A stretch of DNA of 64,000 nucleotides from IMG/VR virus record IMGVR_UViG_3300046542_000291, positions 62,001-126,000 of that record, one strand, 5' to 3'. Numbering within the stretch: position 1 is the stretch's first letter; each line of letters starts with the position of its first letter. The position numbers and the translations under genes are program-made. Of the stretch, positions 1 to 64,000 are shown one piece after another. Below the pieces are notes generated by a model. It did no database searches, was not told the origin of the DNA, and saw only the letters and a program-made list of their open reading frames with translations.

Positions 1-107
1 GTTGGTGTAGAAAAGGTACTTACGTGTTTGGCTATCCGATGAACCGTTGATCAGGTGGAACACGGTCAACAATCCAATGAACCCCCAAACCGAAAACAGT
101 TGATCAA

Positions 108-416
108 TCACTGCGGGCATTGAGCCTCCCAGACATCTTTCGGAAACCACAGAGTTGCGTAGTTCAGACCGATGGTCATGTGATGCCATCCCGCTTTCTG
201 GAAGCGATCACACACGAGTTCACGCAAGCCTTCATCAGGTACCATGCCTTCGGTCAGCGGGATGTGGATGGAACGCCACTCCCCTTCACGCATGATTCCA
301 GGATAGGCTTCGAGGTGGGTGTTAATGTAAGCAACCACTGCATCGAGGTTGTCGAGCTTGTTGCGTTTCAAGAAGTCCAGAGTGGACATCGGTTGGGTAT
401 GTGAATGATCAGCCAC
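108..416 (-). CDS. hypothetical protein, 'xGW' paralog family
   Basis: ORF in minus-strand gene train; LVCDRFQKAGWHHMTI resembles 409..681, 23650..23973 and the N-terminus of 16804..17343. Confidence 0.75.
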   Translation of the reverse strand: MADHSHTQPMSTLDFLKRNKLDNLDAVVAYINTHLEAYPGIMREGEWRSIHIPLTEGMVPDEGLRELVCDRFQKAGWHHMTIGLNYATLWFPKDVWEAQCPQ

Positions 417-681
417 GGAGCCTCGTTGGAATCATGAACATGATTCGGTCAAAGAATTTGAAGGAGATGTTCTTCCAACCGCGAGGCTCGTAGAGCTCGT
501 CGATCAGAGGTTGCATCCAGTCTTCCGTGCTAACATCAACACGGATGTGTTTGCCATAGCCGTTGCATGGATCGTCAACTATACGACCTCTCTTTAAAGC
601 TTCCTCGATCTTTTCGAGTACGGCCTTAAAGTCAGGGTCATTCATCACGACCTCTTGAGCACTGGTGCGTTCTATTTGCAT
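409..681 (-). CDS. hypothetical protein, 'xGW' paralog family
   Basis: ORF overlapping neighbours; ELYEPRGWKNISF motif. Confidence 0.75.
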   Translation of the reverse strand: MQIERTSAQEVVMNDPDFKAVLEKIEEALKRGRIVDDPCNGYGKHIRVDVSTEDWMQPLIDELYEPRGWKNISFKFFDRIMFMIPTRLRG

Positions 682-917
682 ATTTGATCCTTGAAGCGGA
701 AGAGGTGTTTAGCCCCCACGCCGAAGGCAACACATAGGACCAGGCACAGCACTGCCCACCATGGGGACTGGTCATTCATGCTACTGAACATCGAGCCGAA
801 GCTTATACCCGATGCCAGCGCCAGTAGGATGAAAACCAGCCAGAAGAACACTTCGCGGAGGTACATCCAGATTACTTGTTTGACGGTAACTTCACGGGCC
901 ATATTTACGTCTGCCAT
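672..917 (-). CDS. small membrane protein (2 TM)
   Basis: two hydrophobic segments. Confidence 0.7.
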   Translation of the reverse strand: MADVNMAREVTVKQVIWMYLREVFFWLVFILLALASGISFGSMFSSMNDQSPWWAVLCLVLCVAFGVGAKHLFRFKDQICK

Positions 918-1390
918 ATTGGAGGTTGAAGATGAGTGAACAGGCTCAGCATGTTATCAAGGGTGGCATGGTCCATTTGGTACAGTAGTTTGGCGATACG
1001 AACACCAACGTCCCAGTTCTTTTCAACGATCGTGATTCGCTGATCACCGTCAGAGAGCACAAAACAAAAATTGAACTCTCCGTTCGAAGGTACCATCATG
1101 TGTTTTGCTGTGACGTAACTACCCTGACGGTAGAACTCATCCAACTGGATAAGTGCAGTCATGTCACCAAACACACGCATCAGGTCACCAATAATCGTAT
1201 TGAGTTCGATAAAACGACTGAGTTGGTGATGCCGTGGAGAATGCGTTTCGATGAACTGCTTACGGGTATCGCCATCCAGAACCATCAACTCATTCTGAAA
1301 AGCCTCCGCTTCCTGGGTAAGGTTGTAGACAACGCCATAGACTGCGTGGTACTCATTACCGTCAATACCAACATGATCATCATTCCACAT
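905..1390 (-). CDS. hypothetical protein
   Basis: ORF with AGGTG RBS downstream of terminator. Confidence 0.75.
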   Translation of the reverse strand: MWNDDHVGIDGNEYHAVYGVVYNLTQEAEAFQNELMVLDGDTRKQFIETHSPRHHQLSRFIELNTIIGDLMRVFGDMTALIQLDEFYRQGSYVTAKHMMVPSNGEFNFCFVLSDGDQRITIVEKNWDVGVRIAKLLYQMDHATLDNMLSLFTHLQPPIWQT

Positions 1391-1427
1391 AGATCACCTA
1401 TTTGCCAAAATTAAAGTGGGACATAAT

Positions 1428-1445
1428 GCCTCCCCGAAGGGAGGC
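1428..1445 (-). terminator. GC-rich cUUCGg hairpin terminator (repeat family)
   Basis: GCCTCCC-TTCG-GGGAGGC on minus strand. Confidence 0.8.
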
Positions 1446-1599
1446 AAGAAGCGGACCTAGCAACCTAGGACCAGGGGAAGGTCGATTACAATCCCCAAAG
1501 TGTACGGACTCGAACCGCACGTGTCACACGCTACATTGTTAAAGAGCATCGTAAAGGAGCAGAGGTAACCAGGAACCAATAGCTCTATATAATTACACA
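1446..1599 (-). ncRNA. putative structured non-coding RNA with boxA and T-loop hairpin
   Basis: no credible ORF; minus strand has TGCTCTTTAACA (1537-1548), GTGCGG-TTCGAGT-CCGTAC (1502-1520), further hairpins, then a terminator. Confidence 0.45.
1537..1548 (-). promoter_or_regulatory. boxA antitermination element (rrn-type)
   Basis: 12/12 match to rrn boxA consensus TGCTCTTTAACA in an intergenic region, in the transcribed orientation. Confidence 0.6.
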
Positions 1600-2022
1600 C
1601 TAAACGATTGGATCATGGCCAACGGGTTCAACCGTGGTCCATGCCAGATCAGTCGGTGTAATGAGTGCCTCACCCAAACGGATGAGAGACTCTGTTCGTA
1701 GGTATTGATGATTCACGATATTGAACCGACCACCCACCGCATGTTCATATTGCTTGAACAAACGATTGATAGCCAGATCCCGATCCGATTGGACCTCGTC
1801 GTCTTTCCGAGGAAGCGGCCGTTCATCTTCAGGCCACAGTACAATAAAGCGGTAGTTGTCTACACCGTATTCCACGTGGTATGAATATTGATGCACGTTG
1901 AAATGTTCGCACTCCAGTTCGGTGTACGATTCGATAGTTGTCGTTGACTCACCAGTTAAAGCATTAAACGAGGCAAGCCTACGTCCCTTGGTTGTATCTA
2001 CGATAACCAGGCTGGCCGACAT
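1600..2022 (-). CDS. hypothetical protein
   Basis: TAATG coupling with upstream gene. Confidence 0.75.
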   Translation of the reverse strand: MSASLVIVDTTKGRRLASFNALTGESTTTIESYTELECEHFNVHQYSYHVEYGVDNYRFIVLWPEDERPLPRKDDEVQSDRDLAINRLFKQYEHAVGGRFNIVNHQYLRTESLIRLGEALITPTDLAWTTVEPVGHDPIV

Positions 2023-2678
2023 TACGCGGCCACTGCTTGGCGGTTGTGCTTGTTGCGGGTACGGATCACTTCACGGGTCAGTTGAATCTGCACTTCTTCC
2101 GAGAAGATCTCCGGGAATGCCCGACTCAACGCCACCGCAGCCATTTCTTCAGCTTGCTGGATGTCGATGTAGTTCGTCAGGATGATCCCGCGGTGATAGA
2201 TGAAACAGTGGTGCCAGCTACCGTTCAGGTACAGGTCACCTTCGAAACCACCATAGGTGAGGGTTTCGTCGTTAGGACCGTCGCGGTACACATCCAGCTG
2301 TACGTTGCGATCCATGTGCATTTGCAGCAGGTCATTGCCCGTACCACCGAAGATGGTCGGACGCTTACGGCCGGTTACCACGTCCTGGATGGAATCCATC
2401 AGGCGAGGCAGTTCAGAAACCAGCTCCTGGAGATCACAAGCTTTGCTCATGGCATCCATGAATCGTTTGGCCAGGAAGTCGTACTCCGGGCCAGTCCACT
2501 GCCGTTGTTCGGCAGCGATGATGTGTACGCCGAACCAAGCATAGCCGTTGGCATGCTTTGCCTTCACACAGAGGTGAGGGATGTTGTCTTCACCCGACTG
2601 ATGATTCGTGGTGTAGTTTTCGATGCGTTTGATGACCAGGGTAATCAAACCCTTTTCGTCGATAATTTGAGTAGACAT
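2022..2678 (-). CDS. hypothetical protein (C-terminal -AVAA)
   Basis: 218-aa ORF, AGGA RBS; weakly similar to 33481..34194. Confidence 0.8.
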   Translation of the reverse strand: MSTQIIDEKGLITLVIKRIENYTTNHQSGEDNIPHLCVKAKHANGYAWFGVHIIAAEQRQWTGPEYDFLAKRFMDAMSKACDLQELVSELPRLMDSIQDVVTGRKRPTIFGGTGNDLLQMHMDRNVQLDVYRDGPNDETLTYGGFEGDLYLNGSWHHCFIYHRGIILTNYIDIQQAEEMAAVALSRAFPEIFSEEVQIQLTREVIRTRNKHNRQAVAA

Positions 2679-2772
2679 GGGTGGTTCCTTTTGAACTTAG
2701 AATCTCTGGGTGGAGTTGAGGCCTCTTTTATCTCAACAAATAATAATCGTACGTAGTTCTTTAAAAGGAAAC

Positions 2773-3441
2773 TCAGTCGCGATTGAGACAGTTGCCGAAC
2801 TTTTGTTCTGCTTGGTATTGAATCTTCTTGGTGATGCTGTCCAACGTACTATCGAAGTTGCACACGAAGTCAATGGTGAAGTTGATCCCTTTGAGGATGT
2901 CTTCGCTATTGTCCGTGATGAACTGCGCCAGCTTCTTGTTGGAATGACCTGTATCAGTTGCTGCGTCTTCCTGCATCCGGGTAAGTAAACGTTGGATTAC
3001 AGTTGAGTCAGCCAGATCGGCAATCCGGGTAGTGGTCAGGAAGTAATCGTTGGTGCCCTTATGACGGACAACAAACAAACGACCAGCCCCTTTACTCGAA
3101 TATTCTTTACGATCTAACAGAAGACTTTCATCGATCAGGTCCCCTTCCAGCTCTGCAGCCGAGAAACGATGTGGTTGAGTAAGCATCCACAGTTCCAGCT
3201 CAGCGCCGCGTTCAATATGTTTAGCCAGCTCCCCGCCAAACTGTTTTGGATGACGCCCCATCACCCGACGAATAACGGTGGTCCAATTGTTCGTTTCCGA
3301 CAACCACACATCGCCAGTGTCCTTGACCACGATAGCGTAGAAGCCACCGGGGATCTTGGTCTTTGGTGCGGTGGTCTGGCCGGTCCAGTTAGCCATGTAA
3401 CGCTTCAACACACCACGTGCAGTGTTATAACGGTTGAACAT
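2773..3441 (-). CDS. protein with two degenerate GIY-YIG-like repeats
   Basis: GGFYAIVVKDTGDVWLSET and GRLFVVRHKGTNDYFLTTT follow the GIY-x-YIG spacing but lack the YIG glycine; directly downstream of an early promoter. Confidence 0.55.
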   Translation of the reverse strand: MFNRYNTARGVLKRYMANWTGQTTAPKTKIPGGFYAIVVKDTGDVWLSETNNWTTVIRRVMGRHPKQFGGELAKHIERGAELELWMLTQPHRFSAAELEGDLIDESLLLDRKEYSSKGAGRLFVVRHKGTNDYFLTTTRIADLADSTVIQRLLTRMQEDAATDTGHSNKKLAQFITDNSEDILKGINFTIDFVCNFDSTLDSITKKIQYQAEQKFGNCLNRD

Positions 3442-3507
3442 GTAATACTCCTAGTTCCTATTGTTCTATTGAATGGTGTAGCTGAGTCTTTCTTTATTTA
3501 CACGATT

Positions 3508-3516
3508 GTAATATAG
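3508..3516 (-). promoter_or_regulatory. phiKZ-type early promoter (CTATATTAC)
   Basis: matches phiKZ virion-RNAP consensus TATATTAC; recurs before genes. Confidence 0.8.
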
Positions 3517-3538
3517 CTTTTAAATCACGTCCAATAAG

Positions 3539-3556
3539 GCCTCCCCGAAGGGAGGC
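3539..3556 (-). terminator. cUUCGg hairpin terminator
   Basis: GCCTCCCTTCGGGGAGGC. Confidence 0.8.
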
Positions 3557-3563
3557 GCTTATG

Positions 3564-3821
3564 TCAGTTCTCCTGGCTAGAATCGATCAGGGGTACACAG
3601 TCCAGCTTGTAGTCGTCGTTAAACCCAGGGATCTCGTCTTCTACGAGCCAGCGCTTATCACTGATCCGCTTAACCGAGGGTTCCTTCAGAGTCGAGATGA
3701 AAGCATCACGCACAGCGTAACACTTATCCATCGACGACACTACCTGTACGGTACGGGAACCGATTTCTGCATTACCCGACCCACCACTGAACACCATCAC
3801 GAACAACGCTTCAACTAACAT
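3564..3821 (-). CDS. small exported 2-Cys protein
   Basis: hydrophobic N-terminus, central Cys and C-terminal CVP; similar to 31586 and 35658. Confidence 0.7.
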   Translation of the reverse strand: MLVEALFVMVFSGGSGNAEIGSRTVQVVSSMDKCYAVRDAFISTLKEPSVKRISDKRWLVEDEIPGFNDDYKLDCVPLIDSSQEN

Positions 3822-4669
3822 GCTTTTTCCTTACGCTCATTGCGAGCAGCCAGATAGAGTTCAACCGCTTCGGCAAACTCTTTCCATTCCTGGACGTATG
3901 CTTCACCGAGGACTTGTGGCAAGACACGCCACAGTTCATCGTTAGATGGGAGACCTGCTTCGGCGCAGGAAATCTTCCAGCTGTTGCGAAGCTTACGCAG
4001 ACCGGACCCATAACGGGCTTTGTGCAAGATCACCGACCCGGACATTTCTGCCCCAGCTACCTTACCTAACTTCAAACCACCACCAGGGCCCAGCGAATGC
4101 CGAGAAGCATAGTTGATCAGATCACGGGTTAATGGACCCAGTTCATCAACGAGCTCTTCAAGGGTACGGGTACTGTCGTAGTGAATACCACCTGGGAAGT
4201 GACCCATCCAGAAAGGAAACATCTCTTTCAGATAGACCGCTTGCGCACGACGATGTTCACGGTGCTCTTCTTCACATTGTCGGGTGACGATTTCCTCGAA
4301 CTCTTTGGTCATGCCATTAAAGAATTGACCAGTGGCGTTCACGCTTTGCCACAGAATCGGCTTATACCGATCCGACAAAGCCACCCGGTCGATTACACGA
4401 CAGACTTCGATCATGTAAGCGGAATGAGGTTCTTCCCATTCTTCCAGAGTAGCCTGGTATTCTTCGAAGTTCTTTTTGATGGCCGGTTTGACGAAGTTGA
4501 TCAACGCCGGGAAGTCATGTGGATCTTGCGACCACTGTGCACCCAGCTTCATCATCTCCATGGGAATCAGATTCCCTTCGTTGGTGATGGTGTACGTCTT
4601 ATGGTCATCCGCTCGGCGAACACACCAAATGTAACCGAGCATCACACCGCGTTCTTTTTCAACTGCCAT
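3815..4669 (-). CDS. hypothetical protein, FPxW..PGG family
   Basis: EMFPFWMGHFPGG motif. Confidence 0.8.
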   Translation of the reverse strand: MAVEKERGVMLGYIWCVRRADDHKTYTITNEGNLIPMEMMKLGAQWSQDPHDFPALINFVKPAIKKNFEEYQATLEEWEEPHSAYMIEVCRVIDRVALSDRYKPILWQSVNATGQFFNGMTKEFEEIVTRQCEEEHREHRRAQAVYLKEMFPFWMGHFPGGIHYDSTRTLEELVDELGPLTRDLINYASRHSLGPGGGLKLGKVAGAEMSGSVILHKARYGSGLRKLRNSWKISCAEAGLPSNDELWRVLPQVLGEAYVQEWKEFAEAVELYLAARNERKEKAC

Positions 4670-4678
4670 GAGTCATCC

Positions 4679-5197
4679 TTACTTGAAAGAGTGACGAACC
4701 GTTTTATCCCCATGCTCACGCACCAGCTTAACTGGATCAATGTGAATAGGTGCCCGGGTGAAGGTGAGGTTCTTACCGACGAGGAACTTCTTGAGGTCAA
4801 TGCGTTCAACGGTAATGTTGCGCACGGTCTCCTGAGTCTTCCATTCGGTTTCGATGTTGTTGTGAGGGTTCATGACCTTAACCCAGCCATCATCCCCACG
4901 GAATGGGAAGGTGTACAGGTAGATGGTCATGTCGAAGAACGCCGACAAGTCGATAGGCTTCCGGCAGTAGATGTAGATGTCGTCGCCAATGGTCGCGTAA
5001 CGCTCACTGTCGAATGCTTTCTCCGTACCGCTACCGATGCCGAGACGAATGGCTTCTTCACGCTCAGAAGTCGCATAGAGCCACTGATTGGATTCGGTAA
5101 CGTCCCACTGAACCAACTTCTTGGTGTGATTGAACCCAGGTTGGATCTCGTTTTGCTTAAACAGAGATCCGTGATACAGCGTTGTTGGTTGTTCCAT
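4679..5197 (-). CDS. putative ADP-ribosyltransferase-fold protein (Arr-like)
   Basis: TLYHGS...LYAT...YLY...EWKT arrangement resembles the H-Y-E/D ART core. Confidence 0.5.
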   Translation of the reverse strand: MEQPTTLYHGSLFKQNEIQPGFNHTKKLVQWDVTESNQWLYATSEREEAIRLGIGSGTEKAFDSERYATIGDDIYIYCRKPIDLSAFFDMTIYLYTFPFRGDDGWVKVMNPHNNIETEWKTQETVRNITVERIDLKKFLVGKNLTFTRAPIHIDPVKLVREHGDKTVRHSFK

Positions 5198-5447
5198 GTT
5201 GGTTTTCCACGAAGAAGAAGTCAGGGTGTTCGACCGAAGCAGCCCACCGGCGAATGGTTTTGGTGCTGATGTTTACAGCTGCCGCTGCCCGAGTGAGGTT
5301 CGGATAAACCACACCACGGATAGAAACGTGTTTCCGGATGGTTGCTTCACGAAGCAGAGAGGCAGCACGAATGTTCGCGATCTGTTCTTTGGTACGGACC
5401 TGACCTTCGTTCGGGTGTTCTTTCGGAAAGCTGTAGTGCGTGTTCAA
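5157..5447 (-). CDS. NUMOD-type DNA-binding protein (homing endonuclease C-terminal module only)
   Basis: RTKEQIANIRAA (NUMOD3-like) plus VSIRGVVYPNLTRAAAAVNISTKTIRRW (NUMOD1-like HTH). Confidence 0.6.
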   Translation of the reverse strand: MNTHYSFPKEHPNEGQVRTKEQIANIRAASLLREATIRKHVSIRGVVYPNLTRAAAAVNISTKTIRRWAASVEHPDFFFVENQHGTTNNAVSRISV

Positions 5448-5890
5448 ATCCCTGTTTCCTTGTCACGGTGTGCTTTAATCAATGGCAAAACTTGCTCATT
5501 GAGTGAAGGGTTGTAACTCCAGTCCTTTCCTGTCAAAGGCTGCTTGTCAAACAGTACCCGCTCTAAGCGGTTGAACTGATCGCAATAAGCTTCCAGGTTA
5601 TGGACCATGTGGGTTTCATTCATGAAGTATTCGATCACTTGATAAGCAGTCCAATACTCCATCGAAGGGACCTGGTTGTCGTGGTCAAAGTTCAACCCCG
5701 CTTCCTCAGCCGCCCGCATCATTGTTTGCGTACGCCGAACCAGCAGATCGATTTGCATCGGTTCCACTGGATAGGCCAAGAACCGACCACCTGGCATCCA
5801 ATGGAGCCAATTCAGGAAGGTGCTATAGAAGTACGTGTGTTGATTGCGCTTCTGTGCTTCCGCCTTCTTCTGTTCCTTAGACTTTGCCAC
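5444..5890 (-). CDS. hypothetical protein, FPxW..PGG family
   Basis: TFLNWLHWMPGG...AAEEAGL. Confidence 0.8.
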   Translation of the reverse strand: MAKSKEQKKAEAQKRNQHTYFYSTFLNWLHWMPGGRFLAYPVEPMQIDLLVRRTQTMMRAAEEAGLNFDHDNQVPSMEYWTAYQVIEYFMNETHMVHNLEAYCDQFNRLERVLFDKQPLTGKDWSYNPSLNEQVLPLIKAHRDKETGI

Positions 5891-6530
5891 CGCGATTCTC
5901 CTTGGCGTCTGCGTAGTACTTGGCTTTGGACCCGGTACCTACCACGCGATAATGATCGCGGATAGGCTCGATCCCTTCCGACACACCAGACATGGGGCGT
6001 GGGATGTGTTCAGATGGATGGGGCATACGGGCGGTGATCTGAGAGAACTTCATCTCACCCATTTCCGCCCGAAGTTTATCCCAGTCGTAGATGACCGAAG
6101 CGTTCGCCAAAGCTGGGCTGTCACTGTAGACATCAACCAACTCCTGAGTGTAAGAACTCAGAAGAACGGTTGGACGTTTATCAATGATACCCTGACGGTA
6201 ACACTCGTTCTCGAAATGGTTGATCAACACCATCCGACGGATAGGGCTGGTGATCTTCGATGGAAACGTACCCACCCCGCGAGAACGCAGCCGATCGAGA
6301 TCGTCTTCAGGCCAAGGTTGACCAGTGATACTCACCTGGGCTTCAATGGCGGCTTGAGCCAACTGTGCGGACAACTCAATGAAAGCTTCACTGAGAATAT
6401 CCCCTTGCTCATACGACAGCAGTGCCCACTGCGGGAACAGGTCAGTCATATAAGCTTTGCGCTTCGCGTTAATATCCCCATCGCGTTTGCGCACTGCTAC
6501 TGTAATGGTCGGCTTCAACTTCTTTTTCAT
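5877..6530 (-). CDS. hypothetical protein, FPxW family
   Basis: TDLFPQWALL...AAIEAQV. Confidence 0.8.
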   Translation of the reverse strand: MKKKLKPTITVAVRKRDGDINAKRKAYMTDLFPQWALLSYEQGDILSEAFIELSAQLAQAAIEAQVSITGQPWPEDDLDRLRSRGVGTFPSKITSPIRRMVLINHFENECYRQGIIDKRPTVLLSSYTQELVDVYSDSPALANASVIYDWDKLRAEMGEMKFSQITARMPHPSEHIPRPMSGVSEGIEPIRDHYRVVGTGSKAKYYADAKENRGGKV

Positions 6531-6556
6531 GATTGCATCCAGCTTGTTATTAGTGG

Positions 6557-7000
6557 TTATTCTACAGCGGCATCCAGTTCTTCCAGATAAGGAAGCATAT
6601 CGGTCAGAACAGCACGGAACTCAATCCACTTTTTCTTACCGAACTGATCCGGTACTTCAGGTTGCCATGGAAAGAAGGCATGGAACATCTTGTTATTCGC
6701 CATGACCTCTTTCCAGTGCTTCCGGTCGTTCCGCATCTTGCCTGAGTTCAGGTAACGCGCCATCACCTTGGTAGGGGTGGTCAGTCGACGCCCACGCAGG
6801 CGATCGAGCAACAAGCTGTTACCGGCAACACGGCAGTTGAGCAGCATCATCGCCGCTACCAGTTCCTTGGTCTTGGTGTGTACCACCAGAACACGCTCAC
6901 GCATTGGAATGGTTTCGTCGTAATCGTTACCACCTGGAAACAAAGCCATCCAGTCCGGGAACAACTTAGTGATGTACTCGTGATGGGTTACTTCAGACAT
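6557..7000 (-). CDS. hypothetical protein, FPxW..PGG family
   Basis: TKLFPDWMALFPGG. Confidence 0.8.
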   Translation of the reverse strand: MSEVTHHEYITKLFPDWMALFPGGNDYDETIPMRERVLVVHTKTKELVAAMMLLNCRVAGNSLLLDRLRGRRLTTPTKVMARYLNSGKMRNDRKHWKEVMANNKMFHAFFPWQPEVPDQFGKKKWIEFRAVLTDMLPYLEELDAAVE

Positions 7001-7250
7001 CCGTTGCTTCCTTTTGCGAATTTTGGTATTTACTGCGGCCCATCATGGCGTCCACGAATTCCCGAGGACAGATAGGTACAATGGCGTTGTGCTCGACTCG
7101 AATGATATCGTCATGACGATTACCTTTCTTATCGAAGTAAGCGTAGATGGTCAGCAGGTATTGATTGCCTAACCGATCAACATCGAAAGCTTTGTAAGTC
7201 TCGATGTGTTTGTTAGTGGGAGCCTTGAACCAAGGCGCGTACTTAGCCAT
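6993..7250 (-). CDS. hypothetical protein
   Basis: ORF in gene train. Confidence 0.7.
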   Translation of the reverse strand: MAKYAPWFKAPTNKHIETYKAFDVDRLGNQYLLTIYAYFDKKGNRHDDIIRVEHNAIVPICPREFVDAMMGRSKYQNSQKEATDV

Positions 7251-7590
7251 TGGCTTGATCCGGCGTGTAACATGGAGGGCAATGCTTTACCCATTCCTGT
7301 TTTTCCCACGTGTCGATCGCCATCTGCCGCATACCCGGTAGACTGAGAAGGGCCACAGCCTCGTTTACACTAAGCGCGCGCTCACCCCGGATCATGGTGC
7401 CACTGATATTCAAGCCAAGTCGGCTTGCCTCAGTTGCCAACTCAAGGGTGTACTGCATGTAATCCGGGTGGTCCATACCGACATGGGACCACTCCACGAA
7501 CAACCCACACCGGTATTTCCAGAAATATTCGTAATCCATGGAGCACCTATTTAAAAATGTAAAGGGTGGTTGCCAGTAGGGCACAGCCAA
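7243..7590 (-). CDS. hypothetical protein, divergent FPxW family member
   Basis: GLFVEWSH...EASRLGL; true start may be the downstream MDYEY. Confidence 0.7.
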   Translation of the reverse strand: MAVPYWQPPFTFLNRCSMDYEYFWKYRCGLFVEWSHVGMDHPDYMQYTLELATEASRLGLNISGTMIRGERALSVNEAVALLSLPGMRQMAIDTWEKQEWVKHCPPCYTPDQANG

Positions 7591-7966
7591 TTACTGTGCC
7601 AAGCATTTTATTCATCTGCCGGATAGAGGCTCGACCATGGTCGATAAAGATGCAGAAGAGCAGATACCCCAGCGTCAAAGTGCCAAAGGTGGCTGACCCA
7701 ACAAAGCTAAGTGCCGCAATAGCTTCGAGGTTATCGCGACCAAAGGTGGCGAGGTAGGTGATGATTACACCGATGCAGCAAACGATAGCTGCCCACCACC
7801 AACGATAGCCGTTCTTCACGGCTTTCTTGTTCTCGGGGTCCCAGAGCAAATAAGCCCCGATGACCAAGAAGAAGATGCCGAATAGGGAGAAGCTGGTGAT
7901 CAGTGCTTCCGGTATGGTGATCGGGTCGTATGCTGGGCGGTCACGCATGAGGATCATTACGCTCAT
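7547..7966 (-). CDS. membrane protein (about 4 TM)
   Basis: four hydrophobic segments; ATGA coupling. Confidence 0.75.
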   Translation of the reverse strand: MSVMILMRDRPAYDPITIPEALITSFSLFGIFFLVIGAYLLWDPENKKAVKNGYRWWWAAIVCCIGVIITYLATFGRDNLEAIAALSFVGSATFGTLTLGYLLFCIFIDHGRASIRQMNKMLGTVIGCALLATTLYIFK

Positions 7967-8292
7967 GATTCCACCACAACCAGTGGGTGATAGTCAGGTG
8001 AAGTTTCCCACAGGCGAACAACCCCAGTGAGTTTCTCCGCGATAACATCGGCCACGAAGCCATCACGGTTTTCGTACTTTACGAATTCCGCCAGTTTCTC
8101 TTTCGGAATTTCTTTGGCTTTATCCAACTGAAAGCCATCGGCGTTGTAGTCTTCTACAATCACCAAGTTACCCGATGCCAGAACACTCAGTACAACGAGG
8201 TATGGAACCGAAAAGAGTTCGTGCCAATAGTCACCTGGTTTTGGATCTTCCAGGTGGAGGCGATTTAATGCTTCCTGGTCGGCGTAGTTCAT
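7963..8292 (-). CDS. hypothetical protein
   Basis: GAGGA RBS after terminator. Confidence 0.8.
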   Translation of the reverse strand: MNYADQEALNRLHLEDPKPGDYWHELFSVPYLVVLSVLASGNLVIVEDYNADGFQLDKAKEIPKEKLAEFVKYENRDGFVADVIAEKLTGVVRLWETSPDYHPLVVVES

Positions 8293-8316
8293 AGATTCCT
8301 CTTTGCGTTATAAGGA

Positions 8317-8332
8317 CCGCCCCGAAGGGCGG
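8317..8332 (-). terminator. cUUCGg hairpin terminator
   Basis: CCGCCCTTCGGGGCGG. Confidence 0.7.
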
Positions 8333-8340
8333 CCAGGTTG

Positions 8341-8628
8341 TTAACCTTCGAAGTCAAATGACATTCGAAGTTCTTCGGCCCCACGGGGCATGTTCCACAG
8401 AACGAGAGCGTACTGACCTGCAGGCTTTTCCAGCTTGCGGAGCAGTTTGTACATCCACTCGGGTTCGTTCATGTAGGCATGTGCCGTGTACATGCAGAGA
8501 TCCCAGTCAGCACTGTGCCAGTGGTCGTTGGTTGGTTTCGGAGCCTTCCAGAGAAGGATCTTCGACGCCGTACCCTGACACAGTTGACCGATGACCTCGG
8601 TACCGTCATACAACCGGATGGAGTGCAC
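8341..8628 (-). CDS. hypothetical protein
   Basis: ORF in gene train (GTG start). Confidence 0.7.
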   Translation of the reverse strand: MHSIRLYDGTEVIGQLCQGTASKILLWKAPKPTNDHWHSADWDLCMYTAHAYMNEPEWMYKLLRKLEKPAGQYALVLWNMPRGAEELRMSFDFEG

Positions 8629-8630
8629 GT

Positions 8631-9107
8631 TTATGCGTCCTTCAGGAACTGAGACGAGAACGAACGGTCGGTTTCGTTGACCCAGTGTGGGTCCATCGTT
8701 GCCGACAGCACCGGATCAACACGCAGGTTGAACAACAGTTGATCGATGACATTGCCTTTACGGTTGTGCACGTTCAGGTCACCATTGACGAACATGTACA
8801 CCATGGTCGGGGTGATCAGGAAGAAGTCACCGATGGTCATCATCGAGAAGTCTTTCAGATCGTCAACGCGCTGCAGCTCACGTTTGACCAGATCACGGTA
8901 GACCGCTTCTGCGTGGTGGTTACCCAGGACAGCCAGGCCAGTCAGCTTTTCACCGTTGAACTCGTAGTCAACCGGACGGTTCAGGTAGTTGTGCTCGGAA
9001 CACACGCTTTCTTGGAACAGATTCACACCAGTCGGACGAACCGACAGGATGTAGTTGTGGGCCGATGGGTTGAACACGTACAGTGCTTGGGTTTTCTCTT
9101 GAGGCAT
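8631..9107 (-). CDS. hypothetical protein
   Basis: GGAGAG RBS. Confidence 0.8.
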   Translation of the reverse strand: MPQEKTQALYVFNPSAHNYILSVRPTGVNLFQESVCSEHNYLNRPVDYEFNGEKLTGLAVLGNHHAEAVYRDLVKRELQRVDDLKDFSMMTIGDFFLITPTMVYMFVNGDLNVHNRKGNVIDQLLFNLRVDPVLSATMDPHWVNETDRSFSSQFLKDA

Positions 9108-9119
9108 TGAAGATCTCTC

Positions 9120-9443
9120 CTAGTTTGTGAATGGTACCGTAACCATAAGCTCCTGTTGCCATACGGCGTGGAGCCCGTATAGATAGTTGCCGGCCGGTAG
9201 ATTTTTAACACAGCCAGATGGTGCACTGGCCAGTTGGATGAGCGCTTGTCTTGCAACAAAGAAGTTGTTGAAGATTACACGCTCGTGTTGGTCTTCTGGC
9301 TTGACCCAGTCAGCCTTGTTGGACCCCTTCAGCCTCGAGTACTCGCAGACAAGTCGGCGATCGGGTGAAAGGATAGTAAGGTAGTACTGGGGTTCCGGCT
9401 GGTGGATATGCCACGTTTGCCGTGATTCGTCGAACCCCTCCAT
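9120..9443 (-). CDS. hypothetical protein (module shared with 13732, 15052, 16007)
   Basis: YYLTI...RVIFNNFFVARQAL. Confidence 0.7.
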   Translation of the reverse strand: MEGFDESRQTWHIHQPEPQYYLTILSPDRRLVCEYSRLKGSNKADWVKPEDQHERVIFNNFFVARQALIQLASAPSGCVKNLPAGNYLYGLHAVWQQELMVTVPFTN

Positions 9444-9445
9444 GA

Positions 9446-9688
9446 TTACAGCCCCTGCGGTGTTTCCGGGAATGGAATCGTACCGTGTTCAACAAGGTCG
9501 CCTTCGGCCACCCAGTTCTTTGCAAAGTTTTCGTTGTCTTTGCGAACCAGATACGGACTGGATTTCTCGGGGTAGAACGCCATTACCATGACGCTTTCCC
9601 CTTTGGCCAACGTTCCGGACGGATTAGCGACCTGAACTTGTTGCTTGGTGCGCCATGTACGAATTGGATTAACTGCATCAGGGTGCAT
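9446..9688 (-). CDS. small SH3-like beta-barrel protein
   Basis: TLAKGESVMVM...NWVAEGDL pattern. Confidence 0.6.
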   Translation of the reverse strand: MHPDAVNPIRTWRTKQQVQVANPSGTLAKGESVMVMAFYPEKSSPYLVRKDNENFAKNWVAEGDLVEHGTIPFPETPQGL

Positions 9689-9695
9689 AGGGTCC

Positions 9696-10301
9696 TCAGT
9701 GGTATTTTGGATTGATGAGGTTACTTGCTTTAATACCTACCCCGAAAGGTTCAGTGTCGAACAAGTGTTGCGTGACGCCACATTGGGGATCGTCAGGGAA
9801 GCGACCTTGATAGTCGGACAGGATGATCTGGTAGATCTCTGCCTTCGCCATCGTGTCACGGGTCAGCAACTTACTGGCCATCTTGCCGTAGCCTTCGTAA
9901 TGACGCTGGGTATCCAGCTTTCGCAAACGCACATACGGATGATTGTAAGCGCGTTCTGGGTCATCCTTGCCGTAGTGCAAATGGAGGAAAGTCGCAAAGC
10001 GCTCTTTCCCTTCGTCGTCGTCCAGATTAGTGAAGCCATGGTTGTGCTCGTAAAACTCCAGTACCAACTCAAACAAATCGTTGACACCGCCATTCAGGAT
10101 GTTCCCACCGAACAGCAAATCCGGAAGACCACGTGTCGCAAGGCCAGCGGTGAATTGGAATGGTGGGACGGCTGGATCATGACTGTACGTCACCAGGCTG
10201 AAGCGATGGTGCGACAACACGCTGTGGAACGAATGGACCATTGATTCCAAGTAGTCTTCGACATCGGAACCAGTTGTTGGCCACTGTAGTACGTTGAGCA
10301 T
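9696..10301 (-). CDS. DUF4262-like protein
   Basis: PFQFTAGLATRGLPDLL ... QIILSDYQGRFPDDP recalled as DUF4262-type motifs. Confidence 0.6.
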   Translation of the reverse strand: MLNVLQWPTTGSDVEDYLESMVHSFHSVLSHHRFSLVTYSHDPAVPPFQFTAGLATRGLPDLLFGGNILNGGVNDLFELVLEFYEHNHGFTNLDDDEGKERFATFLHLHYGKDDPERAYNHPYVRLRKLDTQRHYEGYGKMASKLLTRDTMAKAEIYQIILSDYQGRFPDDPQCGVTQHLFDTEPFGVGIKASNLINPKYH

Positions 10302-10315
10302 GGCTTCCTCTTTTT

Positions 10316-10663
10316 CTAGTTAAGCAAACAATAAGGCGTATCGTTTGTCTTGCGGATTTCTTTTTCCAACGCTTTGCTTTCTTTGTCAGAGCTGGTTGGG
10401 AACTCCAACATCCGAAGCTCAGGTTCCCAGTCCCACTGAGCCTGCAGCTTCTTGTTTGGGTGCTTGCCATTAGCGAGCATTGCCAAATGTCGATCTACGT
10501 CATTACTGACGACGCGAGAAGTCCCAACAATAAACTTCCCCGTTGAAATTGTTTCGATCAGGTACACTCCACGCGTCACTGGCGTGGATCGCCCAGACTT
10601 CCCACGCTCACGTCCCCAAATGGTCGTGGTCCACGTGTGGGCCTTTGCTTCTGTTTTAAACAT
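10316..10663 (-). CDS. stand-alone GIY-YIG nuclease domain protein
   Basis: GVYLIETISTGKFIVGTS...HLAMLANGKHPNKKLQAQW...E...N. Confidence 0.75.
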   Translation of the reverse strand: MFKTEAKAHTWTTTIWGRERGKSGRSTPVTRGVYLIETISTGKFIVGTSRVVSNDVDRHLAMLANGKHPNKKLQAQWDWEPELRMLEFPTSSDKESKALEKEIRKTNDTPYCLLN

Positions 10664-10708
10664 GACAATCTCCTAAACCTATAGATTTAGGTCCATAGTA
10701 CTACTTCC

Positions 10709-10912
10709 CTAGCCAGGACTGACCTGACTAGAGGAGCAGTAGAAGTCACACGCTGGATAAGCTTCCGGGTGCACCTTCAGGGATTCAGAACCCCCTTCAA
10801 CGACCGTCAGACGCTCACCAGCAGACGCCATCAACAAAGGAGCCTCGTTATCAGGCCCATTGTTGTAGATGGCTTTCTTGGCGATCACAGTGTCCCCTGA
10901 GGAATAACTCAT
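10709..10912 (-). CDS. small SH3/NifZ-like protein
   Basis: GDTVIAKKAIY...ASAGERLTVV. Confidence 0.65.
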   Translation of the reverse strand: MSYSSGDTVIAKKAIYNNGPDNEAPLLMASAGERLTVVEGGSESLKVHPEAYPACDFYCSSSQVSPG

Positions 10913-11106
10913 TTCTTCACCTCGAACAACGACAGGTCAGACCAGTATTGCTTTTTATCGCGATGGGGTTGGAGCAGAACAAGTTGTTTACCCATCCACA
11001 CATTAAAGCCAACTGCAACCGCCTTAGCATCTTTCTTCAGAACAGTCTTCTCATTCAGATCGACGTCCTGTTTCGCAACAATTACCATACCTGCATGACA
11101 GTACAT
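10909..11106 (-). CDS. small SH3/NifZ-like protein
   Basis: GMVIVAKQDV...LKKDAKAVAV. Confidence 0.65.
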   Translation of the reverse strand: MYCHAGMVIVAKQDVDLNEKTVLKKDAKAVAVGFNVWMGKQLVLLQPHRDKKQYWSDLSLFEVKK

Positions 11107-11118
11107 ACGTTCCCTTAC

Positions 11119-11631
11119 TTAGGCTGTGGCCTCCGTTACCTTCTTGGCATAGGTGGCTAGGTAGAATTCGAAACAATCCAGATCCCTGGAGTAGTTCATC
11201 CAATTGGACCGGATATTGATTTCTTTGGCATAACCATTGATACCATCCTCCACAACGGTCGTGTGAATTGGCTGCAGGGCTTGTTGGAAAGCTTCAGCAG
11301 CCGAGATAGGAGCATCGCCAAACATCTCGATCCACGTAGTTAAACGATCACCCAACCCAGGGGTAGCGTAACGAGAGAACCACAACGCGGAGATCTCATG
11401 ACCGTATTCCCGAGCCATTGCTTCCAGATGAAAGTAGGATGGGTTTAAAGACAATAGATCTTCATGATTGTCGATCAAGCACGGTTGGATGGACATGGTG
11501 AAAGCGTCACGCACTTCAACCTTGACCAGACCTTTATCCCAGCAGATGAATCGAACACGGTCACCGGCTTTTGCAACGCGGATATCGTTGAGGCGTATCT
11601 CACTTCCCAACCGCAACATAATCTTTTTCAA
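11119..11631 (-). CDS. hypothetical protein with N-terminal SH3-like module
   Basis: EIRLNDIRVAKAGDRVRFI. Confidence 0.7.
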   Translation of the reverse strand: MKKIMLRLGSEIRLNDIRVAKAGDRVRFICWDKGLVKVEVRDAFTMSIQPCLIDNHEDLLSLNPSYFHLEAMAREYGHEISALWFSRYATPGLGDRLTTWIEMFGDAPISAAEAFQQALQPIHTTVVEDGINGYAKEINIRSNWMNYSRDLDCFEFYLATYAKKVTEATA

Positions 11632-11927
11632 TTGGTGTAGTCCTTGAATGGGTCTTCCAGGTCACCGGCACGTACCGCACCGATCTCACCATGGTTTTCG
11701 TTGTTCTTGACTGTGAAGAAATCTTCGCCACGGTGAATGTCTTCACCCAGCACTTCGATCTGATCACCTTCGTTCGCGTACTTAACTTCCGTGTAACCGT
11801 TCTCACGGTCGAACAACAGGATGTAGATGTCGCGCGCAGCGGTCAGGATCATCCCCTGACCTACTTCGGATCGAGCGAGTTGACCGAGAAGACTCAGACC
11901 CCCACTCAGGTTTTGCATCATGTTCAT
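11628..11927 (-). CDS. SH3/NifZ-like protein
   Basis: start moved to ATG 11927 (GAGGT RBS, promoter upstream); GQGMILTAARDIY...ANEGDQIEVL. Confidence 0.7.
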   Translation of the reverse strand: MNMMQNLSGGLSLLGQLARSEVGQGMILTAARDIYILLFDRENGYTEVKYANEGDQIEVLGEDIHRGEDFFTVKNNENHGEIGAVRAGDLEDPFKDYTN

Positions 11928-11958
11928 ACGGTGTACCTCTATGTGGTTTGACAGATCT

Positions 11959-11967
11959 GTAATGTAG
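11959..11967 (-). promoter_or_regulatory. early promoter variant (CTACATTAC)
   Basis: one mismatch to CTATATTAC; flank AGATCT as at 24532. Confidence 0.55.
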
Positions 11968-12023
11968 ATCTGAGATCGGTTGAGATGAAGCGACATAAGC
12001 GGACCCAAATGGGCCCACTCAGT

Positions 12024-12479
12024 TTATGCAAAGTGCAGCTTAAGACCGACCACCGGAGACTCTTTGTCCGAGGTGATCTTGCAAAGGCCGGTGTTGATGT
12101 TGAACTCCAGATTGAAGCCCCAACGCAAACCGTTCAGCTTGGTAACGAAACCAGTCTTCACGATGCGTTCATTGCCTACGTTGTAGGCTTTGTCACTCAG
12201 TTCGATGACAGCCATCTTGTTGAGGGGGTGAATCTTGAGGTTGTCGCCGTCATCAACGTAGGCGAGTTCCTTCAAGTACAGCTTGCTCGGGATCTTGCCG
12301 AGTTGGCAGATATCGTAGAGCTTTACACCGGCTTCGGACAGTTTGAGATAACCGGTAAGGGCAATCTCCCCGTTCGATTCCACGCGCTGTGGCATGGACT
12401 GGCTATGCTGAACGAACAGCTCGCCATTGGTGTCCCGGTTAAACACAGGAAACATCCCTGGCATGTGTTTTTCGATCAT
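12024..12479 (-). CDS. hypothetical protein
   Basis: start moved to MIEKH (AGGA RBS). Confidence 0.7.
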   Translation of the reverse strand: MIEKHMPGMFPVFNRDTNGELFVQHSQSMPQRVESNGEIALTGYLKLSEAGVKLYDICQLGKIPSKLYLKELAYVDDGDNLKIHPLNKMAVIELSDKAYNVGNERIVKTGFVTKLNGLRWGFNLEFNINTGLCKITSDKESPVVGLKLHFA

Positions 12480-12575
12480 CAGGATTTTCCTGTAAGGGTT
12501 GATAAAGTAGCCGCACCTAATATCAGCATGAGGCCAAGCAGTAACTGAACTTCGGACCAAGACTGAAACATAGTG

Positions 12576-12992
12576 TCACTCCTTGATGGCCCGTCTCCAA
12601 GTTAACTGGGCATTCAGTCCAGACAGGTTAGTAACGTTCACCCGCGTTATCCGCTCGTGCTGTACCCTAACACTGACCTTCAGTAGCACCACGTCTTCAG
12701 AACCACGTAATATTGGTTTCAGAAGATACGGATCAGACGTGTGGTGCCAACTAGCCTTCTGCTTATCGATGATCAAGTAAAACTGGCTGAGACCATTCAT
12801 CAGTGGAATCAAACCGCTTTCCATTGAAATGGGCCATTTTGAGGTCAGCCTTTGGTTGGCGTATTCCGTATGAACTGTCAGGTGAATTGGTTGGAACCAG
12901 CAAACCGGTTTAGCCAATATCCTGAAAACGACCCAGCCGGCGAGGCAGAGCAGTACTGCCAGCAGCGAACTGTTTATCGGGTTCATGTACAC
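12576..12992 (-). CDS. membrane-anchored hypothetical protein
   Basis: N-terminal TM; AAGGAG RBS. Confidence 0.75.
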   Translation of the reverse strand: MYMNPINSSLLAVLLCLAGWVVFRILAKPVCWFQPIHLTVHTEYANQRLTSKWPISMESGLIPLMNGLSQFYLIIDKQKASWHHTSDPYLLKPILRGSEDVVLLKVSVRVQHERITRVNVTNLSGLNAQLTWRRAIKE

Positions 12993-12999
12993 TCCTTAT

Positions 13000-13269
13000 T
13001 TACGCAGCCGCTTGTCCCACGGCCATCAGCATTGCGAGCTGGCTGTTTTTGGGTATTTCCAGCTCAGTCAGTTCTTCACCGGTTTTGCACAGTGTAAGTG
13101 TTTCCAGGTTTCCCCGGAGATCACAGGTGAACTCCACTGCGCCCTCCGGGTGTAACCCGAACGAGCGCCAGTTGCTATTATCGGAGATGTCAAAGGTAAA
13201 GAGTCGCTCCTTACCGAGAAATTCCGTTACCCAAGCTTCTCCGCGTTTAATCAATCTGACGCTTGCCAT
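13000..13269 (-). CDS. hypothetical protein (C-terminal -QAAA)
   Basis: start moved to MASVR. Confidence 0.75.
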   Translation of the reverse strand: MASVRLIKRGEAWVTEFLGKERLFTFDISDNSNWRSFGLHPEGAVEFTCDLRGNLETLTLCKTGEELTELEIPKNSQLAMLMAVGQAAA

Positions 13270-13273
13270 ATTG

Positions 13274-13735
13274 TTACCCTTCGGCTTTGGTGAGATCCTC
13301 CTTTGTAAGAGAGATCCCAATGGTAGTTGAGGTTTCTTTCTTACCGCCGACGTAATGATCGTGTTCGATCACTTCTTCAGCATTGTTTGCTTCAAACCAT
13401 TGGTGTGCCCGCTCGATAACTTCGGCGTGAGTACGACCGTAAACAGCTACAGTCAGCTTACTCTTCACCTTAGTGGTAGCGCCCCAACGTTTGCCATGTT
13501 CTGGATTAGGTACCATCTGGAACGTATCGAAATATCCGACACAGATGACGCCGTTAGCGAGGATCTCTTTCCAAAGCTCAGGATCTTCAGAGGCGTTATG
13601 AATCGCCCCGAAGGCCATCTTCTGGATACTGGTGATGCGGTCAAAGGACGAATCGGAATCGCAGTCCTTCACCCACATGTGCATGGTTACCCGAGTAACC
13701 CACTTGGTGAGTTGTTTCTCGAGACTGCTCATCAC
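13274..13735 (-). CDS. hypothetical protein
   Basis: GTGA coupling. Confidence 0.75.
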   Translation of the reverse strand: MMSSLEKQLTKWVTRVTMHMWVKDCDSDSSFDRITSIQKMAFGAIHNASEDPELWKEILANGVICVGYFDTFQMVPNPEHGKRWGATTKVKSKLTVAVYGRTHAEVIERAHQWFEANNAEEVIEHDHYVGGKKETSTTIGISLTKEDLTKAEG

Positions 13736-14472
13736 ACGGCTTCCATCTCGCCATGCAGACTGCGCGATTCCAACTGGATGTCGCGCAGGATATCTGCTGG
13801 CATCAGGTTGAAGGCAACGATCAGGATGGAACGGTTCTCACCATTCACCGGGTTGTATTGATGCAGGCAGATGGAGTGCTCATCTTTGTCGATGGCGGTG
13901 ATCCGAGTGCCTTTGTTCTGCATGGAGTGCGCAATCGTCATCATGGTGCTATTGACTTGGATCGCGTCGTCTTCAGGCATGTTGGTAATGTAGTGCCCGA
14001 CTTCTTTCAGCACTTCACCAATCGAGTAATCCCCAGTGCGCCCGACACTTACCGGGGCAAAGGAAACCACCGAAGGCATGCCGATAGCTTGATATGCCTT
14101 TTCCAATTTGATAGCCTTTTCGAGATCTTTGAGGATCTCTGTTTCAGTGGGCCATTGGTGCATGACCCAATCCACAGAACCGATTTGTTCACGACTGTCC
14201 GGATTGACCGGAATCAAGCTAACCAGGAACCGACGACATTGATTGAAGTCGGTATCGCAAATAGCCAGAATGGTCAACTCCATGCTGTCGGCAAGTTGAT
14301 CGAATGCAGCCTTCGCTTTCTCGTACGAGAAAAGCTCACAGTTGTAACGGTCTGCAAAGTACCACTGACTGAAGTTAGTCATGTTGACTTCGGTTTCCCC
14401 ATTGCGTGGAGTAACGAAGCCAACTTCCTGACCGTCGGCCATAATTTGCAGAACGTAATTTTCGTGAGGCAT
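13732..14472 (-). CDS. hypothetical protein
   Basis: start moved to MPHEN; N-terminal module shared with 9120, 15052, 16007. Confidence 0.8.
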   Translation of the reverse strand: MPHENYVLQIMADGQEVGFVTPRNGETEVNMTNFSQWYFADRYNCELFSYEKAKAAFDQLADSMELTILAICDTDFNQCRRFLVSLIPVNPDSREQIGSVDWVMHQWPTETEILKDLEKAIKLEKAYQAIGMPSVVSFAPVSVGRTGDYSIGEVLKEVGHYITNMPEDDAIQVNSTMMTIAHSMQNKGTRITAIDKDEHSICLHQYNPVNGENRSILIVAFNLMPADILRDIQLESRSLHGEMEAV

Positions 14473-14485
14473 GGGTAAATCCCTT

Positions 14486-15067
14486 TTAGATTGTTTTTGG
14501 TGGTGCTGGAGCGATCTTGTAGATATGCTCAAACATCAGTGAGTCAAGGTGAACATCGCTACGCCGAGTGACGTGGTGGATGCAGTTGGTTTGTTCGGTG
14601 AACAGTTGATGAAGGCGATCCCAATGGACCTCCAAGTTATTTGCCCAGGCTGGACCCATCTTGCGACGAGCGTCAGTAAGCCAAGCTTCTTTGAAACCCT
14701 TGCGGGGGTAAACGACCGTGTAGGCGAGATTCATTTCTCGAAGACGGTCAAAGCTTTGTTTACCCCATGCTTCAATGGTAACCAGCCGGTCCATGTTGAC
14801 CCCGCGCCAGATACGCATTTCTTCCGGTGGATGAAAAGCCCAACGCCCGGTGATCGGCACTTGCCCATATTGTGCAGATCCCAAATCCAACCCAGGCATC
14901 ATCACTAAGATTCGATCACACTTAGGTCGAACCTCACCGTCAAAGCTTTCCTTGATGTAACACGCTTTCGAACGGTCTGTACGTTTCAGGATCAAGTCCA
15001 GGTACAGATCGTGGTTTCGGCGATCAGGAAACTCTACTTGTGGAAATGTACTCACAAGATCCCCCAA
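14486..15067 (-). CDS. degenerate P-loop kinase-like protein
   Basis: ILVMMPGL...YTVVYP...W...HWDRL; paralog of the 15052 C-terminus. Confidence 0.55.
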   Translation of the reverse strand: MGDLVSTFPQVEFPDRRNHDLYLDLILKRTDRSKACYIKESFDGEVRPKCDRILVMMPGLDLGSAQYGQVPITGRWAFHPPEEMRIWRGVNMDRLVTIEAWGKQSFDRLREMNLAYTVVYPRKGFKEAWLTDARRKMGPAWANNLEVHWDRLHQLFTEQTNCIHHVTRRSDVHLDSLMFEHIYKIAPAPPKTI

Positions 15068-15993
15068 GACTTCAGATCATCCAACGTGATGGAGGCGTCG
15101 TGAAGTTCAATGTGTTTGCAGTTGTTGGACCGACGGAAGAACTGCTGAAGCTTCTCCCAGTTAACAGCCAGCATACCTTCGTCTACCAGTGAATTGTTTG
15201 CCTTGTAGCGTTGCAGCCATTCAATGAAGAGTTCACGGGTTGGGTAGATAACCGTAAACGGCATCCCCTTTTCGTGAAGGATCGTGGAGACATCGCCAAA
15301 GGTTGTATAAACAACCGTTAACTTGTCTCGTTGAACCAATTGCATTTTGACAATGAACTCGTCTGTGATGGTGCCGTAGCGCGTCGAGAACTCAGGACTG
15401 GTAAGCGCAGTAAAGGTACCCGGGAAACATACGAGAAACTTTGTCTGCTCCCGTTGGGTATCGAGCATCTTGGCCTTATCCAAGGCGTAGTCAACCCACG
15501 AAGTTGGCGTCTTGAGTGCCGGGTCATTCCGCACGTAGGTACGCTTGTCCACTACAGTGAATAGTGGTGGCAAGTTATTCAAATCCACCGGTTCATTACG
15601 GTCAACTTCGTTCAGGTCTTCCGTAAGGATAGCCCGGTGGGGTGTTGGTAGACGACCCTTCGTACCGAGCTCCCAAACATTACCGAATTCCTTGTACTCG
15701 GTGCATGCTGGATTTACCCCAGTGATACGCCCTGACAGCTTTTCAGGAACTTTTTCAACGCCGAGGTAGGCGGCCAGTTTGTCCAATGGCAGACCCTTCA
15801 ACCAGGCCAAGACGCCACACGCTTTCGGCCAGGAAGTGAAGACGTAAGCCTCACTGATACCTTGGACACAGGCCGCATCCACAAGAGCCTTCAGTCCACG
15901 TGAACTGTGGTAGCGATCAGGTTGACCGTACTGTGTGATAACTACAACGAAGCCGCCTGCATTACCTGGGTTTGTTTCAGTTGTCATGTGCAT
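15052..15993 (-). CDS. two-domain protein with degenerate P-loop kinase-like C-terminal domain
   Basis: FLVCFPGT...FTVIYPTRELFIEWLQRY...NWEKL. Confidence 0.6.
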   Translation of the reverse strand: MHMTTETNPGNAGGFVVVITQYGQPDRYHSSRGLKALVDAACVQGISEAYVFTSWPKACGVLAWLKGLPLDKLAAYLGVEKVPEKLSGRITGVNPACTEYKEFGNVWELGTKGRLPTPHRAILTEDLNEVDRNEPVDLNNLPPLFTVVDKRTYVRNDPALKTPTSWVDYALDKAKMLDTQREQTKFLVCFPGTFTALTSPEFSTRYGTITDEFIVKMQLVQRDKLTVVYTTFGDVSTILHEKGMPFTVIYPTRELFIEWLQRYKANNSLVDEGMLAVNWEKLQQFFRRSNNCKHIELHDASITLDDLKSWGIL

Positions 15994-16006
15994 TTTATTT
16001 TCCTGT

Positions 16007-16309
16007 TTACTTAAAGTAGTAGGTGCGGGAAACCATCTTACTGCTGCGGGGGTCATCCCGGTGGAGCGAGTAGCTGAGGAACGCGGGTTTCTTGTCCAAC
16101 TTCAGAAGCGCCAGCTTAACCAGATCTGGATAGTCAAACACGGACGCAAACAATTCACGGGCGCGACTGTAGTCCCGCATACGAAACGCTTTCGCATGAT
16201 CGGGCGTGGTGGTCAGGATCAGTGAATCCACATCAGGGCGAGCAACCGCGATGTAGTGGGCACCTTCCTCTCCAGGAACTTTGATAGTGATGAAGAATGG
16301 GTAGTTCAT
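16007..16309 (-). CDS. hypothetical protein
   Basis: AAGGA RBS; FFITI...HAKAF...ARELF module. Confidence 0.75.
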   Translation of the reverse strand: MNYPFFITIKVPGEEGAHYIAVARPDVDSLILTTTPDHAKAFRMRDYSRARELFASVFDYPDLVKLALLKLDKKPAFLSYSLHRDDPRSSKMVSRTYYFK

Positions 16310-16336
16310 GATAATCCTTATTTACACAAAAAGAAA

Positions 16337-16356
16337 AGGGTCCTTGGTGGGACCCT
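16337..16356 (-). terminator. intrinsic terminator
   Basis: AGGGTCC-CACCAA-GGACCCT followed by TTTTCTTTTTG on minus strand. Confidence 0.7.
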
Positions 16357-16368
16357 ACTCAACACGAC

Positions 16369-16692
16369 TTAATCAACTTCCACGCCAACTTCCGAGATGG
16401 AAGCGGTGGAGATGATTTCGGTCGTACCGAATATGGCTTGGTTAAAACGGTTGAACATGTACTCGTGCATTTCCTCAGAGCGGTCATAAACAATTCCATC
16501 CGCTTTGCCATCAATGTGGACAAACCGGTAGGTGACCAACTCCGGTAGAAGATGATCAATGGTCAGGACGATCTTTTGAAAGCCGCGCATGTCCACCCCA
16601 TAAAGAGGAGAACCTTGCCCGAGAATGGTAGTGACATTCACAACCTTAGCCGTGAGGTCTTTGTTGAACTTACCGGTAGACTGAGATTGCAT
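16369..16692 (-). CDS. hypothetical early protein
   Basis: single gene between early promoter and terminator; AGGAG RBS. Confidence 0.8.
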   Translation of the reverse strand: MQSQSTGKFNKDLTAKVVNVTTILGQGSPLYGVDMRGFQKIVLTIDHLLPELVTYRFVHIDGKADGIVYDRSEEMHEYMFNRFNQAIFGTTEIISTASISEVGVEVD

Positions 16693-16727
16693 ATGTAACT
16701 CCTGTTTTCTGGTTTAGATTCACAAAA

Positions 16728-16736
16728 GTAATATAG
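16728..16736 (-). promoter_or_regulatory. phiKZ-type early promoter
   Basis: CTATATTAC with upstream AT-rich element. Confidence 0.85.
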
Positions 16737-16778
16737 GCTTTTAAATGCTTTGAATGTACAAAAAGAAAATGGCATAAG

Positions 16779-16796
16779 GCCTCCCCGAAGGGAGGC
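16779..16796 (-). terminator. cUUCGg hairpin terminator
   Basis: GCCTCCCTTCGGGGAGGC, CATAA/TTATG flanks, U-tract. Confidence 0.85.
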
Positions 16797-16803
16797 TTTA
16801 TGT

Positions 16804-17343
16804 TTAAGCGGTAACGGTAACAGTCTTGTCGACGCTGTACTTGCCAGCTTCTGCAACAGTGATAACCGAAGTACCAGCAGCAACACCGGTAACCAGACCG
16901 CTCGAAGAGACGGTGGCTTTGGCCGGGGTAGCCGAGGTGTAGGTTGGAGCAGGGGTGTACGCTTCGCCGTTCTTGGTAACGGTCAGGACGAGTTGTACAG
17001 TACCAGCAACAGCAACCGACGGAGTAGCCGGAGCCAGAGTGGCGACGTATACATCAACCTTTGGCTTCACCGAGAAGGCAACGACAACGCGTTTGGCTTC
17101 CTGGATGACTTCCACGTCTTTCCAGCCGGCTGCTTCGATGGCTTCTTTGAGGGAAGCCTGAGCAGCGGTGGTCAGCTGAACGCCATCGGCGATGACGCGC
17201 AGGTTCGGGTTGTCGATTTCGGCGTTGGTGACGTAGTCGACGGTAGTTTGTTTGGTCAGGTGAGCATTGATTGCCGCTTCGATAGGACCAACGTCCAGGG
17301 CGACGCGGGCAGCAATGGCATCAGCTTTGTTCAGTACAGCCAT
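16804..17343 (-). CDS. Ig-like (Big_2) domain protein, probable virion accessory protein
   Basis: TYTSATPAKATVSSSGLVTGVAAGTSVITV is a Big_2 signature; GAGGAG RBS; start moved to MAVLN. Confidence 0.85.
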   Translation of the reverse strand: MAVLNKADAIAARVALDVGPIEAAINAHLTKQTTVDYVTNAEIDNPNLRVIADGVQLTTAAQASLKEAIEAAGWKDVEVIQEAKRVVVAFSVKPKVDVYVATLAPATPSVAVAGTVQLVLTVTKNGEAYTPAPTYTSATPAKATVSSSGLVTGVAAGTSVITVAEAGKYSVDKTVTVTA

Positions 17344-17379
17344 GTTGAAACTCCTCAAATGATGCATTCACAACGAATA

Positions 17380-17383
17380 CATA
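17380..17383 (-). promoter_or_regulatory. possible late promoter (TATG)
   Basis: TCTTATGTA about 37 nt upstream of the Ig gene; phiKZ late consensus is TATG; motif too short for certainty. Confidence 0.35.
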
Positions 17384-17446
17384 AGATCAGGTAAAAGCCG
17401 CTTCAACGTGGTTAACTGACACCGCTAAGACGGGTCACACCCATAT

Positions 17447-17473
17447 AAAAAGTCCCGATGGCTAGCATCGAGA
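17447..17473 (-). terminator. intrinsic terminator ending the IN[ST] cluster
   Basis: TCTCGATG-CTAGC-CATCGGGA then CTTTTT. Confidence 0.65.
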
Positions 17474-17534
17474 GTGGTCCACGGTATTCAAACGCGAGGA
17501 CCGCTATCTTGTAAAACATGTTTCGTTCGATCAC

Positions 17535-17882
17535 CTACGTGTTAATGGATTCAGCGAATGCTTTACCCAGACTACATAAGGTGATATCGGTATCGCTGAA
17601 GTCAGCGTTGATCATGACTTCACCACGGAGCATTACAATCTCGCGTGCGTCTATGACATCGAATACCGTTTGAGCACCTTCCTTCAATCCATCTGCATAA
17701 GCGGCTTTGGCCTCGTCACTTCCACGATCGGTGGATTCTACGGCCGCTTTATCAGTAAGGGAATCGACGACAGCCCCGAGCAACCGGGTTTGCTGTTCAA
17801 GGGACTCTTTCTTCTGTTCTTCTTCCAAGTCATTCAAGATCTTGATAGCCTCTTGAAGACCGTCTGACATCATGAGTGACAT
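17535..17882 (-). CDS. 'IN[ST]-tail' family protein
   Basis: ends SLGKAFAESINT. Confidence 0.85.
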   Translation of the reverse strand: MSLMMSDGLQEAIKILNDLEEEQKKESLEQQTRLLGAVVDSLTDKAAVESTDRGSDEAKAAYADGLKEGAQTVFDVIDAREIVMLRGEVMINADFSDTDITLCSLGKAFAESINT

Positions 17883-17899
17883 GATAATACCGTCCTTCT

Positions 17900-18253
17900 T
17901 TACGTGTTGATTGATTCAGCGAAAGCCTTCGCCAGGCTAATGCGGTGATGATCGTCAGTCGTGTAATCGATGTTGATCAGAGCCTCGCCCTTACCCAGAA
18001 TGATGTCCTGCTCGTCAATGACTTCCAGAGTTTTGATAACCCCTGCACGCAGACCCTCATTATAAGCTATCGCTTCGTATTGGTTAATGAAACCGCCGTT
18101 GTCGTGTTTCCCATCGACGAGTACATTTGACAGTGAACCCAGGAACGTTGTTTTCGCTGCTCCTGCTACAACCATCTGCTCACGCTCTACCCGTTCGAGG
18201 ATGTCCACGGCACGTTGAAGGTCAGCTTTGTTGATTGGGCGCATTAGGCTCAT
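17900..18253 (-). CDS. 'IN[ST]-tail' family protein
   Basis: ends SLAKAFAESINT; start moved to MSLMR (GGAG RBS). Confidence 0.85.
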   Translation of the reverse strand: MSLMRPINKADLQRAVDILERVEREQMVVAGAAKTTFLGSLSNVLVDGKHDNGGFINQYEAIAYNEGLRAGVIKTLEVIDEQDIILGKGEALINIDYTTDDHHRISLAKAFAESINT

Positions 18254-18382
18254 GGTGTTCGTCTCCATAGACAGGTAGGCAATACCTACACTTCTTTTTG
18301 TCGGAGCACACCCCAATGATTTCCATCAAGGGTGCACTTCTATTGAGACGGCTGTCGAGTTTATTCGGCAACCACGCCAGAC

Positions 18383-18643
18383 TCAGCTATTGATTGCGTC
18401 AGCGAACGCTTTGCTGAGTTTGACGCTCTCGTTGATTACACCAGCCGGGGAGACCAGTTGCAGGCCGACGGTGTCGATGACTTCCAGTACATGGTTGACA
18501 CCGAACAGGCTACCAGCAACAAAAGCCGCTTTGTCGTGGTCGCCGTTGTTGTCTGCAGCCGATTCAGTTACAACGCCAACAGCGGCGATGAAAGCAGCTT
18601 GATCGACAGCCTGGTCTTCGGTAGTGGTGATTACGTCGTTCAT
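18383..18643 (-). CDS. 'IN[ST]-tail' family protein
   Basis: ends KLSKAFADAINS; AGGAG RBS. Confidence 0.85.
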   Translation of the reverse strand: MNDVITTTEDQAVDQAAFIAAVGVVTESAADNNGDHDKAAFVAGSLFGVNHVLEVIDTVGLQLVSPAGVINESVKLSKAFADAINS

Positions 18644-18708
18644 GCGGTAAAACTCCTGGGTACTACTGCTAATGGCCTCTCTCGGTAAAATCCGGAGAGT
18701 GATTTGTT

Positions 18709-19194
18709 TTACGTATTGATTGCGTCAGCCCAGCATTGGCCGAGACTGATGAGCGTTTCGTCGTCGTTGTAATCCACGTTGATTGGGGTTTCCCCATCCA
18801 TCGTAGTTACAATGAGTTTTCGTTTGTCGAGTGCGTTGAACACTACACCCGCGCCTTCTTTCAGACCGGCTTTGAAGGCGACGTACGCTTCCGGGTTGCC
18901 TTGAAAGAACGTCCCGGTATTGCCTTTTTCTTGAAGATCTTCGATGACCTGCGTCATCAACCGCGTTCGTTCAACACCTGTGGTTTCGTTGTAAGCTGTT
19001 TCAAGATCACGGAGCTTCTGCTCTATGCGCTTATGCTCATCCGATTTTTCAACAACAACCGTCATCGTTACCTCCGGCTCTGGTTGTATCACGCCTTGCA
19101 TGAGTTGAATGTTAGCCCAGGTTGCCCCGAGCAGTTCTGCGATTGGAAAAGGGGCCGGGGTAGCCGGAACCAAATCCGAACAACTGTAGTTCAT
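18709..19194 (-). CDS. 'IN[ST]-tail' family protein
   Basis: ends SLGQCWADAINT; ATGA-coupled start at 19194. Confidence 0.85.
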   Translation of the reverse strand: MNYSCSDLVPATPAPFPIAELLGATWANIQLMQGVIQPEPEVTMTVVVEKSDEHKRIEQKLRDLETAYNETTGVERTRLMTQVIEDLQEKGNTGTFFQGNPEAYVAFKAGLKEGAGVVFNALDKRKLIVTTMDGETPINVDYNDDETLISLGQCWADAINT

Positions 19195-19682
19195 GTATTG
19201 ATGTCCTCCCACAGATTACTAATTATCCCCCAAACCGGATTATGGTAATCATCGACCAAGTCAAGGTGACCCTGTAGGATTGTTACTGTGTCCGAGATAG
19301 ATGTCTGAATACTTTCCTCGACCAGTGGCATAACCATGGCGTGGAGTTCTTTAGGCAACTGATCCTGGACAAATGTCGCTTGTGACTTGAAGAGGTCTTG
19401 TAACTCATCCCGTATAGGTCCTAAGACCGGTGACACACTTTCGTATGCATACCACGGGGCACTGCCGTCGGACGGGGGAGGTTCTACGCCTAGTTTTTCA
19501 TAGGCCACCCGAATTGCCGGGTCAAGCCACTCATCTGGTTCGAGGTCCTCATCGGGCTCTACCATTACGTGCTCATCCCACGGCAAATCTTCATCACCAA
19601 CGTCGTCTTCAAAGTCCCGACGAAAGTCCTCCTCGTCATCCATGGCATTGCCAAGCATGATCCCATCCAACGACATGTTCAT
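19191..19682 (-). CDS. 'IN[ST]-tail' family protein with acidic N-terminus
   Basis: ends IISNLWEDINT; D/E-rich N-terminus. Confidence 0.85.
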   Translation of the reverse strand: MNMSLDGIMLGNAMDDEEDFRRDFEDDVGDEDLPWDEHVMVEPDEDLEPDEWLDPAIRVAYEKLGVEPPPSDGSAPWYAYESVSPVLGPIRDELQDLFKSQATFVQDQLPKELHAMVMPLVEESIQTSISDTVTILQGHLDLVDDYHNPVWGIISNLWEDINT

Positions 19683-19984
19683 GAATTAATCGCCTCTACA
19701 AACGCGTCTGCGATGTCTTCGAGGAATGGGAAGCAACCCATATCCCCAGGCGATATAAACGCCAGCTGACAGCTGGCCTCTATCGTACTGCAGGTTCCGA
19801 TTACAGCAGAGTGGATGGCGTCTTGTGCACACTCCTTCACCCATTTGGTAGCATCATCGTTGATGTCCCAAAGAGCGCAGATGCGGTCATTGTTGATGAA
19901 CTGTTCCACCGCAGCAGATGCTACGCCTTGCAGTTCACTAACCAAGTCTTTCTTGCCTTGGGCGAGAATTTCATTTTCCATCAT
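19679..19984 (-). CDS. 'IN[ST]-tail' family protein
   Basis: ends DIADAFVEAINS. Confidence 0.85.
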   Translation of the reverse strand: MMENEILAQGKKDLVSELQGVASAAVEQFINNDRICALWDINDDATKWVKECAQDAIHSAVIGTCSTIEASCQLAFISPGDMGCFPFLEDIADAFVEAINS

Positions 19985-19993
19985 TCACCTCTA

Positions 19994-20017
19994 GAGTATC
20001 ACTCTGATAGGTATTTG
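19994..20017 (-). promoter_or_regulatory. possible middle promoter (AAAnTAC-N11-ATACT)
   Basis: same two-box spacing at 22449-22473 and 28162-28187. Confidence 0.35.
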
Positions 20018-20018
20018 T

Positions 20019-20291
20019 TTACAGGGTCAATAGTGGCCCCTTACCGTTGTGGATAGTAATCCCACCTTCACTGAGTTCTACCCGGTTACGTTCCAACCAA
20101 TCCAGGGCATGTTGCACGCCCTGCTTGATCCCTTCGGCAACATCACCATTGGGATCGGGTACTTTGGGCTGTGGTAAAGCCCGCAGTTCGTTTAGCAACG
20201 CTGAACGGCGATTAGATGTTGGTGTCTTTACAGTCACCAATCCATGCGCTTCCAGCGTTGCCAGAAATGGATCATCTTCAACATCCTTCAC
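20019..20291 (-). CDS. tail-less relative of the IN[ST] family
   Basis: core AEGIKQGVQHALDWLE matches family core ADGLKEGAQTVFDVID; no IN[ST] tail. Confidence 0.7.
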   Translation of the reverse strand: MKDVEDDPFLATLEAHGLVTVKTPTSNRRSALLNELRALPQPKVPDPNGDVAEGIKQGVQHALDWLERNRVELSEGGITIHNGKGPLLTL

Positions 20292-20625
20292 GGAGCGCTA
20301 CTCCCGTCACGACTTGAATGAACATCTCCTTGCGTTCCCGTTCGTCCGTTAAAGGACCAACGTAAAACACCAAGTGAGGTTGTCCGGTAAAGTCAGGCTG
20401 CATGTATTCAGTGTACGCAATCCCTGCAGCCACTAAGTGATGCCGACGACGATTGGCTGTGCGGTTAGGGCACATGTCTTCATCGGCCAGCATATAGAAG
20501 CTGTGCTCTCCATAAGAGAACTTCCCTTCCCCCTCACAGGGTTCGGTTGGAGGCAATCGCCACCAATCCTGTTTAACAGAGCCGTCGTTAACGACCCCCA
20601 TGTATCCGACTGAGTTCAATGGCAT
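20278..20625 (-). CDS. hypothetical protein
   Basis: ORF in gene train. Confidence 0.7.
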   Translation of the reverse strand: MPLNSVGYMGVVNDGSVKQDWWRLPPTEPCEGEGKFSYGEHSFYMLADEDMCPNRTANRRRHHLVAAGIAYTEYMQPDFTGQPHLVFYVGPLTDERERKEMFIQVVTGVALREGC

Positions 20626-21145
20626 TGGCCCGTGTTTCCTTTTTCAGCATGTGGTTACTTGAAACCCGCAGATGGTAATGCAACCCACCGTTAACCCAGG
20701 AAGAGATCTTGTCGTCAAACCCAAACGAGTTCAGGACTTGCTCCGCCAATTCGGCATCCACGTAGAACCACACCTGGGCTATCCCTTGTGGAGTCGACCA
20801 GATAATCGAGTTCTCACCGTCGATGACTGTATAACCCGCCACGTGATTACCAGCTACGTAATCTTGACACCACTGGGCAATCAACATTGGTAACTTCGAT
20901 GGTGGGTGGTTTGGATGACGGGGAATGTCACAGGCAGGACCCATGTACGTGTAGTACGTACCATCCGTCAATTGACCATTGGCTTGGTCAAAAATACCAC
21001 GACCTTTCAGTTCACGGATCTTACGGAGACCATCCTCTTTAGTTCGGTAGAGGTATACCGTTCCAGTCATCGGTGACGAGTCGGTAACAGTGACTTGGGT
21101 CAACTGCTCTACTTCGTTCCGAATAGCGATCGCCTGTAGGATCAC
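20588..21145 (-). CDS. hypothetical protein
   Basis: AAGGA RBS, GTG start. Confidence 0.75.
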   Translation of the reverse strand: MILQAIAIRNEVEQLTQVTVTDSSPMTGTVYLYRTKEDGLRKIRELKGRGIFDQANGQLTDGTYYTYMGPACDIPRHPNHPPSKLPMLIAQWCQDYVAGNHVAGYTVIDGENSIIWSTPQGIAQVWFYVDAELAEQVLNSFGFDDKISSWVNGGLHYHLRVSSNHMLKKETRANAIELSRIHGGR

Positions 21146-21176
21146 AGTAGCTTCCTTTTATAGTAGACGGCATAGA

Positions 21177-21196
21177 GCTACTCCCGAAGGAGCAGC
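21177..21196 (-). terminator. cUUCGg hairpin terminator
   Basis: GCTGCTCCTTCGGGAGTAGC. Confidence 0.75.
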
Positions 21197-21208
21197 ACTA
21201 CACGTGGA

Positions 21209-22069
21209 TCAGTTGCCGCCGTTGAAGACTTTGTTGCTCATGCCGGGGGTACCGAACGCTTGGTACGGTGCGAACACCACGTTCTTGTTCTCCGCCATCA
21301 GAGCTTGAACTTTCAGCGCTTCGTACGCCAGCAGATTCGGGCTGATACCCGCCGCCGTGATTTCGTTTTGATCGCGCAGAGTGCGAGCAACAGTCAGATC
21401 GATTTCACGTTGTGCTTGAGCCAGCTTCAGCGAGTTTTCACGCTTGACCATTTCAATGGCCTGCTGGTTTTCTTCGGTCTTGATCGCCAGTTCACGTTCG
21501 GACTGTTTCTCGATCGCCTGCGTGATCACGTCCGGATACTTCAGATTGGCCAGGGTAACGTTGGAGACTTCCAGAGGAGAGTTCGCCATCGCTTCTTTCA
21601 GCTTGATCTGAAGATCTTTGTTGATCTGATCGAAGTTGGTACCGACGTCTTCGGTGCGATATTTTCCAACGACAGAGCGAGCCACGGTTTGAACCATGTC
21701 ACGGCCGTAGACACCGTACACCTGTTGCAGCGATACCAGGTTGTCTTGCACCTTGATGTCGTTGAACATGGAGTTGATGGTCTTGTCACCACCGCCGATA
21801 CGAGTACGGAAACGGATCTCGAACTGGAGATCCATCCGATCGAGCATCTTCACCCGCATCGTTTCCGAAACGGTTTGCGTCGACGTATCGAGCAGAACCA
21901 GTTCTTCACGCATGCCGATGGTGTACTTGCCGGTTTGCTTCACTTCGGTCGAGTAGCCATCAGGCGACAGGATTTTGCCGAGGTGTGCAGGGGGAACGGT
22001 CACGCGGTTGCAACCAGCGACTGCCAGCAGGCACAGCGAAACGATCAGCGCTTTGATTCCGTACTTCAT
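21209..22069 (-). CDS. SPFH/band-7 (prohibitin-like) lipoprotein
   Basis: lipobox LAVAGC; VTVPPAHLG...VARSVVGKY...LEVSNVTLANLKYP...AIE plus coiled coil. Confidence 0.85.
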   Translation of the reverse strand: MKYGIKALIVSLCLLAVAGCNRVTVPPAHLGKILSPDGYSTEVKQTGKYTIGMREELVLLDTSTQTVSETMRVKMLDRMDLQFEIRFRTRIGGGDKTINSMFNDIKVQDNLVSLQQVYGVYGRDMVQTVARSVVGKYRTEDVGTNFDQINKDLQIKLKEAMANSPLEVSNVTLANLKYPDVITQAIEKQSERELAIKTEENQQAIEMVKRENSLKLAQAQREIDLTVARTLRDQNEITAAGISPNLLAYEALKVQALMAENKNVVFAPYQAFGTPGMSNKVFNGGN

Positions 22070-22410
22070 TTAGCATTTTCCTTAACAGCGTTTTCGAGGG
22101 TTTTCTTGAAGCTTTCTTCCGCAGAAGCTTTGTTGGTACCGGTGGTAGCAGACGCCTTTGGTTCAGGCACTGTGTAATCCGGAGCATCAAAGCTTGCCCG
22201 AGGCAGAGAACTTTGCTTGTGACCGATGTTGACGTTCCAGGCAACCAGTACGGCCAGCGCAATCACCGAAATCCATACCCGCTGAGGCTTACCCAGCTGG
22301 ACGATTTTGTTCTTGGTGAAGATGAGCCAACCACTGACCGCCAGGGTAAGTACCAGGTCAATAACGAACTTAACCGGGCTACCGGAGAAGTACATTGCGA
22401 AGAGATCCAT
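22066..22410 (-). CDS. 2-TM membrane protein coupled to the SPFH gene
   Basis: two hydrophobic segments; 4-nt overlap. Confidence 0.75.
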   Translation of the reverse strand: MDLFAMYFSGSPVKFVIDLVLTLAVSGWLIFTKNKIVQLGKPQRVWISVIALAVLVAWNVNIGHKQSSLPRASFDAPDYTVPEPKASATTGTNKASAEESFKKTLENAVKENAK

Positions 22411-22473
22411 GGGATTCCTTAGAGTGTGATGTCAGAGGGCTAGTAACACAGTATGACTAAGCCCAGTATTTTG

Positions 22474-22695
22474 TTACCGTAAAGCTTTTGCCGTAATGAA
22501 CCTTACATTTTTGGTCCTGGCCATGAAACCTTTTACCCGGTCAGCCATAGCCCGTATTTCTTCCTTGGAGGGCTCACATGCTCTCTTTGGCAGAAAGGCG
22601 CTGTCAGGGTAGTCCACAATCACAAAACCGTTCACAATGCTTACAGGGCAGTTACCGAGCAACATAGGCCACCTATGAGTTAATGGAAGCAGCAA
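22474..22695 (-). CDS. hypothetical protein
   Basis: fills gap in gene train; start uncertain. Confidence 0.5.
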   Translation of the reverse strand: MLLPLTHRWPMLLGNCPVSIVNGFVIVDYPDSAFLPKRACEPSKEEIRAMADRVKGFMARTKNVRFITAKALR

Positions 22696-22942
22696 ACGCT
22701 TCCGAGATCAGGCCGCCATCACGAATGATGCCTTCGTTAGCCAGGGTATCCACGGCAGTCCACATGGCCAGACCGATGACGTTGGTCACGATGTTCTCCA
22801 CCCGCTTTTGTACTTCTGGATCATCGAAGCGGAAATGGCACCGGCTGTCTGTGGCGTAGTTCTTAACCAGGTGATCTTTTGCCTTGGTCAATTGCTCAAC
22901 CATTTTAGCACTGTCGTCAACTGGTTCATCGTTGTCGTGCAT
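22673..22942 (-). CDS. 'IN[ST]-tail' family protein
   Basis: ends LISEAFAASINS; start moved to MHDND. Confidence 0.8.
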   Translation of the reverse strand: MHDNDEPVDDSAKMVEQLTKAKDHLVKNYATDSRCHFRFDDPEVQKRVENIVTNVIGLAMWTAVDTLANEGIIRDGGLISEAFAASINS

Positions 22943-22952
22943 GTCGTTCCCC

Positions 22953-23312
22953 TTAGGAATTAACCATTCGGAAGTGTTCGCACAGATTGCCCGCGATACT
23001 GGCGTTCTCTTCAACGAACGGGAGCCAGTTACCACCAGCTTCGATCGCTTCCTGTTTTTCAGTTTCGCCCACATCGGGCATCATGTTGAAGCCTGGGCAA
23101 TTGGGATGATCGCCATCCAGGATCATGAAGATCCGGTCGCACATGCCCGTAGCTACCGCCAGTGCCAGCTCCGCCGAATCATCGATGGCCTGAATGGCCG
23201 GAGAAGCCAACAGGTCGTCGCGTTCTGCTTTCACCGTATCAATGAACAGTTCGGTGACTTCACTGAAAGCAGCTTCACGGGATTGACCATTACCTTCGAA
23301 GTACACAGTCAT
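22953..23312 (-). CDS. 'IN[ST]-tail' family protein (VNS)
   Basis: ends NLCEHFRMVNS; ATGA-coupled start. Confidence 0.8.
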   Translation of the reverse strand: MTVYFEGNGQSREAAFSEVTELFIDTVKAERDDLLASPAIQAIDDSAELALAVATGMCDRIFMILDGDHPNCPGFNMMPDVGETEKQEAIEAGGNWLPFVEENASIAGNLCEHFRMVNS

Positions 23313-23647
23313 GGTTTTGCTCCTTCGGTCCACTGTTTGAAGTAGTCCGAGTTATTGCCTTGGACATCCCGGAGTTTACCGAGAAGGCGTAAATCGCTAA
23401 TGCCACCCAGCGAGTTACGGCAGGAAGCATGGTGCTGTTCTTGTAACACCGCTTTCCGCTCCAAGGTAACGTAGGTAATGGTTACCTTACCGTTGGTGCC
23501 AGTGCGGTTAAGCCCATAAGCCACGTAACCTTCTGCTTCAAGCGCTTTGTTAATAAGTGCATTGAACTCGGTGGTTGCATCGGACATGGTTACATGGTAG
23601 TAACCATCCTCCACCGGGAATTCTTTGTACGAGTCGATGTTAAGCAT
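23309..23647 (-). CDS. hypothetical protein, 'xGW/Y' family
   Basis: INKALEAEGYV motif. Confidence 0.75.
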   Translation of the reverse strand: MLNIDSYKEFPVEDGYYHVTMSDATTEFNALINKALEAEGYVAYGLNRTGTNGKVTITYVTLERKAVLQEQHHASCRNSLGGISDLRLLGKLRDVQGNNSDYFKQWTEGAKP

Positions 23648-23649
23648 CG

Positions 23650-23973
23650 TTATTGCCCCTGTTCTTCTTGCTCTTCCACAAAGCGCTGGTCATCCAGAGC
23701 AATAGTCAACGTGTGGCGGCCACTGTCTTCATCACGCGTCCAGACGTAGTTCCAACCGGCACTCTCCAACAGCAGATTAACCCGATCACGCAGTTTCTGA
23801 CGCATTGGAAAGGTCAGATCGAAACGCCAGGTGGGTTCAACGCGGGCATCGACCCTGTCGTCAGCTACCGTCTCTTTGCAGATACGTGCGATTAACGCTT
23901 GATACTTCAGTTCATCCACGTGTTTTTGGATGTACTCTTTGGTGGGAATCGGGAATGCTACAGCATCGGACAT
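23650..23973 (-). CDS. hypothetical protein, 'xGW' family
   Basis: VNLLLESAGWNY motif; AGGAG RBS. Confidence 0.8.
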   Translation of the reverse strand: MSDAVAFPIPTKEYIQKHVDELKYQALIARICKETVADDRVDARVEPTWRFDLTFPMRQKLRDRVNLLLESAGWNYVWTRDEDSGRHTLTIALDDQRFVEEQEEQGQ

Positions 23974-23985
23974 TACATACTCCTG

Positions 23986-24504
23986 TTATGACTGTTGAGG
24001 GCCAGGTTTAATAGTTTTGAGTTTCTTGATGAGGTCCTGTTCAATGCCTTCTTCGGCATCGTCCATTAACTCGTCAAGCGTATAAGCGAACATTGACTTG
24101 TCGTAGGTGCCTTCCGGCACACGGACGGTATTGGGTACGAACAACATCACATCAAACAAATCGTGCTCATCTCGGAACTCGCCTAGATTATGAGCGGTCA
24201 GAGTAGAAGAGTGCATCTCACCGTATTTCAGTTCAAAGGTCGGGCCATCCTTATTGAAGTCTAAGCTCCAATCCTGAAAGGCGAAACCGTAACGATCTGG
24301 ATCAGCGCGTGCTGTCGTAACGTCAGCATCAGATACGTTCTTGTAGCTGGCGTATCGATCGAAGAATTCTTTACTGAATGCTGAGACGTAGGCTAATTTT
24401 CCATCACCTCCGAAAACATACATCTCTGGGTACACACGTAACTCAAGCGGACCGTCGTTGGTTGCCCATACTCCTTTTATGACGACAAGCTTTTGGTAGC
24501 TCAT
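23986..24504 (-). CDS. hypothetical early protein
   Basis: first gene after early promoter. Confidence 0.8.
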   Translation of the reverse strand: MSYQKLVVIKGVWATNDGPLELRVYPEMYVFGGDGKLAYVSAFSKEFFDRYASYKNVSDADVTTARADPDRYGFAFQDWSLDFNKDGPTFELKYGEMHSSTLTAHNLGEFRDEHDLFDVMLFVPNTVRVPEGTYDKSMFAYTLDELMDDAEEGIEQDLIKKLKTIKPGPQQS

Positions 24505-24531
24505 AGGAAGTTCCTTTTTGGTTGCCTGGTA

Positions 24532-24540
24532 GTAATATAG
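24532..24540 (-). promoter_or_regulatory. phiKZ-type early promoter
   Basis: CTATATTAC. Confidence 0.85.
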
Positions 24541-24578
24541 ATCTGAAATAAAATGGAGTAAAAAAGAAAAAAGTAAAG

Positions 24579-24596
24579 GCCTCCCCGAAGGGAGGC
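24579..24596 (-). terminator. cUUCGg hairpin terminator
   Basis: GCCTCCCTTCGGGGAGGC plus U-tract. Confidence 0.85.
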
Positions 24597-24605
24597 TTTA
24601 TGTGG

Positions 24606-25058
24606 TTATGGGGCTTTAGCAAAGTTACGTTTCATTGCCTTAGCGGGTTTACCCACCATACCGGCACAGCCAATCTTAGTTGCCCTGTTAACAGCATCGG
24701 GGTAAGACACGCCAGCCTGAACTTGTTTAGCGATGACTGGGTTACCGAGCATGGAAACAATGTTGGCATCAAAACGCATTGCCATGTTAGTAGCTGCCCA
24801 TCGGTCATCGTTGGCCGCTTCCGCCGCGGTGAGGTCAACCAACGCGGTAGTTCTTTCGTCAGCGTTTTTACCGTCCATGTACCATCGAGTGATTAATGTA
24901 GTCAACTCGGTGTAACGCTTGCAGGTTAGTGGGGTGATAGTGAGGTCGACGTCAACTTCAGTATCGAGACTTTGTACGACCCGTGGAGTGTCGTTAGCCG
25001 AAGCCAGACCCGTGAGGAACAACAGTCCTACGATCATGAGTGTAATTACGTTTTTCAT
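24606..25058 (-). CDS. secreted/periplasmic protein (signal peptide, Cys pair)
   Basis: MKNVITLMIVGLLFLTGLASA signal; paralog of 25096. Confidence 0.8.
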   Translation of the reverse strand: MKNVITLMIVGLLFLTGLASANDTPRVVQSLDTEVDVDLTITPLTCKRYTELTTLITRWYMDGKNADERTTALVDLTAAEAANDDRWAATNMAMRFDANIVSMLGNPVIAKQVQAGVSYPDAVNRATKIGCAGMVGKPAKAMKRNFAKAP

Positions 25059-25095
25059 GTCTTGCCTTTTGGTTTGTATTGAAAGGGGCGTAGTT

Positions 25096-25530
25096 TTATT
25101 CGCTAACGCGTAAAGGTACAGCGTACTTCGAGTTTTCGTTGAGAGCGCAGCGATTCTGCATTTCCAGGCCGAAAGCTTCTGGGGTTTTGTAACCAGCCTT
25201 CACCCGTTCCTTGACATTCTTATCAGTCAGAATCGTGTAGAAGTTATCGACCGCTGCAACCAACATGGCGTGTGCCAGGTATTGTGGATCGTCGTTCAGT
25301 ACTTCGACCGAGTTGGTGGCTGTTTGCAGTTGCTCACTGATTGACTCCAGTGGAACTTCTTCCACCAGTTGCCCACCGATAGTAACCGCCATGTCACGTA
25401 CGACCGCACAGACTGGAGCCGTTACCAGCATCTCCGTTCTTTCGGTCGGTGAGATACCCGTGTAGATCTTTACTTCAGCGTGCGCAGGTTGCATGGTAAG
25501 TGCAGCTGCCATTACGAGACTAAGCATCAT
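25096..25530 (-). CDS. secreted/periplasmic protein (signal peptide, Cys pair)
   Basis: MMLSLVMAAALTMQPAHA signal. Confidence 0.8.
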   Translation of the reverse strand: MMLSLVMAAALTMQPAHAEVKIYTGISPTERTEMLVTAPVCAVVRDMAVTIGGQLVEEVPLESISEQLQTATNSVEVLNDDPQYLAHAMLVAAVDNFYTILTDKNVKERVKAGYKTPEAFGLEMQNRCALNENSKYAVPLRVSE

Positions 25531-25978
25531 GTTCAGTACTCTCTTCTTTGGGGACGTACACGAAGGCATCCAGGTTAAAGCAGATAGCTTGGATGTCCAT
25601 TCTTTTGGCCTCAATCTGGCGAGCTTCATGCTCAATCTGAGACCGGTTGGGGTTTCCCTTGAACAGGGTCATTTCAATGTGCCACCCCATTTGTTTCAGG
25701 CGGAACACCAGATGACGTGGCCCGTTGTACGGATCGATCTTTTGTGGCTGACCTGTTTCCAGTTCAATCACCTTCAGGTAGTGCTCGTAATGGGCACGAA
25801 CCAGATCCTGACCACCAACTTCGTGACCATTGATGATTACCCACAGGCAAGGCTTGCAGTTGTTGAACGGTGTTTCTGCTTTCACACACAGCGAACGTGT
25901 AAACAGATCCGTTGAACTGAGGAACTTGTCGCCGTACAGCTCGCCCAAGATCTTTGGGGTATTGATGAAGTTCTTCAT
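25520..25978 (-). CDS. hypothetical protein
   Basis: coupled ORF. Confidence 0.75.
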   Translation of the reverse strand: MKNFINTPKILGELYGDKFLSSTDLFTRSLCVKAETPFNNCKPCLWVIINGHEVGGQDLVRAHYEHYLKVIELETGQPQKIDPYNGPRHLVFRLKQMGWHIEMTLFKGNPNRSQIEHEARQIEAKRMDIQAICFNLDAFVYVPKEESTEHDA

Positions 25979-26283
25979 TGTACTTCCTTCTTTGCGGATA
26001 TCAATACTTCGTTTTTCACTTGAAGCTCTTTGTTCTCGGTGACCAGCATCGCCACAAAGAAAAGAACCGTGAGTGCTGCAACAGGCTTAAGTACGGTCAT
26101 CCCCACCCGGACGAATGACATTGACTTCTTAATGGGACGTTCAGCCTCCAGCCCATCGAAGTTGTACTTGAAAAGCTTATGTCGTAAAATCACAGCGTCA
26201 ATGAGCAAGCCCGCCACAAAGATCAGGGTGATCAAACCGAAGCTGATAAAGAACACTTGTGCATACGGGATTTGGTCACTCAT
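25975..26283 (-). CDS. 2-TM membrane protein with C-terminal coiled coil
   Basis: tandem paralog of 26280..26639. Confidence 0.75.
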   Translation of the reverse strand: MSDQIPYAQVFFISFGLITLIFVAGLLIDAVILRHKLFKYNFDGLEAERPIKKSMSFVRVGMTVLKPVAALTVLFFVAMLVTENKELQVKNEVLISAKKEVQ

Positions 26284-26639
26284 TTTGGGCAGATATCCTT
26301 GAGGTTAATAGCAGCTGGCTTTTCCACACCCACCAGTTGGGAGGTCAGGAGCTGGTTACTTTCGAGCAGACGTTCGTTTTTCTCGATAAGCCCCCGAACA
26401 TACAGCATGTTGAAAGTCACCAATCCGAAGAACAACATGAACGAGGCGGCAATCGTACAAGTGCGGCCCAAGTCAATCATGGACTGCCAACGTTCTTCAA
26501 GAAGGTTGAATGTGTAATTAACCTTCTTACCCTGCGATCTGGTGTGGGATAGCTGGAGCTTAGCGTAGAACCACATCACCCCACCGAAGAAAAAGATAAG
26601 GCATGCAACGGTAAAAGCAATTGCAAACAAAAGAGGCAT
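26280..26639 (-). CDS. 2-TM membrane protein with C-terminal coiled coil
   Basis: tandem paralog of 25975..26283. Confidence 0.75.
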   Translation of the reverse strand: MPLLFAIAFTVACLIFFFGGVMWFYAKLQLSHTRSQGKKVNYTFNLLEERWQSMIDLGRTCTIAASFMLFFGLVTFNMLYVRGLIEKNERLLESNQLLTSQLVGVEKPAAINLKDICPK

Positions 26640-26666
26640 AACGCATTCCTATTAGACGGTTAGAAA

Positions 26667-26686
26667 GGGTTCCCCGAAGGGAACCC
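26667..26686 (-). terminator. cUUCGg hairpin terminator
   Basis: GGGTTCCCTTCGGGGAACCC-TTTC. Confidence 0.8.
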
Positions 26687-26694
26687 AGTATAGA

Positions 26695-28071
26695 TCAATC
26701 GATTGGGGTACCTTCGTCATCGTTGTCAGGTTCACCAGCAACGACGTAGTCCAGATGGATGGCCACCTTAGACCCGTACGGTGATTGACGGCACAGTTCC
26801 CAAGCCCCATTACAGGTGGGTTTGTCACTGACAAACTTGAAACCCAGATCGTAGAGGTACTTCACAACCGGATCTTCCAGTTGCTTCTCGTGGATAGGTT
26901 TCAGGTTAATCCACCACGTGCGGTTGTTACGCCCTTCCGGCAAACGGAACTCCAAAAGAGTGTGGGCCAATGGAGCAGTGATCTCAATCACTTCGCCATT
27001 CCGCAGGGTAGTGCCTTGACGCTTCACGTGATCAGCCAGCCCGGTAGGAACAACGTTGCGGGTCATCAGGTAACCCTGAGTGATCGATGCAATGTCATTG
27101 GCTACGTAGCTGTGGAACTCCTCCGATTGGAACATGTCGCAGATACTGAGACGAACCATATCGGTGGACAGACGTTCGAAGTCAGAGTCGTAGTTCATGC
27201 GAATCTCATTAAGACGATTCTCCATGTACTCGATTTCGACGTCGGTTTGACTTTCTTCGTGAAGCTTCCGCAACCAGTTAGGCATTTCACCGTAGCGGCG
27301 AGAGATGAGGTGTGTCAACAAACGTAACGGACCGATATGAGAGACGCCGCCGGTCGACTTGTGGATCACGCGCAACATGCTCAGCAACTTGTCTTCAGTG
27401 ATACCGAGATGATCGGCTACGCAGTTGAAACGCACCGAGACACTGAACGCAGCGCGCTCAACCAGGTAGTTGTGCAGTTGCATGAACAAGTTCTGGTTCC
27501 GTGACATGGCTTCAGCATGAGCCATGGTGTCGACTTCGATGATCGGATCTTCAACACGATCCCAGCCATCACCAGGAATGTCATCAAGCGAAGTACCAAA
27601 ACTGTCATCCTCTGGAGGAGCGTCAGTCAGTTGTGGCGTACCGCCACTGGCGAGTACGTGACGAACATCCCAGAGAGGCTGGTGAAGCATGTCGTGGAGA
27701 TCCTTTGGGTCAGGAATAGCCATTGCCTGAACTTGAAGGATCTTTAGCGAGTTGATGAGTTGGGTGTAGAAGCCCCCGTCAGTCAAGCTTTCTGGCAAGA
27801 GACGGGCTACCCAACCAGGGCGCTGGTCAGTACCGGTACGGTAACCGATGAGCGCCAAAGCGGCGCATGTACTGGTGAAACGACTTGCACTGAAGTATTG
27901 GAACATTTCCTGCACTGTCGTTTCGACTGTGAGGATAGACAAATCAACCTGGTTGGCAAGCTCATCCATGGTGATTGGTGACAATGTCTTGACCCGGGGT
28001 GCCAGGATGGTGATAATGGCGATAGCGGTTTGTGTAAGCTTGCCAAGGTGTTCATTAGACAGCATGTGCAT
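26695..28071 (-). CDS. hypothetical protein with duplicated HTH-like domain
   Basis: AGGAG RBS at MHMLS; two related helical repeats. Confidence 0.8.
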   Translation of the reverse strand: MHMLSNEHLGKLTQTAIAIITILAPRVKTLSPITMDELANQVDLSILTVETTVQEMFQYFSASRFTSTCAALALIGYRTGTDQRPGWVARLLPESLTDGGFYTQLINSLKILQVQAMAIPDPKDLHDMLHQPLWDVRHVLASGGTPQLTDAPPEDDSFGTSLDDIPGDGWDRVEDPIIEVDTMAHAEAMSRNQNLFMQLHNYLVERAAFSVSVRFNCVADHLGITEDKLLSMLRVIHKSTGGVSHIGPLRLLTHLISRRYGEMPNWLRKLHEESQTDVEIEYMENRLNEIRMNYDSDFERLSTDMVRLSICDMFQSEEFHSYVANDIASITQGYLMTRNVVPTGLADHVKRQGTTLRNGEVIEITAPLAHTLLEFRLPEGRNNRTWWINLKPIHEKQLEDPVVKYLYDLGFKFVSDKPTCNGAWELCRQSPYGSKVAIHLDYVVAGEPDNDDEGTPID

Positions 28072-28175
28072 TTGAAACTCCTGCCCGTTGGGGCTCAGGG
28101 TATAAAAGAAAAGCAGTTGTGCCTTTCTTTGAAATGTAGCCAAGCTGTTGAGCTATGGCTACAGTATTACGGATC

Positions 28176-28619
28176 TCAGTAGAATTTACCTATGGTAATG
28201 CGATTGAGGATGTTTTCAAATAACTCCTCTTTGATGTCCAGTAACCAGACAGCCCGGTATCGGAAACCTGGGCGAGGTTCCAACTCGATCTTGATGAAAT
28301 CAATATCAAGCACTTCAGGTGGAACACGGCAATGATGCCGGACAACCGAGAGAGGTGGCAAGTCTTCGTTGGTGTAGAAGAGACGCCACGTTCCATCCGT
28401 TGCCATGGTTTGCGACAGCGTTGTAGATAACTGCCCTTTCTTCCAACCTGGAATCTGACAGTTCATTGTTTTGTAACCATCCCCTGTTGAAAGAGGATGT
28501 ATCCGACGAATGGTAGCGATTGCAGCTATCGCTTCGTTCTGGAAGTGGTACTCTACAGCCTTAGCCCCGAGTAGCATCTTCTTCAACCAATCCTCGGTTC
28601 GCTTATCGAGATGGTCCAT
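28176..28619 (-). CDS. hypothetical protein
   Basis: start moved to MDHLD. Confidence 0.7.
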   Translation of the reverse strand: MDHLDKRTEDWLKKMLLGAKAVEYHFQNEAIAAIATIRRIHPLSTGDGYKTMNCQIPGWKKGQLSTTLSQTMATDGTWRLFYTNEDLPPLSVVRHHCRVPPEVLDIDFIKIELEPRPGFRYRAVWLLDIKEELFENILNRITIGKFY

Positions 28620-28635
28620 GTGTGTAGCCCTAGTT

Positions 28636-28839
28636 TCAAGAAAAGAAAGAACACGGTACAGTACCCAGCCGGTATGAAACGATTTGTGTAACAACCCACG
28701 AACCCAAGATTGCCCAGCTTGCATTCTTGTAGTTTTCTTTCGATGGGTTTTTGCTGAACAGGTAGCAAACAAAGAACAGCACGAGCATCGACCACACCCA
28801 AAGGATGAGACCGATATCAGACAACAGTGTAGGGTTCAA
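28636..28839 (-). CDS. small membrane protein
   Basis: two hydrophobic segments. Confidence 0.6.
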   Translation of the reverse strand: MNPTLLSDIGLILWVWSMLVLFFVCYLFSKNPSKENYKNASWAILGSWVVTQIVSYRLGTVPCSFFS

Positions 28840-28868
28840 TTTAGATTGGACCTATAAAGGGTGAGGGT

Positions 28869-29291
28869 TTATGCAGCGGTCCAGCGTTTATACGTGCTGA
28901 CTGGGTAAGCATCGCCAGCCCAGGTCATGTCGCTTTGCATCTTTTCAACCAGCGCACAGATACGCGTGGCCACCATACGCTTGCTGATTGGACGGATACG
29001 ATCTGGATTGTCCAGAACTTCCATCCCAGTAACAGTAGTGCGGGCCATTACGTGGAAACGGAAAGTCTCCAGCTCAGCACTTGCCGTGCTTTTAATGGTG
29101 ATGTCGACGTGCTTCAAGTTATCGGTGTCTTTGAACACCGACTGAACCACAAACGTCAATACCGTTTTGTTGATGGTGAAGGTTGTGTTGAACAGCTGAT
29201 GTTTCTCCAACGCTGCGGAATAGCCTTCACGCAGCAGCGCCTCTAAAGCAGTCATTGCAATGGAGGTGAACATCTTGTTAGTAAACGACAT
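28869..29291 (-). CDS. hypothetical protein, 'L..GY' family (C-terminal -TAA)
   Basis: ALEALLREGYSAALEKHQLFNT similar to 31822 and 29322. Confidence 0.8.
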   Translation of the reverse strand: MSFTNKMFTSIAMTALEALLREGYSAALEKHQLFNTTFTINKTVLTFVVQSVFKDTDNLKHVDITIKSTASAELETFRFHVMARTTVTGMEVLDNPDRIRPISKRMVATRICALVEKMQSDMTWAGDAYPVSTYKRWTAA

Positions 29292-29321
29292 AACTCTTTT
29301 CCTTGGATTGTGGGTAGTGCT

Positions 29322-29822
29322 TTACAGCGGTAGGTTTCGTACAACAAGTTCAGTTGGAACCGTCTTGCCGGGTTTGAGTGAACCGTCAGTTTCATAACGG
29401 TCCATGATTTCCATCATGTAGTACTGGAACGCCAGTTGGGTAGACATCATCCAACCTGCACCTTTGTCGCCAAACCAGGCCGATTCGGCATGCTGGACAA
29501 TGAAGTTAGCATCGACTTGAAAGCGAACAGTGTGACTGAGCTTGCTACCTCGACGACCGGTACGGGTGAAGTCAAAGAAGTGTCCGTGCTCATTACTGAA
29601 CGCCACGCTGAAACGGAACGACTCAGCTGACTCCGAGGTTTCACGATCCAACACAGGCATCAACCCACCCAGCATGACCAGGTAACCATGCTGGAGAACA
29701 ATGTCCAACGTAGCCCTCATGTTTGCCAGGACCATGTTTTGTACCGGGTTGGAAGCGAGCATTTCTTTGTACTCGAGTTCCGTTCCTTTGAAGCCACAGG
29801 CTACCGCTTTTACATAGTCCAT
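29322..29822 (-). CDS. hypothetical protein, 'L..GY' family
   Basis: TLDIVLQHGYLVML. Confidence 0.8.
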   Translation of the reverse strand: MDYVKAVACGFKGTELEYKEMLASNPVQNMVLANMRATLDIVLQHGYLVMLGGLMPVLDRETSESAESFRFSVAFSNEHGHFFDFTRTGRRGSKLSHTVRFQVDANFIVQHAESAWFGDKGAGWMMSTQLAFQYYMMEIMDRYETDGSLKPGKTVPTELVVRNLPL

Positions 29823-30034
29823 GTCAACCCCTTTTCTGCAATGATTTCTTTGAAGTACGACATCATTTTTTCGTCGTACACGTCGAATCGGTCGGCGATG
29901 TGCAGTGCAGCCATCGTAACGCTCATGCCGTCATTCTTGACGTACTTGCGGATGAGGTCGTATTTGAAGATTTGGCACGCGGCATTCCATGGTATCTCGA
30001 TACCTTTCTCGGGAACAACTTTGTTATTGCTCAT
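29810..30034 (-). CDS. hypothetical protein
   Basis: ORF in gene train. Confidence 0.7.
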   Translation of the reverse strand: MSNNKVVPEKGIEIPWNAACQIFKYDLIRKYVKNDGMSVTMAALHIADRFDVYDEKMMSYFKEIIAEKGLTWTM

Positions 30035-30035
30035 A

Positions 30036-30428
30036 TCAACCTTCTGCTGGGTAGATTATTTCAGTAACGTAGTCGGCGAAGAGTTCAGGGATAAACTTCA
30101 GGAAGTCCCAGTCTTCATCAGCCACTTCGTCAACTTCTTTGAAATCATGGAACTTGACGTTACGGCATTGGTTGTTACCCACCACGTCGAAGTCAAACGA
30201 GAAGCCGTGACCGGTTTCATCATCCAGTACAATTACCTTGATGATGCGGCGAATCAAACGACCCACGCCATTGATGGCGCTGATCGAGATGTGGTAACCG
30301 TCGGTGTGTTCGAAGATTGGGGTATCGTTGATTGCGTCGGTGTTCTTGTCACCCAGACGAGCACCGATTGCAGCAATGGAATCTTTGATCAGCATGAAGC
30401 GAGTACGGCGATGAGAATTCAGGTCCAT
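30036..30428 (-). CDS. hypothetical protein
   Basis: AAGGAG RBS. Confidence 0.8.
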   Translation of the reverse strand: MDLNSHRRTRFMLIKDSIAAIGARLGDKNTDAINDTPIFEHTDGYHISISAINGVGRLIRRIIKVIVLDDETGHGFSFDFDVVGNNQCRNVKFHDFKEVDEVADEDWDFLKFIPELFADYVTEIIYPAEG

Positions 30429-30471
30429 GGTGTTGCTCCTTGTTTATGAATTAAGTATAACAGCTTTTCAG

Positions 30472-30789
30472 TTAGATAGCACTATCTACTGCGCCGTTTG
30501 TGTTGAAGTCCAGAATGAACTGCATGTCAGGCATTACGTGGGTGAAAGCCCAATCGGGTTCGGTGCCTTCTGGGAAGCGGCTGAAGGTAAACGTCCCAGC
30601 CTCTTTATTCGGCTCGACCAGTTCGCCGGTAACCAACCAGAGGCGATCTTTCTTGTCGTCACCCTGAACAGTGTACGCGTGTGCGAAGATAGGTTCAAGC
30701 CAGTTCACAGCAATTTCAGTGATGTTGTTACCCAACACCAAGGATACGAATTTGAGATGCTCAGCAAGGATTTCGGGATCTTTGTTCAT
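30472..30789 (-). CDS. hypothetical protein
   Basis: start moved to MNKDP, after terminator. Confidence 0.7.
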   Translation of the reverse strand: MNKDPEILAEHLKFVSLVLGNNITEIAVNWLEPIFAHAYTVQGDDKKDRLWLVTGELVEPNKEAGTFTFSRFPEGTEPDWAFTHVMPDMQFILDFNTNGAVDSAI

Positions 30790-30806
30790 GTTGTTCTCAA
30801 AGAAAA

Positions 30807-30822
30807 GGGCCCCGAAGGGCCC
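30807..30822 (-). terminator. cUUCGg hairpin terminator
   Basis: GGGCCCTTCGGGGCCC-TTTTC. Confidence 0.8.
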
Positions 30823-30827
30823 GTAGA

Positions 30828-31196
30828 TTAATCGTCGCAGAGAATGCCGATGGAATCGTAGAAGCAAGCGGATGCAGAGCTCCACGATGTACCGTAGAAG
30901 CTCTCCAGATCCTCTTCAGAGGCGTTCTTTGTCAGCTCGGCATACATTGCCTTACCCAGACCAGTACGGCGCGCCTCTGGGCTTACGTAAGACATTACCC
31001 AGTAACGGCAGTGAAGCATTACAGCTACCGGTTTGCCATCCTTCATGGCCAACACGCTGTCTGTCGAAGGGATGTGAAAGTCGTCAGCTAATACCCGGCG
31101 AAGAATGAAGCTACGACCCGGGGTGTCTTTGCAGTGCAAGCCAGCTTCCAGTGCCAGCTGAAGTTTCTCTTCATGAGAGCCTTGATGAAATTCCAT
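30828..31196 (-). CDS. GNAT-family acetyltransferase
   Basis: motif A YVSPEARRTGLGKAMY and C-terminal ACFYDSIG. Confidence 0.8.
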   Translation of the reverse strand: MEFHQGSHEEKLQLALEAGLHCKDTPGRSFILRRVLADDFHIPSTDSVLAMKDGKPVAVMLHCRYWVMSYVSPEARRTGLGKAMYAELTKNASEEDLESFYGTSWSSASACFYDSIGILCDD

Positions 31197-31227
31197 GTTG
31201 ATTTCCTAGTTGCGTTTTGATGTGGTG

Positions 31228-31256
31228 ATTATACGGGTGTAACAAACAGTCGTCAA
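31228..31256 (-). promoter_or_regulatory. host sigma70-type promoter
   Basis: TTGACG-N17-TATAAT upstream of GNAT gene. Confidence 0.75.
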
Positions 31257-31278
31257 GCTTTTTATTGCTCCAAGAAAA

Positions 31279-31294
31279 GCCCCCTTTCGGAGGC
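31279..31294 (-). terminator. intrinsic terminator
   Basis: GCCTCC-GAAA-GGGGGC-TTTTC. Confidence 0.7.
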
Positions 31295-31303
31295 CTTCCT
31301 TAG

Positions 31304-31504
31304 TTACGCACTACGAAGAAGAGCTTCTTCCCGGAGAGCGTCCCGTTCCTTATCGGAGAGGCTAAATGCAGCCAGTACACGATCAACGGTTTCTTCGGCG
31401 GTGTCCTCGGATTCCCCGACTTCACCAACAGCCGCGCTGACGATGGAGACCAGATACGAAACACGTACCTGAGTGGACTTGAACAGCAGCTCTTCGTATT
31501 TCAT
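31304..31504 (-). CDS. small acidic hypothetical protein
   Basis: 66 aa, AGGA RBS, own promoter and terminator. Confidence 0.75.
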   Translation of the reverse strand: MKYEELLFKSTQVRVSYLVSIVSAAVGEVGESEDTAEETVDRVLAAFSLSDKERDALREEALLRSA

Positions 31505-31537
31505 TTACTTCTTCCTGTTTGCTTGTTTGGAGATTAG

Positions 31538-31566
31538 ATTTTAAGGCATAGCTCAAGGGGAGTCAA
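31538..31566 (-). promoter_or_regulatory. host sigma70-type promoter
   Basis: TTGACT-N17-TAAAAT upstream of 31304..31504. Confidence 0.7.
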
Positions 31567-31585
31567 CCCTTTTCTTCAACTATTT

Positions 31586-31825
31586 TTATTCCTTACTGAT
31601 AATGACGCATGAAGTTTCACGGCGGAGACGACCGTCTTCAGATACGCTCCGATTGCCAATGAGCTTCGTAGGCAAGCCTGCGTGTTGACCACGAGCGTAG
31701 TCTTGACACATAGGCAAGGCATCAGGTCCTTCGAACTGCAAGGTACCTGTCGCTACCATTCCCGGCGGGGGACTGGCCATGTTTCCGATTGTGGTGAGAA
31801 CGGTGAAGAATGCAACCTTGATCAT
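31586..31825 (-). CDS. small exported 2-Cys protein
   Basis: similar to 3564 and 35658. Confidence 0.7.
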   Translation of the reverse strand: MIKVAFFTVLTTIGNMASPPPGMVATGTLQFEGPDALPMCQDYARGQHAGLPTKLIGNRSVSEDGRLRRETSCVIISKE

Positions 31826-32307
31826 CGTCTGGTTCCTTTACGGCTGACATTCCCACGGTCAGTGAGAATCTGGGTTAGAATGGATGAGGAGTAATACTGT
31901 ATCTCTGTGTTGCGTGGTTCACCGTCGACGGTAAAGTCCTCGTAGATTTTGATGACCAGGTGAGTGAGTACCCGACTGATACGGGCGTAGTTGACCGGGT
32001 ATGGCTTGAAGGAATCCTGTTGGATCGACAAGACAAACACGTTATTGCTTTCTTGTGGGAAGTCCAGCTTTACAATTTCACTCCAACCACTGGTGTGTGC
32101 CAGTTGAATGGTAAGGAAGCGAAGGTTGTCTGTGTCATCGGCCTTTGCATCAGCCAGGATGGTGATCGAATAGTTAGCCTTGCCATCAGGCACGATAGTG
32201 TTGAACTTACCATGACGCAGGAACATATCTGCGTAGCCAGCCAACAGGATCTTTTGCAGAGCAAATTGTAGTTGCCCTAAGTGAATTTCTTTGCTAAACT
32301 CTTTCAT
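31822..32307 (-). CDS. hypothetical early protein, 'L..GY' family
   Basis: ALQKILLAGYADMFLRHGKFNT. Confidence 0.8.
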   Translation of the reverse strand: MKEFSKEIHLGQLQFALQKILLAGYADMFLRHGKFNTIVPDGKANYSITILADAKADDTDNLRFLTIQLAHTSGWSEIVKLDFPQESNNVFVLSIQQDSFKPYPVNYARISRVLTHLVIKIYEDFTVDGEPRNTEIQYYSSSILTQILTDRGNVSRKGTRR

Positions 32308-32339
32308 ACTGCTTTATTTCCTGGGTTAGATTCACGAAA

Positions 32340-32348
32340 GTAATATAG
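32340..32348 (-). promoter_or_regulatory. phiKZ-type early promoter
   Basis: CTATATTAC. Confidence 0.85.
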
Positions 32349-32390
32349 GCTTTTAAAACGTTTGAATAGACAAAAAGAAAACGGCATACA

Positions 32391-32408
32391 CCAGCCCCGA
32401 AGGGCTGG
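32391..32408 (-). terminator. cUUCGg hairpin terminator
   Basis: CCAGCCCTTCGGGGCTGG. Confidence 0.8.
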
Positions 32409-32419
32409 CTTATGTGAGC

Positions 32420-32764
32420 TTAACCTTCGACTGTTTCAACATCCAGGAAAAGCTTGACAGCATCACCGACTACGGGTAACATCTTGTCACTCACCAGAAT
32501 GATGACATCGCCCGGGTAGAGCAAAGTGGTGTACTGGTGGTTGTCGCCATGGGTCAACTGCCAGACGACGTAGTCAACAGCGGCATCAGCCCGGAAGAAG
32601 ACTTTATCCCGCGTCAGGACACGTTGAAAGTTTTCGAGATCCAGACCAACTGTTGGGTAGAACTGTTGCCCGTCGGTCTCCCCATCCCCGCACACTTCGG
32701 CATGGCCGACTTGAAGACCAGAGTGGGTAGTACCGAATTTGTCTTTGATGATTACTTTAGTCAC
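32420..32764 (-). CDS. hypothetical protein (domain shared with 44001..45344)
   Basis: IIKDKFGTTHSG...LYPGDVIILVS vs KITDALEHSYEG...MEAGDLILLYS. Confidence 0.7.
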   Translation of the reverse strand: MTKVIIKDKFGTTHSGLQVGHAEVCGDGETDGQQFYPTVGLDLENFQRVLTRDKVFFRADAAVDYVVWQLTHGDNHQYTTLLYPGDVIILVSDKMLPVVGDAVKLFLDVETVEG

Positions 32765-32776
32765 GACAACACTTCC

Positions 32777-33202
32777 TTACATTACGCGGAATTCACCGCT
32801 AGCCAGTTCAACGATCTTGATTTGCTCACCGCCACGGATCTGATGGTCCGCTGAAGCCGTTAGCATTTGGGTACTGCCATTGAAGCTGACCAGCAGGTTA
32901 CACCCCCAGGTTTCTTTGCCCATGGAGTTACCAACCGCACCGCCAGCCAAACCACCTGCGATACCACCCAGCAGGCCACCAGCACCTTTGCCGAATAACA
33001 TCTTGCCAACGATAGCGCCACCCACAGCACCAACACCACCACCCACTACCGTTTTGCCAGTAGTGTCTTCTTTGTTTACCAGTTGACACGATGCCGTATC
33101 AACGGTAGCATGAGTTACCGATTTGACGCCTTCTGCTTTGGCGCAGGCAGACAGCAACATTGCAGCAGTGGCTACCGCAACCAGCAGTACACGATTTTTC
33201 AT
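32777..33202 (-). CDS. glycine-zipper 2TM lipoprotein (SlyB-like)
   Basis: lipobox LLSAC; GGGVGAVGGAIVG...GGIAGGLAGGAVG. Confidence 0.85.
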   Translation of the reverse strand: MKNRVLLVAVATAAMLLSACAKAEGVKSVTHATVDTASCQLVNKEDTTGKTVVGGGVGAVGGAIVGKMLFGKGAGGLLGGIAGGLAGGAVGNSMGKETWGCNLLVSFNGSTQMLTASADHQIRGGEQIKIVELASGEFRVM

Positions 33203-33211
33203 TTCAGTTCC

Positions 33212-33481
33212 TTAGTAGAGGATGAGTTTGACTTTTACAGCGTTGTAGGTGAACGTCCAGACTTCCCCTTCCGTTGTCCAGTGAGGACGCATGGTGATAT
33301 CGACAGGTTGGTTAGGACGGGTAACGTTTCGGATATGCCGAAGCATTTCCTTCACGGAGGAATCGAAGAACAGATTCTCGTTTTCCACCGTACACTTCCA
33401 GTGCTTGGTACGGGTGAACGGAATTTTGATTGCATGACACAACCAGATCCAGAAGATGTAAGGAATCGCCCAGAGACTCAT
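33212..33481 (-). CDS. hypothetical protein
   Basis: TAATG-coupled; resembles 43677..43997. Confidence 0.7.
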   Translation of the reverse strand: MSLWAIPYIFWIWLCHAIKIPFTRTKHWKCTVENENLFFDSSVKEMLRHIRNVTRPNQPVDITMRPHWTTEGEVWTFTYNAVKVKLILY

Positions 33482-34194
33482 TAGCGTTCCCCGGCAGCGT
33501 CACACACATCGAAACGTTCAACACCCGTTTCATCGGGTAGTTCTTCACGCACAACCACCGGTTTTAGTGGTGGTAGTTCGGGAGCTTTACCGAAACCTTC
33601 GATGGCAGCTGCTTTGAGCGCAGCGCTCTCCATCTCCGATTCACCCTGGAAGTTGCTGAAGGTGATGGTCTTCGTTACTTCATTGTTACGGAAGACGAAA
33701 TCTTTCATGCCCAGACCTGGATGCCCACCAGTGGCATGAGCCAACAAGCAATGCATAGCCTGGACGCGGGACAACTTGTCAGGGGTGGCCTCGAACTTAT
33801 AGATGAGGGGTTCCCCGTAGAATTCTCCACGGTCATTCTGGGAGTGTAGATGAACCACACCAGTAGCGACGCCATTGATCATCAAGATCTCAGCGAAGGT
33901 GTGGCGCCAGAAGTCACCACCTGGCCAGTGGTAGTGGGGCCAGCTGTTATCACCGAACAGCGAGTTGAACGCACCCGTCAAAGTGTCACGGGTTCCGTAA
34001 TGACCACTGCCACGACCGAAGACGGTTTCACGAGCATGGGCCAGAATGCCGATGTTGATCCCGTGAACATCACCTGTAGGGCCGACGATGTGAATATCAG
34101 GTTGAAGGTGCCCGGCATCATTGACCAACTGATCAATTACGAGGGCAAGTTTCTCACGCGATTCACCTTTAATATCCGCTGTGTTGCGTTGCAT
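33481..34194 (-). CDS. hypothetical protein
   Basis: 237-aa ORF after terminator. Confidence 0.8.
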   Translation of the reverse strand: MQRNTADIKGESREKLALVIDQLVNDAGHLQPDIHIVGPTGDVHGINIGILAHARETVFGRGSGHYGTRDTLTGAFNSLFGDNSWPHYHWPGGDFWRHTFAEILMINGVATGVVHLHSQNDRGEFYGEPLIYKFEATPDKLSRVQAMHCLLAHATGGHPGLGMKDFVFRNNEVTKTITFSNFQGESEMESAALKAAAIEGFGKAPELPPLKPVVVREELPDETGVERFDVCDAAGER

Positions 34195-34219
34195 GTTATT
34201 CTACCTGTTGTCAAAAGCA

Positions 34220-34233
34220 GGCCCCGAAGGGCC
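34220..34233 (-). terminator. cUUCGg hairpin terminator
   Basis: GGCCCTTCGGGGCC. Confidence 0.7.
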
Positions 34234-34240
34234 CACTTGA

Positions 34241-35641
34241 TTATTCTTCGTCGTCTTTCTTCTTTTCCAAATACTGAGTACTTACAGCTTTAAAGCTGAA
34301 CACTCGGTCGGTGCACTTGAACACCAGTCCTTCGCGGTAAGTTTTCTTCGGTTGTTTCGGATCGACATTGAACGCACGCGGACCTTCAGCCATCAGGAGA
34401 ATATCCTGAATAGTAGTGCCCACCGGAATAACAAACTTCTCATGCATGACCGGGACGTAAGGAAGGCCGATGGCAGCACATACACCACGAGCTTCTTCCG
34501 GCAACAACTCCTGGCTACCATTGCGGTATACGCTGTAGACATGGTATTCAACATCTTCCACGCCTTCGAAGCCAGACTGGATATCTGGACCGATCAGCTC
34601 GCCTTGAACAGTGATGTATTCACCTGTCTCTTCCTGGTACGCCTTCAGCTTCTCAACCACCTTGTTCTTGGTGACGTAGCGGGTGAAGTTCCGGGAGGTG
34701 CTGTCGCCAATACCGGTGTTGGCTTTCCATTCAGGGACGTGAAGGTTGTTCATACGGAACGCCCATTTGCCATCTTCGTCCTTGAAGAACCACGACTTCG
34801 GTTTTAGGAAGTTGCGGTTGCGCGCCAGGAGGGTACCGATCCAGTAACGGATCTGATCTGGTTTGGACCATTCCTCGTCACCGATAACCAACTCGTAGTT
34901 ACGCGAGCAAACGCCAGTACGAACACCACCATCATCCAGGCAGAATACCGTCATGGAGCTACCGTCGAGTTTCCAGGTAACTTCGAATTCAGTGCCTTCC
35001 GCCTTTGCCGCTTCGAACGCGACTGTCTTGTTCTGGATACGATCCTGATCAGACTTGAGCAGTTGCTTCGGCCATGGCAGGAGAGCATTACCCACGTTAC
35101 CGAGGATCTTACGTACCAGACGCATGTACCAGCCAGAACCAGCTGCAGCCTGTTGCGCCGGCGACATGAGTGGCTTGGCTGCAAACTTCAGGATGCCCAG
35201 CTCCAACGTCATGTTGGTTTCAGCTGGAAGGTCTTTGTATTTCTCTGGGAGTGGTACAACCAACCCCTGGGCCAGCTCCTTACGAAGACGGAGCGTGCGC
35301 AAACGGTGATAAGCCTTACCGTTGATCAGGCGGTTATCGGAACGGCGTGCCTCGAGGAACCCGAACAGTGGGTTATCGATTGGCAACAGCGAGTCGATCT
35401 CGCAGTACACCACACGGTCACCCTTCTTGTATTCGTCCAGCTTGACCACGCACTGCCAGCCGCCGATGATTGCCAGAGACAAGGCATCAGCATTTGGATG
35501 TTTGATCACGTCGTCAAGTACGACGATACGCGCCAGTTTGCGGTCGGTTTCAACCACCCCGTTCCCCTCACGGATTGGTTTGAGTTCAGCAGCTACATCG
35601 GGGGTAGCGGTTGCGACTTCGATCTTTTCTACGACAGACAT
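34241..35641 (-). CDS. ATP-dependent RNA ligase, DRB0094/Rnl5-like
   Basis: N-terminal OB-type HPNADAL...GW...YCEIDS; motif I TWKLDGSS; CSRN; VQGELIGP; EGLVFK; SFKAVS. Confidence 0.9.
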   Translation of the reverse strand: MSVVEKIEVATATPDVAAELKPIREGNGVVETDRKLARIVVLDDVIKHPNADALSLAIIGGWQCVVKLDEYKKGDRVVYCEIDSLLPIDNPLFGFLEARRSDNRLINGKAYHRLRTLRLRKELAQGLVVPLPEKYKDLPAETNMTLELGILKFAAKPLMSPAQQAAAGSGWYMRLVRKILGNVGNALLPWPKQLLKSDQDRIQNKTVAFEAAKAEGTEFEVTWKLDGSSMTVFCLDDGGVRTGVCSRNYELVIGDEEWSKPDQIRYWIGTLLARNRNFLKPKSWFFKDEDGKWAFRMNNLHVPEWKANTGIGDSTSRNFTRYVTKNKVVEKLKAYQEETGEYITVQGELIGPDIQSGFEGVEDVEYHVYSVYRNGSQELLPEEARGVCAAIGLPYVPVMHEKFVIPVGTTIQDILLMAEGPRAFNVDPKQPKKTYREGLVFKCTDRVFSFKAVSTQYLEKKKDDEE

Positions 35642-35657
35642 GTTTCTTCCTTAGGTC

Positions 35658-35906
35658 TTATTGCAAAGGTTTGCAGGTTACAGTGATTTTTGCCATACGG
35701 CTCGACAGTGCGCCACCATCGACTCTCGATTCAACGTAGTCTTTGGTTTCTTTGACGAGGTAAGGCTTCATGCCGTATGTCTCTACGACTTGTTCAATTG
35801 CGGCTGGACACGTGTTGGCATCTGACAGTTCTGTGACTGTTGGTGCACCACCAGGTCCTGCGCCTGTATTGAACGCAAATGCGATAACAAGTAACGCTTT
35901 CATCAT
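35658..35906 (-). CDS. small exported 2-Cys protein
   Basis: hydrophobic N-terminus, TCPAA...TCKP. Confidence 0.7.
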   Translation of the reverse strand: MMKALLVIAFAFNTGAGPGGAPTVTELSDANTCPAAIEQVVETYGMKPYLVKETKDYVESRVDGGALSSRMAKITVTCKPLQ

Positions 35907-37186
35907 TACCCCTTAACGCAGAGAACCTGCTTCAGCGTGTGGACGATCTCGACGAGTTCAGCCTGAGCTGCCATCACGTCTTCGATGTTCTTGTACGCCT
36001 TCGGGGTCTCATCGAGCACACCTTCATCTTTACGGCATTCAACACCAGCCGTATCGCGGATGTGATCTTCGATGGTGAAGTTACGGTTAGCCGCTTTACG
36101 CGACATCACACGACCAGCACCATGCGAACAGGAGCAGAACGACTCACGGTTGCCCTTACCACGAACGATGAACGACTTCGCACCCATCGACCCTGGGATA
36201 ATACCCAGAGTACCTTCCTCGGCGTTTACGGCACCTTTACGGGTAACCAGAACGTTCTCACCGAAGTGACGTTCCTGGGACACGTAGTTGTGGTGGCAAT
36301 TGATTGCCGCCATGTCGGTGTCGATTGGCAGGTTCAGGGTTTTGTGGATCGCCCCCAGAACAGCCTTCATCATGAGCGTACGATTCAGTGCTGCGAAACG
36401 CTGTGCCCACGATACCGCCTGCAGGTAGTCGTCGTAGTACTTGGTACCGTGTGGCAGGTAAGCCAGATCTTGGTCTGGTAGATGGATAAAGAAACGACCC
36501 ATCTCTTCCTTTGCCTTGTTGATGAAGTACTGACCGATCGCATTCCCGATACCACGGGAACCAGAGTGCAGCATTACCCACACACGCTGTTCCTCGTCCA
36601 AGCACAGCTCAACGAAGTGGTTACCGGTACCGAGAGTACCCACATGGTTCCACGCCCGTTGTGCAGCCTTGGTGAGCTTCGGGTGTTTCTCAACGATTTG
36701 GTTCAGTTGCGTTCGCAACTTCTCCGCTTCAGCAGCGATCATGATGTCCTTGTTATCGAACACAGTCACCTTACCGAAAGCACCACGGTCGTTTGGACCA
36801 CCGTTGTCAGTACGGCCATGTGGTACTACCGCTTCGATAGCTGCCCGCAGATGGCCGAGGCTATCTGGCAGTTGGTCTGCACCGAACGTCAAGCGACGAG
36901 CGGCCATTCCGCACCCGATATCGACCCCCACCGCAGCGGGAATGATTGCACCTTTAGTAGCAATGACGCTACCGACAGTGGCACCCAACCCGAAGTGTAC
37001 GTCCGGCATTACTGCAACGTGCGAATGGATGAACGGCAACGACGCCAGGTTCTTCAACTGCTTGACTGCGGTCTCTTCGACTGGAACCCCCACGGTCCAG
37101 CCTTTAATCGGCTTCGAACCCGGTTCAGGTTCGCCACCAATGATTTCGAAAGACTTATCTTGCTGCTGGGATTTCTTTTGTTTCAT
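35906..37186 (-). CDS. rtcB: RtcB RNA ligase (3'-phosphate/5'-OH)
   Basis: MPDVH, GVDIGCG, GTLGTGNHF, HSGSRG, HHNY, SHGAGR, DETPKAYK. Confidence 0.97.
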   Translation of the reverse strand: MKQKKSQQQDKSFEIIGGEPEPGSKPIKGWTVGVPVEETAVKQLKNLASLPFIHSHVAVMPDVHFGLGATVGSVIATKGAIIPAAVGVDIGCGMAARRLTFGADQLPDSLGHLRAAIEAVVPHGRTDNGGPNDRGAFGKVTVFDNKDIMIAAEAEKLRTQLNQIVEKHPKLTKAAQRAWNHVGTLGTGNHFVELCLDEEQRVWVMLHSGSRGIGNAIGQYFINKAKEEMGRFFIHLPDQDLAYLPHGTKYYDDYLQAVSWAQRFAALNRTLMMKAVLGAIHKTLNLPIDTDMAAINCHHNYVSQERHFGENVLVTRKGAVNAEEGTLGIIPGSMGAKSFIVRGKGNRESFCSCSHGAGRVMSRKAANRNFTIEDHIRDTAGVECRKDEGVLDETPKAYKNIEDVMAAQAELVEIVHTLKQVLCVKG

Positions 37187-37218
37187 AACTACCTCACGCG
37201 GATGGAAAGAGGGTGTAG

Positions 37219-37470
37219 CTAAACGTTGTTTATTTCTTTGATGTAAGCAAAGGCCTCATCACGGTAGAAGACATGACCATTATGGTTACCCATGTCCGCT
37301 ACCGCTTCATTGAGTTCCCTTTCGAACCACCAGTACCACTCCGGCCCCTTTGGTTGATAACGGGCACACCACTTAGCGTATTCCAGCAAGTTGCATGCAC
37401 AGTTACCACGAGGGACCTGGGGCTCTTTAGGTGGAGTCTTACCAAAGACTCGGCGTAACCATTCGACCAT
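37219..37470 (-). CDS. hypothetical protein
   Basis: TAATG-coupled. Confidence 0.7.
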   Translation of the reverse strand: MVEWLRRVFGKTPPKEPQVPRGNCACNLLEYAKWCARYQPKGPEWYWWFERELNEAVADMGNHNGHVFYRDEAFAYIKEINNV

Positions 37471-37850
37471 TACGCCACTGCCGCCTCACCAAACGTCAGC
37501 TCTTTGTAAAGCTGCGGTTTCGGAGGCATCAGGGTGATACCACTGCAAGCACTGAAATGGGCCTGAATGGTTTCGTTGCGTTCCTGGCGGATGTAATCGT
37601 AGTTGAACAGGAACCCGTCCAACTCAACTTGATTAATCGCCTTGGTCGGATCGATGTAACTGGTTTCCCACGGACCAACCTCATGGTTAACCGAATGGAA
37701 CAGCACACCGGCTGTTTTCTCAGCCAGGGATTGCATCCCGGTCATGACCTTGGAATAGAAGCGTTCGATCAACAAGCGTTGCTGCTTAGGAGAACTGGCA
37801 CTCCAGATAGCCGAGCCATAATGTTCTACAACCTGTTCTGTACGTTCCAT
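37470..37850 (-). CDS. hypothetical protein
   Basis: GAGGT RBS. Confidence 0.75.
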   Translation of the reverse strand: MERTEQVVEHYGSAIWSASSPKQQRLLIERFYSKVMTGMQSLAEKTAGVLFHSVNHEVGPWETSYIDPTKAINQVELDGFLFNYDYIRQERNETIQAHFSACSGITLMPPKPQLYKELTFGEAAVA

Positions 37851-37865
37851 CGGATACCTCTTGAG

Positions 37866-39182
37866 TTATGCCGCTTTGAGAAGGGGCAATGTGGGGATGG
37901 ATGCAATAAAGGCATCCGGGTCACGGCGATGTTCAAGGAACAACGCTTGCAGGTCACAGCCCGCTATGTCCTCGAAACACCCACTGAATTCGTAGGTATG
38001 CTCCGGGAACACAACATGGATGTACTCGCGTACTTCTACATCGGTCAAGTAACCGATTTCCATCAGGTGGTCCACTCGACCTTTACGAACTACCGCATCA
38101 TCGATCTTGTCGATGTGGTTGGTAGTCATGAAGATCACCGTGCCGTTCAGCGAAACCACCCCGTCCAACACGTTGAGCACTTTGCTCAGGGTCAACCGGG
38201 AGAACTCTTCGTTCAGGGCTTCGAAGATGTTTGCTTCCGCAACTTTCTTCTTGGCTGGCGCCGCCGGTAAAGCACCGAGTGTTTCCACCGGTTCAACCTT
38301 TGGCTTCTTCGGTGTACGCGCCTTGAAGGCAGCCGAACTGTCGAAGTCTTCGATCAACACCACCGAGTTCGGGGGCAGGTGACTGAGGGCTTTCTCGAAT
38401 GACGTATCGTCCATCGAGTTGATGTTGATGGTGCAGATGTTCTTGCCGAAGTGGGCAGCCAGTGCCTTGATGATACTGGTCTTGCCTGTACCTGGCTTAC
38501 CGTGGATAACAAACGTCGACTTGTAAGCCATGCCACGTTCGTTGTACCACTCTTCACTTTCGTAGAACTGTTCCAGCTCGAAGATCAACTTATCCTTCGT
38601 AGCTTTGTTCATCGCTACCGTCTTGAGAGGACGCTTCTTGATCTCACACAGGTACTGCCAGCCTTGATCACCGGTGTACGTATAGATGCGGGACTTCAGT
38701 GAGTTCTCTTTCGGCATGAACGAACTGACCAGGTCCTTCAACACTTGTTGATTACGACCCCAGGTGAAAATCGTGACGCGTTCTTTCTCGTTGGTTGACC
38801 CTTGACTGTTCAATGCTTCTTTCTTGAACCAGTACAGGCGTCTCTTATAAACGAAGAAGTGTGTGCCGAAACCAGGGCCTATAATTGTCCGGCTGTTGGG
38901 TGACTCCAAGCTGATGTTCCGCGAGTAGCGTGACCAGGGTTGTTCACAGAACCACTGCATGAAGGACGTGAAGTGAACACGGTCTTCTGACCAAGCGGTG
39001 GCGTTGTTGAACGTCAGGCTGGTCATGCATTGTTTCAGTGTGGCCGAGTACACCGTTTTGGGCACCTGCCGCAGTATCGCGTACAGGAACCCCATTAGGC
39101 CAGCAAGGACGATGCCTGCTGCCCAGGGGGAAACCTTGTTGAATGTCAGGTATTGCTGCTGAAGCCAATCAATAAATTCCAT
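37866..39182 (-). CDS. BCS1-like membrane-anchored AAA+ ATPase
   Basis: N-terminal TM, PGFGTHFFVY (BCS1_N-like), WYNERG, Walker A GKPGTGKT, Walker B VLIEDFD, LNVLDG, MTTNH, RKGRVD. Confidence 0.9.
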   Translation of the reverse strand: MEFIDWLQQQYLTFNKVSPWAAGIVLAGLMGFLYAILRQVPKTVYSATLKQCMTSLTFNNATAWSEDRVHFTSFMQWFCEQPWSRYSRNISLESPNSRTIIGPGFGTHFFVYKRRLYWFKKEALNSQGSTNEKERVTIFTWGRNQQVLKDLVSSFMPKENSLKSRIYTYTGDQGWQYLCEIKKRPLKTVAMNKATKDKLIFELEQFYESEEWYNERGMAYKSTFVIHGKPGTGKTSIIKALAAHFGKNICTININSMDDTSFEKALSHLPPNSVVLIEDFDSSAAFKARTPKKPKVEPVETLGALPAAPAKKKVAEANIFEALNEEFSRLTLSKVLNVLDGVVSLNGTVIFMTTNHIDKIDDAVVRKGRVDHLMEIGYLTDVEVREYIHVVFPEHTYEFSGCFEDIAGCDLQALFLEHRRDPDAFIASIPTLPLLKAA

Positions 39183-39250
39183 GTCACATAGCTCTCTGTG
39201 TTAAACCGGCATAGATCGCCCCTTCCCTGGAGCGGTTCTATGTTGGGGTG

Positions 39251-41032
39251 TTATGCAGCTTCGCGCAGGGTTGCACGAACTTCTTCGAAGGTCACTTCGT
39301 TCGGGAACGTGCCGTCTTTGTAGATCGGACGCAGTTCACCCGAGTGAGTGTCGAGGTCAGCGATTTCGAACTTCTGCTCTTGGAGCAGCTCAAAGTCACC
39401 GGCTTCGTTCTTCACAACCTTCAGGAAGCCCTTGGCCGACTTCTTGTTGGTTTCGCCTTCGGTCTTCGGCGCCTTGAACAGCTCAACGAACACGTCGTCC
39501 ACTTGAACGGCGGTAGCCTTGATGGCGTAGCCGAAGGTGTCACGAGTGTTGTGCTGATAGGTGTACGAACCGATACCCAGAACCCAGTTGCACGAAGCGA
39601 AGCCTTTCTTCATCAGGCGACGCATGATTTCCTGGGTACGTTCCACAGTGATCGAATCACCGTAGATCAGGCCAACACGTTCGTGCAGCACTTTGAAGCC
39701 CTTGTCGGTCATGGTGCCACCGAAAGTGTTCCACAGGCATTCCACCGCACCGATCTGTTCGGCGTTCAGTTCTACCGGAGCCCACAGGTAGCCCAGAGCC
39801 GTGTAGTACTTCTCGGCGTCTTCAGCACTGATCGGATTTTCGTAGCGGGTTGCTTTGTACGTCATGCCGTTCAACAGAACGTACTCGACGTCTTTCGCTT
39901 TGCCGTTGTTGACCAGTTCGCTGAATTCCAGCGAGTTGTGAACTTCCACACCGCAGATGACTTCAACAGGATCACCGGAATCCGGACGGAACACCACTTT
40001 GGCCAGGCCGTTGGCGTCTGGTTGACGAGCCAGGATTTCTTCCTTCAGGGAAGGGGCAACAATGGTCAGGACACCCCAGAAGTCGAAGCTGTCGCAGACC
40101 AGGCTGATGATGCCAGTAGGACACTTGACGGTAATGGCATCCAGGATGAACTGACGCTCGGCCAGCAGTTGCGCTTTGCCGTATGCATCGGGATCGAGGT
40201 CACCACCAGTCAGGCCTTTTTCCAGCAGCCACTTGGTCATGTTGTACAGGATGTTCGAAGTAGCAACGGCGTGTTCGGTAGCACGCACCGATACAGCCAG
40301 GAACTCGACGTCGCTGTTGGCGAAGTACATGTCTTCGGCGTAGTCGATGGCCGGCAGGGTATCGGTACCCACGAAGCTGGTCAGGTGACCGGCGCCAGTA
40401 CGAGCAGCATCTTCAGGACCGGACAGGCCACGGAAGGCGAAGTCATGCCCTTGCAACGCAACGAAGTCACGAGGCGAACCAGTCAGGTCAGCGAAGTGTT
40501 CCAGGATGCGACGGTATTCGTAAGCGATGGTGGCGTTGCAGACCATTTTCCAGATCAGCGACGACATCAGGGTTTCCAGGTAGTTCACTACCCAGAAGAA
40601 TTCCGGTACGGTGTTGTAGATCACGTAGCCCGGAACGTTCATGTTCAGGCGAGAGCCTTCCGGTACCGACAGGATGGTAACCGGTAAGTAACCCAGGTCA
40701 TGCAGTGCTGCCATGGCTTCGATGTCAACCATACCTTCACCGAGGTAGTTCTTCATGCGGCGAGCGTAGCGACGGATCACTTGCTCTTTCGGCTTGCTGA
40801 AGAACGAATCGTGCCACAGGCCGTGAACTTCACGCATCACGCCTTGGATACCGAACCAGACGACTTTGCTATCCCAGAGGTAGGACTGGGACTTGCTGCC
40901 CTTGAACAGACGGTCTGCACGTGGAGTGCCGTTACCGTAGGCGAAGTTGGTGCCGTTCGGGTACAGAGGGCCGTGACCCATTTTGTAACCGTCTGCTGCA
41001 GTCGGGCCAAACAGTTTGAAAGAAGTGCTCAT
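39251..41032 (-). CDS. NAMPT-family phosphoribosyltransferase (probable NARP1 Namat)
   Basis: ADGYKMGH, HDFAFRG, GTDT, ATEH, RPDSGDP, IYGDSIT, GIGSYTYQ, TRDT, KKSAKG; start moved to MSTSF. Confidence 0.9.
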   Translation of the reverse strand: MSTSFKLFGPTAADGYKMGHGPLYPNGTNFAYGNGTPRADRLFKGSKSQSYLWDSKVVWFGIQGVMREVHGLWHDSFFSKPKEQVIRRYARRMKNYLGEGMVDIEAMAALHDLGYLPVTILSVPEGSRLNMNVPGYVIYNTVPEFFWVVNYLETLMSSLIWKMVCNATIAYEYRRILEHFADLTGSPRDFVALQGHDFAFRGLSGPEDAARTGAGHLTSFVGTDTLPAIDYAEDMYFANSDVEFLAVSVRATEHAVATSNILYNMTKWLLEKGLTGGDLDPDAYGKAQLLAERQFILDAITVKCPTGIISLVCDSFDFWGVLTIVAPSLKEEILARQPDANGLAKVVFRPDSGDPVEVICGVEVHNSLEFSELVNNGKAKDVEYVLLNGMTYKATRYENPISAEDAEKYYTALGYLWAPVELNAEQIGAVECLWNTFGGTMTDKGFKVLHERVGLIYGDSITVERTQEIMRRLMKKGFASCNWVLGIGSYTYQHNTRDTFGYAIKATAVQVDDVFVELFKAPKTEGETNKKSAKGFLKVVKNEAGDFELLQEQKFEIADLDTHSGELRPIYKDGTFPNEVTFEEVRATLREAA

Positions 41033-41045
41033 TACTTTGTTTTCC

Positions 41046-41921
41046 TTACGCATTGATCCAGGTGAGTTTGTTATCGACAACACCGTCTGGGCGAGTACTG
41101 CCCTGTGCTGTCGGATGGAACGAGTTGGTGGTGTAGACGTGGTCGTACTTTTCAGTAACCAGGTCGAAACCGTACGAGAAGATCCCGTGCGTTACCAACA
41201 GTTCCAATCGTGCTGGATTATGCTTGCGGATTTCTTCAGCCAGTTGGATGAAGGTCCGTCCACCATCACAGATGTCGTCACAGACCAGCAGTCGTTTGCC
41301 AGTTACATCGGCATCGAACTTGGTCTTGGTGATTTCCATCGTTTCCAGGTCACGCTCTTTAGTAGCCGTGATGTAACCAGCGCAGCCCAGGTGAGCAGCC
41401 AACGCTTTCACTTTCTTGACAGCCCCTGCATCAGGAGCCACCAGCCAGGTATCGTGCAGTTCGTTTGCCGTAGCATCCAACATGTGCACGATGTCAGCCT
41501 GGGTCTTGACGATCACGCGGTTGATCAACGCCGGCGTAGTGTCGCTGTGCGGGTCCAAAATGGTCACACTGACGAACTCACAGAGGTTGATCAACTTCGC
41601 TGCTACCGCAATACCCAACGACTCCCCGGGGTTACACACGCGGTCCTGCCGGGCGTAAGGGACATAAGGGATATATGCGCTTACCGGTACGTCGGGACGA
41701 ATGCGACGGATCGCATCGGTAACGTGCAGTAAAGCGAGGAAGTCAGTTGGGGTACGGAGGTTGGCCATGACTTGAATGTCCATGCAACCGCGGATTTTGT
41801 TGTGGAACTCTTTCGGAATAAGTGGGTTAACTTCCCCACCTTTGAACGTGCTCACGTCAACGATAGTCTGCGCCACTCCCCAGTGGTCGCCATTGCCGCG
41901 TCGGATACTTAAACGAATCAT
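41046..41921 (-). CDS. ribose-phosphate pyrophosphokinase family (probable NARP1 Adps)
   Basis: FKGGE, PYVPYARQDR, DPHS, APDAGA, DDICDGGRTF, VTHGIFS. Confidence 0.9.
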   Translation of the reverse strand: MIRLSIRRGNGDHWGVAQTIVDVSTFKGGEVNPLIPKEFHNKIRGCMDIQVMANLRTPTDFLALLHVTDAIRRIRPDVPVSAYIPYVPYARQDRVCNPGESLGIAVAAKLINLCEFVSVTILDPHSDTTPALINRVIVKTQADIVHMLDATANELHDTWLVAPDAGAVKKVKALAAHLGCAGYITATKERDLETMEITKTKFDADVTGKRLLVCDDICDGGRTFIQLAEEIRKHNPARLELLVTHGIFSYGFDLVTEKYDHVYTTNSFHPTAQGSTRPDGVVDNKLTWINA

Positions 41922-41972
41922 TACGGTAGCCTTTTGCTATGGTCTTGTATTATTCGGGACGCAGGTATTCCT

Positions 41973-42203
41973 TTACGCTGCGACCTGTAACAATGCTGGG
42001 TTCCATGGAATACGGCCTTCGAACATCTGTTCACGTTCAGAGAGTTCGGCCACAGGTTTACGGCCTTCCAGCTTACGCCAGGCCTTATCAAGGTCAGCCA
42101 TGTGCTTGTCCAGTTCTTTGGTTTTCTTGAGTGTTGCCAACTCATAACCACCCGAACCAGGCATCATCATGGTGCCGTCTTTATAGCGGATTGGCTTAGC
42201 CAT
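41973..42203 (-). CDS. small hypothetical protein (C-terminal -QVAA)
   Basis: TGATG-coupled ORF. Confidence 0.7.
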   Translation of the reverse strand: MAKPIRYKDGTMMMPGSGGYELATLKKTKELDKHMADLDKAWRKLEGRKPVAELSEREQMFEGRIPWNPALLQVAA

Positions 42204-42556
42204 CAGTAACCCACCGAGCGTTGGATGAAGGCGATGAATGCCGGGAAGTTCTCTTCCATTACTTTAACGATAGTATCGGGATCAGTTTCAATCCCCATGT
42301 CGTTATCGTAAAGGGAAGGATCTTTGTAGGTGAAGTGACTACCGGAATTGTCAATCCGGAACTCCAGGGTAAGCTTACCCTTCTTCAATGTGTAGGCGGC
42401 ATAAGCGGTAGATTGACTACCATAATCCAAACGACGGCATTGGATGGTTACACCCGAATGCATTTGTGGTTCGGATTGGATCTTGTCCGCTTCTTCCCGG
42501 TGGTGAATGATAGCCGCTTTGTAGAGAGCAGCCCACAATCTGAGTTTATAGTGCAT
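42203..42556 (-). CDS. hypothetical early protein
   Basis: first gene after early promoter; GAGGA RBS. Confidence 0.75.
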   Translation of the reverse strand: MHYKLRLWAALYKAAIIHHREEADKIQSEPQMHSGVTIQCRRLDYGSQSTAYAAYTLKKGKLTLEFRIDNSGSHFTYKDPSLYDNDMGIETDPDTIVKVMEENFPAFIAFIQRSVGY

Positions 42557-42588
42557 TACATTTTCCTCTTGGTTTTAGACACAAAGTA

Positions 42589-42597
42589 GTAATATAG
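42589..42597 (-). promoter_or_regulatory. phiKZ-type early promoter (drives Prs/NAMPT operon)
   Basis: CTATATTAC. Confidence 0.85.
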
Positions 42598-42635
42598 ATT
42601 TCAAATAAAATGGAGTAAAAAAGAAACGGAATAAA

Positions 42636-42655
42636 GCCTCTCCCGAAGGAGAGGC
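42636..42655 (-). terminator. cUUCGg hairpin terminator
   Basis: GCCTCTCCTTCGGGAGAGGC. Confidence 0.8.
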
Positions 42656-42685
42656 AATATCTTTAGATGTCAGGACGAACGTCCA

Positions 42686-43027
42686 TCACACCCAATCTTC
42701 TTCGCGACCAGCACCGGTGCCAATATCTTGACTACCGATCTCTTCGCAGCCGATACCTTCACCGACTCCATGATCCATCTCTTTCATGTTACACTCCCAT
42801 GCCTCATCGGCTTTTAATTCAGCAACAGTAATCAAACCCCATTGCCGTCGTGGATTCCCCCACAACCGACACCGAAAGCAACTGCAGTTAAAGGCATTAC
42901 GTTTCCGTAAGCGCCCAGGCACTGCAACGACCTCCCCAACACGGGCTTTGTAAATCTGCATGTGTTTATGCACAACCCGATCATTGTGGTGTTGGCGCAG
43001 TTGTGCGAGAGATTTGTTACTTGACAT
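42686..43027 (-). CDS. basic protein with CxCxxC-GNPRR motif
   Basis: NCSCFRCRLWGNPRR; GAGGA RBS. Confidence 0.75.
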   Translation of the reverse strand: MSSNKSLAQLRQHHNDRVVHKHMQIYKARVGEVVAVPGRLRKRNAFNCSCFRCRLWGNPRRQWGLITVAELKADEAWECNMKEMDHGVGEGIGCEEIGSQDIGTGAGREEDWV

Positions 43028-43075
43028 GCTTGTTCCTCAACACGAGCCTACAGCACAACGCTGTAGGCTATCGTA

Positions 43076-43543
43076 TCAAGAAGCTTTGCCCCATTGCGAG
43101 ATGTTCCATACTGCGAGCTCCTCGGCGGTCATGTCGATGGTTTCATAAGGTTTGTCAACCATCTCCGTCCAAAGGGTTGGGTTCAGCCAAATCCCCCGGT
43201 CTTCGAAGACGTTGTTCCCTTTATCGGCCCAGTTCTGAAGAAGCCGTTTGCGGTATTGCCACGGCATCAACTTGTACCAGACCTTGTTGAACCATTCCAC
43301 AGTAATAGGCCATTCATCAAGGCGATCCCGTGGAATAGCTAACATCACCTGGGTGTGCCAACTCAAGTTGATACTCGCGCGAACTGGCCCGGGTTGTGCC
43401 CCAATCAACTTACGGCACATTCTCTGGACAACGTACATGAACTTGTTCAACCGCACTTCATCGAGGAAGATGAAATTGGAGAGATCCCCGACACCACGTT
43501 CCCGTACGATTGCTGTCAACCTTTCCCGTTCGGTCAGTTGCAT
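43076..43543 (-). CDS. hypothetical protein
   Basis: ORF with RBS. Confidence 0.75.
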   Translation of the reverse strand: MQLTERERLTAIVRERGVGDLSNFIFLDEVRLNKFMYVVQRMCRKLIGAQPGPVRASINLSWHTQVMLAIPRDRLDEWPITVEWFNKVWYKLMPWQYRKRLLQNWADKGNNVFEDRGIWLNPTLWTEMVDKPYETIDMTAEELAVWNISQWGKAS

Positions 43544-43557
43544 CTTAGACCTTTCCT

Positions 43558-43680
43558 TTATTCAGCTTTGTGGTTTTGAACAACCACGTTATTGAGGGTG
43601 ACCCCAATACCCGCTGTGACGAACGTACCTACCACCAGAGCGACGGTAAAGAATGCAGCGCGAACTACTTTCCGGTTCAT
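43558..43680 (-). CDS. 40-aa single-TM peptide (below ORF-track cutoff)
   Basis: MNRKVVRAAFFTVALVVGTFVTAGIGV...; ATGA-coupled, GAGGT RBS. Confidence 0.6.
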   Translation of the reverse strand: MNRKVVRAAFFTVALVVGTFVTAGIGVTLNNVVVQNHKAE

Positions 43681-43997
43681 ACGTAAATCACCTCGAGCTT
43701 GTTGCCACCCCATTTAGCACGAAAGACATGCCGTCCGTACTTCCACGGGTGTGGGTAGTTCTCGATCGTGATGGAGATAGTTGGTTCATCTTCCACCAGT
43801 TCTTGAACTTTCTGCAACACCTCACCGATTGCTCGGTGAGGATACACAGGTACGTAATTGCTCAGGTCTTCCTTGTGACGAATCACGACGGTGTTTTTGC
43901 CCAGGTAAAGGTGGTACGGAAACATCAGTCCCCATACCAAACTACCCAAGGTCATTGCCGCCACTTCTTCCCACAGTGGTCTTTTAGGGCGATGCAT
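43677..43997 (-). CDS. hypothetical protein
   Basis: ORF in gene train. Confidence 0.7.
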   Translation of the reverse strand: MHRPKRPLWEEVAAMTLGSLVWGLMFPYHLYLGKNTVVIRHKEDLSNYVPVYPHRAIGEVLQKVQELVEDEPTISITIENYPHPWKYGRHVFRAKWGGNKLEVIYV

Positions 43998-44000
43998 GGT

Positions 44001-45344
44001 TTAGATCCCGTTGGCACCACACGACTTCAGTACGGACTGAAGGGTGGCATTGGTGGTTGACCCGCGTTCAAAGATTGCAATGCGGAAGTGTTTGCTCAGC
44101 TCGGTGAGTACATCATCCAGCTTGGTAGCCGGATAGAGATTGTTGCCACCGTCTGGGAGTTGCTGCATGAACACGGCGTCCTCTTTGATCCCCACGCCGC
44201 CGACCAGATAATTACAGATCTGTTGCACGAGGGCCGTTTTACCGGAGTGAGGAGCCGCGACGATTGCGATGTTGGTGACGCCATGTGCGAGGTCGCGGAC
44301 GGGGGCTGGATAGACGCGCATGGCTTCGTCCAAAGGGAGTGGGCGTGCCGGATCTACCGAGAATCGCTGAACGATACGGTGCTCACTCACAATGTACTCT
44401 TTGGTGGGAACATAGTTCTTCACCGATTCCATCAGAGCATCACGACCCATCAAGCCAATGTCAGCTTGCAGATCCTGGGCCACTACTTCAAAACCAGCGT
44501 CGCTCAGCATGTGTGCCAGCTTCGCCGACAAAGCCGTTTTACCCGAACCCGTTTCACCGGTGATGATGATAGCCACTTGTTGCTTTTCTTTTGGCTTCTC
44601 TTCAACCACACGTCGCGCCACTGGAGCAGCCAACGCACGGATTTGCATCCGACTGACCTGAACAAGGCCAGCCGACATGACGAACGGATCGCTACCACTG
44701 TAGAGCAGGATCAAATCACCCGCTTCCATCTTGCGCCCACGGGGCTCACCACCTGGATGACTCGCCGGTGGATGCCCACCATTGAAGTACCACACACCTT
44801 CCCATTGTGTCAACGTTTTCGAATCGACCCAGTTGGTAAATGTAGCCACAGCGTTGGTAGTAACACCAATACCCACATGGCCTTCTTCGTCGTTGAAGTA
44901 GACACCTTCATAGGAATGCTCCAGTGCGTCAGTGATTTTGATAGCCGTGTGATTAGCACGCTTGTCTTCTGGCGAAGTGATCGAGAACTTGGCGTTAGCC
45001 CTTGAACGACTGTAGTGTTCTGGATCACCGTCGGGCTCACTGAGGATCAACACATCCCCAACATAAACCTGGATGTTTCGGGTGGACCCCTGACTGTTGA
45101 TGAGGCGGGCGTATACGCTGAACTCACGCCCGCCATGGAGGGCAAAGAACTCCAGACGATAGACTTTCTGCAACACAGCAAACAGCGCTTCAGCCGCAGC
45201 GCTGGTGTATGCCAGTTCCACCACCGCTTTACCCTCAAACACCGAGACGGCTTTGATGAGTGCCCCTTCCATCGTTACAGCTTTGGCGTCAGATGGACGA
45301 TGCTGTTCGATGCGGATACACGGAAACTTAATTGGGTTTTGCAT
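44001..45344 (-). CDS. multidomain protein with two short P-loop domains
   Basis: GETGSGKT and AAPHSGKT. Confidence 0.8.
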   Translation of the reverse strand: MQNPIKFPCIRIEQHRPSDAKAVTMEGALIKAVSVFEGKAVVELAYTSAAAEALFAVLQKVYRLEFFALHGGREFSVYARLINSQGSTRNIQVYVGDVLILSEPDGDPEHYSRSRANAKFSITSPEDKRANHTAIKITDALEHSYEGVYFNDEEGHVGIGVTTNAVATFTNWVDSKTLTQWEGVWYFNGGHPPASHPGGEPRGRKMEAGDLILLYSGSDPFVMSAGLVQVSRMQIRALAAPVARRVVEEKPKEKQQVAIIITGETGSGKTALSAKLAHMLSDAGFEVVAQDLQADIGLMGRDALMESVKNYVPTKEYIVSEHRIVQRFSVDPARPLPLDEAMRVYPAPVRDLAHGVTNIAIVAAPHSGKTALVQQICNYLVGGVGIKEDAVFMQQLPDGGNNLYPATKLDDVLTELSKHFRIAIFERGSTTNATLQSVLKSCGANGI

Positions 45345-45370
45345 GGATCACCTTGTTAAGGAATGAATGG

Positions 45371-46174
45371 TTACTCGGCAGCTTTCAATTCACTACCAGG
45401 TTCGATTATGAGCCATCCGAACGTGTCCGTGCGGAGATCTTCTGTGTCGCGTCTTGCGCCATTGAATGGATTGTAGAACCAGGCAACCGTAGGGAATGTG
45501 CACCGGAAGATATCTACGGTCCAGCCACTGTCCATCTTCGATCCAGTGTGTGGATGAAAGGCAAGCTTAGCCCCATGGATATCGCGCTTCTCCGGATAGA
45601 TCTTACCGCCGTTGGCAACGATTTCCTCACGCTTGCATTTCTTCATGAGGTCGTTGAAAGGCATGCCCGAGTCGGCGGCGCAGATACGTACGTCGACAAC
45701 AATACCGCGTTCCACCAGGCGTTGAATTTGATCAACCACACGCACTTCGGTGTAGTCGATATTCAAATCATCGTCAAGTGAAGTAATGATGATGCGTGCT
45801 GGATCAACGTCGAGTTTCATCAACTCCAGCTTAACGTACTCCATAAGAGTACTCTTGCCAGTATTTGGTAATCCGATCGAGAAGAGACTCATCTGACTGC
45901 GAACTGACGGCTGCAACACCACCGATGGACGGATACGGTGATCCGGTTTGTCAACGTCAGCCTGGAACAGCCCCATCGACAAACCATGTTCGCTGAACCG
46001 GAAGTTCATCCCGCGCAAACGACCCATGTCAGCGATGTTCTCATCCCCGATCGCAGTTACGCCGAAATTGACGGTCAAACCTGCTTCACGCAGCTTCTTG
46101 GTGATCCAGGCAGCGAAGTGACCTTTACCATGGCCAACATGTGCGCTAATGATCAACGTTACTTTATTTTCCAT
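45371..46174 (-). CDS. protein with two short P-loop domains
   Basis: AHVGHGKG and GLPNTGKS. Confidence 0.8.
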   Translation of the reverse strand: MENKVTLIISAHVGHGKGHFAAWITKKLREAGLTVNFGVTAIGDENIADMGRLRGMNFRFSEHGLSMGLFQADVDKPDHRIRPSVVLQPSVRSQMSLFSIGLPNTGKSTLMEYVKLELMKLDVDPARIIITSLDDDLNIDYTEVRVVDQIQRLVERGIVVDVRICAADSGMPFNDLMKKCKREEIVANGGKIYPEKRDIHGAKLAFHPHTGSKMDSGWTVDIFRCTFPTVAWFYNPFNGARRDTEDLRTDTFGWLIIEPGSELKAAE

Positions 46175-46193
46175 TTTGTATCTCCGACATAAG

Positions 46194-46211
46194 GCCTCCC
46201 CGAAGGGAGGC
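46194..46211 (-). terminator. cUUCGg hairpin terminator
   Basis: GCCTCCCTTCGGGGAGGC. Confidence 0.8.
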
Positions 46212-46218
46212 GGTACGT

Positions 46219-47592
46219 TTAAACTGCCACTGGAGCAGGGATATGGGGATGGCTATCGTAACCGACCAATTTAAAGTCGTTGATATCCATGTCCAGAACA
46301 TCACGCTTATTCGGATTTATCCAAATAGTGCACGGCTGTTTTGGTGTACGGGTTTGTTGCAGAGCCACCTGGTCCATGTGGTCCAGATAGATGTGGGCAT
46401 CACCAACTTGATGAATCAGTTCTTCAGCCCAGTAGTTGCACTCATGAGCCAACAGGTGAGTGAGAATCGAGTACTGGGTGAGATTGAAGGGCGCGCCCAA
46501 AAAGATGTCATTGGAACGCATCCAGAACAAACACTTCAATGCACGACGTGGAACCTTCATGCTGTCGAGGTCGAGGTGTTGTTCCTCTTCGGTGCGGTCA
46601 GGAAAGCGGAGCATCTTGCTGAGGTTCATGTACATACCGTACAGAGGCTCCTCAGGATGGTCTGCTGCCTGTTTGTAGATCTCGGCCTGGTGACGATCAT
46701 GGATCTTGTCGTAGATCGCCCAGCGCTCTTCCAGGGACAGCACACGGGTCCAGAACTGAACCATGGCATGGCATGGCGGCAGGGCTTGTTGATCCACGTA
46801 AGCCGGATTCCAGAAACACAGAATGTGACGTCGGGAGTCAGGGCTGTTCTTCAGCGAGTGCTGCAGATCTTTAAACTGGTCGATGGTTCGGGTAATGATG
46901 AACTTACCCTTGTTCCGGCAAAGCTTCTTGTAACCCAGCTTCTGCATCTCCGGCCATTCTTTTGGCGAGATAACGCGGGTGTCTTCCAGGTTACGGATCA
47001 TCTTGCCGTAAACGTGACCCAGAGGACCTTCAGTCACTTCCTGGTCGGAAATACCAATGTGGCGGAAGAAGTCCTTCCACAACGGATGTTCCTTGTCATC
47101 GTGCATTGCCTGGGCATTGTCCGTCGACGTCTCGATCAAATAGTTCGGGATCATCTTGTCGCTACCAGGCACTTCAGTGTAGTTGACGTAAGAATGAAAC
47201 TTCTCGCCAACATTACCAAAGTGAATACCCGCAGGATAACCCTTCAGTTCGATCTCACCCCAACCGAAGTGCTTGCGCTTGTATTGCTTGCGCATTTCAG
47301 CCGCAGTACGAGGACGGTACTTGGCCCCTTCTGGCTTGACCCAGTCATCCCAGATGCCACAGTTGTTGTCTTTCAGGTACTTGACGTTGGTGTCGCCGGA
47401 GAGCACCCACTTGAGTTCGACCTTGTTGTCGTTCTCAGGTACGAACTTTGTCGTTGGTCTGGCTACGGTCCAGTCGGAGATGTCGTAGCGATGCATGGCG
47501 CCGAAGCTGGAGATCGTTCCTGTATTGGTCCGGTCCCCCTTGGCCACGCCGTGCTTCAAAGTGTTTTCCTGGTACTGAAGGTATTGATGCAT
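46219..47592 (-). CDS. thyA: thymidylate synthase (ThyA) with large insertions
   Basis: DRTNTGT, IWDDW, LGHVYG, PDSRR, ALPPCH, RSNDIFLGAPFN, GDAHIYLDH, C-terminal PVAV. Confidence 0.95.
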   Translation of the reverse strand: MHQYLQYQENTLKHGVAKGDRTNTGTISSFGAMHRYDISDWTVARPTTKFVPENDNKVELKWVLSGDTNVKYLKDNNCGIWDDWVKPEGAKYRPRTAAEMRKQYKRKHFGWGEIELKGYPAGIHFGNVGEKFHSYVNYTEVPGSDKMIPNYLIETSTDNAQAMHDDKEHPLWKDFFRHIGISDQEVTEGPLGHVYGKMIRNLEDTRVISPKEWPEMQKLGYKKLCRNKGKFIITRTIDQFKDLQHSLKNSPDSRRHILCFWNPAYVDQQALPPCHAMVQFWTRVLSLEERWAIYDKIHDRHQAEIYKQAADHPEEPLYGMYMNLSKMLRFPDRTEEEQHLDLDSMKVPRRALKCLFWMRSNDIFLGAPFNLTQYSILTHLLAHECNYWAEELIHQVGDAHIYLDHMDQVALQQTRTPKQPCTIWINPNKRDVLDMDINDFKLVGYDSHPHIPAPVAV

Positions 47593-47899
47593 CGTATTTC
47601 CCTAGTAGTTCTGTAACAGCAAAATTGGAATTGCGGAGGCTATACGAATTGATGAGTGCACCCAAGGCAGCAGCCATCGACACTTGATCCGGTAGCCCAA
47701 TGAAACCTTTTGGTGCCTCCATCAACCAAGGCCTGACGCGCCTGAAAGGAGGCATGCAATAAAAGCCATCGATGTCTGTGTAAGGCTTAGGGGCCTCAAG
47801 GCAACGATAACTGATAAGGTACTTCTTTACAGGACCAGGTAAGGCCCACGGGGTTTGTCGCCGTTCATAGCACATCGCGGCACCTTTAAACGAAGCCAC
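47435..47899 (-). CDS. hypothetical protein (overlaps thyA 5' end)
   Basis: only ORF covering 47593-47885; 158-nt overlap makes its 3' part doubtful. Confidence 0.45.
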   Translation of the reverse strand: MASFKGAAMCYERRQTPWALPGPVKKYLISYRCLEAPKPYTDIDGFYCMPPFRRVRPWLMEAPKGFIGLPDQVSMAAALGALINSYSLRNSNFAVTELLGKYDASIPSVPGKHFEARRGQGGPDQYRNDLQLRRHASLRHLRLDRSQTNDKVRT

Positions 47900-48458
47900 C
47901 TACCTGCAGGACGGCGTAGGGGATGATGATTGCTTCTGGGTCCATACCCGAACGCTCGAAGTACAACAGCGCTGGGAAGTCATGGTCCTTCGGAATCGTA
48001 GCCAAACTACCCGGCAGATTAGCGTCGTCAAACGCTTGGTCCAGACCAATACGGTCATTGACCCGATAAGTCCATGGAGCCATCTTGATGAAGTGGACTT
48101 TCTTTGGAGTTTCCACTTCCAGGTCCATCGCCAGGGTTGCCCCTTTTGGCAGTGGCCGAAGCTTGGTCAGCAACCAGGTACCCAGATGAAGATCCAGGGT
48201 CAGGTAAGCTGCCATCTGATCACCGTCAGCGAAACGCTGGAAGATGGTCACAGTAAAGCGTCCGTCGGCGCTTGTAGTGCCACCACGGACGTAATAGTCA
48301 TTGGAGGCCAGTGGCATGCCACGAAGATAAACGCCAGCCTCTGAGAGCTTCACAGACTTGTCACGGATACCATCAACACCAGCGGACGCATCCAGTGGCA
48401 TAGAAACTTGTAAAGTGCGCGCTTTGGTAGTGGCGTCGCATTCAGTGCAGCAAGCCAT
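47886..48458 (-). CDS. hypothetical protein, beta-rich paralog family
   Basis: start moved to MACCT (AGGAGG RBS); MAAYLTLDLHLGTW. Confidence 0.75.
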   Translation of the reverse strand: MACCTECDATTKARTLQVSMPLDASAGVDGIRDKSVKLSEAGVYLRGMPLASNDYYVRGGTTSADGRFTVTIFQRFADGDQMAAYLTLDLHLGTWLLTKLRPLPKGATLAMDLEVETPKKVHFIKMAPWTYRVNDRIGLDQAFDDANLPGSLATIPKDHDFPALLYFERSGMDPEAIIIPYAVLQVGGFV

Positions 48459-48512
48459 TGGGGCCTCCTTGCTAAAAGAAAAGGATGAAAGGGGGAGCCA
48501 GGCTCCCCGCAT

Positions 48513-49253
48513 TCAATATTTGCCGTGGATGTGGAAGATCAAGCTGATGTTCTCATCGTGACGCAGAGCGATCAGGCCGTGTTCCAGTTCGTAGGTTTGC
48601 TTGTCCATGTCGAATGTGATGAACGTGTGGTCCATCGCAGCGTCGATACGGAAGCGCGCTTTACGTGCATCATCGCTGGCAACCGGAACAACCTGGATGT
48701 CATTGATCAGCGTGGTGCCTTCAAAGACACCTGTCGCCGTAACACGTTCGATAGTAGCTTGCTCATGGGGCTCGATGAAACGAGTTTCCCCCACCAGCAC
48801 ACTGCCGTCGATGGTGAGCTGCCGACGCAGTTCGTCATTGCCGCGATTCTCTGGCAACCGCATGGGTTCCAGGATGAGGTTGACCTGTGCGGTCTTTGGT
48901 CCGTTGTGCATTTGGTTGATGTTCTCGCTTGGTTCCACTTCTACCAACTTTTCCGGGAAGCATGCGCTAACACTAATGCACATCTCGACACCATGTATAT
49001 TGAATACATAGTTGTCTTTTGCAAACCAGGCACTCTCCGACTTATGAATCACATCGGGGTAAATTGGATCGTCGAACATGTTCAGGAAGGTGACTCCCGA
49101 AAGGCCGGTAATGATCCAGCCCTCGGGAATGTTACTGGTGTTGACAACGGCACCGTCACGGGTAATGTCTACCGGGTAGGTGACCAACTGAGCCAGCAGG
49201 TTGGTGTGTGGGTGATACACAACATCAAGACGGTGGTTCTCGGGCTCTTGCAT
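48513..49253 (-). CDS. hypothetical protein, beta-rich paralog family
   Basis: TFITFDMDKQTYEL. Confidence 0.8.
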   Translation of the reverse strand: MQEPENHRLDVVYHPHTNLLAQLVTYPVDITRDGAVVNTSNIPEGWIITGLSGVTFLNMFDDPIYPDVIHKSESAWFAKDNYVFNIHGVEMCISVSACFPEKLVEVEPSENINQMHNGPKTAQVNLILEPMRLPENRGNDELRRQLTIDGSVLVGETRFIEPHEQATIERVTATGVFEGTTLINDIQVVPVASDDARKARFRIDAAMDHTFITFDMDKQTYELEHGLIALRHDENISLIFHIHGKY

Positions 49254-49963
49254 CAGTCGAGTCTCGGTTTGAGGAAGATGGCTTTCGCCGCCCCCACGGC
49301 TTGAATGTGATCGAACAGAGCGCTGTTGCCAACGTTCTGCAAGACCTGCAGTTGTTCTTCGTTGATGGGTGAACCATTCCAGTTGAACCCAGCACGATCC
49401 TTGATGTCCCAGAAGGTTTCCAGGAGACGGTTAGGGATCAAATGCACACAGTGAATAGTAAGCACTTTCTCCGTGGTCGGAAAACGACGAAGGTAGTTGG
49501 TATCCTGCGCATGGAGCGTAGTCCCCACAACAATGGTTTCTACGTTCTCTTCCAACACATTAAGAGGAGTCTCGTAAAACTCCCCACCGCGTGTTTCGTA
49601 CCGACAGCGATAACTGGCCAAAACGTCTTTGTTAACGTAACGGATGTAGTCCTGGATCGGGGTTCCCGTTCCGTCATCCATGGTGCTCTTGGCCTGGATT
49701 TCTTCGGTCGTGTTCAGCGCCATGCGCAGCACGTCGAATGTGTCTTGGCCGGTCATGGTGATAGCCGTGAAGGCGAACTGAATTTTGACGAGTTCCTTGG
49801 AATCTTTGAACGCATCTTCCGGCGCATACAGAATGTGCTGGGCGAAGGTGTCTTGGATTTCGTAGATTTCGCTATCGTTCATCGACACCTCCTTCGTCAG
49901 GCGTGCCAAGTTCAGGAATTCACCAACAGGATTATTGCGAATCCCAGCGAAGAGTTCAATCAT
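49253..49963 (-). CDS. hypothetical protein
   Basis: coupled ORF. Confidence 0.8.
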   Translation of the reverse strand: MIELFAGIRNNPVGEFLNLARLTKEVSMNDSEIYEIQDTFAQHILYAPEDAFKDSKELVKIQFAFTAITMTGQDTFDVLRMALNTTEEIQAKSTMDDGTGTPIQDYIRYVNKDVLASYRCRYETRGGEFYETPLNVLEENVETIVVGTTLHAQDTNYLRRFPTTEKVLTIHCVHLIPNRLLETFWDIKDRAGFNWNGSPINEEQLQVLQNVGNSALFDHIQAVGAAKAIFLKPRLD

Positions 49964-50727
49964 TGTTTACCGCCTTGAAGGAGGGTGAGTTTAGGGGGAC
50001 CCTTATAACGCGAAGGGCCTTTGAATACAGGGGTGGTTGGAAGATCACCGAAGTCCAGCAATGGGCTTGGCATTTCCAGAGCCGCGGAGAGGAAGTCTTC
50101 TTCCGTCCCAGTGAAGCCTTTTGCACGGGCCAGGTCGTAAGCCGACATGTGGTCACCCTTCGAGGCAACCTGCGTAGTGCGTTCTTCGAGCGATGGACGC
50201 TTCATCAACGCATCCCGCACCTGACCAGCCTTTTCACGGAAAGTCGCAGTGAACTTTTTCGGATAAACGTCGTTCGCTGCACCCGGTCCCATGAACGGTG
50301 GGTTACCAATGTCGTCTTTCTGCTCCGGGGTGAATACCGGAAACAGGTCCAGCGGAATACCACCGTTGTTAGCCATCATCTCCAGTTCCGCTTCCACCCC
50401 AGGGAACGGCGCCAGAGTTGTGTGCATTTCGTCCAGTGGAACTTGAACGGCCAGCAGAGAATGCCAAGGGGCTTCCACCTGTTGTACGACACCACCAGAT
50501 TTGCAGCTGAAACTGAAACCTTCGTCGGTGTACTTCAGGTCACGAATGGCCTGCATCGACATGTTGATTACAGAAACCCCGGTGTCATCACAGACGGAGT
50601 TCAGGTATGCGTTGTCGGAATCCCAGGCACGAATCACTACGTTCATGCGCCCGAAACCGTTCTCACCAAACCACTCGTAAAAAGCGTTCAGGATGACGTG
50701 GTTCAGCGAGGTCAAAGGCTTGCTCAT
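49960..50727 (-). CDS. sspB: SspB-like ClpXP adaptor
   Basis: ILNAFYEWFGEN...VINMSMQAIRDL...FSFSCKSGGV...PWHSLLAV parallels SspB LRAFYEWLLDN...VLNIAPRAVGNL...FNARFGG...PLAAVLAI; low-complexity linker; C-terminal PKLTLLQGGK. Confidence 0.75.
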   Translation of the reverse strand: MSKPLTSLNHVILNAFYEWFGENGFGRMNVVIRAWDSDNAYLNSVCDDTGVSVINMSMQAIRDLKYTDEGFSFSCKSGGVVQQVEAPWHSLLAVQVPLDEMHTTLAPFPGVEAELEMMANNGGIPLDLFPVFTPEQKDDIGNPPFMGPGAANDVYPKKFTATFREKAGQVRDALMKRPSLEERTTQVASKGDHMSAYDLARAKGFTGTEEDFLSAALEMPSPLLDFGDLPTTPVFKGPSRYKGPPKLTLLQGGKQ

Positions 50728-50739
50728 GTTTACTCCTAG

Positions 50740-50988
50740 TTAGTTATGTTCTTCAACTGTAGGCTCAAGAATCCACTTGAAGGGAATACCGAGTCTATCG
50801 ACGTACCCCAAAAGGGTTTCCAAACGTACAGCCCCGTCTTCGCGGTTTACTTTGAGGCGGCTATAAGTCTCCCTGCTAATGCAGAGAAGACTGGCCATTT
50901 GCTTGCCGTACAGGCGGTGCTTCTTTTGGTAACTAAACACGGCATCGATCAGCATCTGCTTCACTGCCGGGATTTGGTCACTCAACAT
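50740..50988 (-). CDS. XRE-type helix-turn-helix protein
   Basis: GKQMASLLCISRETYSRL...LETLLGYVDRLG. Confidence 0.7.
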   Translation of the reverse strand: MLSDQIPAVKQMLIDAVFSYQKKHRLYGKQMASLLCISRETYSRLKVNREDGAVRLETLLGYVDRLGIPFKWILEPTVEEHN

Positions 50989-51029
50989 ATTTGGAACCCC
51001 AGTATATTTACGAGATTGTATTCAACGTT

Positions 51030-51038
51030 GTAATGTAG
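51030..51038 (-). promoter_or_regulatory. early promoter variant (CTACATTAC)
   Basis: one mismatch; upstream TTCAAG context; precedes HTH-sspB operon. Confidence 0.6.
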
Positions 51039-51055
51039 ACTTGAAACTTTTTGCG

Positions 51056-51151
51056 TTAATTCTTGCGGAACAGGCCCAACATACCGGCGACAGCGCCGAG
51101 CATAATGAGGCTACCGATAGCCATCAGACCGTATTGAAAGAAGTCGTGCAT
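51056..51151 (-). CDS. 31-aa single-TM peptide
   Basis: MHDFFQYGLMAIGSLIMLGAVAGMLGLFRKN. Confidence 0.5.
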   Translation of the reverse strand: MHDFFQYGLMAIGSLIMLGAVAGMLGLFRKN

Positions 51152-51154
51152 TGT

Positions 51155-51316
51155 TCACCCGATTGGATAATGGAAGAGGCCGAAGATACCGGCCAAGGTT
51201 AGGACAACCCCGAGAACGTAAACGTCACCGCCGGGGTATTTGTATGGGTTAAAGCAGCCATTCAGGACGACACACAGTACACCCGCAAAGAAGCAGACCA
51301 ATGAAAGCTGGAACAT
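51155..51316 (-). CDS. 53-aa 2-TM peptide
   Basis: MFQLSLVCFFAGVLCVVL...VLGVVLTLAGIFGLF. Confidence 0.5.
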   Translation of the reverse strand: MFQLSLVCFFAGVLCVVLNGCFNPYKYPGGDVYVLGVVLTLAGIFGLFHYPIG

Positions 51317-51510
51317 TCGATATTCACCAAGTAGCCCGAGATAGCGAAGAGGGCAACAGCCGCCCCCATCAAGTAATAAGAGAACGTTCGTAATTCTTTT
51401 AGTTCGTTACGCCCATCATCTCCGTGAGAAGTTACTACCCAGAAGACCATCCCGAAACACAGGCAGATTACCCCGGTGGAAAACATTAGAGCTGTCCAGT
51501 TAATATCCAT
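51262..51510 (-). CDS. small 2-TM membrane protein
   Basis: AGGAG RBS; two hydrophobic segments. Confidence 0.7.
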   Translation of the reverse strand: MDINWTALMFSTGVICLCFGMVFWVVTSHGDDGRNELKELRTFSYYLMGAAVALFAISGYLVNIECSSFHWSASLRVYCVSS

Positions 51511-51536
51511 GTTTAGTCTCTAATAAGCGACATAAC

Positions 51537-51554
51537 GCCTCCCCGGAGGGAGGC
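51537..51554 (-). terminator. hairpin terminator (UCCG loop variant)
   Basis: GCCTCCCTCCGGGGAGGC. Confidence 0.8.
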
Positions 51555-51561
51555 TTATGTT

Positions 51562-51909
51562 TCAGTATGTCAAAACCACAGCCTTGCCGTAGTCGTTCAT
51601 CATGCAGGAATTGTACGACGCCATGTAGGTGTCCATTGGGGAAAGTTTGTTATTCCACACTGGATCGACGTCTTGGATTACTTTAGGAAGAACACTGTAA
51701 AGAACGTTATCTTTATTCTTCACAACGTAGCCCTTGAGAGCCTGGAGATTTTTACGCCAAGACTCTTCAGTCTCGCCGCGCTGCTTTGCTTCCGTGGTAG
51801 CCTTGGTCATTAGCGCCAAGCCTTCACAGTAGTTCAGATCAGCCATCACCGCTGTAGCCATTGCTTGCATTGGAACTGAGAACAGAACCAGTACAACCAA
51901 AAGCCGCAT
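51562..51909 (-). CDS. secreted protein (signal peptide, Cys pair)
   Basis: MRLLVVLVLFSVPMQAMA; similar layout to 24606 and 25096; start uncertain. Confidence 0.7.
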   Translation of the reverse strand: MRLLVVLVLFSVPMQAMATAVMADLNYCEGLALMTKATTEAKQRGETEESWRKNLQALKGYVVKNKDNVLYSVLPKVIQDVDPVWNNKLSPMDTYMASYNSCMMNDYGKAVVLTY

Positions 51910-51968
51910 TACGTGTGTTAAACATTGCATCACGTTGTACCTTGGTTGAGGGATCAGAATATAGGACA

Positions 51969-52469
51969 CTACTCGGAGTCTTCACCGGACATATAGAAGA
52001 GAGCATTGTTGTGATTAAACCCATCGGTAGCGACACGGAAGATGTAACTCAACCGACTTATTCCGTCACCAATGTAGTCGTATGCGCTGATGCCACAATA
52101 GAGCCGGTTAGGGTTCTTGGCATCCAATGTACTCACCAACGAGTCGATGTACTCCATGGCGGGCACAAAGCCAAACGTTTTCTCGTCCTGTCTCCAAGAG
52201 TCATTCGTTAGGCTGGTAATGTACCGTTCCGTGACGTCATCGCTTTGATCTTGACAGAAGCCTGCAACCGCAGACAAGATGTATAGATCGGGATCGAGGT
52301 CCATGTGTGCATACGTTTCATTAAACGCGTACAACCACTCACCTTTCTCAGCAATGATCTTTTCTAACCACCCGTGTTCAGCCGTACCATTAACGACAAC
52401 GTCTGTAAAGAGCTCAGGGCAAGCTGCCGCAAGATACTCTTTACGAATAATGCGAAACCGTTGAGCCAT
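51969..52469 (-). CDS. hypothetical protein
   Basis: ORF in gene train. Confidence 0.75.
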   Translation of the reverse strand: MAQRFRIIRKEYLAAACPELFTDVVVNGTAEHGWLEKIIAEKGEWLYAFNETYAHMDLDPDLYILSAVAGFCQDQSDDVTERYITSLTNDSWRQDEKTFGFVPAMEYIDSLVSTLDAKNPNRLYCGISAYDYIGDGISRLSYIFRVATDGFNHNNALFYMSGEDSE

Positions 52470-52471
52470 TA

Positions 52472-52630
52472 TTATTGTCCCAGTGAACAGAGTTGTTTAC
52501 ACTCCGACACTTGTTTAGCCAGCTTCTGCAAAAGATCAGCCTGGTTGTTCGTGAGTTCCTTAAGTTCAAGGACCTCTTCTTCCAACTTGGCAATACGCTC
52601 TTCTTTCTTTGCTTTCTCTGGACAGCCCAT
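52472..52630 (-). CDS. 52-aa coiled-coil protein
   Basis: MGCPEKAKKEERIAKLEEEVLELKEL...; GGAG RBS. Confidence 0.6.
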   Translation of the reverse strand: MGCPEKAKKEERIAKLEEEVLELKELTNNQADLLQKLAKQVSECKQLCSLGQ

Positions 52631-52643
52631 AGGGATTCTCCGA

Positions 52644-53060
52644 CTAGATATTTAACCGATAATTCCAGTCCCCGTGATGGGTACCGTTATTAAAGGCTTC
52701 GATCTGATGCGGCTCCATACCTGTCGCGTGCAGGTGGAACGTCATGTTCAAGCGACGGGTCATGTACCGCTCCGACAACTCTACCGCATAAGTGTCGTCA
52801 TTGCAGTTAATGGTTACCTTCGCCACGTGGATGGGTTTCATCTTGCACGACTTATCCCAGATGTCAAAAACCTTAATGTCCTCGTACCGATCCAACTTGG
52901 GAACAATACGAAAAGCAAAAATGGGAACTTCGTTCACACCACTCACTCGGTCTGGTGTAATCCAAACCGGATGGCCAATGTGCTTCTGACAGAATCCACG
53001 GATACTGTCATTGAGGTCTCCCTTCACCCCACTGTACAAGGGAAGATGAACGACGATCAT
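52644..53060 (-). CDS. hypothetical protein, beta-rich paralog family
   Basis: VFDIWD...HVAKVTINCNDDTYAV. Confidence 0.75.
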   Translation of the reverse strand: MIVVHLPLYSGVKGDLNDSIRGFCQKHIGHPVWITPDRVSGVNEVPIFAFRIVPKLDRYEDIKVFDIWDKSCKMKPIHVAKVTINCNDDTYAVELSERYMTRRLNMTFHLHATGMEPHQIEAFNNGTHHGDWNYRLNI

Positions 53061-53452
53061 ACAGCGATACTCCCTTGATACTGTTGCTTACCGAGTTCTT
53101 GAGTAATCTCCAAGACAGCGGTAAATGGGCGGGTCTTCTGGTTAGCCTTGGGTTTAACCCACCAATACTTTTTCTTCTGCATGTCGAACTCGAGTTCAAC
53201 CACAGGGGCATTGTCTTCCTCGTCGAAGAAGGTGAACACTGTACGGGCGGGTCGTTCAATAGGGACTTCCCGGTACCACTGAACCTTACTGACTTGTTGC
53301 ATGTCAGGTGGGTAAGCGGTAGCCAGGATGTCTACGGATTCAAAACTGGATAGCTTGTCCCCGTAATGGGCGAGGCTGATCGGGTACCCGGACTTGGAGA
53401 AGTCCAAGAGGTAGTTCAACGTCACCAGCGTTTTGAGAATCTTCGGTTCCAT
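53057..53452 (-). CDS. hypothetical protein, beta-rich paralog family
   Basis: VFTFFD...VVELEFDMQKKKYW. Confidence 0.75.
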   Translation of the reverse strand: MEPKILKTLVTLNYLLDFSKSGYPISLAHYGDKLSSFESVDILATAYPPDMQQVSKVQWYREVPIERPARTVFTFFDEEDNAPVVELEFDMQKKKYWWVKPKANQKTRPFTAVLEITQELGKQQYQGSIAV

Positions 53453-53876
53453 CTGGCAGTTTCTCTCGAATGAAGAACATCATATCGATAGGCCAGGTTT
53501 CACTTGGATCAGTCCAGGTCAGGACAATACGCTTGTTGATACGGCTGGTACGAACAAACGCCACTTCCCGTCCTTCACGAACAACGGAGATGAGTTCAGA
53601 CTTCTCACCTTCACCACGTGTAATGGTGAATGTAAAGCCCTCAGCTGGCCCCAGAGAGTGGCGATGGTTCAATCCACCCAGATCTTCCGGTGTCCAGTAG
53701 ATCGCGGTAGGAGTCAACGCCAGGATCTCTCCAAGGATCTTCTCCCCTAGCTCCTCAATCCGAGTATCCCCGATTTGGGTAGCAAAGGCGTACTCCTTGA
53801 TATTGGCAGGTTGCCCCTTTAACGGAGGCATGGCTGCCAATGAGGCTGGGAGCTCGGTGATGATCATATCGGTCAT
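53340..53876 (-). CDS. hypothetical protein
   Basis: ATGA-coupled; EVAFVRT. Confidence 0.7.
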   Translation of the reverse strand: MTDMIITELPASLAAMPPLKGQPANIKEYAFATQIGDTRIEELGEKILGEILALTPTAIYWTPEDLGGLNHRHSLGPAEGFTFTITRGEGEKSELISVVREGREVAFVRTSRINKRIVLTWTDPSETWPIDMMFFIREKLPDGTEDSQNAGDVELPLGLLQVRVPDQPRPLRGQAIQF

Positions 53877-54511
53877 TTGTAAATTACCAAGTATCGGATT
53901 GAAGTGTTGGGTGCTTCGTTCAGCGCTTGGGTGATGATAACCTCACCCGTCTTGGCTGAATAAGCATGGGACCACGGACTCATTCCATCGATCATGAGGT
54001 TGACAATGTTGTAAGTCTCGTTCAGTGGGATACTGCCATGTGGATTGAACTTGTGAGTCAGTTGATGACGCACATCTTTGAACAGGGGGAACACTACCAG
54101 GATTGGGATGATCCGTTCGATCTCACGGTTCTGGAAAGGCGTGAACGTTCCGGCCACGTTTGCTACATCAACGTACTCATGATTCATCTTCTCGCCATCA
54201 GCCCCGAACTGTAAGGTGAGGGTGACATCGGGAATACCGAGTACTGTGTTGTTACACACTTCGTATTTCCCGGTATGCGGGTTGATCCGCACGTAGGCCA
54301 CACAGGTATCATCATGATCCCCGTAAGCCCACAGTTCAATGACTTGCCAGCCTTCACGGAACTTGTATGGCTTGACGACAGCATGGTAGGTGTTAACGAC
54401 ACCAGCTACGTTGGAATCTACGCGGGTAACCTTCAAGTTGATAAGCCCCAGATCACACGTTTGGATCTGACCGTCTTTAGTACGACGCAGGTTGATAGTT
54501 GCGATACGCAT
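53873..54511 (-). CDS. hypothetical protein, beta-rich paralog family
   Basis: VIELWAY...CVAYVRINPHTGKYEV; GAGGAG RBS. Confidence 0.8.
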   Translation of the reverse strand: MRIATINLRRTKDGQIQTCDLGLINLKVTRVDSNVAGVVNTYHAVVKPYKFREGWQVIELWAYGDHDDTCVAYVRINPHTGKYEVCNNTVLGIPDVTLTLQFGADGEKMNHEYVDVANVAGTFTPFQNREIERIIPILVVFPLFKDVRHQLTHKFNPHGSIPLNETYNIVNLMIDGMSPWSHAYSAKTGEVIITQALNEAPNTSIRYLVIYK

Positions 54512-54570
54512 AATAAAACTCCTCTTCTATTTAATAGGGTACGTCAGTACAAAAAAGAAATTGAACAGCT

Positions 54571-54592
54571 GCCCCTCTCCGAAGAAAGGGGC
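54571..54592 (-). terminator. cUUCGg hairpin terminator
   Basis: GCCCCTTTCTTCGGAGAGGGGC. Confidence 0.7.
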
Positions 54593-54599
54593 TCGCGTT

Positions 54600-54965
54600 C
54601 TAGGCAAGTGTGATACGAAGTTTGTAGTTGCCAGCCTTCGTACGGTCACCTCCCACTTTGATCAAGCATTTGCCACCCTGGTTTTGGTAATACTTCAGTT
54701 CCAGTTCATCGAACGGGAACTTTTCAAGCACCCAGCCCCAGAAGCGCTTCCACGCGCTGCCCTCTCTGACAAAGCGAATCGTATTGATGGGGGATTTCCC
54801 ATTATGCGATTCTTCCAAGGTAGAACGCACCAACGAGTGCGCTACAATTTGGCCTGCCTTATCCAGTACCTCCACTTTTAAGTGTTGGGGTTTGGTGTTC
54901 AAAAACATCGAGCTAAATACACGATCTTCATTTAGCCCAATGATCAGGGTGTGTTCAAAACTCAT
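54600..54965 (-). CDS. hypothetical protein
   Basis: ORF adjacent to upstream stop. Confidence 0.7.
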   Translation of the reverse strand: MSFEHTLIIGLNEDRVFSSMFLNTKPQHLKVEVLDKAGQIVAHSLVRSTLEESHNGKSPINTIRFVREGSAWKRFWGWVLEKFPFDELELKYYQNQGGKCLIKVGGDRTKAGNYKLRITLA

Positions 54966-55349
54966 TTACTTGAACTCCACTTCGAAGACAACCGCAGGAA
55001 TCACATCACGGTAGGACGGCATAACAAACGTTTCGTAACGGCCTTCGTCGATCGACATCTCCAAGTAGGCGATGGTGTTCAACTCCGGGTGGTTACGGTC
55101 ATGCAGGTACATGGTGAGGACTTCGCCACGACGCAGCTTGCTTTTGGTCATGGTAACACGGTAGTTCTCGTCCGGAGTACCATGGACGGTGTTTACGGAT
55201 TTCGCAGTCACTGTCATCACTTCGCCGAGAGTGTTTGGCTTGTGAGTAGGGATTGCGAACAACGTGTCGATGTAACCACGTTTGGCAGGCAGCAGGTTTA
55301 CAATAACTTCCATTTGAGTCACCTCGAGATGATAAGATAGAGGAGGCAA
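54966..55349 (-). CDS. hypothetical protein, beta-rich paralog family
   Basis: LTMYLHD...TIAYLEMSIDEGRYE; likely start at MEVIV. Confidence 0.75.
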   Translation of the reverse strand: MPPLSYHLEVTQMEVIVNLLPAKRGYIDTLFAIPTHKPNTLGEVMTVTAKSVNTVHGTPDENYRVTMTKSKLRRGEVLTMYLHDRNHPELNTIAYLEMSIDEGRYETFVMPSYRDVIPAVVFEVEFK

Positions 55350-55369
55350 CTGGTTAACTAACTATTGAG

Positions 55370-55702
55370 TTAGGCCAGCCCTCCAATTTCCACACGGCGT
55401 AAGCCATGCAGCACAACTGTTAAGCGGGCATCGCTGCCCATTTGTGGATCGTTTTTGTGATGGTCGAATTGAGCCCCTAGTTGCCAGGTGATCGATTCGA
55501 GTACATGCAGTGCGGATTCCCTTACGTTGGGGTCCATTACCAGTTCCACGTTGTAGACATGGTTCAGGTGTTGGACACATTGGCGGAGGACAGGTTTGTA
55601 ATGGGAGGTGTCGGCCCCCAAGTACAGGCGGGCTAACAACTTCACGGCTTCGGTCCAACAATGCAATGTTGACACGATAGCTACCTCTACAGTAGACGGC
55701 AT
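55370..55702 (-). CDS. hypothetical protein
   Basis: ORF after terminator; start uncertain. Confidence 0.6.
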   Translation of the reverse strand: MPSTVEVAIVSTLHCWTEAVKLLARLYLGADTSHYKPVLRQCVQHLNHVYNVELVMDPNVRESALHVLESITWQLGAQFDHHKNDPQMGSDARLTVVLHGLRRVEIGGLA

Positions 55703-55705
55703 AAA

Positions 55706-55725
55706 GCCCCTCCCGAAGGAGAGGC
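55706..55725 (-). terminator. cUUCGg hairpin terminator
   Basis: GCCTCTCCTTCGGGAGGGGC. Confidence 0.8.
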
Positions 55726-55743
55726 CTTATGCCGGTTAGGCGC

Positions 55744-56199
55744 TTAGAGCGCAACAGCCAGACGGAGCTGACCAGAGTTTTGTACGAATACCAGTTCGTT
55801 GTGTTCAACGATGGCATCGAACGCGAAGATACGTCGGAACGTATCGATGAAACGTGCCATGGTAGTAGCACCTGGCACGAGGTTTTCTTTACGAGTCAAA
55901 GCACACTCGTCTTCTGCAGTTTTCCACTGGTGCAACCAGAGTGCTTTGTCACCCTTGAAGCCAGCTTCTTGTGCAACTGCCAACGAGGTGTCGACAGCCA
56001 GATCGCGGAGGCGTTGAACGTCCAGTTTGAACAGTTCCATCTCAGCGATGTTTTCTGCGGTCATGCCCATGCTACCGGACATAACGGCGGTAATGCCTTC
56101 GTTACGGCGCCAGTTGCAGATGCGATCAGCCATTGCATCATCACAGTTGAGCATGATCTGCTTCAATGCGTTAACCGGGGTGGTCTTTTTTGCTTGCAT
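55744..56199 (-). CDS. hypothetical early protein
   Basis: single gene between early promoter and terminator. Confidence 0.8.
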   Translation of the reverse strand: MQAKKTTPVNALKQIMLNCDDAMADRICNWRRNEGITAVMSGSMGMTAENIAEMELFKLDVQRLRDLAVDTSLAVAQEAGFKGDKALWLHQWKTAEDECALTRKENLVPGATTMARFIDTFRRIFAFDAIVEHNELVFVQNSGQLRLAVAL

Positions 56200-56233
56200 A
56201 ATTGCCTCTTGGGTTTAGGGTAGATTCACAGAA

Positions 56234-56242
56234 GTAATATAG
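56234..56242 (-). promoter_or_regulatory. phiKZ-type early promoter
   Basis: CTATATTAC. Confidence 0.85.
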
Positions 56243-56256
56243 CGTTTAAAACGCTT

Positions 56257-57504
56257 TCAATACTTCGGTTCGGTGTTCCAGGATTTGAACTCAGCGTCCA
56301 TCTCCGACAACACATTGGTGTAGTACATGTAATCGTACTGCCGGTGCTCTCCATGGGATTTATTGGCAGTAGAATGCAGCAAGGTTTCCTTCTTGATTGC
56401 ATCCGACATCCAGTGAAGGTCTACTCCTTCAACCGCCATTTTCACATCGAACGGTTCATCGGTAGTATGGGGCTTCCAGTCAACATCACACACTTCAATC
56501 TTGTCGACATGGAAGTTCACCTTTACCTTGTCTGCCACCTCACCATAGCGGATAAGTTCGTCACGGAAGCGATCCAGGAAACGGGACACTTCAATGACAG
56601 AACCCGCTTCGAAGTAACGAGCTGGCGAAAGCACCAGACGGTAAGAGCGACGCAGATACGTTTTCGGATCGGTTGGGTTTGGACGCAGGAAAACGATGGC
56701 TCCATTCTCAACCGGTTTTTCGTCACGGATCAATGAGAACCAGGTACGGTCAAGTGCAGGCTCCCCGGTTTCCATGTTGACGATCACTGGCGCAATCGTG
56801 TTGTCCAGTACCCATGGCTCGACTCGCACTTCGGCCCAGAGGAAATCACACCAGCGGTAGCAGTGAGCGGTAGTCCCGTCTGCCGACACTAGCGCCATGT
56901 TTTCCATCCGATCAACATGCATCTTTTTGTTGATCTGTTTAACGTACAGCTTAACGTCAACTTCGTTGATAGTCACGGTAACTGCGTGAATACCTTCATC
57001 TGGACGTTTGAACTGGAAATGACGCGGCAGTTGATAAGCCATTTTCGTCGCCACGTCTTGGTCGAACCGTTCTACCGGTACGTCGAAGATGGTGGTTGAT
57101 TGACCTTCACGAACTTCCGTGGTACGCCAGTGTTTAACCAGCGTAATATTTTCCAACATTGCTACATTAAGCTCTGTTGGTTTGGCTGGATTGTCTTTCT
57201 CATGGATCAAACCAGCGAAGACTTTATCCTTCCCCTCGTGCCGATGAGGGTAGCTGCTCGACACGCGGTCCTTCACCCAACGGACCAGAACAGTACGCCC
57301 ATGGAATATCGCTTCAGTCTGGACAACATCCATGTTGACGATGTTGTCCATGATCAGCTCCCAGTTATACTTCAGGCTCGCTAACTTATCCGCTTTCTCC
57401 TTGGCCAATCGGCGATCGGACAGTTCCTTACGAGCAACCTTGTCCTGCTCGACAGCTAGCTCTTCGTTTTCTTTCCAGTTGCGAATCCAGTTAAACGGCC
57501 ACAT
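56257..57504 (-). CDS. hypothetical protein, tandem paralog of 57518
   Basis: RYFEAGSVIEVSRFLDRFRDELIRYG. Confidence 0.85.
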   Translation of the reverse strand: MWPFNWIRNWKENEELAVEQDKVARKELSDRRLAKEKADKLASLKYNWELIMDNIVNMDVVQTEAIFHGRTVLVRWVKDRVSSSYPHRHEGKDKVFAGLIHEKDNPAKPTELNVAMLENITLVKHWRTTEVREGQSTTIFDVPVERFDQDVATKMAYQLPRHFQFKRPDEGIHAVTVTINEVDVKLYVKQINKKMHVDRMENMALVSADGTTAHCYRWCDFLWAEVRVEPWVLDNTIAPVIVNMETGEPALDRTWFSLIRDEKPVENGAIVFLRPNPTDPKTYLRRSYRLVLSPARYFEAGSVIEVSRFLDRFRDELIRYGEVADKVKVNFHVDKIEVCDVDWKPHTTDEPFDVKMAVEGVDLHWMSDAIKKETLLHSTANKSHGEHRQYDYMYYTNVLSEMDAEFKSWNTEPKY

Positions 57505-57517
57505 GCAGCTTTTCCTT

Positions 57518-58618
57518 TTAGTAAGCGGTGGAGGTAAAGTTAATACCGGTTGTGTCGAAGGCTACAACAAAGTCATTGTAGGTGTGTTGGGATTGGTCGG
57601 TACCAGAGAAGTAGATCTTCTTGTCCTGACTGAGCTTGGACCATTGTTCCATGTTGTAGATAATGACTTTCACTTCACGCCCAGTCATGATGGCGATGTT
57701 GCGAAGGTACAGTGTTCCACGGACGCTATGGCCATCCTCTTTAAGACTCTCAGTTAGCTTCTTCGCGAAACCCGCGAGTTCCAAGTGACTGCCATCCCGC
57801 ATGTACTCATCCATGTTTATCCGGATGCGTAACTGCGAAAGGGATTTTACCCCCTCTGGACTTTCATCATTGACAACTACGTAGGCAGCTGTTTCTGGGC
57901 GACCCACATGCGTATCAATGATCACATAGCGGTCATCGTCAATATTGCACGGCGTGGCAGCTAAGTAGTCCACAGGAACGAACTGGGAAAACCGACTACA
58001 TTTCGGTACCGAAGCCACGTTCCACAAGTAGACCAGGTCTTTTACTTTCACTTCGAGTAAGTTAGCCTTTGACATCAGGCACAACTCACCATCCAGCTCT
58101 GGCTTCACACCCCGGAAAGAGCCCAAGGTCAGATAGAACTCTTCACCCAGTACATTCTTCCAGATTGGAACACCTGAACGAACATTCCACTTCTGCATGC
58201 GGTTGTACCAGTCTTGCAGTACTTTCACTTGCGTTTCAGCACGATCCCGATACGTTTGGCTTTGTTTATGCCACTTGTAAATCGTACCATCAATCTTTGG
58301 GTACTGGTGATCGTAAAGATCTTTATCGAGTCCGACGTAGTTGAAAGAGATCTCACCCTCGATAACCAGCGACGCCAGTGGAACAGTGTGCCAGTTACCA
58401 CGAGCCGTGGCCTGGAATTCACCCATGCCCCCCATGTAGACATCGTCGTACTGTGGGGTCTTGTCAATGATGTAGTTTTCGCCGCCGGCGGTGACGAGGG
58501 CGTAGGTGTAACCGCGATCAAACAGTTTATTGAGGTCTTCCAGGAGACGTTCCCGGACAGACATTTTTGCAACTCGACGTTTTTCGAACCACGCCAGAAT
58601 GTAGTGAAAGAAATACAT
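57518..58618 (-). CDS. hypothetical early protein, tandem paralog of 56257
   Basis: EYMRDGSHLELAGFAKKLTESLKEDG; start moved to MYFFH (GGAG RBS). Confidence 0.85.
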   Translation of the reverse strand: MYFFHYILAWFEKRRVAKMSVRERLLEDLNKLFDRGYTYALVTAGGENYIIDKTPQYDDVYMGGMGEFQATARGNWHTVPLASLVIEGEISFNYVGLDKDLYDHQYPKIDGTIYKWHKQSQTYRDRAETQVKVLQDWYNRMQKWNVRSGVPIWKNVLGEEFYLTLGSFRGVKPELDGELCLMSKANLLEVKVKDLVYLWNVASVPKCSRFSQFVPVDYLAATPCNIDDDRYVIIDTHVGRPETAAYVVVNDESPEGVKSLSQLRIRINMDEYMRDGSHLELAGFAKKLTESLKEDGHSVRGTLYLRNIAIMTGREVKVIIYNMEQWSKLSQDKKIYFSGTDQSQHTYNDFVVAFDTTGINFTSTAY

Positions 58619-58653
58619 ATTTACTCCGAATTGTAGGGATGAATTACACTGTT

Positions 58654-58662
58654 GTAATATAG
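58654..58662 (-). promoter_or_regulatory. phiKZ-type early promoter
   Basis: CTATATTAC. Confidence 0.85.
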
Positions 58663-58705
58663 GCTTTAAAAAGCTTTGAAATGACAAAAAGAAAAACAAC
58701 ATAGT

Positions 58706-58723
58706 GCCTCCCCGAAGGGAGGC
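58706..58723 (-). terminator. cUUCGg hairpin terminator
   Basis: GCCTCCCTTCGGGGAGGC plus U-tract. Confidence 0.85.
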
Positions 58724-58732
58724 CTTATGTCG

Positions 58733-58885
58733 TCAACAAACCAAGCGAATCCCTTTCTCTTCGAGTTCCTTCAGACCCACCAGAGCTTCCTCCAGTTGTT
58801 TCTTCCGGACAGCGATTTCTTCAGGAGTTGCTTTCTTTCCGCTACGGAGCTTTTGCAGTTCCGTAGTCGACCATTGCTTGATCAT
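58733..58885 (-). CDS. 50-aa basic protein
   Basis: MIKQWSTTELQKLRSGKK...; ATGA-coupled, AGGAG RBS. Confidence 0.6.
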   Translation of the reverse strand: MIKQWSTTELQKLRSGKKATPEEIAVRKKQLEEALVGLKELEEKGIRLVC

Positions 58886-59310
58886 CGGAAGTACTCCTTT
58901 CTCGACAACGAATACAACGAAGCATCCAGTTTAGTGAATGCCGCTGTGGTCCGTTCTTCATAGGTATCGATGCGTCGAGCGATCAGGGGATCGGTACAAC
59001 ACACCATACACGTGTTACACAGGACCGTGACCTTGTCAGCATGGAACGAGAGTTTGTGTTCCTCGCATTCCATATCAAAGACAATGTTGGCCATGGTCTT
59101 GCGATGAGCATCGTAGATAGCCGCACGGTCTCGCCGACGTTGCCACCGGACTAGCCAACCATCAAGCCACCCAAGAGGCAGCATGACGTTAAAGGCTGCC
59201 CGTACGTACTCGTAGCACCCCCCAGCGCTATGCTTACGTCTCCACGACTGATACATCTGTTCCCGCTGATACACCCTGCGGGCTATGAAGTTGTTCAGGA
59301 CTTGCGACAT
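58882..59310 (-). CDS. hypothetical protein with Cys/His cluster
   Basis: CEEH...CNTCMVCC; AGGAG RBS. Confidence 0.7.
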   Translation of the reverse strand: MSQVLNNFIARRVYQREQMYQSWRRKHSAGGCYEYVRAAFNVMLPLGWLDGWLVRWQRRRDRAAIYDAHRKTMANIVFDMECEEHKLSFHADKVTVLCNTCMVCCTDPLIARRIDTYEERTTAAFTKLDASLYSLSRKEYFR

Positions 59311-61354
59311 TCACAATCTCCTTCAGGCCGTTTGCATCAAACAGCAAGATGCCCAGGTTAAGTTCCTGAGCTGTTTCTAGTTTGTGTGCAGCGTATTTCG
59401 TACCGAGGACAACCAGGTGCGTTCCTTTCGTAGGCAGACTGGTAATCTTAGCCCCTAAGCTCTTGTAGCCCGCTTCAACCTGCTTGCGAGTAAGCTCCCC
59501 GAACTTACTACCACTTACAACTACCGTCTTACCCTCGAGCTCTGCGGAGACTCGAGGGGGCGGAGCGATCATGGTCTTGATGCAGGTCTTCACGGTTTCG
59601 CACAACAACCGATTACGTGATTCATTGAACCAGGTAATAATAGCTGCTGCTTTTACCTTGCCGATATCCTTAATGGCTTCCAGTTCCTCGAACGATGACT
59701 TTGTGAACGCATCGAAGTTCTGGAAGTACACCGCTAACCGTTCAGCTGTGCCTTCCCCTACCTCGGGAATACACAGCGCTGCGATCACGCGTTCCAATGG
59801 CTGGGTTTCTGCTTTGCGTAGCTCTTTATAAAGCTTATGCCCCATACGCTCGGAATCTAGGAACTGAGCACATTGTCCTTCAGTCCAACCGAACATATCC
59901 CAGAACGGGGTGGAAGAGATACTGGATTGATAGCCCACCAGGCTCTTCGCATTCTCCACGCCGAAGTCACGGATATCCAGAACGTTACGACCCCCTTGGT
60001 AATAGAAGGTCATTGCCAACCGACCAGGACACTGTTCGTTAACGCACGTCAACGTAGTGGCCTTCTTCGGTTGCTTGTCCCGAACGAGTTCCTTCTTACA
60101 GCATGGGCAGTGGGTTGGGATCTCGATGGGCTTAGCCGTCGATGGACGTAATGCCACCAAAGCCTTGATCACCTTCGGAATCACATCCCCCGCACGTTTG
60201 ATGACTATCGTGTCACCGTAGTGCAGATCCAAACGCAACACTTCATCCACCCCATGCAACGTCGGGGAGGAAATGGTAGTGCCGTGAATGAATACCGGGT
60301 CAGTTGCACCCACCGGCGTGATTTGCCCCGTCCGCCCTACCTGCCATTCAACATCATGGAGGATAGTCGGACCTTCCGAGGCTGGGAACTTATAAGCCGT
60401 TGCCCATCGTGGACTACGGTTACGCGAACCCAATTCATCACGGTGCCGTTGGAGGTCAACCTTGAACACAATACCGTCGATCTCGTATTCATCGAAAGAC
60501 GCACGTAGCGCCTTGAAATGATCAAGCATCGTCTGTACTGATTTCTCATCGTGTGACTCAAAGGAATGCAGTCCACACAACTCAGCTACTTCAAAACCGA
60601 AGTCCTGAAGTCTGTTCATCGCGGCACCCCAACCAAAGGGGTCGTCCGCATTGTTGTAGTCGGTGTCGTAAGCCACGAAGGACAACTCACGCGTGCCGGT
60701 TACGGCTGCGTCTTTCTGACGCAAAGAACCAGCTGCGTAATTACGGCAGTTGACAAACGTCTTCTCGCCATCTTTTGCCAACTTGGCATTGATTGCATCG
60801 AAGACATCTTTCTTGACTACTACTTCCCCGCGAACGGAGATTTCTTCTGGGTCACCTTTCTTCCAAGGAATAACCCGAGGAACGAAAGCCACGTGATAGA
60901 TGTTCATTGTAACGTCTTCACCGACGCTACCATCACCACGCGTAGCAGCACGCTTCAGTCGACCATGGTCATATAACAGTTCAACCGCCAGACCGTCAAC
61001 CTTCACTTGCCCCCAGATATTGACCCAACCAACAACATCCGCTACCGACATTGCCCATGCCAATACTTCAGCCGCGTTGAAGGTGTTACCCAACGACAAC
61101 ATTGGAGCTGTGTGCTTTACACGACGGAAGTGGTTTGCTGGAGCATGACCCACCAGGTCGGTAGGTGATTTGTTGTCCCCGTAGAGTTCTTTCAACTCAG
61201 GGTGAGCTGCTTCAATCTCTATCAGCCGACGACGCATTTGATCGTAGACTGGATCTTCCACATCACTCTGGTCGAGGATATAGTAGCTGTAGTCCAGCTT
61301 ACCGATAAAGAGCCGCAGTTTGGCGTACTCTTCTTCGATCTCTTTGGTAGCCAT
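59234..61354 (-). CDS. ligA: NAD-dependent DNA ligase
   Basis: YY..D...DPVYD, PMLSLGN, KVDGLA, TRGDG, RGE, DGIVFK, GRTG, RAGDVIP, Zn finger, HhH, BRCT. Confidence 0.97.
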   Translation of the reverse strand: MATKEIEEEYAKLRLFIGKLDYSYYILDQSDVEDPVYDQMRRRLIEIEAAHPELKELYGDNKSPTDLVGHAPANHFRRVKHTAPMLSLGNTFNAAEVLAWAMSVADVVGWVNIWGQVKVDGLAVELLYDHGRLKRAATRGDGSVGEDVTMNIYHVAFVPRVIPWKKGDPEEISVRGEVVVKKDVFDAINAKLAKDGEKTFVNCRNYAAGSLRQKDAAVTGTRELSFVAYDTDYNNADDPFGWGAAMNRLQDFGFEVAELCGLHSFESHDEKSVQTMLDHFKALRASFDEYEIDGIVFKVDLQRHRDELGSRNRSPRWATAYKFPASEGPTILHDVEWQVGRTGQITPVGATDPVFIHGTTISSPTLHGVDEVLRLDLHYGDTIVIKRAGDVIPKVIKALVALRPSTAKPIEIPTHCPCCKKELVRDKQPKKATTLTCVNEQCPGRLAMTFYYQGGRNVLDIRDFGVENAKSLVGYQSSISSTPFWDMFGWTEGQCAQFLDSERMGHKLYKELRKAETQPLERVIAALCIPEVGEGTAERLAVYFQNFDAFTKSSFEELEAIKDIGKVKAAAIITWFNESRNRLLCETVKTCIKTMIAPPPRVSAELEGKTVVVSGSKFGELTRKQVEAGYKSLGAKITSLPTKGTHLVVLGTKYAAHKLETAQELNLGILLFDANGLKEIVNVASPEQLHSPQGVSAGTDVSVVET

Positions 61355-61385
61355 GAGGACTCCTTACCGAAACAAAAAATAAGCA

Positions 61386-61401
61386 TGGCCCCGAAGGGCC
61401 A
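61386..61401 (-). terminator. cUUCGg hairpin terminator
   Basis: TGGCCCTTCGGGGCCA plus U-tract. Confidence 0.75.
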
Positions 61402-61404
61402 GAC

Positions 61405-61623
61405 TCACAGCACCGATTCCGCAACCCTTTTCAGGTTCACGTACAGTGCTTCGACGCCGTTGCCCCGAGAATTCGCTTTGAAAGGAATCCCCACCATTTC
61501 GTAACCCGCTGAATCCCAGTCTGCCAAATCACCGGCATGAACATGGGAAGCATGTGGGTGCATCACCGTAACGAACTGATTGGCTACGGACTGAATAGTC
61601 CAGTTGCCGATTTTGTCTGCCAT
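61405..61623 (-). CDS. hypothetical protein
   Basis: ORF directly after dcd. Confidence 0.65.
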   Translation of the reverse strand: MADKIGNWTIQSVANQFVTVMHPHASHVHAGDLADWDSAGYEMVGIPFKANSRGNGVEALYVNLKRVAESVL

Positions 61624-61625
61624 GT

Positions 61626-62249
61626 TTACACCATTGGAAGAACGATCTGTTTGGCCTGGTTCTGATACTTACCACCACGGTCAGCATAGGACACAGCGCA
61701 GGCTTGGTCGAGTTCCAGGAAGACCAGTTGCAGCACACCTTCATTTGCGTAGAAGGTGTTAGGCTGGTTCGTGGTGTTGTGGAACTCGAATGTGATGTAG
61801 CCTTCCCAACCTGGTTCGATCGGTGTACATAGGCAGTTCCAACCAACGCGTGCGATGGTGGACTTACCGATGCAGAGCGCGATCAGGTCGCGTGGCATCT
61901 TCACGTATTCCTTACTCCGGGTCAGCAAGAAGCCGCCTGGTGGAACAACGATCTTACTGCCGGTTACCGAATGGAACTGATCTTCACGGATGTTCTTGTA
62001 GTCCAAAGCTTCGTGCTCTGGAATAGCTCCCGTGATGAGGTACTTCAGGCGTTGCCAGAATGTAGTCTTCGGTGGAATGAAGAGCTTGAACTCTGGGGCC
62101 GCCCGAAGGTCGTAACCGCCCGACGAAACGCCATACGAAGCAATGCGCTCATCGTCGTCGCCTGTCTTGACAGACGTAGGTGAGAACGGTTGGATCATCT
62201 TTTCGTTTTCGCAACGGTCGAGGATCGACTTGTCAGAAAGAAGGGACAT
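61626..62249 (-). CDS. dcd: dCTP deaminase
   Basis: SYGVSSGGYDLR, GKSTIARVG, TPIEPGWEG, YANEG, SYADRGGKYQNQ. Confidence 0.95.
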   Translation of the reverse strand: MSLLSDKSILDRCENEKMIQPFSPTSVKTGDDDERIASYGVSSGGYDLRAAPEFKLFIPPKTTFWQRLKYLITGAIPEHEALDYKNIREDQFHSVTGSKIVVPPGGFLLTRSKEYVKMPRDLIALCIGKSTIARVGWNCLCTPIEPGWEGYITFEFHNTTNQPNTFYANEGVLQLVFLELDQACAVSYADRGGKYQNQAKQIVLPMV

Positions 62250-62316
62250 TGAAAGAGCCTATTCGAATTGTCAGTATTACATTGGGGGAGTGAGTGATTT
62301 TTCCCCCAACAGTAGG

Positions 62317-63168
62317 CTACAGCTTAAGGATATCCTTGCTCACGACTCGTTGCCCATCGAACATAGCCGCTGTGACTGGTTCTGCACCTTCGTACATAAC
62401 GTCGGAGCGGTTTACCACGGTGGTGATCGGCGGCATGGCCAGGATCTTAACAATCGAACGCCGTACAACCAGATCAGGATTACTGAAGTAGTTGTGCTTT
62501 GGTGGCAGCTCGCTGATCTCTTCTGGAGTGAACGGCCGAGTAACCGTAGACCGCTGGATGTACGTGCCCCGTTTAAATGCTACGGGGAAACGATTCCAGT
62601 TGATACCCTTGTCCATGAGCATGTCTTTGATCTGTTTGCCGTTCTTCCGGTAGATACCACTGTGTCCGAACTCAGCGTGGCCGACCATCTGAAGAGAGTT
62701 CTTGGTAGCATCCCATTCACGCCAAACAAACGTGTTGGTCCCTTCTGCCCGATTGGGTACATTGTAAACCCGGGCATCGAACTCAGGATCACGGTCTGCG
62801 TATTCCGGCATGAACTTGAGCACTTCTTGATAGAAGATACGGGTAGCCTTAGCCGCCAACCGAGAGATCATCTTCGACACACGGCCATCGAACCACACTT
62901 GATACTTCAGTGAGGTGGAGTGCCAGGTGAGAGTGATCTCATCAGACTGGGTAAAGCCCATTGAAGCCCCAGTCTCCTCTACCAACTTACGGCAAGTCTC
63001 AATCATGCATTGCTGCATCATCAAGTCGTAAGGTCGGTCCATACCACGGGTGAACTTACTGAAGCCCGCGCCGTCAATACGGGCCACGATTGGTAATAAC
63101 GGCATGAAGCGCTGTTGCAGGAAGTCCTGCTCATACATCTTCATCCGATCGCCGAGTTTGTCAGTCAT
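62317..63168 (-). CDS. tRNA(His) guanylyltransferase / Thg1-like 3'-5' polymerase
   Basis: RMKMYE, ARIDGAGFSKFT, QSDEI, FDGRVSK, FDAR, WREWDATKNS, KRGT. Confidence 0.93.
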   Translation of the reverse strand: MTDKLGDRMKMYEQDFLQQRFMPLLPIVARIDGAGFSKFTRGMDRPYDLMMQQCMIETCRKLVEETGASMGFTQSDEITLTWHSTSLKYQVWFDGRVSKMISRLAAKATRIFYQEVLKFMPEYADRDPEFDARVYNVPNRAEGTNTFVWREWDATKNSLQMVGHAEFGHSGIYRKNGKQIKDMLMDKGINWNRFPVAFKRGTYIQRSTVTRPFTPEEISELPPKHNYFSNPDLVVRRSIVKILAMPPITTVVNRSDVMYEGAEPVTAAMFDGQRVVSKDILKL

Positions 63169-63860
63169 TTAGATTCCCCAAGATGCTTTGTCAAAGCGAT
63201 CCATGCGTCGCTTCCGTACCCGCCGATCGAGGATAACCAATCGGGAAGCCTCACGTCGCTCTCGTTTACAACTCTTCGGAGGTTCTCGGCGAACCCATAT
63301 TTCCGGTACGCTGACCACCTTACCCCGCCGAATGCGTTCCACTGTGTCCATTGTAGTTCTCCACGAATTGCCAGCAACAGCAGCGGCTCGTTTTTATCCA
63401 GGGGTTGGGTATGGTCAGCTTCTGGAATGTACCATACCAAGTCAGCACGGCGATGCCATCGCTGATGGCGCTCGACCTTCTCCGCGATATCTTTGAGCAC
63501 ACGTGCCATTACGTCGGCAAAGGTGTTCTTCTTGTTTTGTTGGATTGGCTTTTTGGTATAGGGGTTGACTTCATCCTTACCGCCGTAACAGGTAGCGCTG
63601 GCGAACAACTCAAAAGGCCGATGGTAAAGATCGAACCTATCGTATCTGTCACTGGACAGGTCAGCTTCAAAATCAAAGAACGTTCTCTGACTCAACATAA
63701 GGTCAGCGATATGGCGCTCACCCCGCATCCAGTACGGTTGTAGTTTGTGACGGGTATCAGATGGAAAAACGGGAAGTACCCCTGAATCAAACCAATTCAG
63801 TTGAGGCTCAGTGATTTGTAGAAACGCATCACCTGGCAGAAAAACGATTTTCGGTTCCAT
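63165..63860 (-). CDS. hypothetical protein
   Basis: start moved to MEPKI (GGAG RBS). Confidence 0.8.
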   Translation of the reverse strand: MEPKIVFLPGDAFLQITEPQLNWFDSGVLPVFPSDTRHKLQPYWMRGERHIADLMLSQRTFFDFEADLSSDRYDRFDLYHRPFELFASATCYGGKDEVNPYTKKPIQQNKKNTFADVMARVLKDIAEKVERHQRWHRRADLVWYIPEADHTQPLDKNEPLLLLAIRGELQWTQWNAFGGVRWSAYRKYGFAENLRRVVNESDVRLPDWLSSIGGYGSDAWIALTKHLGESK

Positions 63861-64000
63861 GTTTACTCCAAAGGTTGGATTGTAGTGCAACGTCTCCAGT
63901 TCGGAATCTCTACCGATAACGGGCAGTGATTCGTGGTGTGTTGCTGGCGGCTTCTTTTGAGGGCCGTCTTATGGATCTGTCTGTAGAGACGTTTATAACC

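Follow-up and report, generated by a model that had tools for sequence, protein, structure and literature searches.

What does an exact copy of a host ribosomal-RNA boxA signal do in the genome of a phage that is expected to transcribe its DNA with its own polymerases? The question arises from a 209-nt gap between two minus-strand ORFs in a 64,000-nt stretch of DNA (the window; positions 62,001 to 126,000 of the IMG/VR record IMGVR_UViG_3300046542_000291). By a crude ORF count only about 16 gaps of 200 nt or more exist in the 310,396-bp genome. An earlier note had described the gap as a non-coding unit whose minus strand carries an anti-Shine-Dalgarno-like pyrimidine tract, a perfect rrn boxA, a hairpin with a canonical tRNA T-loop, two further hairpins and a UUCG terminator.

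First we verified these elements. All motifs listed in the note are present on the minus strand, such that its observation is confirmed. The terminator hairpin runs 18 nt beyond the lower limit of 1446 that the note had set. The exact boxA is the only copy in the window, and GCTCTTTWAYMW occurs once in the whole genome. The 24-nt leader plus boxA motif has no second copy at up to 3 mismatches, while shuffles gave 0. The RNA folds better than shuffled sequences (z = -3.1).

Features of the locus in window coordinates, ordered along the direction of minus-strand transcription
Position	Strand	Feature	Sequence or remark
3508-3516	-	Early-type promoter core heading the three-gene operon that ends in the element	CTATATTAC
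2022-2678	-	Homologue of phiKZ gp287	
1600-2022	-	Homologue of phiKZ gp287.1	
1583-1599	-	Conserved promoter-proximal motif	TGTGTAATTATATAGAG; TSS predicted near 1585 +/- 3
1548-1570	-	Pyrimidine-rich 5' leader	
1553-1570	-	Pyrimidine tract	GGTTACCTCTGCTCCTTT
1547-1558	-	Conserved core of the leader, candidate antisense seed	TCCTTTACGAT(G)
1536-1548	-	rrn-type boxA	TGCTCTTTAACAA
1537-1548	-	Exact boxA match	TGCTCTTTAACA
1521-1535	-	Spacer and junction, predicted mostly single-stranded	contains the conserved GAC(A)C
1502-1520	-	T-loop hairpin, 6-bp stem with a 7-nt loop	GTGCGG-TTCGAGT-CCGTAC
1474-1496	-	Hairpin 2, loop containing AATCGAC	GGGGA...TCCCC
1456-1469	-	Hairpin 3	CCTAG-GTTG-CTAGG
1422-1445	-	Putative intrinsic terminator and its tail	hairpin and ATTATG tail
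1428-1445	-	Terminator hairpin	GCCTCCC-TTCG-GGGAGGC
1422-1425	-	Possible late-type start for the next gene	TATG
905-1390	-	Downstream gene (161 aa)	

To find out whether the element is maintained in evolution we searched for it in other phages. Searches of relatives with tblastn identified the two upstream genes as homologues of phiKZ gp287.1 and gp287 (PHROG families 16349 and 15052, function unknown). The blastn hits that were obtained with a query starting at window position 900 lie in the gp287 homologue and do not cover the gap, which would otherwise have made the gap a broken gene. A protein-seeded search of IMG/VR found no loci, while a DNA pattern search was successful. In total the element was found at the syntenic place, after the gp287/gp287.1 homologues, in at least 15 distinct Pseudomonas phiKZ-like phages and viral or metagenome contigs, spanning at least five genera. 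The note had named the lack of a discrete transcript, together with non-conservation of boxA and the T-loop at the syntenic locus in relatives, as what would refute it; boxA and the T-loop hairpin are both conserved there, such that the note is not refuted on this point. Pattern scans of metagenomes and bacterial genomes returned mostly false hits, i.e. tRNA anticodon arms reading GCTCTTTTACAAGGAG, tmRNA or tRNA 3' ends at integration sites and scattered chance matches. Only 7 hits occurred in 596 Gb of bacterial genomes and none in Pseudomonas, so the combination of boxA and T-loop is not borrowed from a bacterial locus.

In the alignment of 15 homologues (A4) 11 of 12 boxA positions are invariant (GCTCTTT-ACAA in 15 of 15). 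Within the spacer A40, C41 and G44 of the alignment are invariant. The T-loop hairpin retains GGTT-GA-TCC in all aligned members, while loop position 3 varies between C, A and G. Its stem pairs change on both sides, for example GTGCGG/CCGTAC, GTAAGG/CCTTAC, GATGGG/CCCATC and GTTGGG/CCCAAC. For hairpin 2 five of 6 pairs show changes on both sides. Its loop motif ATCGRC is conserved in most members, but RVTF4, MG34 and UViG21 carry another hairpin at this position. Hairpin 3 covaries within the clade formed by the window and D6 (CCTAG/CTAGG, TCTGG/CCAGA, CCTGG/CCAGG, CTTGG/CCAAG), while Temi and PA1C carry GTGAC/GTCAC instead. Overall 90% of cells in the alignment are paired compared to 72% in shuffles, and 28 double-change cells are found compared to 9.5 in shuffles and 9 or fewer in slid controls. 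RNAalifold found compensatory changes in 15 of 20 pairs. A kissing interaction between the T-loop and the loop of hairpin 2 (UCGA:UCGA) was considered but rejected, because the C-to-A change in the T-loop is not compensated. A covariance model of the element (R1) detected exactly one copy in the genome (E = 5e-15) and no full homologue in phiKZ, 201phi2-1 or Viktualia. No open frame is conserved across the element, and it matches no Rfam family.

Is the element transcribed as a discrete RNA? The phage comes from a rhizosphere metagenome, and among sequencing runs only DNA runs contain it, such that transcription in this phage is inferred from its relatives. In phiKZ the counterpart at the same locus has a mapped start (P129, 262671), a mapped intrinsic terminator (T118, 262760) and an 89-nt transcription unit (TU196). 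It was listed as a 5'UTR-derived ncRNA candidate upstream of PHIKZ288 (Putzeys et al., bioRxiv 10.1101/2023.10.13.562163, Table S7), without function, boxA, target or conservation. The phiKZ RNA shares the leader plus boxA core (TTCCTTTACGAT-TGCTCTTT), the TATG-type start and a terminator hairpin. It differs in lacking the T-loop hairpin and hairpins 2 and 3, in place of which a small UUCAG/CUGAA hairpin is found, and its boxA is degenerate (GCUCUUUUAUC, ending in UUUUAUC). A motif related to the promoter-proximal motif and ending in TATG sits at the same place in D6, Psa21, RVTF4, Temi, PA1C, PhiPA3, Phabio and phiKZ, and in phiKZ the start maps to the TATG. The phiKZ late promoter p119L shares CTATGTAG. 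Since the window has TATAG rather than TATG, its own promoter is inferred. At the other end the 7-bp GC-rich stem with its UUCG loop covaries, but its tail AUUAUGU is U-poor, such that a consensus terminator scan did not list it. The hairpin is of the standard terminator type of this genome, in which CCTTCGGGG occurs 37 times and GGCTTTATG 23 times.

We next asked whether the boxA has the sequence that NusB-NusE recognizes. The window carries the core UGCUCUUUA with G2, C5, U6 and U8 intact, the critical positions being taken from PMC3177189, and positions G2-U8 are invariant in the 15 homologues and in phiKZ. The sequence equals the E. coli rrn boxA-spacer oligonucleotide and the P. aeruginosa rrn leader, while a BLAST search of the E. 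coli genome with the boxA-spacer was uninformative at this query length. In the genomes tested boxA is single-copy. The predicted unpaired probability of its 9-nt core is 0.57-0.76 in 13 of 15 homologues compared to about 0.43 for the whole RNA, but only 0.22-0.31 in PhiPA3 and Phabio. The phage encodes no NusB, S10 or NusG of its own. In the rRNA antitermination complex (NusB-NusE-boxA, NusA, NusG, SuhB, S4) boxA acts in rrn leaders and spacers. The identity extends over 12-13 nt, and in several members the NusA-binding spacer AAUUUA is present as well. Here, however, boxA lies in a short terminated RNA of a phage that does not use host RNA polymerase, without 16S or 23S downstream and without boxC, and stands directly before a putative intrinsic terminator.

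The pyrimidine leader directly 5' of boxA provided a new lead. Its core is conserved in the window, phiKZ, PhiPA3, PA1C and Temi. Within it UCCUUUACGAUG is a perfect 12-nt complement of the Shine-Dalgarno region of the mRNA of chmA, the nuclear-shell (chimallin) gene, at 310319-310330 (-) of the whole genome (G000). This site is the best of 514 translation-start regions in the genome, and the 12-mer occurs nowhere else in it. The target gene belongs to PHROG 4795, 'nuclear shell protein' (E = 3e-163). In PhiPA3 the longest complement to the leader in the whole genome is a 14-mer at the chmA ribosome-binding site, in phiKZ it is an 11-mer plus a G-U pair at the same site, and in D6, where pairing occurs in a different register, it is a 12-mer in the chmA 5'UTR plus UUUCCUUU against the Shine-Dalgarno sequence. 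These are top or near-top matches genome-wide. Two compensatory differences support pairing: GAUG/CAUC in the window and PhiPA3 against GAUU/AAUC in phiKZ, and UUUCUCUU/AAGAGAAA in D6 against UUUUCUU/AAGAAAA in Psa21. The complementarity is, however, weak in Temi and PA1C (11 of 12 with a mismatch, at another site) and absent in Phabio, yet all three keep boxA and the T-loop. The universal function must therefore lie in boxA and the T-loop and not in the seed. Cognate leader-UTR pairs are not better than non-cognate ones, because the chmA motif UCGUAAAGGA is itself widely conserved, and duplex energies are only modestly better than shuffles in several phages. UCGUAAAGGA was not enriched over a reversed-pattern control in five genomes and was rejected as a general ribosome-binding-site motif or regulon signal. 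A pairing of the leader with 16S rRNA around nt 1493-1511 (GGUUACC...UUACGA) was taken as coincidence, since the GGUUACC part is specific to the window. The chmA site is the very place at which 11-mer antisense oligomers abolish ChmA synthesis in phiKZ (Gerovac et al., Nature 2025, PMC12571901). With a putative single-stranded 5' seed, a structured body and a putative terminator the RNA would resemble base-pairing sRNAs with anti-Shine-Dalgarno seeds. In contrast to the synthetic oligomers, the RNA would be natural and phage-encoded, would act on an essential early gene of the phage itself, and has its seed abutting a boxA.

The explanation that we tentatively favour, with a probability of roughly 0.4, is that the gap encodes a trans-acting small RNA of about 160 nt. 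It would be made either from its own start near 1585 or as the 3' end of the early operon that begins at about 3516, would end at the terminator hairpin and would be the expanded homologue of the 89-nt phiKZ RNA. In this view it has three modules: a single-stranded pyrimidine leader acting as anti-chmA seed; directly next to it the host-type boxA, which in the cytoplasm should be bound by host NusB-S10, either sequestering these rRNA-antitermination factors or using them to modulate or protect the sRNA; and the T-loop hairpin, two further hairpins and the terminator, forming a stable scaffold and perhaps a protein-binding surface. Our analysis establishes the presence of the element, its conservation and covariation, its single copy, its non-coding nature, the discrete transcript in phiKZ and the complementarity to chmA. 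Transcription in this uncultured phage, pairing in vivo, the direction of regulation, and NusB-S10 binding with its consequence are inferences from sequence. The model is weakened by the degenerate boxA of phiKZ and by the absence of boxA from the RNA at this locus in 201phi2-1 and Viktualia, and it leaves the role of the T-loop unexplained. The interpretation of the earlier note is thus supported in part: the element is non-coding and almost certainly a discrete minus-strand small RNA, and the anti-Shine-Dalgarno-like tract has a specific complementary ribosome-binding site, while the proposed titration of Nus factors or tRNA-recognising proteins remains a hypothesis and a decayed tRNA cassette is not supported.

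A stronger version, which the data allow but which we consider unlikely, is a bifunctional RNA whose seed shuts down translation of the shell-protein mRNA while its boxA captures host NusB-S10, making it a natural Nus-factor sponge that cripples host rRNA antitermination in phages whose own transcription needs neither host RNA polymerase nor Nus factors. Nucleus-forming jumbo phages are models for viral compartmentalisation and candidates for phage therapy, and almost nothing is known about their regulatory RNAs. The boxA signal should be useless to a phage with its own polymerases. If either module works as proposed, the RNA would be the first natural regulator of chimallin synthesis, the first natural boxA decoy, or both.

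Among the alternatives a pure Nus-factor sponge survives best, although it appears less likely than the favoured reading. Here the essential job of the RNA would be to display boxA, plus the NusA-binding spacer, on a nuclease-resistant scaffold. Titration of free NusB-S10 would make host rrn antitermination and ribosome biogenesis fail and would free nucleotides for the phage, and the chmA complementarity would be incidental, arising only because the leader is anti-Shine-Dalgarno-like. In agreement with this, boxA and the T-loop are the only universally invariant parts, and Phabio, Temi and PA1C keep them without convincing chmA pairing. The 16-nt GCUCUUUAACAAUUUA in D6, RVTF4 and Phabio equals the E. 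coli rrn boxA-spacer that binds NusA and NusB-NusE, and the discrete short transcript ends about 90 nt after boxA. Since phage transcription is compartmentalised and independent of host RNA polymerase, a cytoplasmic trans role fits better than a cis role, and the phage lacks its own NusB, S10 and NusG. Transcribed consensus boxA on plasmids reportedly competes for NusB (Friedman et al. 1990). Against this reading, support comes from sequence alone rather than from binding or abundance data, boxA is degenerate in phiKZ and missing in the 201phi2-1 lineage, and the RNA would face thousands of nascent rRNA boxA sites. It also does not explain the non-random, genome-top complementarity to chmA in four of five genomes scanned.

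A cis-acting leader or antitermination gate is more doubtful. In this scenario boxA, with the following hairpin in the part of boxB, would load factors on the transcribing polymerase and control read-through of the terminator into the variable gene cluster downstream, as at lambda nut sites or rrn leaders; a variant is plain premature-termination control of the next gene. The order promoter, boxA, spacer, hairpin and terminator would fit. In phiKZ both the terminated 89-nt form and a 621-nt read-through form covering PHIKZ288 (TU197) start at P129, and the authors of the phiKZ map interpret such RNAs as products of conditional termination. About 5 kb of small minus-strand genes follow the element in the window, with no further standard terminator found. 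However, the transcribing enzymes are phage polymerases that lack the alpha subunit and canonical factor sites, and we found no literature linking Nus factors to jumbo phages. Only one boxA exists per 300-kb genome. The downstream gene has no homologue in the locus of any relative, the downstream genes of the different clades are unrelated to one another, and in contig L021, one of the contigs carrying the element, it follows a different gene, such that this is not a gene-specific leader. In this phage and the D6 clade a TATG, possibly the start of the downstream gene, stands right after the terminator. Furthermore, rrn-type complexes act mainly on Rho-dependent and not on intrinsic terminators. 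The resemblance to lambdoid nut sites is limited to the order boxA, spacer, hairpin in a promoter-proximal position upstream of a terminator in a phage: the hairpin has a conserved 7-nt T-loop and not a GNRA-like pentaloop, no N-like protein was identified, neighbouring proteins having no recognisable family, there is one site per genome, and the RNA polymerase is of phage origin.

A decayed tRNA gene or a tRNA-like decoy for proteins such as RNase P or anticodon nucleases is rejected or very unlikely. The hairpin is a canonical T-arm in sequence and geometry (GGTTCGAGTCC with a 7-nt loop, U at loop position 1 and A at position 5 being kept), and the phage carries four tRNA genes about 10 kb away. 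Yet ARAGORN found no tRNA or tmRNA in the window, and Rfam gave no tRNA, tmRNA or Y-RNA-like match at the gathering threshold or at E <= 10. Acceptor, D and anticodon arms are missing, and the compensatory changes across genera indicate selection rather than decay. A DNA-level element such as an origin, packaging site or operator, suggested merely by the single copy per genome, is equally improbable, given that compensatory changes preserve strand-specific hairpins including G-U pairs, that the phiKZ counterpart is transcribed with defined ends and that the locus lies far from the genome termini.

Finally, we considered which sequences could serve as promoters for the region. The 9-mer TTGATCAAC was rejected as a promoter, since it lies inside genes without shared flanks. 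In contrast, the early-type core that heads the three-gene operon occurs 18 times in the genome, always firing on the minus strand and with conserved flanks, and resembles the phiKZ early promoter TATATTAC.

The 209-nt gap lies between two ORFs and was read 5' to 3' on the minus strand. It contains an AT-rich conserved motif, a pyrimidine-rich leader, an rrn-type boxA and four hairpins (see the table below). All features that the earlier note had listed from the sequence alone were found, so that its observation holds; the only correction is that the terminator runs 18 nt beyond the lower coordinate assigned in that note. The 24-nt leader-plus-boxA string has no second copy in the window even at 3 mismatches. 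The boxA pattern occurs once in the complete 310,396-bp genome (G000), of which the window is bases 62001-126000. The RNA is predicted to fold better than shuffled versions (z about -3.1).

Positions of the features of the element, its neighbourhood and the further loci mentioned in the text
Feature	Sequence record	Position	Strand	Motif or remark
gp287 homologue	window	2022-2678	minus	
gp287.1 homologue	window	1600-2022	minus	
AT-rich conserved motif	window	1599-1583	minus	TGTGTAATTATATAGAG
Pyrimidine-rich leader	window	1570-1548	minus	ends in TCCTTTACGAT
boxA	window	1548-1536	minus	TGCTCTTTAACAA
T-loop hairpin	window	1520-1502	minus	6-bp stem, loop TTCGAGT
Hairpin 2	window	1496-1474	minus	GGGGA...TCCCC
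Hairpin 3	window	1469-1456	minus	CCTAG-GTTG-CTAGG
Terminator hairpin	window	1445-1428	minus	GCCTCCC-UUCG-GGGAGGC, followed by ATTATG
Downstream gene (161 aa)	window	905-1390	minus	
Early-type promoter core ahead of the three-gene operon	window	3516-3508	minus	CTATATTAC
Further copies of this motif	window	16728-16736, 24532-24540, 32340-32348, 42589-42597, 56234-56242, 58654-58662	minus	GTAATATAG on the plus strand
Largest apparently non-coding gaps	window	25636-25974, 16057-16368, 47617-47885		339, 312 and 269 nt
chmA homologue (627 aa)	G000, outside the window	308426-310309	minus	
Palindrome in the chmA 5'UTR	G000, outside the window (and loci L087-L099)	about 310340-310350		CTTGATCAAG
Four tRNA genes	G000, outside the window	49269-54153	plus	Tyr, Asp, Asn, Trp
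TSS P129	phiKZ	262671		upstream sequence ends ...TTCTATGT
Intrinsic terminator T118	phiKZ	262760		
Second ncRNA candidate, upstream of PHIKZ034	phiKZ	27554-27684		TGCTCTTTATCTAAATTTA
Different non-coding element at the same locus	201phi2-1 (L010)	2556-3004		T-loop-like hairpin GCAGTAGGTTAGATGCCCTGC
Different non-coding element at the same locus	Viktualia (L011)	2770-3300		
Tandem units	metagenome contig L033	1780-2353		GCTCTTTAACAATTT, T-arm, TAGCCTAGTGGTAAGGC
Tandem units	metagenome contig L063	87-505		GCTCTTTAACAATTT, T-arm, TAGCCTAGTGGTAAGGC
Tandem T-arm-like hairpins	IMG/VR 3300042554_000720 (L013)	1211-1293		GCTCTTTAACAATTT, GTCGG-TTCGATT-CCGAC, GGGG-GTTCGATT-CCCC

The window belongs to an uncultured Pseudomonas phiKZ-like jumbo phage, whose sequence was found only in rhizosphere-metagenome DNA runs. 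The nearest relatives are Psa21, D6 and RVTF4 at 55-58% protein identity. No known function was obtained for the gp287 and gp287.1 homologues. At the DNA level, a query starting at window base 900 gave hits that lie in the gp287 gene and not in the gap.

To test for conservation we compared the corresponding loci. Every relative also has a gap of 140-240 nt after gp287.1, and the gaps align. Pattern scans of IMG/VR and of metagenomes added further members, which gives 15 distinct sequences from Tepukevirus, Pawinskivirus, Miltoncavirus, Phabiovirus and unclassified phages, plus the shorter phiKZ form. In the alignment of the 15 sequences (A4) the invariant columns are GCTCTTT-ACAA, i.e. boxA, a GAC...G junction, and GGTT-GA-TCC, i.e. 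the T-loop hairpin, while the flanking proteins are only 29-58% identical. At the same locus 201phi2-1 and Viktualia hold a different non-coding element of about 430 nt. It is 79% identical between the two phages, with long invariant blocks and the same upstream motif GTGTAAT..TATAGGA, and it contains a T-loop-like hairpin but no boxA and no Rfam match. The CDS annotated over it in Viktualia (CDS0139) is probably spurious.

The structure is supported by covariation. RNAalifold predicts the T-loop hairpin, hairpin 2 and the terminator hairpin, with compensatory changes in 15 of 20 pairs. For the two core helices 90% of the cells are paired compared to 72% in column shuffles, and 28 double-change cells were found compared to 9.5, while no slid register exceeds 9. 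Hairpin 3 covaries within the window/D6 clade. All six frames are closed in every homologue. A covariance model built from A4 finds exactly one copy in this genome (E = 5e-15) and one copy in a distant jumbo-phage contig, where the element follows a different gene. The boxA is single-copy in phiKZ, D6 and Temi, whereas Phabio has one additional, weaker pattern match elsewhere. The combination of boxA and T-loop does not occur beyond chance in 596 Gb of bacterial genomes.

The element is transcribed, at least in phiKZ. For exactly this phiKZ locus the supplement of Putzeys et al. (bioRxiv 10.1101/2023.10.13.562163) lists the TSS P129, the intrinsic terminator T118, an 89-nt gene-free transcription unit (TU196) and a 621-nt read-through unit covering PHIKZ288 (TU197). 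Table S7 of the same work contains it as a '5'UTR-derived' ncRNA candidate, without Northern validation. The upstream middle-promoter unit TU194 also ends at T118, such that the element is also the 3' end of the gp287 operon. A second 5'UTR-derived candidate of Table S7, located upstream of PHIKZ034, contains a boxA-like string ahead of its terminator.

In the phage of the window an early-type promoter core stands ahead of the three-gene operon that ends in the element. It is part of a strongly conserved early-promoter-like motif about 45 nt long with flanks ...AGATTCAC-AAA-GTAATATAG-GCTTTTAAA-GCTTTGAAT, which has 18 copies genome-wide, all oriented to fire on the minus strand, and which resembles the phiKZ early promoter core TATATTAC. 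The conserved motif just upstream of the RNA ends in TATG in most relatives. TATG is the nvRNAP start motif, and the phiKZ late promoter p119L shares CTATGTAG. In the window, 201phi2-1 and Viktualia the motif reads TATAG, such that an independent start in this phage is inferred only. The putative terminator is of the standard type of this genome: hairpins of the type CTCCCTTCGGGGAG occur 26-37 times, and 23 copies of GGCTTTATG suggest fused terminator and TATG-promoter units between genes.

The element is not a leader for a particular gene. The downstream gene has no homologue in any relative's locus, and the downstream genes of the different clades are unrelated to each other. In this phage and the D6 clade a TATG directly follows the terminator, as it does at more than 20 other terminators.

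The boxA sequence TGCTCTTTAACAA equals the E. coli rrn boxA, given as 'CACugcucuuuaacaauuua' (PMC2724277), and the P. aeruginosa rrn leader. In D6, RVTF4 and Phabio the identity extends through the NusA-binding spacer (GCUCUUUAACAAUUUA), and RVTF4 even has the upstream CAC. The crystal-structure work (PMC3177189) defines eight recognised nucleotides, for which transversions at positions 2, 5 and 6 are not tolerated and U8 sits in the NusB-NusE pocket. G2-U8 are invariant in all members, including phiKZ. The core is predicted to be mostly unpaired in 13 of 15 homologues. No NusB, S10 or NusG was found to be encoded by the phage, such that any boxA reader must be a host protein or an unrecognised phage protein. 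A literature search found no paper that links phiKZ-like phages with boxA or Nus factors.

The T-loop hairpin is a textbook T-arm. However, ARAGORN finds nothing in the window, Rfam gives no tRNA, tmRNA or Y-RNA-like match even with permissive settings, no other tRNA arm is present, and the stem is maintained by compensatory substitutions. The element therefore fails the definition of a tRNA, and the 'decayed tRNA' reading is rejected. The hairpin may be a scaffold, a protein site, or the double-stranded RNA site that adjoins the boxA site on NusB-NusE (PMC3177189). The phage carries four tRNA genes about 9-14 kb from the element.

To find a candidate RNA target we scanned the leader against 514 translation-start regions of the genome. 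The top hit is the mRNA of a 627-aa protein that belongs to PHROG 4795, 'nuclear shell protein' (chimallin, ChmA; E = 3e-163). The UCCUUUACGAUG of the putative sRNA is a perfect 12-nt complement of CAUCGUAAAGGA, which contains the Shine-Dalgarno (SD) sequence 9 nt before the AUG. This 12-mer occurs nowhere else in the genome. We then examined the chmA 5'UTRs of 13 phages and scanned the whole genomes of four relatives. In PhiPA3 the best complement to the leader is a 14-mer at the chmA RBS, the longest anywhere in its genome. In phiKZ it is an 11-mer plus a G-U pair at the chmA RBS, among the five best genome-wide. In D6, where the leader differs from that of the window, a 12-mer lies in the chmA 5'UTR 24 nt before the AUG, with UUUCCUUU also matching the SD, and the two matched segments bracket a small palindrome. 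Temi has no exact match of 10 nt or more, but only 11 of 12 with a mismatch elsewhere in the chmA 5'UTR.

Against shuffled leaders the longest perfect match has p <= 0.004 in five phages, and the duplex energy has p <= 0.05 in eight of twelve. Window, phiKZ and PhiPA3 are, however, not independent observations. PA1C has, like Temi, only an 11-of-12 match at another UTR site, and Phabio has no match. Furthermore, cognate pairs are not better than non-cognate ones, because the chmA motif is itself conserved, and the 10-mer motif is not enriched genome-wide. Two differences look compensatory: GAUG/CAUC in window and PhiPA3 compared to GAUU/AAUC in phiKZ, and the loss of one C in the Psa21 leader, matched by the loss of one G in its UTR, relative to D6. 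An 11-mer antisense oligomer against the phiKZ chmA SD abolishes ChmA synthesis and nucleus formation (PMC12571901), such that this site is functionally sensitive. The chmA 5'UTR of all 13 phages examined (loci L087-L099) carries a palindrome between the early promoter and the SD, which could be an operator, a hairpin or a GATC methylation site. The 9-mer TTGATCAAC is also 12-fold over-represented genome-wide (28 copies), but there it lies inside genes.

We tentatively favour a trans-acting sRNA, with a confidence of 0.4. In this view the leader would pair with the chmA ribosome-binding site and dampen or shut off shell-protein synthesis, the adjoining boxA would be occupied by host NusB-S10 in the cytoplasm, and the hairpins would give stability. 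What the analysis shows is the presence of the element, its conservation and covariation, the complementarity to chmA and, from the published map, the transcript in phiKZ. Pairing, regulation of chmA, NusB-NusE binding and an independent transcription start in this phage are inferred, and no function has been shown. The interpretation of the earlier note, a small RNA decoy that titrates Nus factors or tRNA-recognising proteins or else a decayed tRNA cassette, is thus partly supported: the non-coding RNA is in agreement with the data, a Nus-factor decoy remains possible as a hypothesis, and the decayed tRNA is rejected.

A less likely alternative is a pure Nus-factor sponge, which is favoured by the fact that boxA and the T-loop, not the seed, are universal. 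Unlikely, though not excluded, is a cis-acting antitermination or attenuation gate. The promoter-boxA-hairpin-terminator layout and the two transcript forms in phiKZ favour it, while the phage polymerases, the single site per genome and the unrelated downstream genes count against it. A small share is left for mechanisms that we have not thought of. A decayed tRNA or a DNA element is very improbable.

By synteny and sequence the element is a member of the phiKZ PHIKZ288-5'UTR ncRNA family, of which it is an expanded variant. By sequence it carries a bona fide rrn-type boxA, for which the defining activity, i.e. NusB-NusE binding and cis antitermination on host polymerase, would be by analogy only. 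The lambda nut definition fails at boxB. While the phiKZ RNA had been listed before, the boxA, the T-loop module, the conservation across genera and the chmA complementarity appear undescribed in the literature we could search.

The pattern scans also returned sequences of other kinds. Two metagenome contigs (L033 and L063) hold tandem units of about 250-300 nt, each with GCTCTTTAACAATTT, then a T-arm, then a D-arm-like TAGCCTAGTGGTAAGGC. These may be a permuted or rearranged tRNA-like array, and they matched the covariance model R1 only weakly. An unrelated 50-kb viral contig (L013) has GCTCTTTAACAATTT followed by two tandem T-arm-like hairpins, at a match frequency near chance level. By a crude ORF count the three largest apparently non-coding gaps in the window are larger than the one studied here.

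What the first reader, a model, noticed from the sequence alone, without database searches (positions are those of the whole stretch)
2022..42203. Six phage proteins end in an ssrA-like -AA degron
C-termini: 2022..2678 RQAVAA, 13000..13269 VGQAAA, 28869..29291 KRWTAA, BCS1-like ATPase PLLKAA, NAMPT-like TLREAA, 41973..42203 LLQVAA (plus EAAVA at 37470). With about 120 genes and Ala near 8%, under one would be expected by chance (rough estimate). In five of six the Ala codons are not part of the next gene's RBS. ClpX recognises C-terminal Ala-Ala (established). Together with the phage SspB homolog this suggests programmed ClpXP turnover of selected early proteins, including the NAD-salvage enzyme.
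Basis: partly seen in the sequence, partly recalled or inferred. Interest (0 to 1): 0.65.

Follow-up and report, generated by a model that had tools for sequence, protein, structure and literature searches.

The report
Ala-Ala protein ends in jumbo phage
Six genes in this stretch of a rhizosphere jumbo phage really do end in Ala-Ala, about three to four times more often than composition predicts, but the tails are mostly not kept in related phages and also sit on capsid and replication proteins, so a planned ClpXP destruction programme is possible for a few proteins at most and remains untested.

Summary
All six named genes end in Ala-Ala at the stated coordinates, and the RBS remark is correct. 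The 310-kb genome has 11-12 such ends against 2.7 expected. Five related jumbo phages show the same 2-4x excess. phiKZ, T4 and pf16 show none. E. coli and Pseudomonas samples show only 1.6-1.8x.

The phage SspB homologue is also real. It has an SspB fold and a conserved C-terminal ClpX-binding (XB)-like motif.

The proposed programme of ClpXP turnover is not supported by comparison:
- Five of the six tails have orthologues, and only NAMPT keeps -AA, in two distant Ralstonia phages. Its closest homologues do not.
- In this phage and its relatives, -AA ends also sit on UvsX, DNA polymerase, an RNA polymerase subunit, a major head protein and a tail-fibre-like protein.
- The excess does not track the presence of a phage SspB.
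- SspB binds a different tag segment, and no shared upstream motif was noticed by eye.
- The NAMPT -AA is modelled as the end of a well-ordered helix.
- In E. coli, a terminal Ala-Ala is necessary but not sufficient for ClpXP.

The most likely reading is a lineage-wide preference for Ala at the last two positions. The BCS1-like ATPase (LLKAA) and the 76-aa protein (LQVAA) are the best candidate degrons; NAMPT (LREAA) has favourable residues but a helical end.

The parts
2022..2678 (-). 218-aa protein of unknown function (phrog_15052) ending ...NRQAVAA. Its stop overlaps the next gene's ATG (TAATG).
   Evidence: Orthologues in D6, Phabio and Viktualia end REA, EVK and KVR.
13000..13269 (-). 89-aa protein (phrog_14045) ending ...VGQAAA.
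   Evidence: Homologues in D6 and Phabio end GARC and YVGG.
28869..29291 (-). 140-aa orphan protein ending ...KRWTAA.
   Evidence: No homologue in five relatives. Thr at -3 is an unfavourable position-3 residue in the E. coli screen (PMC10862746).
37866..39182 (-). BCS1-like AAA+ ATPase (438 aa) ending ...IPTLPLLKAA. The last 8 residues lie beyond the conserved F-I-x-S-I-P end of the domain.
   Evidence: Pfam BCS1_N + AAA; phrog_7485. D6 and RP12 orthologues end PAV and TTV. 13 of its 120 nearest clusters end AA, with at least 9 state changes on the tree.
39251..41032 (-). Nicotinamide phosphoribosyltransferase (593 aa; the longest ORF runs to 41083) ending ...TLREAA.
   Evidence: Pfam NAPRTase. 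Tails of 120 homologue clusters: 20 AA, 55 ending in Ala; at least 11 state changes. AF2 model pLDDT 94.6, C-terminal helix 582-592 of 593.
41973..42203 (-). 76-aa protein (phrog_6391) ending ...PALLQVAA.
   Evidence: The D6 orthologue (61% identity) ends ...QSTLPS.
37470..37850 (-).
   Evidence: No family hit.
41046..41921 (-). Ribose-phosphate pyrophosphokinase, upstream partner of NAMPT. It ends ...TWINA.
   Evidence: phrog_619. The same PRS-NAMPT pairing is annotated in Phabio, Viktualia, RP12 and D6.
49960..50727 (-). SspB-family ClpX adaptor homologue (255 aa). It has an N-terminal SspB substrate-binding domain (residues 1-120), a long low-confidence linker, and the C-terminal XB-like motif PPKLTLLQGGKQ.
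   Evidence: PDB phmmer E 2e-4. Family profile against full-length E. coli SspB, E 3.5e-32. 28 of 36 family members hit Pfam SspB. Foldseek top 13 hits are all SspB, TM 0.75-0.83. Motif alignment A2.

Best explanation
The six Ala-Ala ends are real. They belong to a lineage-wide habit of this group of chimallin-encoding jumbo phages (this phage, D6, Phabio, Viktualia, RP12, FLC4-3B): Ala is favoured at the last residue, also at the second-last in four of the six genomes, and the two positions are coupled.

The tails come and go quickly during evolution and land on every class of protein, including capsid, tail-fibre-like, polymerase and recombinase proteins. They are therefore mostly tolerated or weakly favoured C-terminal composition, not a coordinated degradation programme for chosen early proteins. 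Many simply finish a C-terminal helix, as in the NAMPT model.

It is inferred, not shown, that a minority could be weak ssrA-like ClpXP degrons. The best candidates have an extension beyond the folded domain and Leu upstream: the BCS1-like ATPase (LLKAA) and the 76-aa protein (LQVAA). NAMPT (LREAA) has favourable upstream residues, but its end is modelled as helical.

Separately, the phage encodes a genuine SspB-type adaptor that should dock on host ClpX through its XB-like tail. The phage has no ClpP or ClpX-type ATPase of its own. The adaptor's cargo is unknown, and nothing ties it to the -AA proteins.
For: - Enrichment of 2-4x in each of six related genomes, robust to the gene-calling threshold. 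Ala excess is confined to positions -1 and -2. Coupling of the two positions: odds ratio 2.8, p = 5e-8.
- Bacteria that have ClpXP already show Ala at -1 at 1.3-1.5x, and AA is the commonest or near-commonest terminal dipeptide (E. coli 8/509, P. asturiensis 7/332). AA ends are therefore not purged.
- High turnover: 44 different protein families carry at least one AA tail across the six genomes, mostly 1 of N orthologues. There are at least 11 and at least 9 state changes on the NAMPT and BCS1-like trees.
- AA tails occur on core and late proteins. AA-tailed proteins are longer than average (median 259 vs 167 aa, p = 7e-4).
- The NAMPT tail is helical and confidently modelled.
- In E. coli, Ala-Ala is necessary but not sufficient, and upstream residues matter: consensus [LFYW][LAR]LAA (PMC10862746).
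- SspB homology and the XB motif. No phage ClpP or AAA_2.
Against: - The excess in the phage group (pooled 3.0x; coupling odds ratio 2.8) is larger than in E. coli (1.6x; odds ratio 1.5) or Pseudomonas (1.8x), and it is absent from phiKZ, T4 and pf16. Something beyond a universal bias acts here.
- AA is far commoner among homologues of NAMPT (20/120) and the BCS1-like ATPase (13/120) than the roughly 2% background, and it arose or was lost many times. That is what recurrent selection for the dipeptide would also produce.
- Several tails have the favourable upstream Leu.
- No mechanism for a purely compositional preference was demonstrated.
Confidence: 0.55

Rival explanations
1. The -AA ends are built-in ssrA-like degrons, so that selected cytoplasmic phage proteins (NAMPT, BCS1-like ATPase, small proteins) are cleared by host ClpXP on a schedule, possibly tuned by the phage SspB homologue. 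Proteins imported into the phage nucleus or assembled into virions escape.
For: - Terminal Ala-Ala is the key ClpX determinant (PMC10862746, PMC7652416).
- The excess exceeds that in controls, and positions -1 and -2 are coupled.
- AA is recurrent in the NAMPT and BCS1-like families.
- Favourable upstream residues in LLKAA, LREAA and LQVAA.
- The BCS1-like tail is a variable extension beyond the conserved domain end.
- The phage carries a real ClpX adaptor and a chimallin homologue that would shield nuclear proteins.
Against: - Tails are not conserved in orthologues for four of the five testable window proteins, nor in the nearest NAMPT homologues.
- AA also sits on a major head protein, a tail-fibre-like protein, a polymerase and a recombinase.
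- The excess is uncoupled from SspB presence.
- SspB recognises a different tag segment, and no common upstream motif was noticed by eye.
- The NAMPT end is helical.
- AA alone is insufficient in E. coli, and TAA- or polar-preceded tails are poor.
- No expression-timing data exist.
Confidence: 0.22
2. Chance plus selective noticing. One dipeptide out of 400 stood out in one window, and the rest follows from Ala being common at C-termini.
For: - With position-specific Ala frequencies, the genome-wide excess is only 11 vs 5.0 (p = 0.014).
- Bonferroni-corrected significance in this genome alone is about 0.05.
- Decoy ORFs in this genome also show 11 vs 5.6.
Against: - AA is the top, or among the top, terminal dipeptide independently in D6, RP12, FLC4-3B and Viktualia.
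- Pooled, 51 vs 16.8; still about 43 after collapsing shared orthologous tails.
- Pooled clade decoys show only 1.4x.
Confidence: 0.08
3. The Ala-Ala end is selected for a function other than ClpXP targeting. Examples are translation-termination context, protection of the C-terminus, or a docking tail in the AAA+ ATPase.
For: - The C-terminal residues are known to affect termination and expression in bacteria (PMC7246954).
- The excess is specific to the last two residues.
- AAA+ ATPases often use C-terminal tails for docking (established knowledge, not tested here).
Against: - No difference in stop-codon use between AA-tailed and other genes.
- BCS1-like tails after the conserved FIxSIP vary from 0 to 17 residues with no conserved sequence, which argues against a docking motif.
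- No direct evidence for any of these functions.
Confidence: 0.15

Closest known systems
ssrA tag and ssrA-like C-terminal ClpX degrons (C-motif 1 of Flynn et al. 2003; DEtox screen, PMC10862746)
   Same: Free C-terminal Ala-Ala. Some tails have Leu, Arg or Ala upstream, as in the experimental consensus [LFYW][LAR]LAA.
   Different: - None has Leu at -3. One has Thr at -3, which is disfavoured.
- The tails are encoded, not added by tmRNA.
- They are mostly not conserved.
- At least the NAMPT end is modelled as structured.
- No degradation data exist.
SspB adaptor of E. coli and H. influenzae (Pfam PF04386; PDB 1OU9, 1OX9, 8ET3)
   Same: The N-terminal substrate-binding fold, a disordered linker, and a C-terminal L-x-V/L-I/V-K/Q motif like the ClpX-binding LRVVK.
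   Different: - 255 aa rather than 165.
- The XB-like motif is followed by GGK(Q).
- The linker carries a conserved PLLDFG motif and one copy of a tail-fibre-type repeat.
- The Pfam score of this member alone is below the cut-off (15.5 vs 27 bits).
- The cargo is unknown.
Phage SspB homologues already described: pf16 gp18 (PMC5587285) and Erwinia phage RAY gp039, a cytoplasmic 'SspB-like ClpXP adaptor' (bioRxiv 10.1101/2023.02.24.529968); PHROG 8945
   Same: The same family. The same group of nucleus-forming jumbo phages in the case of RAY. phiKZ, D6, Phabio, Viktualia and Psa21 also have one.
   Different: None of those reports links the adaptor to Ala-Ala-ended phage proteins, and neither does my evidence.
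C-terminal composition bias of bacterial proteomes (Weber et al. 2020, PMC7246954)
   Same: A position-specific bias restricted to the last residues, with same-residue pairs over-represented.
   Different: That survey reports Lys and Arg enriched and hydrophobic residues disfavoured at -1. Here Ala is the commonest last residue, and Ala-Ala the commonest terminal pair.

Membership tests
ssrA-like C-terminal ClpX degron | Free C-terminal Ala-Ala | tested here: met
   Six window genes, and 11-12 genome-wide.
ssrA-like C-terminal ClpX degron | Favourable upstream residues (Leu at -3; [LFYW] at -5, [LAR] at -4; no Gly, Pro, His or short polar residue at -3), per PMC10862746 | tested here: inconclusive
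   - LLKAA, LREAA and LQVAA have favourable -5/-4 residues but K, E or V at -3.
- QAVAA and GQAAA are mediocre.
- RWTAA has the disfavoured Thr at -3.
- Clade-wide -3 residues: K9 L8 Q7 V7 A6 E5.
ssrA-like C-terminal ClpX degron | Accessible, unstructured C-terminal tail | tested here: inconclusive
   - In the NAMPT model, residues 582-592 of 593 are helical at high pLDDT.
- The BCS1-like tail is an 8-residue Pro-containing extension past the conserved domain end.
- The other four proteins were not modelled.
ssrA-like C-terminal ClpX degron | ClpX/ClpP-dependent degradation that is lost on AA-to-DD change | not testable with these tools
   Needs half-life measurements in wild-type and clpX hosts.
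ssrA-like C-terminal ClpX degron | Conservation of the tail among orthologues, as expected for a functional signal | tested here: not met
   - Four of the five window proteins with orthologues have no -AA in any orthologue.
- NAMPT keeps -AA only in FLC4-3B and RP12, not in D6, Phabio, Viktualia or its 30 nearest clusters.
SspB adaptor family (PF04386) | SspB substrate-binding domain fold | tested here: met
   AF2 pLDDT of at least 91 over residues 11-120. The top 13 Foldseek hits are all SspB, TM 0.75-0.83. Profile against PDB SspB, E 3.5e-32.
SspB adaptor family (PF04386) | C-terminal ClpX-binding (XB) peptide of LRVVK type after a flexible linker | tested here: met
   LTLLQGGKQ aligns with LRVVK, LRVIK and LTVVK of short family members, and with LTVIKGGKK and LRLIQGGKA of phage members (A2). 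The linker has pLDDT of about 50.
SspB adaptor family (PF04386) | Pfam gathering threshold reached by this protein itself | tested here: not met
   15.5 bits against a cut-off of 27. Membership rests on the profile, fold and motif evidence instead.
SspB adaptor family (PF04386) | Physical binding to the ClpX N-domain and stimulation of substrate degradation | not testable with these tools
   Needs pull-down and degradation assays.
Nicotinamide phosphoribosyltransferase (NAPRTase family, PF04095) | Family domain above threshold, and a PRS partner gene | tested here: met
   94 bits against a cut-off of 20.8. 70% identity to Phabio NAMPT. PRS lies upstream.
BCS1-like AAA+ ATPase | BCS1_N domain followed by an AAA domain | tested here: met
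   PF08740 at 59 bits and PF00004 at 59.9 bits.

The most novel reading that the evidence does not exclude
This group of nucleus-forming jumbo phages uses encoded ssrA-like Ala-Ala ends as a cheap timer or compartment filter. Proteins that stay in the cytoplasm, such as the NAD-salvage NAMPT and the neighbouring BCS1-like ATPase, would be cleared by host ClpXP. Proteins that are imported into the phage nucleus or assembled would be protected. The phage SspB homologue would retune ClpX during infection.
Probability: 0.15. Interest if true: 0.65.

Novelty: new member of a known kind. Interest (0 to 1): 0.3.

Why it matters
If even a few of these tails are working degrons, they would be the first case of a lytic jumbo phage scheduling its own auxiliary enzymes through host ClpXP. 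That would include a NAD-restoring counter-defence enzyme. It would also give a simple handle (AA to DD) for altering their lifetime.

As the evidence stands, the main value is cautionary. A terminal Ala-Ala is common in this phage group and in ClpXP-bearing bacteria, so it cannot be read as a degron from sequence alone.

Two results are solid but modest:
- A reproducible, lineage-specific C-terminal Ala-Ala bias that is still unexplained.
- A clear sequence and fold case that the jumbo-phage 'SspB-like' proteins keep the ClpX-docking motif.

Tried and rejected
- **Nucleotide motif:** GCNGCNTAA is not over-represented outside gene ends (9 vs 4.5 expected on both strands, all six coding-strand hits at gene ends). 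I rejected a regulatory DNA motif.
- **Codon duplication or slippage:** the two Ala codons differ in all six genes. Rejected.
- **RBS overlap:** only one of the six overlaps the next start. Rejected as a cause.
- **Closer relatives:** a viral-contig scan with the BCS1-like ATPase found nothing. The word search with the SspB-like protein found only itself, so I used the exhaustive representative search.
- **Complex prediction:** the job pairing the SspB-like C-terminal 42 residues with two copies of the P. aeruginosa ClpX N-domain gave no verdict. I use it neither for nor against binding.
- **PDB sequence searches:** none for the 580-aa and 487-aa AA-tailed proteins.
- **RNA data:** no RNA sequencing run holds this phage. 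The only full holder is a rhizosphere metagenome that is probably its source, so 'early' timing could not be checked and read laying was not used.
- **ssrA-like 'AANDVY' in the SspB linker:** not conserved in homologues, so treated as coincidence.
- **Clustering in the window:** six of the 12 AA genes lie in a window holding about 30% of the genes. By my rough estimate, not computed in a call, this is not significant (about p = 0.13).
Full report
**What the window is.** The window is bases 62,001-126,000 of a single 310,396-bp virus record with direct terminal repeats. GC content is 51%. Nearly all window genes lie on the minus strand.

The only run that holds the whole stretch is a rhizosphere metagenome, which is probably its source. 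No RNA run holds it.

The nearest sequenced phages, by reciprocal best hits:
- Pseudomonas phage D6: 176 hits, mean 52% identity.
- Phabio and Viktualia: about 145-149 hits, 44%.
- Ralstonia phages RP12 and FLC4-3B: about 77 hits, 32%.

The genome encodes a 627-aa protein 43% identical to the phiKZ protein that matches solved chimallin/PhuN structures. This is therefore a nucleus-forming type of jumbo phage.

**The observation.** I called genes with a codon-usage model trained on the genome's own long ORFs. C-termini depend only on frame and stop codon, so start-site errors do not matter.

Five of the six named genes are confident calls ending in AA. The sixth, 13000-13269, scored low but matches phrog_14045 at E 1e-22, so all six stand.

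The six stop contexts are GCC GCG TAA, GCT GCG TAA, GCT GCA TAA, GCG GCA TAA, GCT GCA TAA and GCA GCG TAA. Only the first overlaps the next start codon. On the coding strand, GCNGCNTAA occurs nowhere else in the window.

**Statistics.** Genome-wide, 11 of 360 confident genes end in AA (12 of 379 at a laxer threshold, 11 of 278 at a stricter one).
- The internal AA dipeptide frequency predicts 2.7 (p = 1e-4). AA is the most enriched of all terminal dipeptides.
- Ala is itself enriched at -1 (12.2%) and -2 (11.4%) against 8.2% overall. A positional null therefore predicts 5.0 (p = 0.014).

The same pipeline on five relatives gives 9, 12, 7, 7 and 5 AA ends against 2.5-3.0 expected. Pooled with this genome, that is 51 against 16.8. 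Ala excess is limited to positions -1 and -2, and the two positions are coupled (odds ratio 2.8, p = 5e-8).

Controls:

| Genome | AA ends observed | Expected |
|---|---|---|
| phiKZ | 0 | 1.6 |
| T4 | 1 | 1.2 |
| pf16 | 2 | 1.65 |
| E. coli (580 kb) | 8 | 5.0 |
| Pseudomonas asturiensis (400 kb) | 7 | 3.9 |

In the Pseudomonas sample, AA is also the commonest terminal dipeptide. In the two bacteria, independent Ala preferences at each position explain the count. In the phage group about a two-fold excess remains. Non-coding decoy ORFs show only 1.4x pooled.

The signal is therefore real and lineage-specific, but moderate. ClpXP-bearing bacteria do not avoid AA ends.

**Conservation.**
- Orthologues of 2022-2678 end REA, EVK and KVR.
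- Those of 13000-13269 end GARC and YVGG.
- Those of the BCS1-like ATPase end PAV and TTV.
- That of 41973-42203 ends LPS.
- 28869-29291 has no relative.
- NAMPT ends KKAA in FLC4-3B and LLAA in RP12, but VEA, AKV and ALA in D6, Phabio and Viktualia.

Among the 120 nearest NAMPT clusters from metagenomes, the 30 closest (67-74% identity) never end in AA. Overall, 20 end in AA and 55 end in Ala. For the BCS1-like ATPase, 13 of 120 clusters end in AA, but not the three nearest.

I built trees without the last 12 residues. On them, the AA state changes at least 11 times for NAMPT and at least 9 times for the BCS1-like ATPase.

Across the six genomes, 44 different families carry an AA tail, usually in one member only. 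The tail is labile. Its high frequency in these two families is the best remaining hint of selection.

**Who carries the tails.** In this genome the AA set also includes:
- a UvsX-like recombinase (AA kept in the four Pseudomonas phages),
- a DNA polymerase,
- an RNA polymerase beta-like subunit,
- a 580-aa conserved protein.

In relatives it includes the Viktualia major head protein (...VDALAA), a FLC4-3B virion/tail-fibre-like protein (...LPLAA) and an SbcC-like nuclease subunit (...ELAA). AA-tailed proteins are longer than average. This does not fit 'selected early proteins'.

**Tail quality.** A randomised-tag screen in E. coli found terminal Ala-Ala necessary but not sufficient. Its consensus was [LFYW][LAR]LAA, and Gly, Pro, His or short polar residues at -3 were poor (PMC10862746).
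- By those rules LLKAA, LREAA and LQVAA are plausible but not strong.
- QAVAA and GQAAA are mediocre.
- RWTAA is poor.

The NAMPT model (pLDDT 94.6) places the AA at the end of a confidently modelled C-terminal helix. The BCS1-like tail is an 8-residue extension beyond a conserved FIxSIP motif. Homologues carry 0-17 unrelated residues after that motif. That makes it the more credible accessible tail.

**The SspB homologue.** The protein at 49960-50727 scores below the Pfam SspB threshold. Other evidence places it in the family:
- It aligns with E. coli SspB residues 6-106.
- Its best match in the E. coli chromosome is the sspB locus.
- An exhaustive search gave 35 relatives of 135-318 aa, and 28 of the 36 family members (query included) hit Pfam SspB.
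- Their profile matches full-length SspB at E 3.5e-32.
- The model's first 120 residues superpose on SspB structures.

The family ends in L-[TRS]-[VL]-[IV]-[KQ]. Short members have LRVVK, and jumbo-phage members have LTLIQGGKK-like ends. This is the position and pattern of the ClpX-binding peptide.

The phage has no ClpP or ClpX-type ATPase, so the partner would be host ClpX.

Phage SspB homologues have already been reported: pf16 gp18, RAY gp039 and PHROG 8945.

Nothing links the homologue to the AA tails:
- SspB binds the upstream part of the ssrA tag (established knowledge).
- No common upstream motif was noticed by eye in the AA-tailed proteins; no motif search was run.
- RP12 has no detectable SspB homologue and the highest AA excess.
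- phiKZ has a homologue and no AA tail.

The most likely account (about 55%) is a lineage-wide, fast-turning-over preference for Ala-Ala at protein ends that is largely tolerated. The BCS1-like ATPase and the 76-aa protein are the best candidates for ClpXP sensitivity, and NAMPT less so.

Noticed in passing
window 17535-19984 (-): Six tandem paralogous ORFs (86-167 aa, no PHROG hit) all end in ...AF(A/V)(E/D)(S/A)IN(T/S). Ile and Asn are invariant. This C-terminal motif is far better conserved than -AA. Its function is unknown.
   Followed up: partly
window 49960-50727 (-), residues 193-215 of the SspB homologue: The linker holds one copy of a roughly 25-aa unit (SAYDLARAKGFTGTEEDFL). That unit is repeated up to 19 times in very large phage tail-fibre or collagen-like proteins, including this genome's 1456-aa protein at genome 199381-203751. 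It is modelled as a small helical hairpin at pLDDT 80-89.
   Followed up: partly
window 49960-50727 (-), residues about 220-240 and 148-156: A PLLDFG motif just upstream of the XB-like tail is conserved in the long jumbo-phage SspB forms. An ssrA-tag-like 'AANDVY' in the linker is not conserved in homologues.
   Followed up: partly
window 39251-41921 (-) and 35906-37186 (-): There is a ribose-phosphate pyrophosphokinase + NAMPT pair, as in Phabio, Viktualia, RP12 and D6. An RtcB RNA ligase nearby is 57-66% identical to bacterial RtcB and about 75% identical at the DNA level to those of D6 and RP12. The longest NAMPT ORF (GTG at 41083) overlaps the PRS end; the database protein starts 17 codons later.
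   Followed up: partly
genome 308426-310309 (outside the window): A chimallin/PhuN homologue, 43% identical to the phiKZ protein, which marks a nucleus-forming phage.
   Followed up: yes
genome 49269-54153 (outside the window): Four tRNA genes (Tyr, Asp, Asn, Trp). There are no tRNA genes in the window and no tmRNA gene in the genome.
   Followed up: no
genome 173877-174146 and 244667-244999 (outside the window): Two small AA-ended genes are followed directly by GC-rich hairpin plus T-run terminator-like sequences. The hairpins do not include the Ala codons.
   Followed up: no
relatives: L034:6914-9154 (Viktualia): The major head protein of Viktualia ends in ...ALAA, the closest match to an ssrA-type end anywhere in the six genomes. 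Its orthologues end LGA, KAP and VKA.
   Followed up: partly
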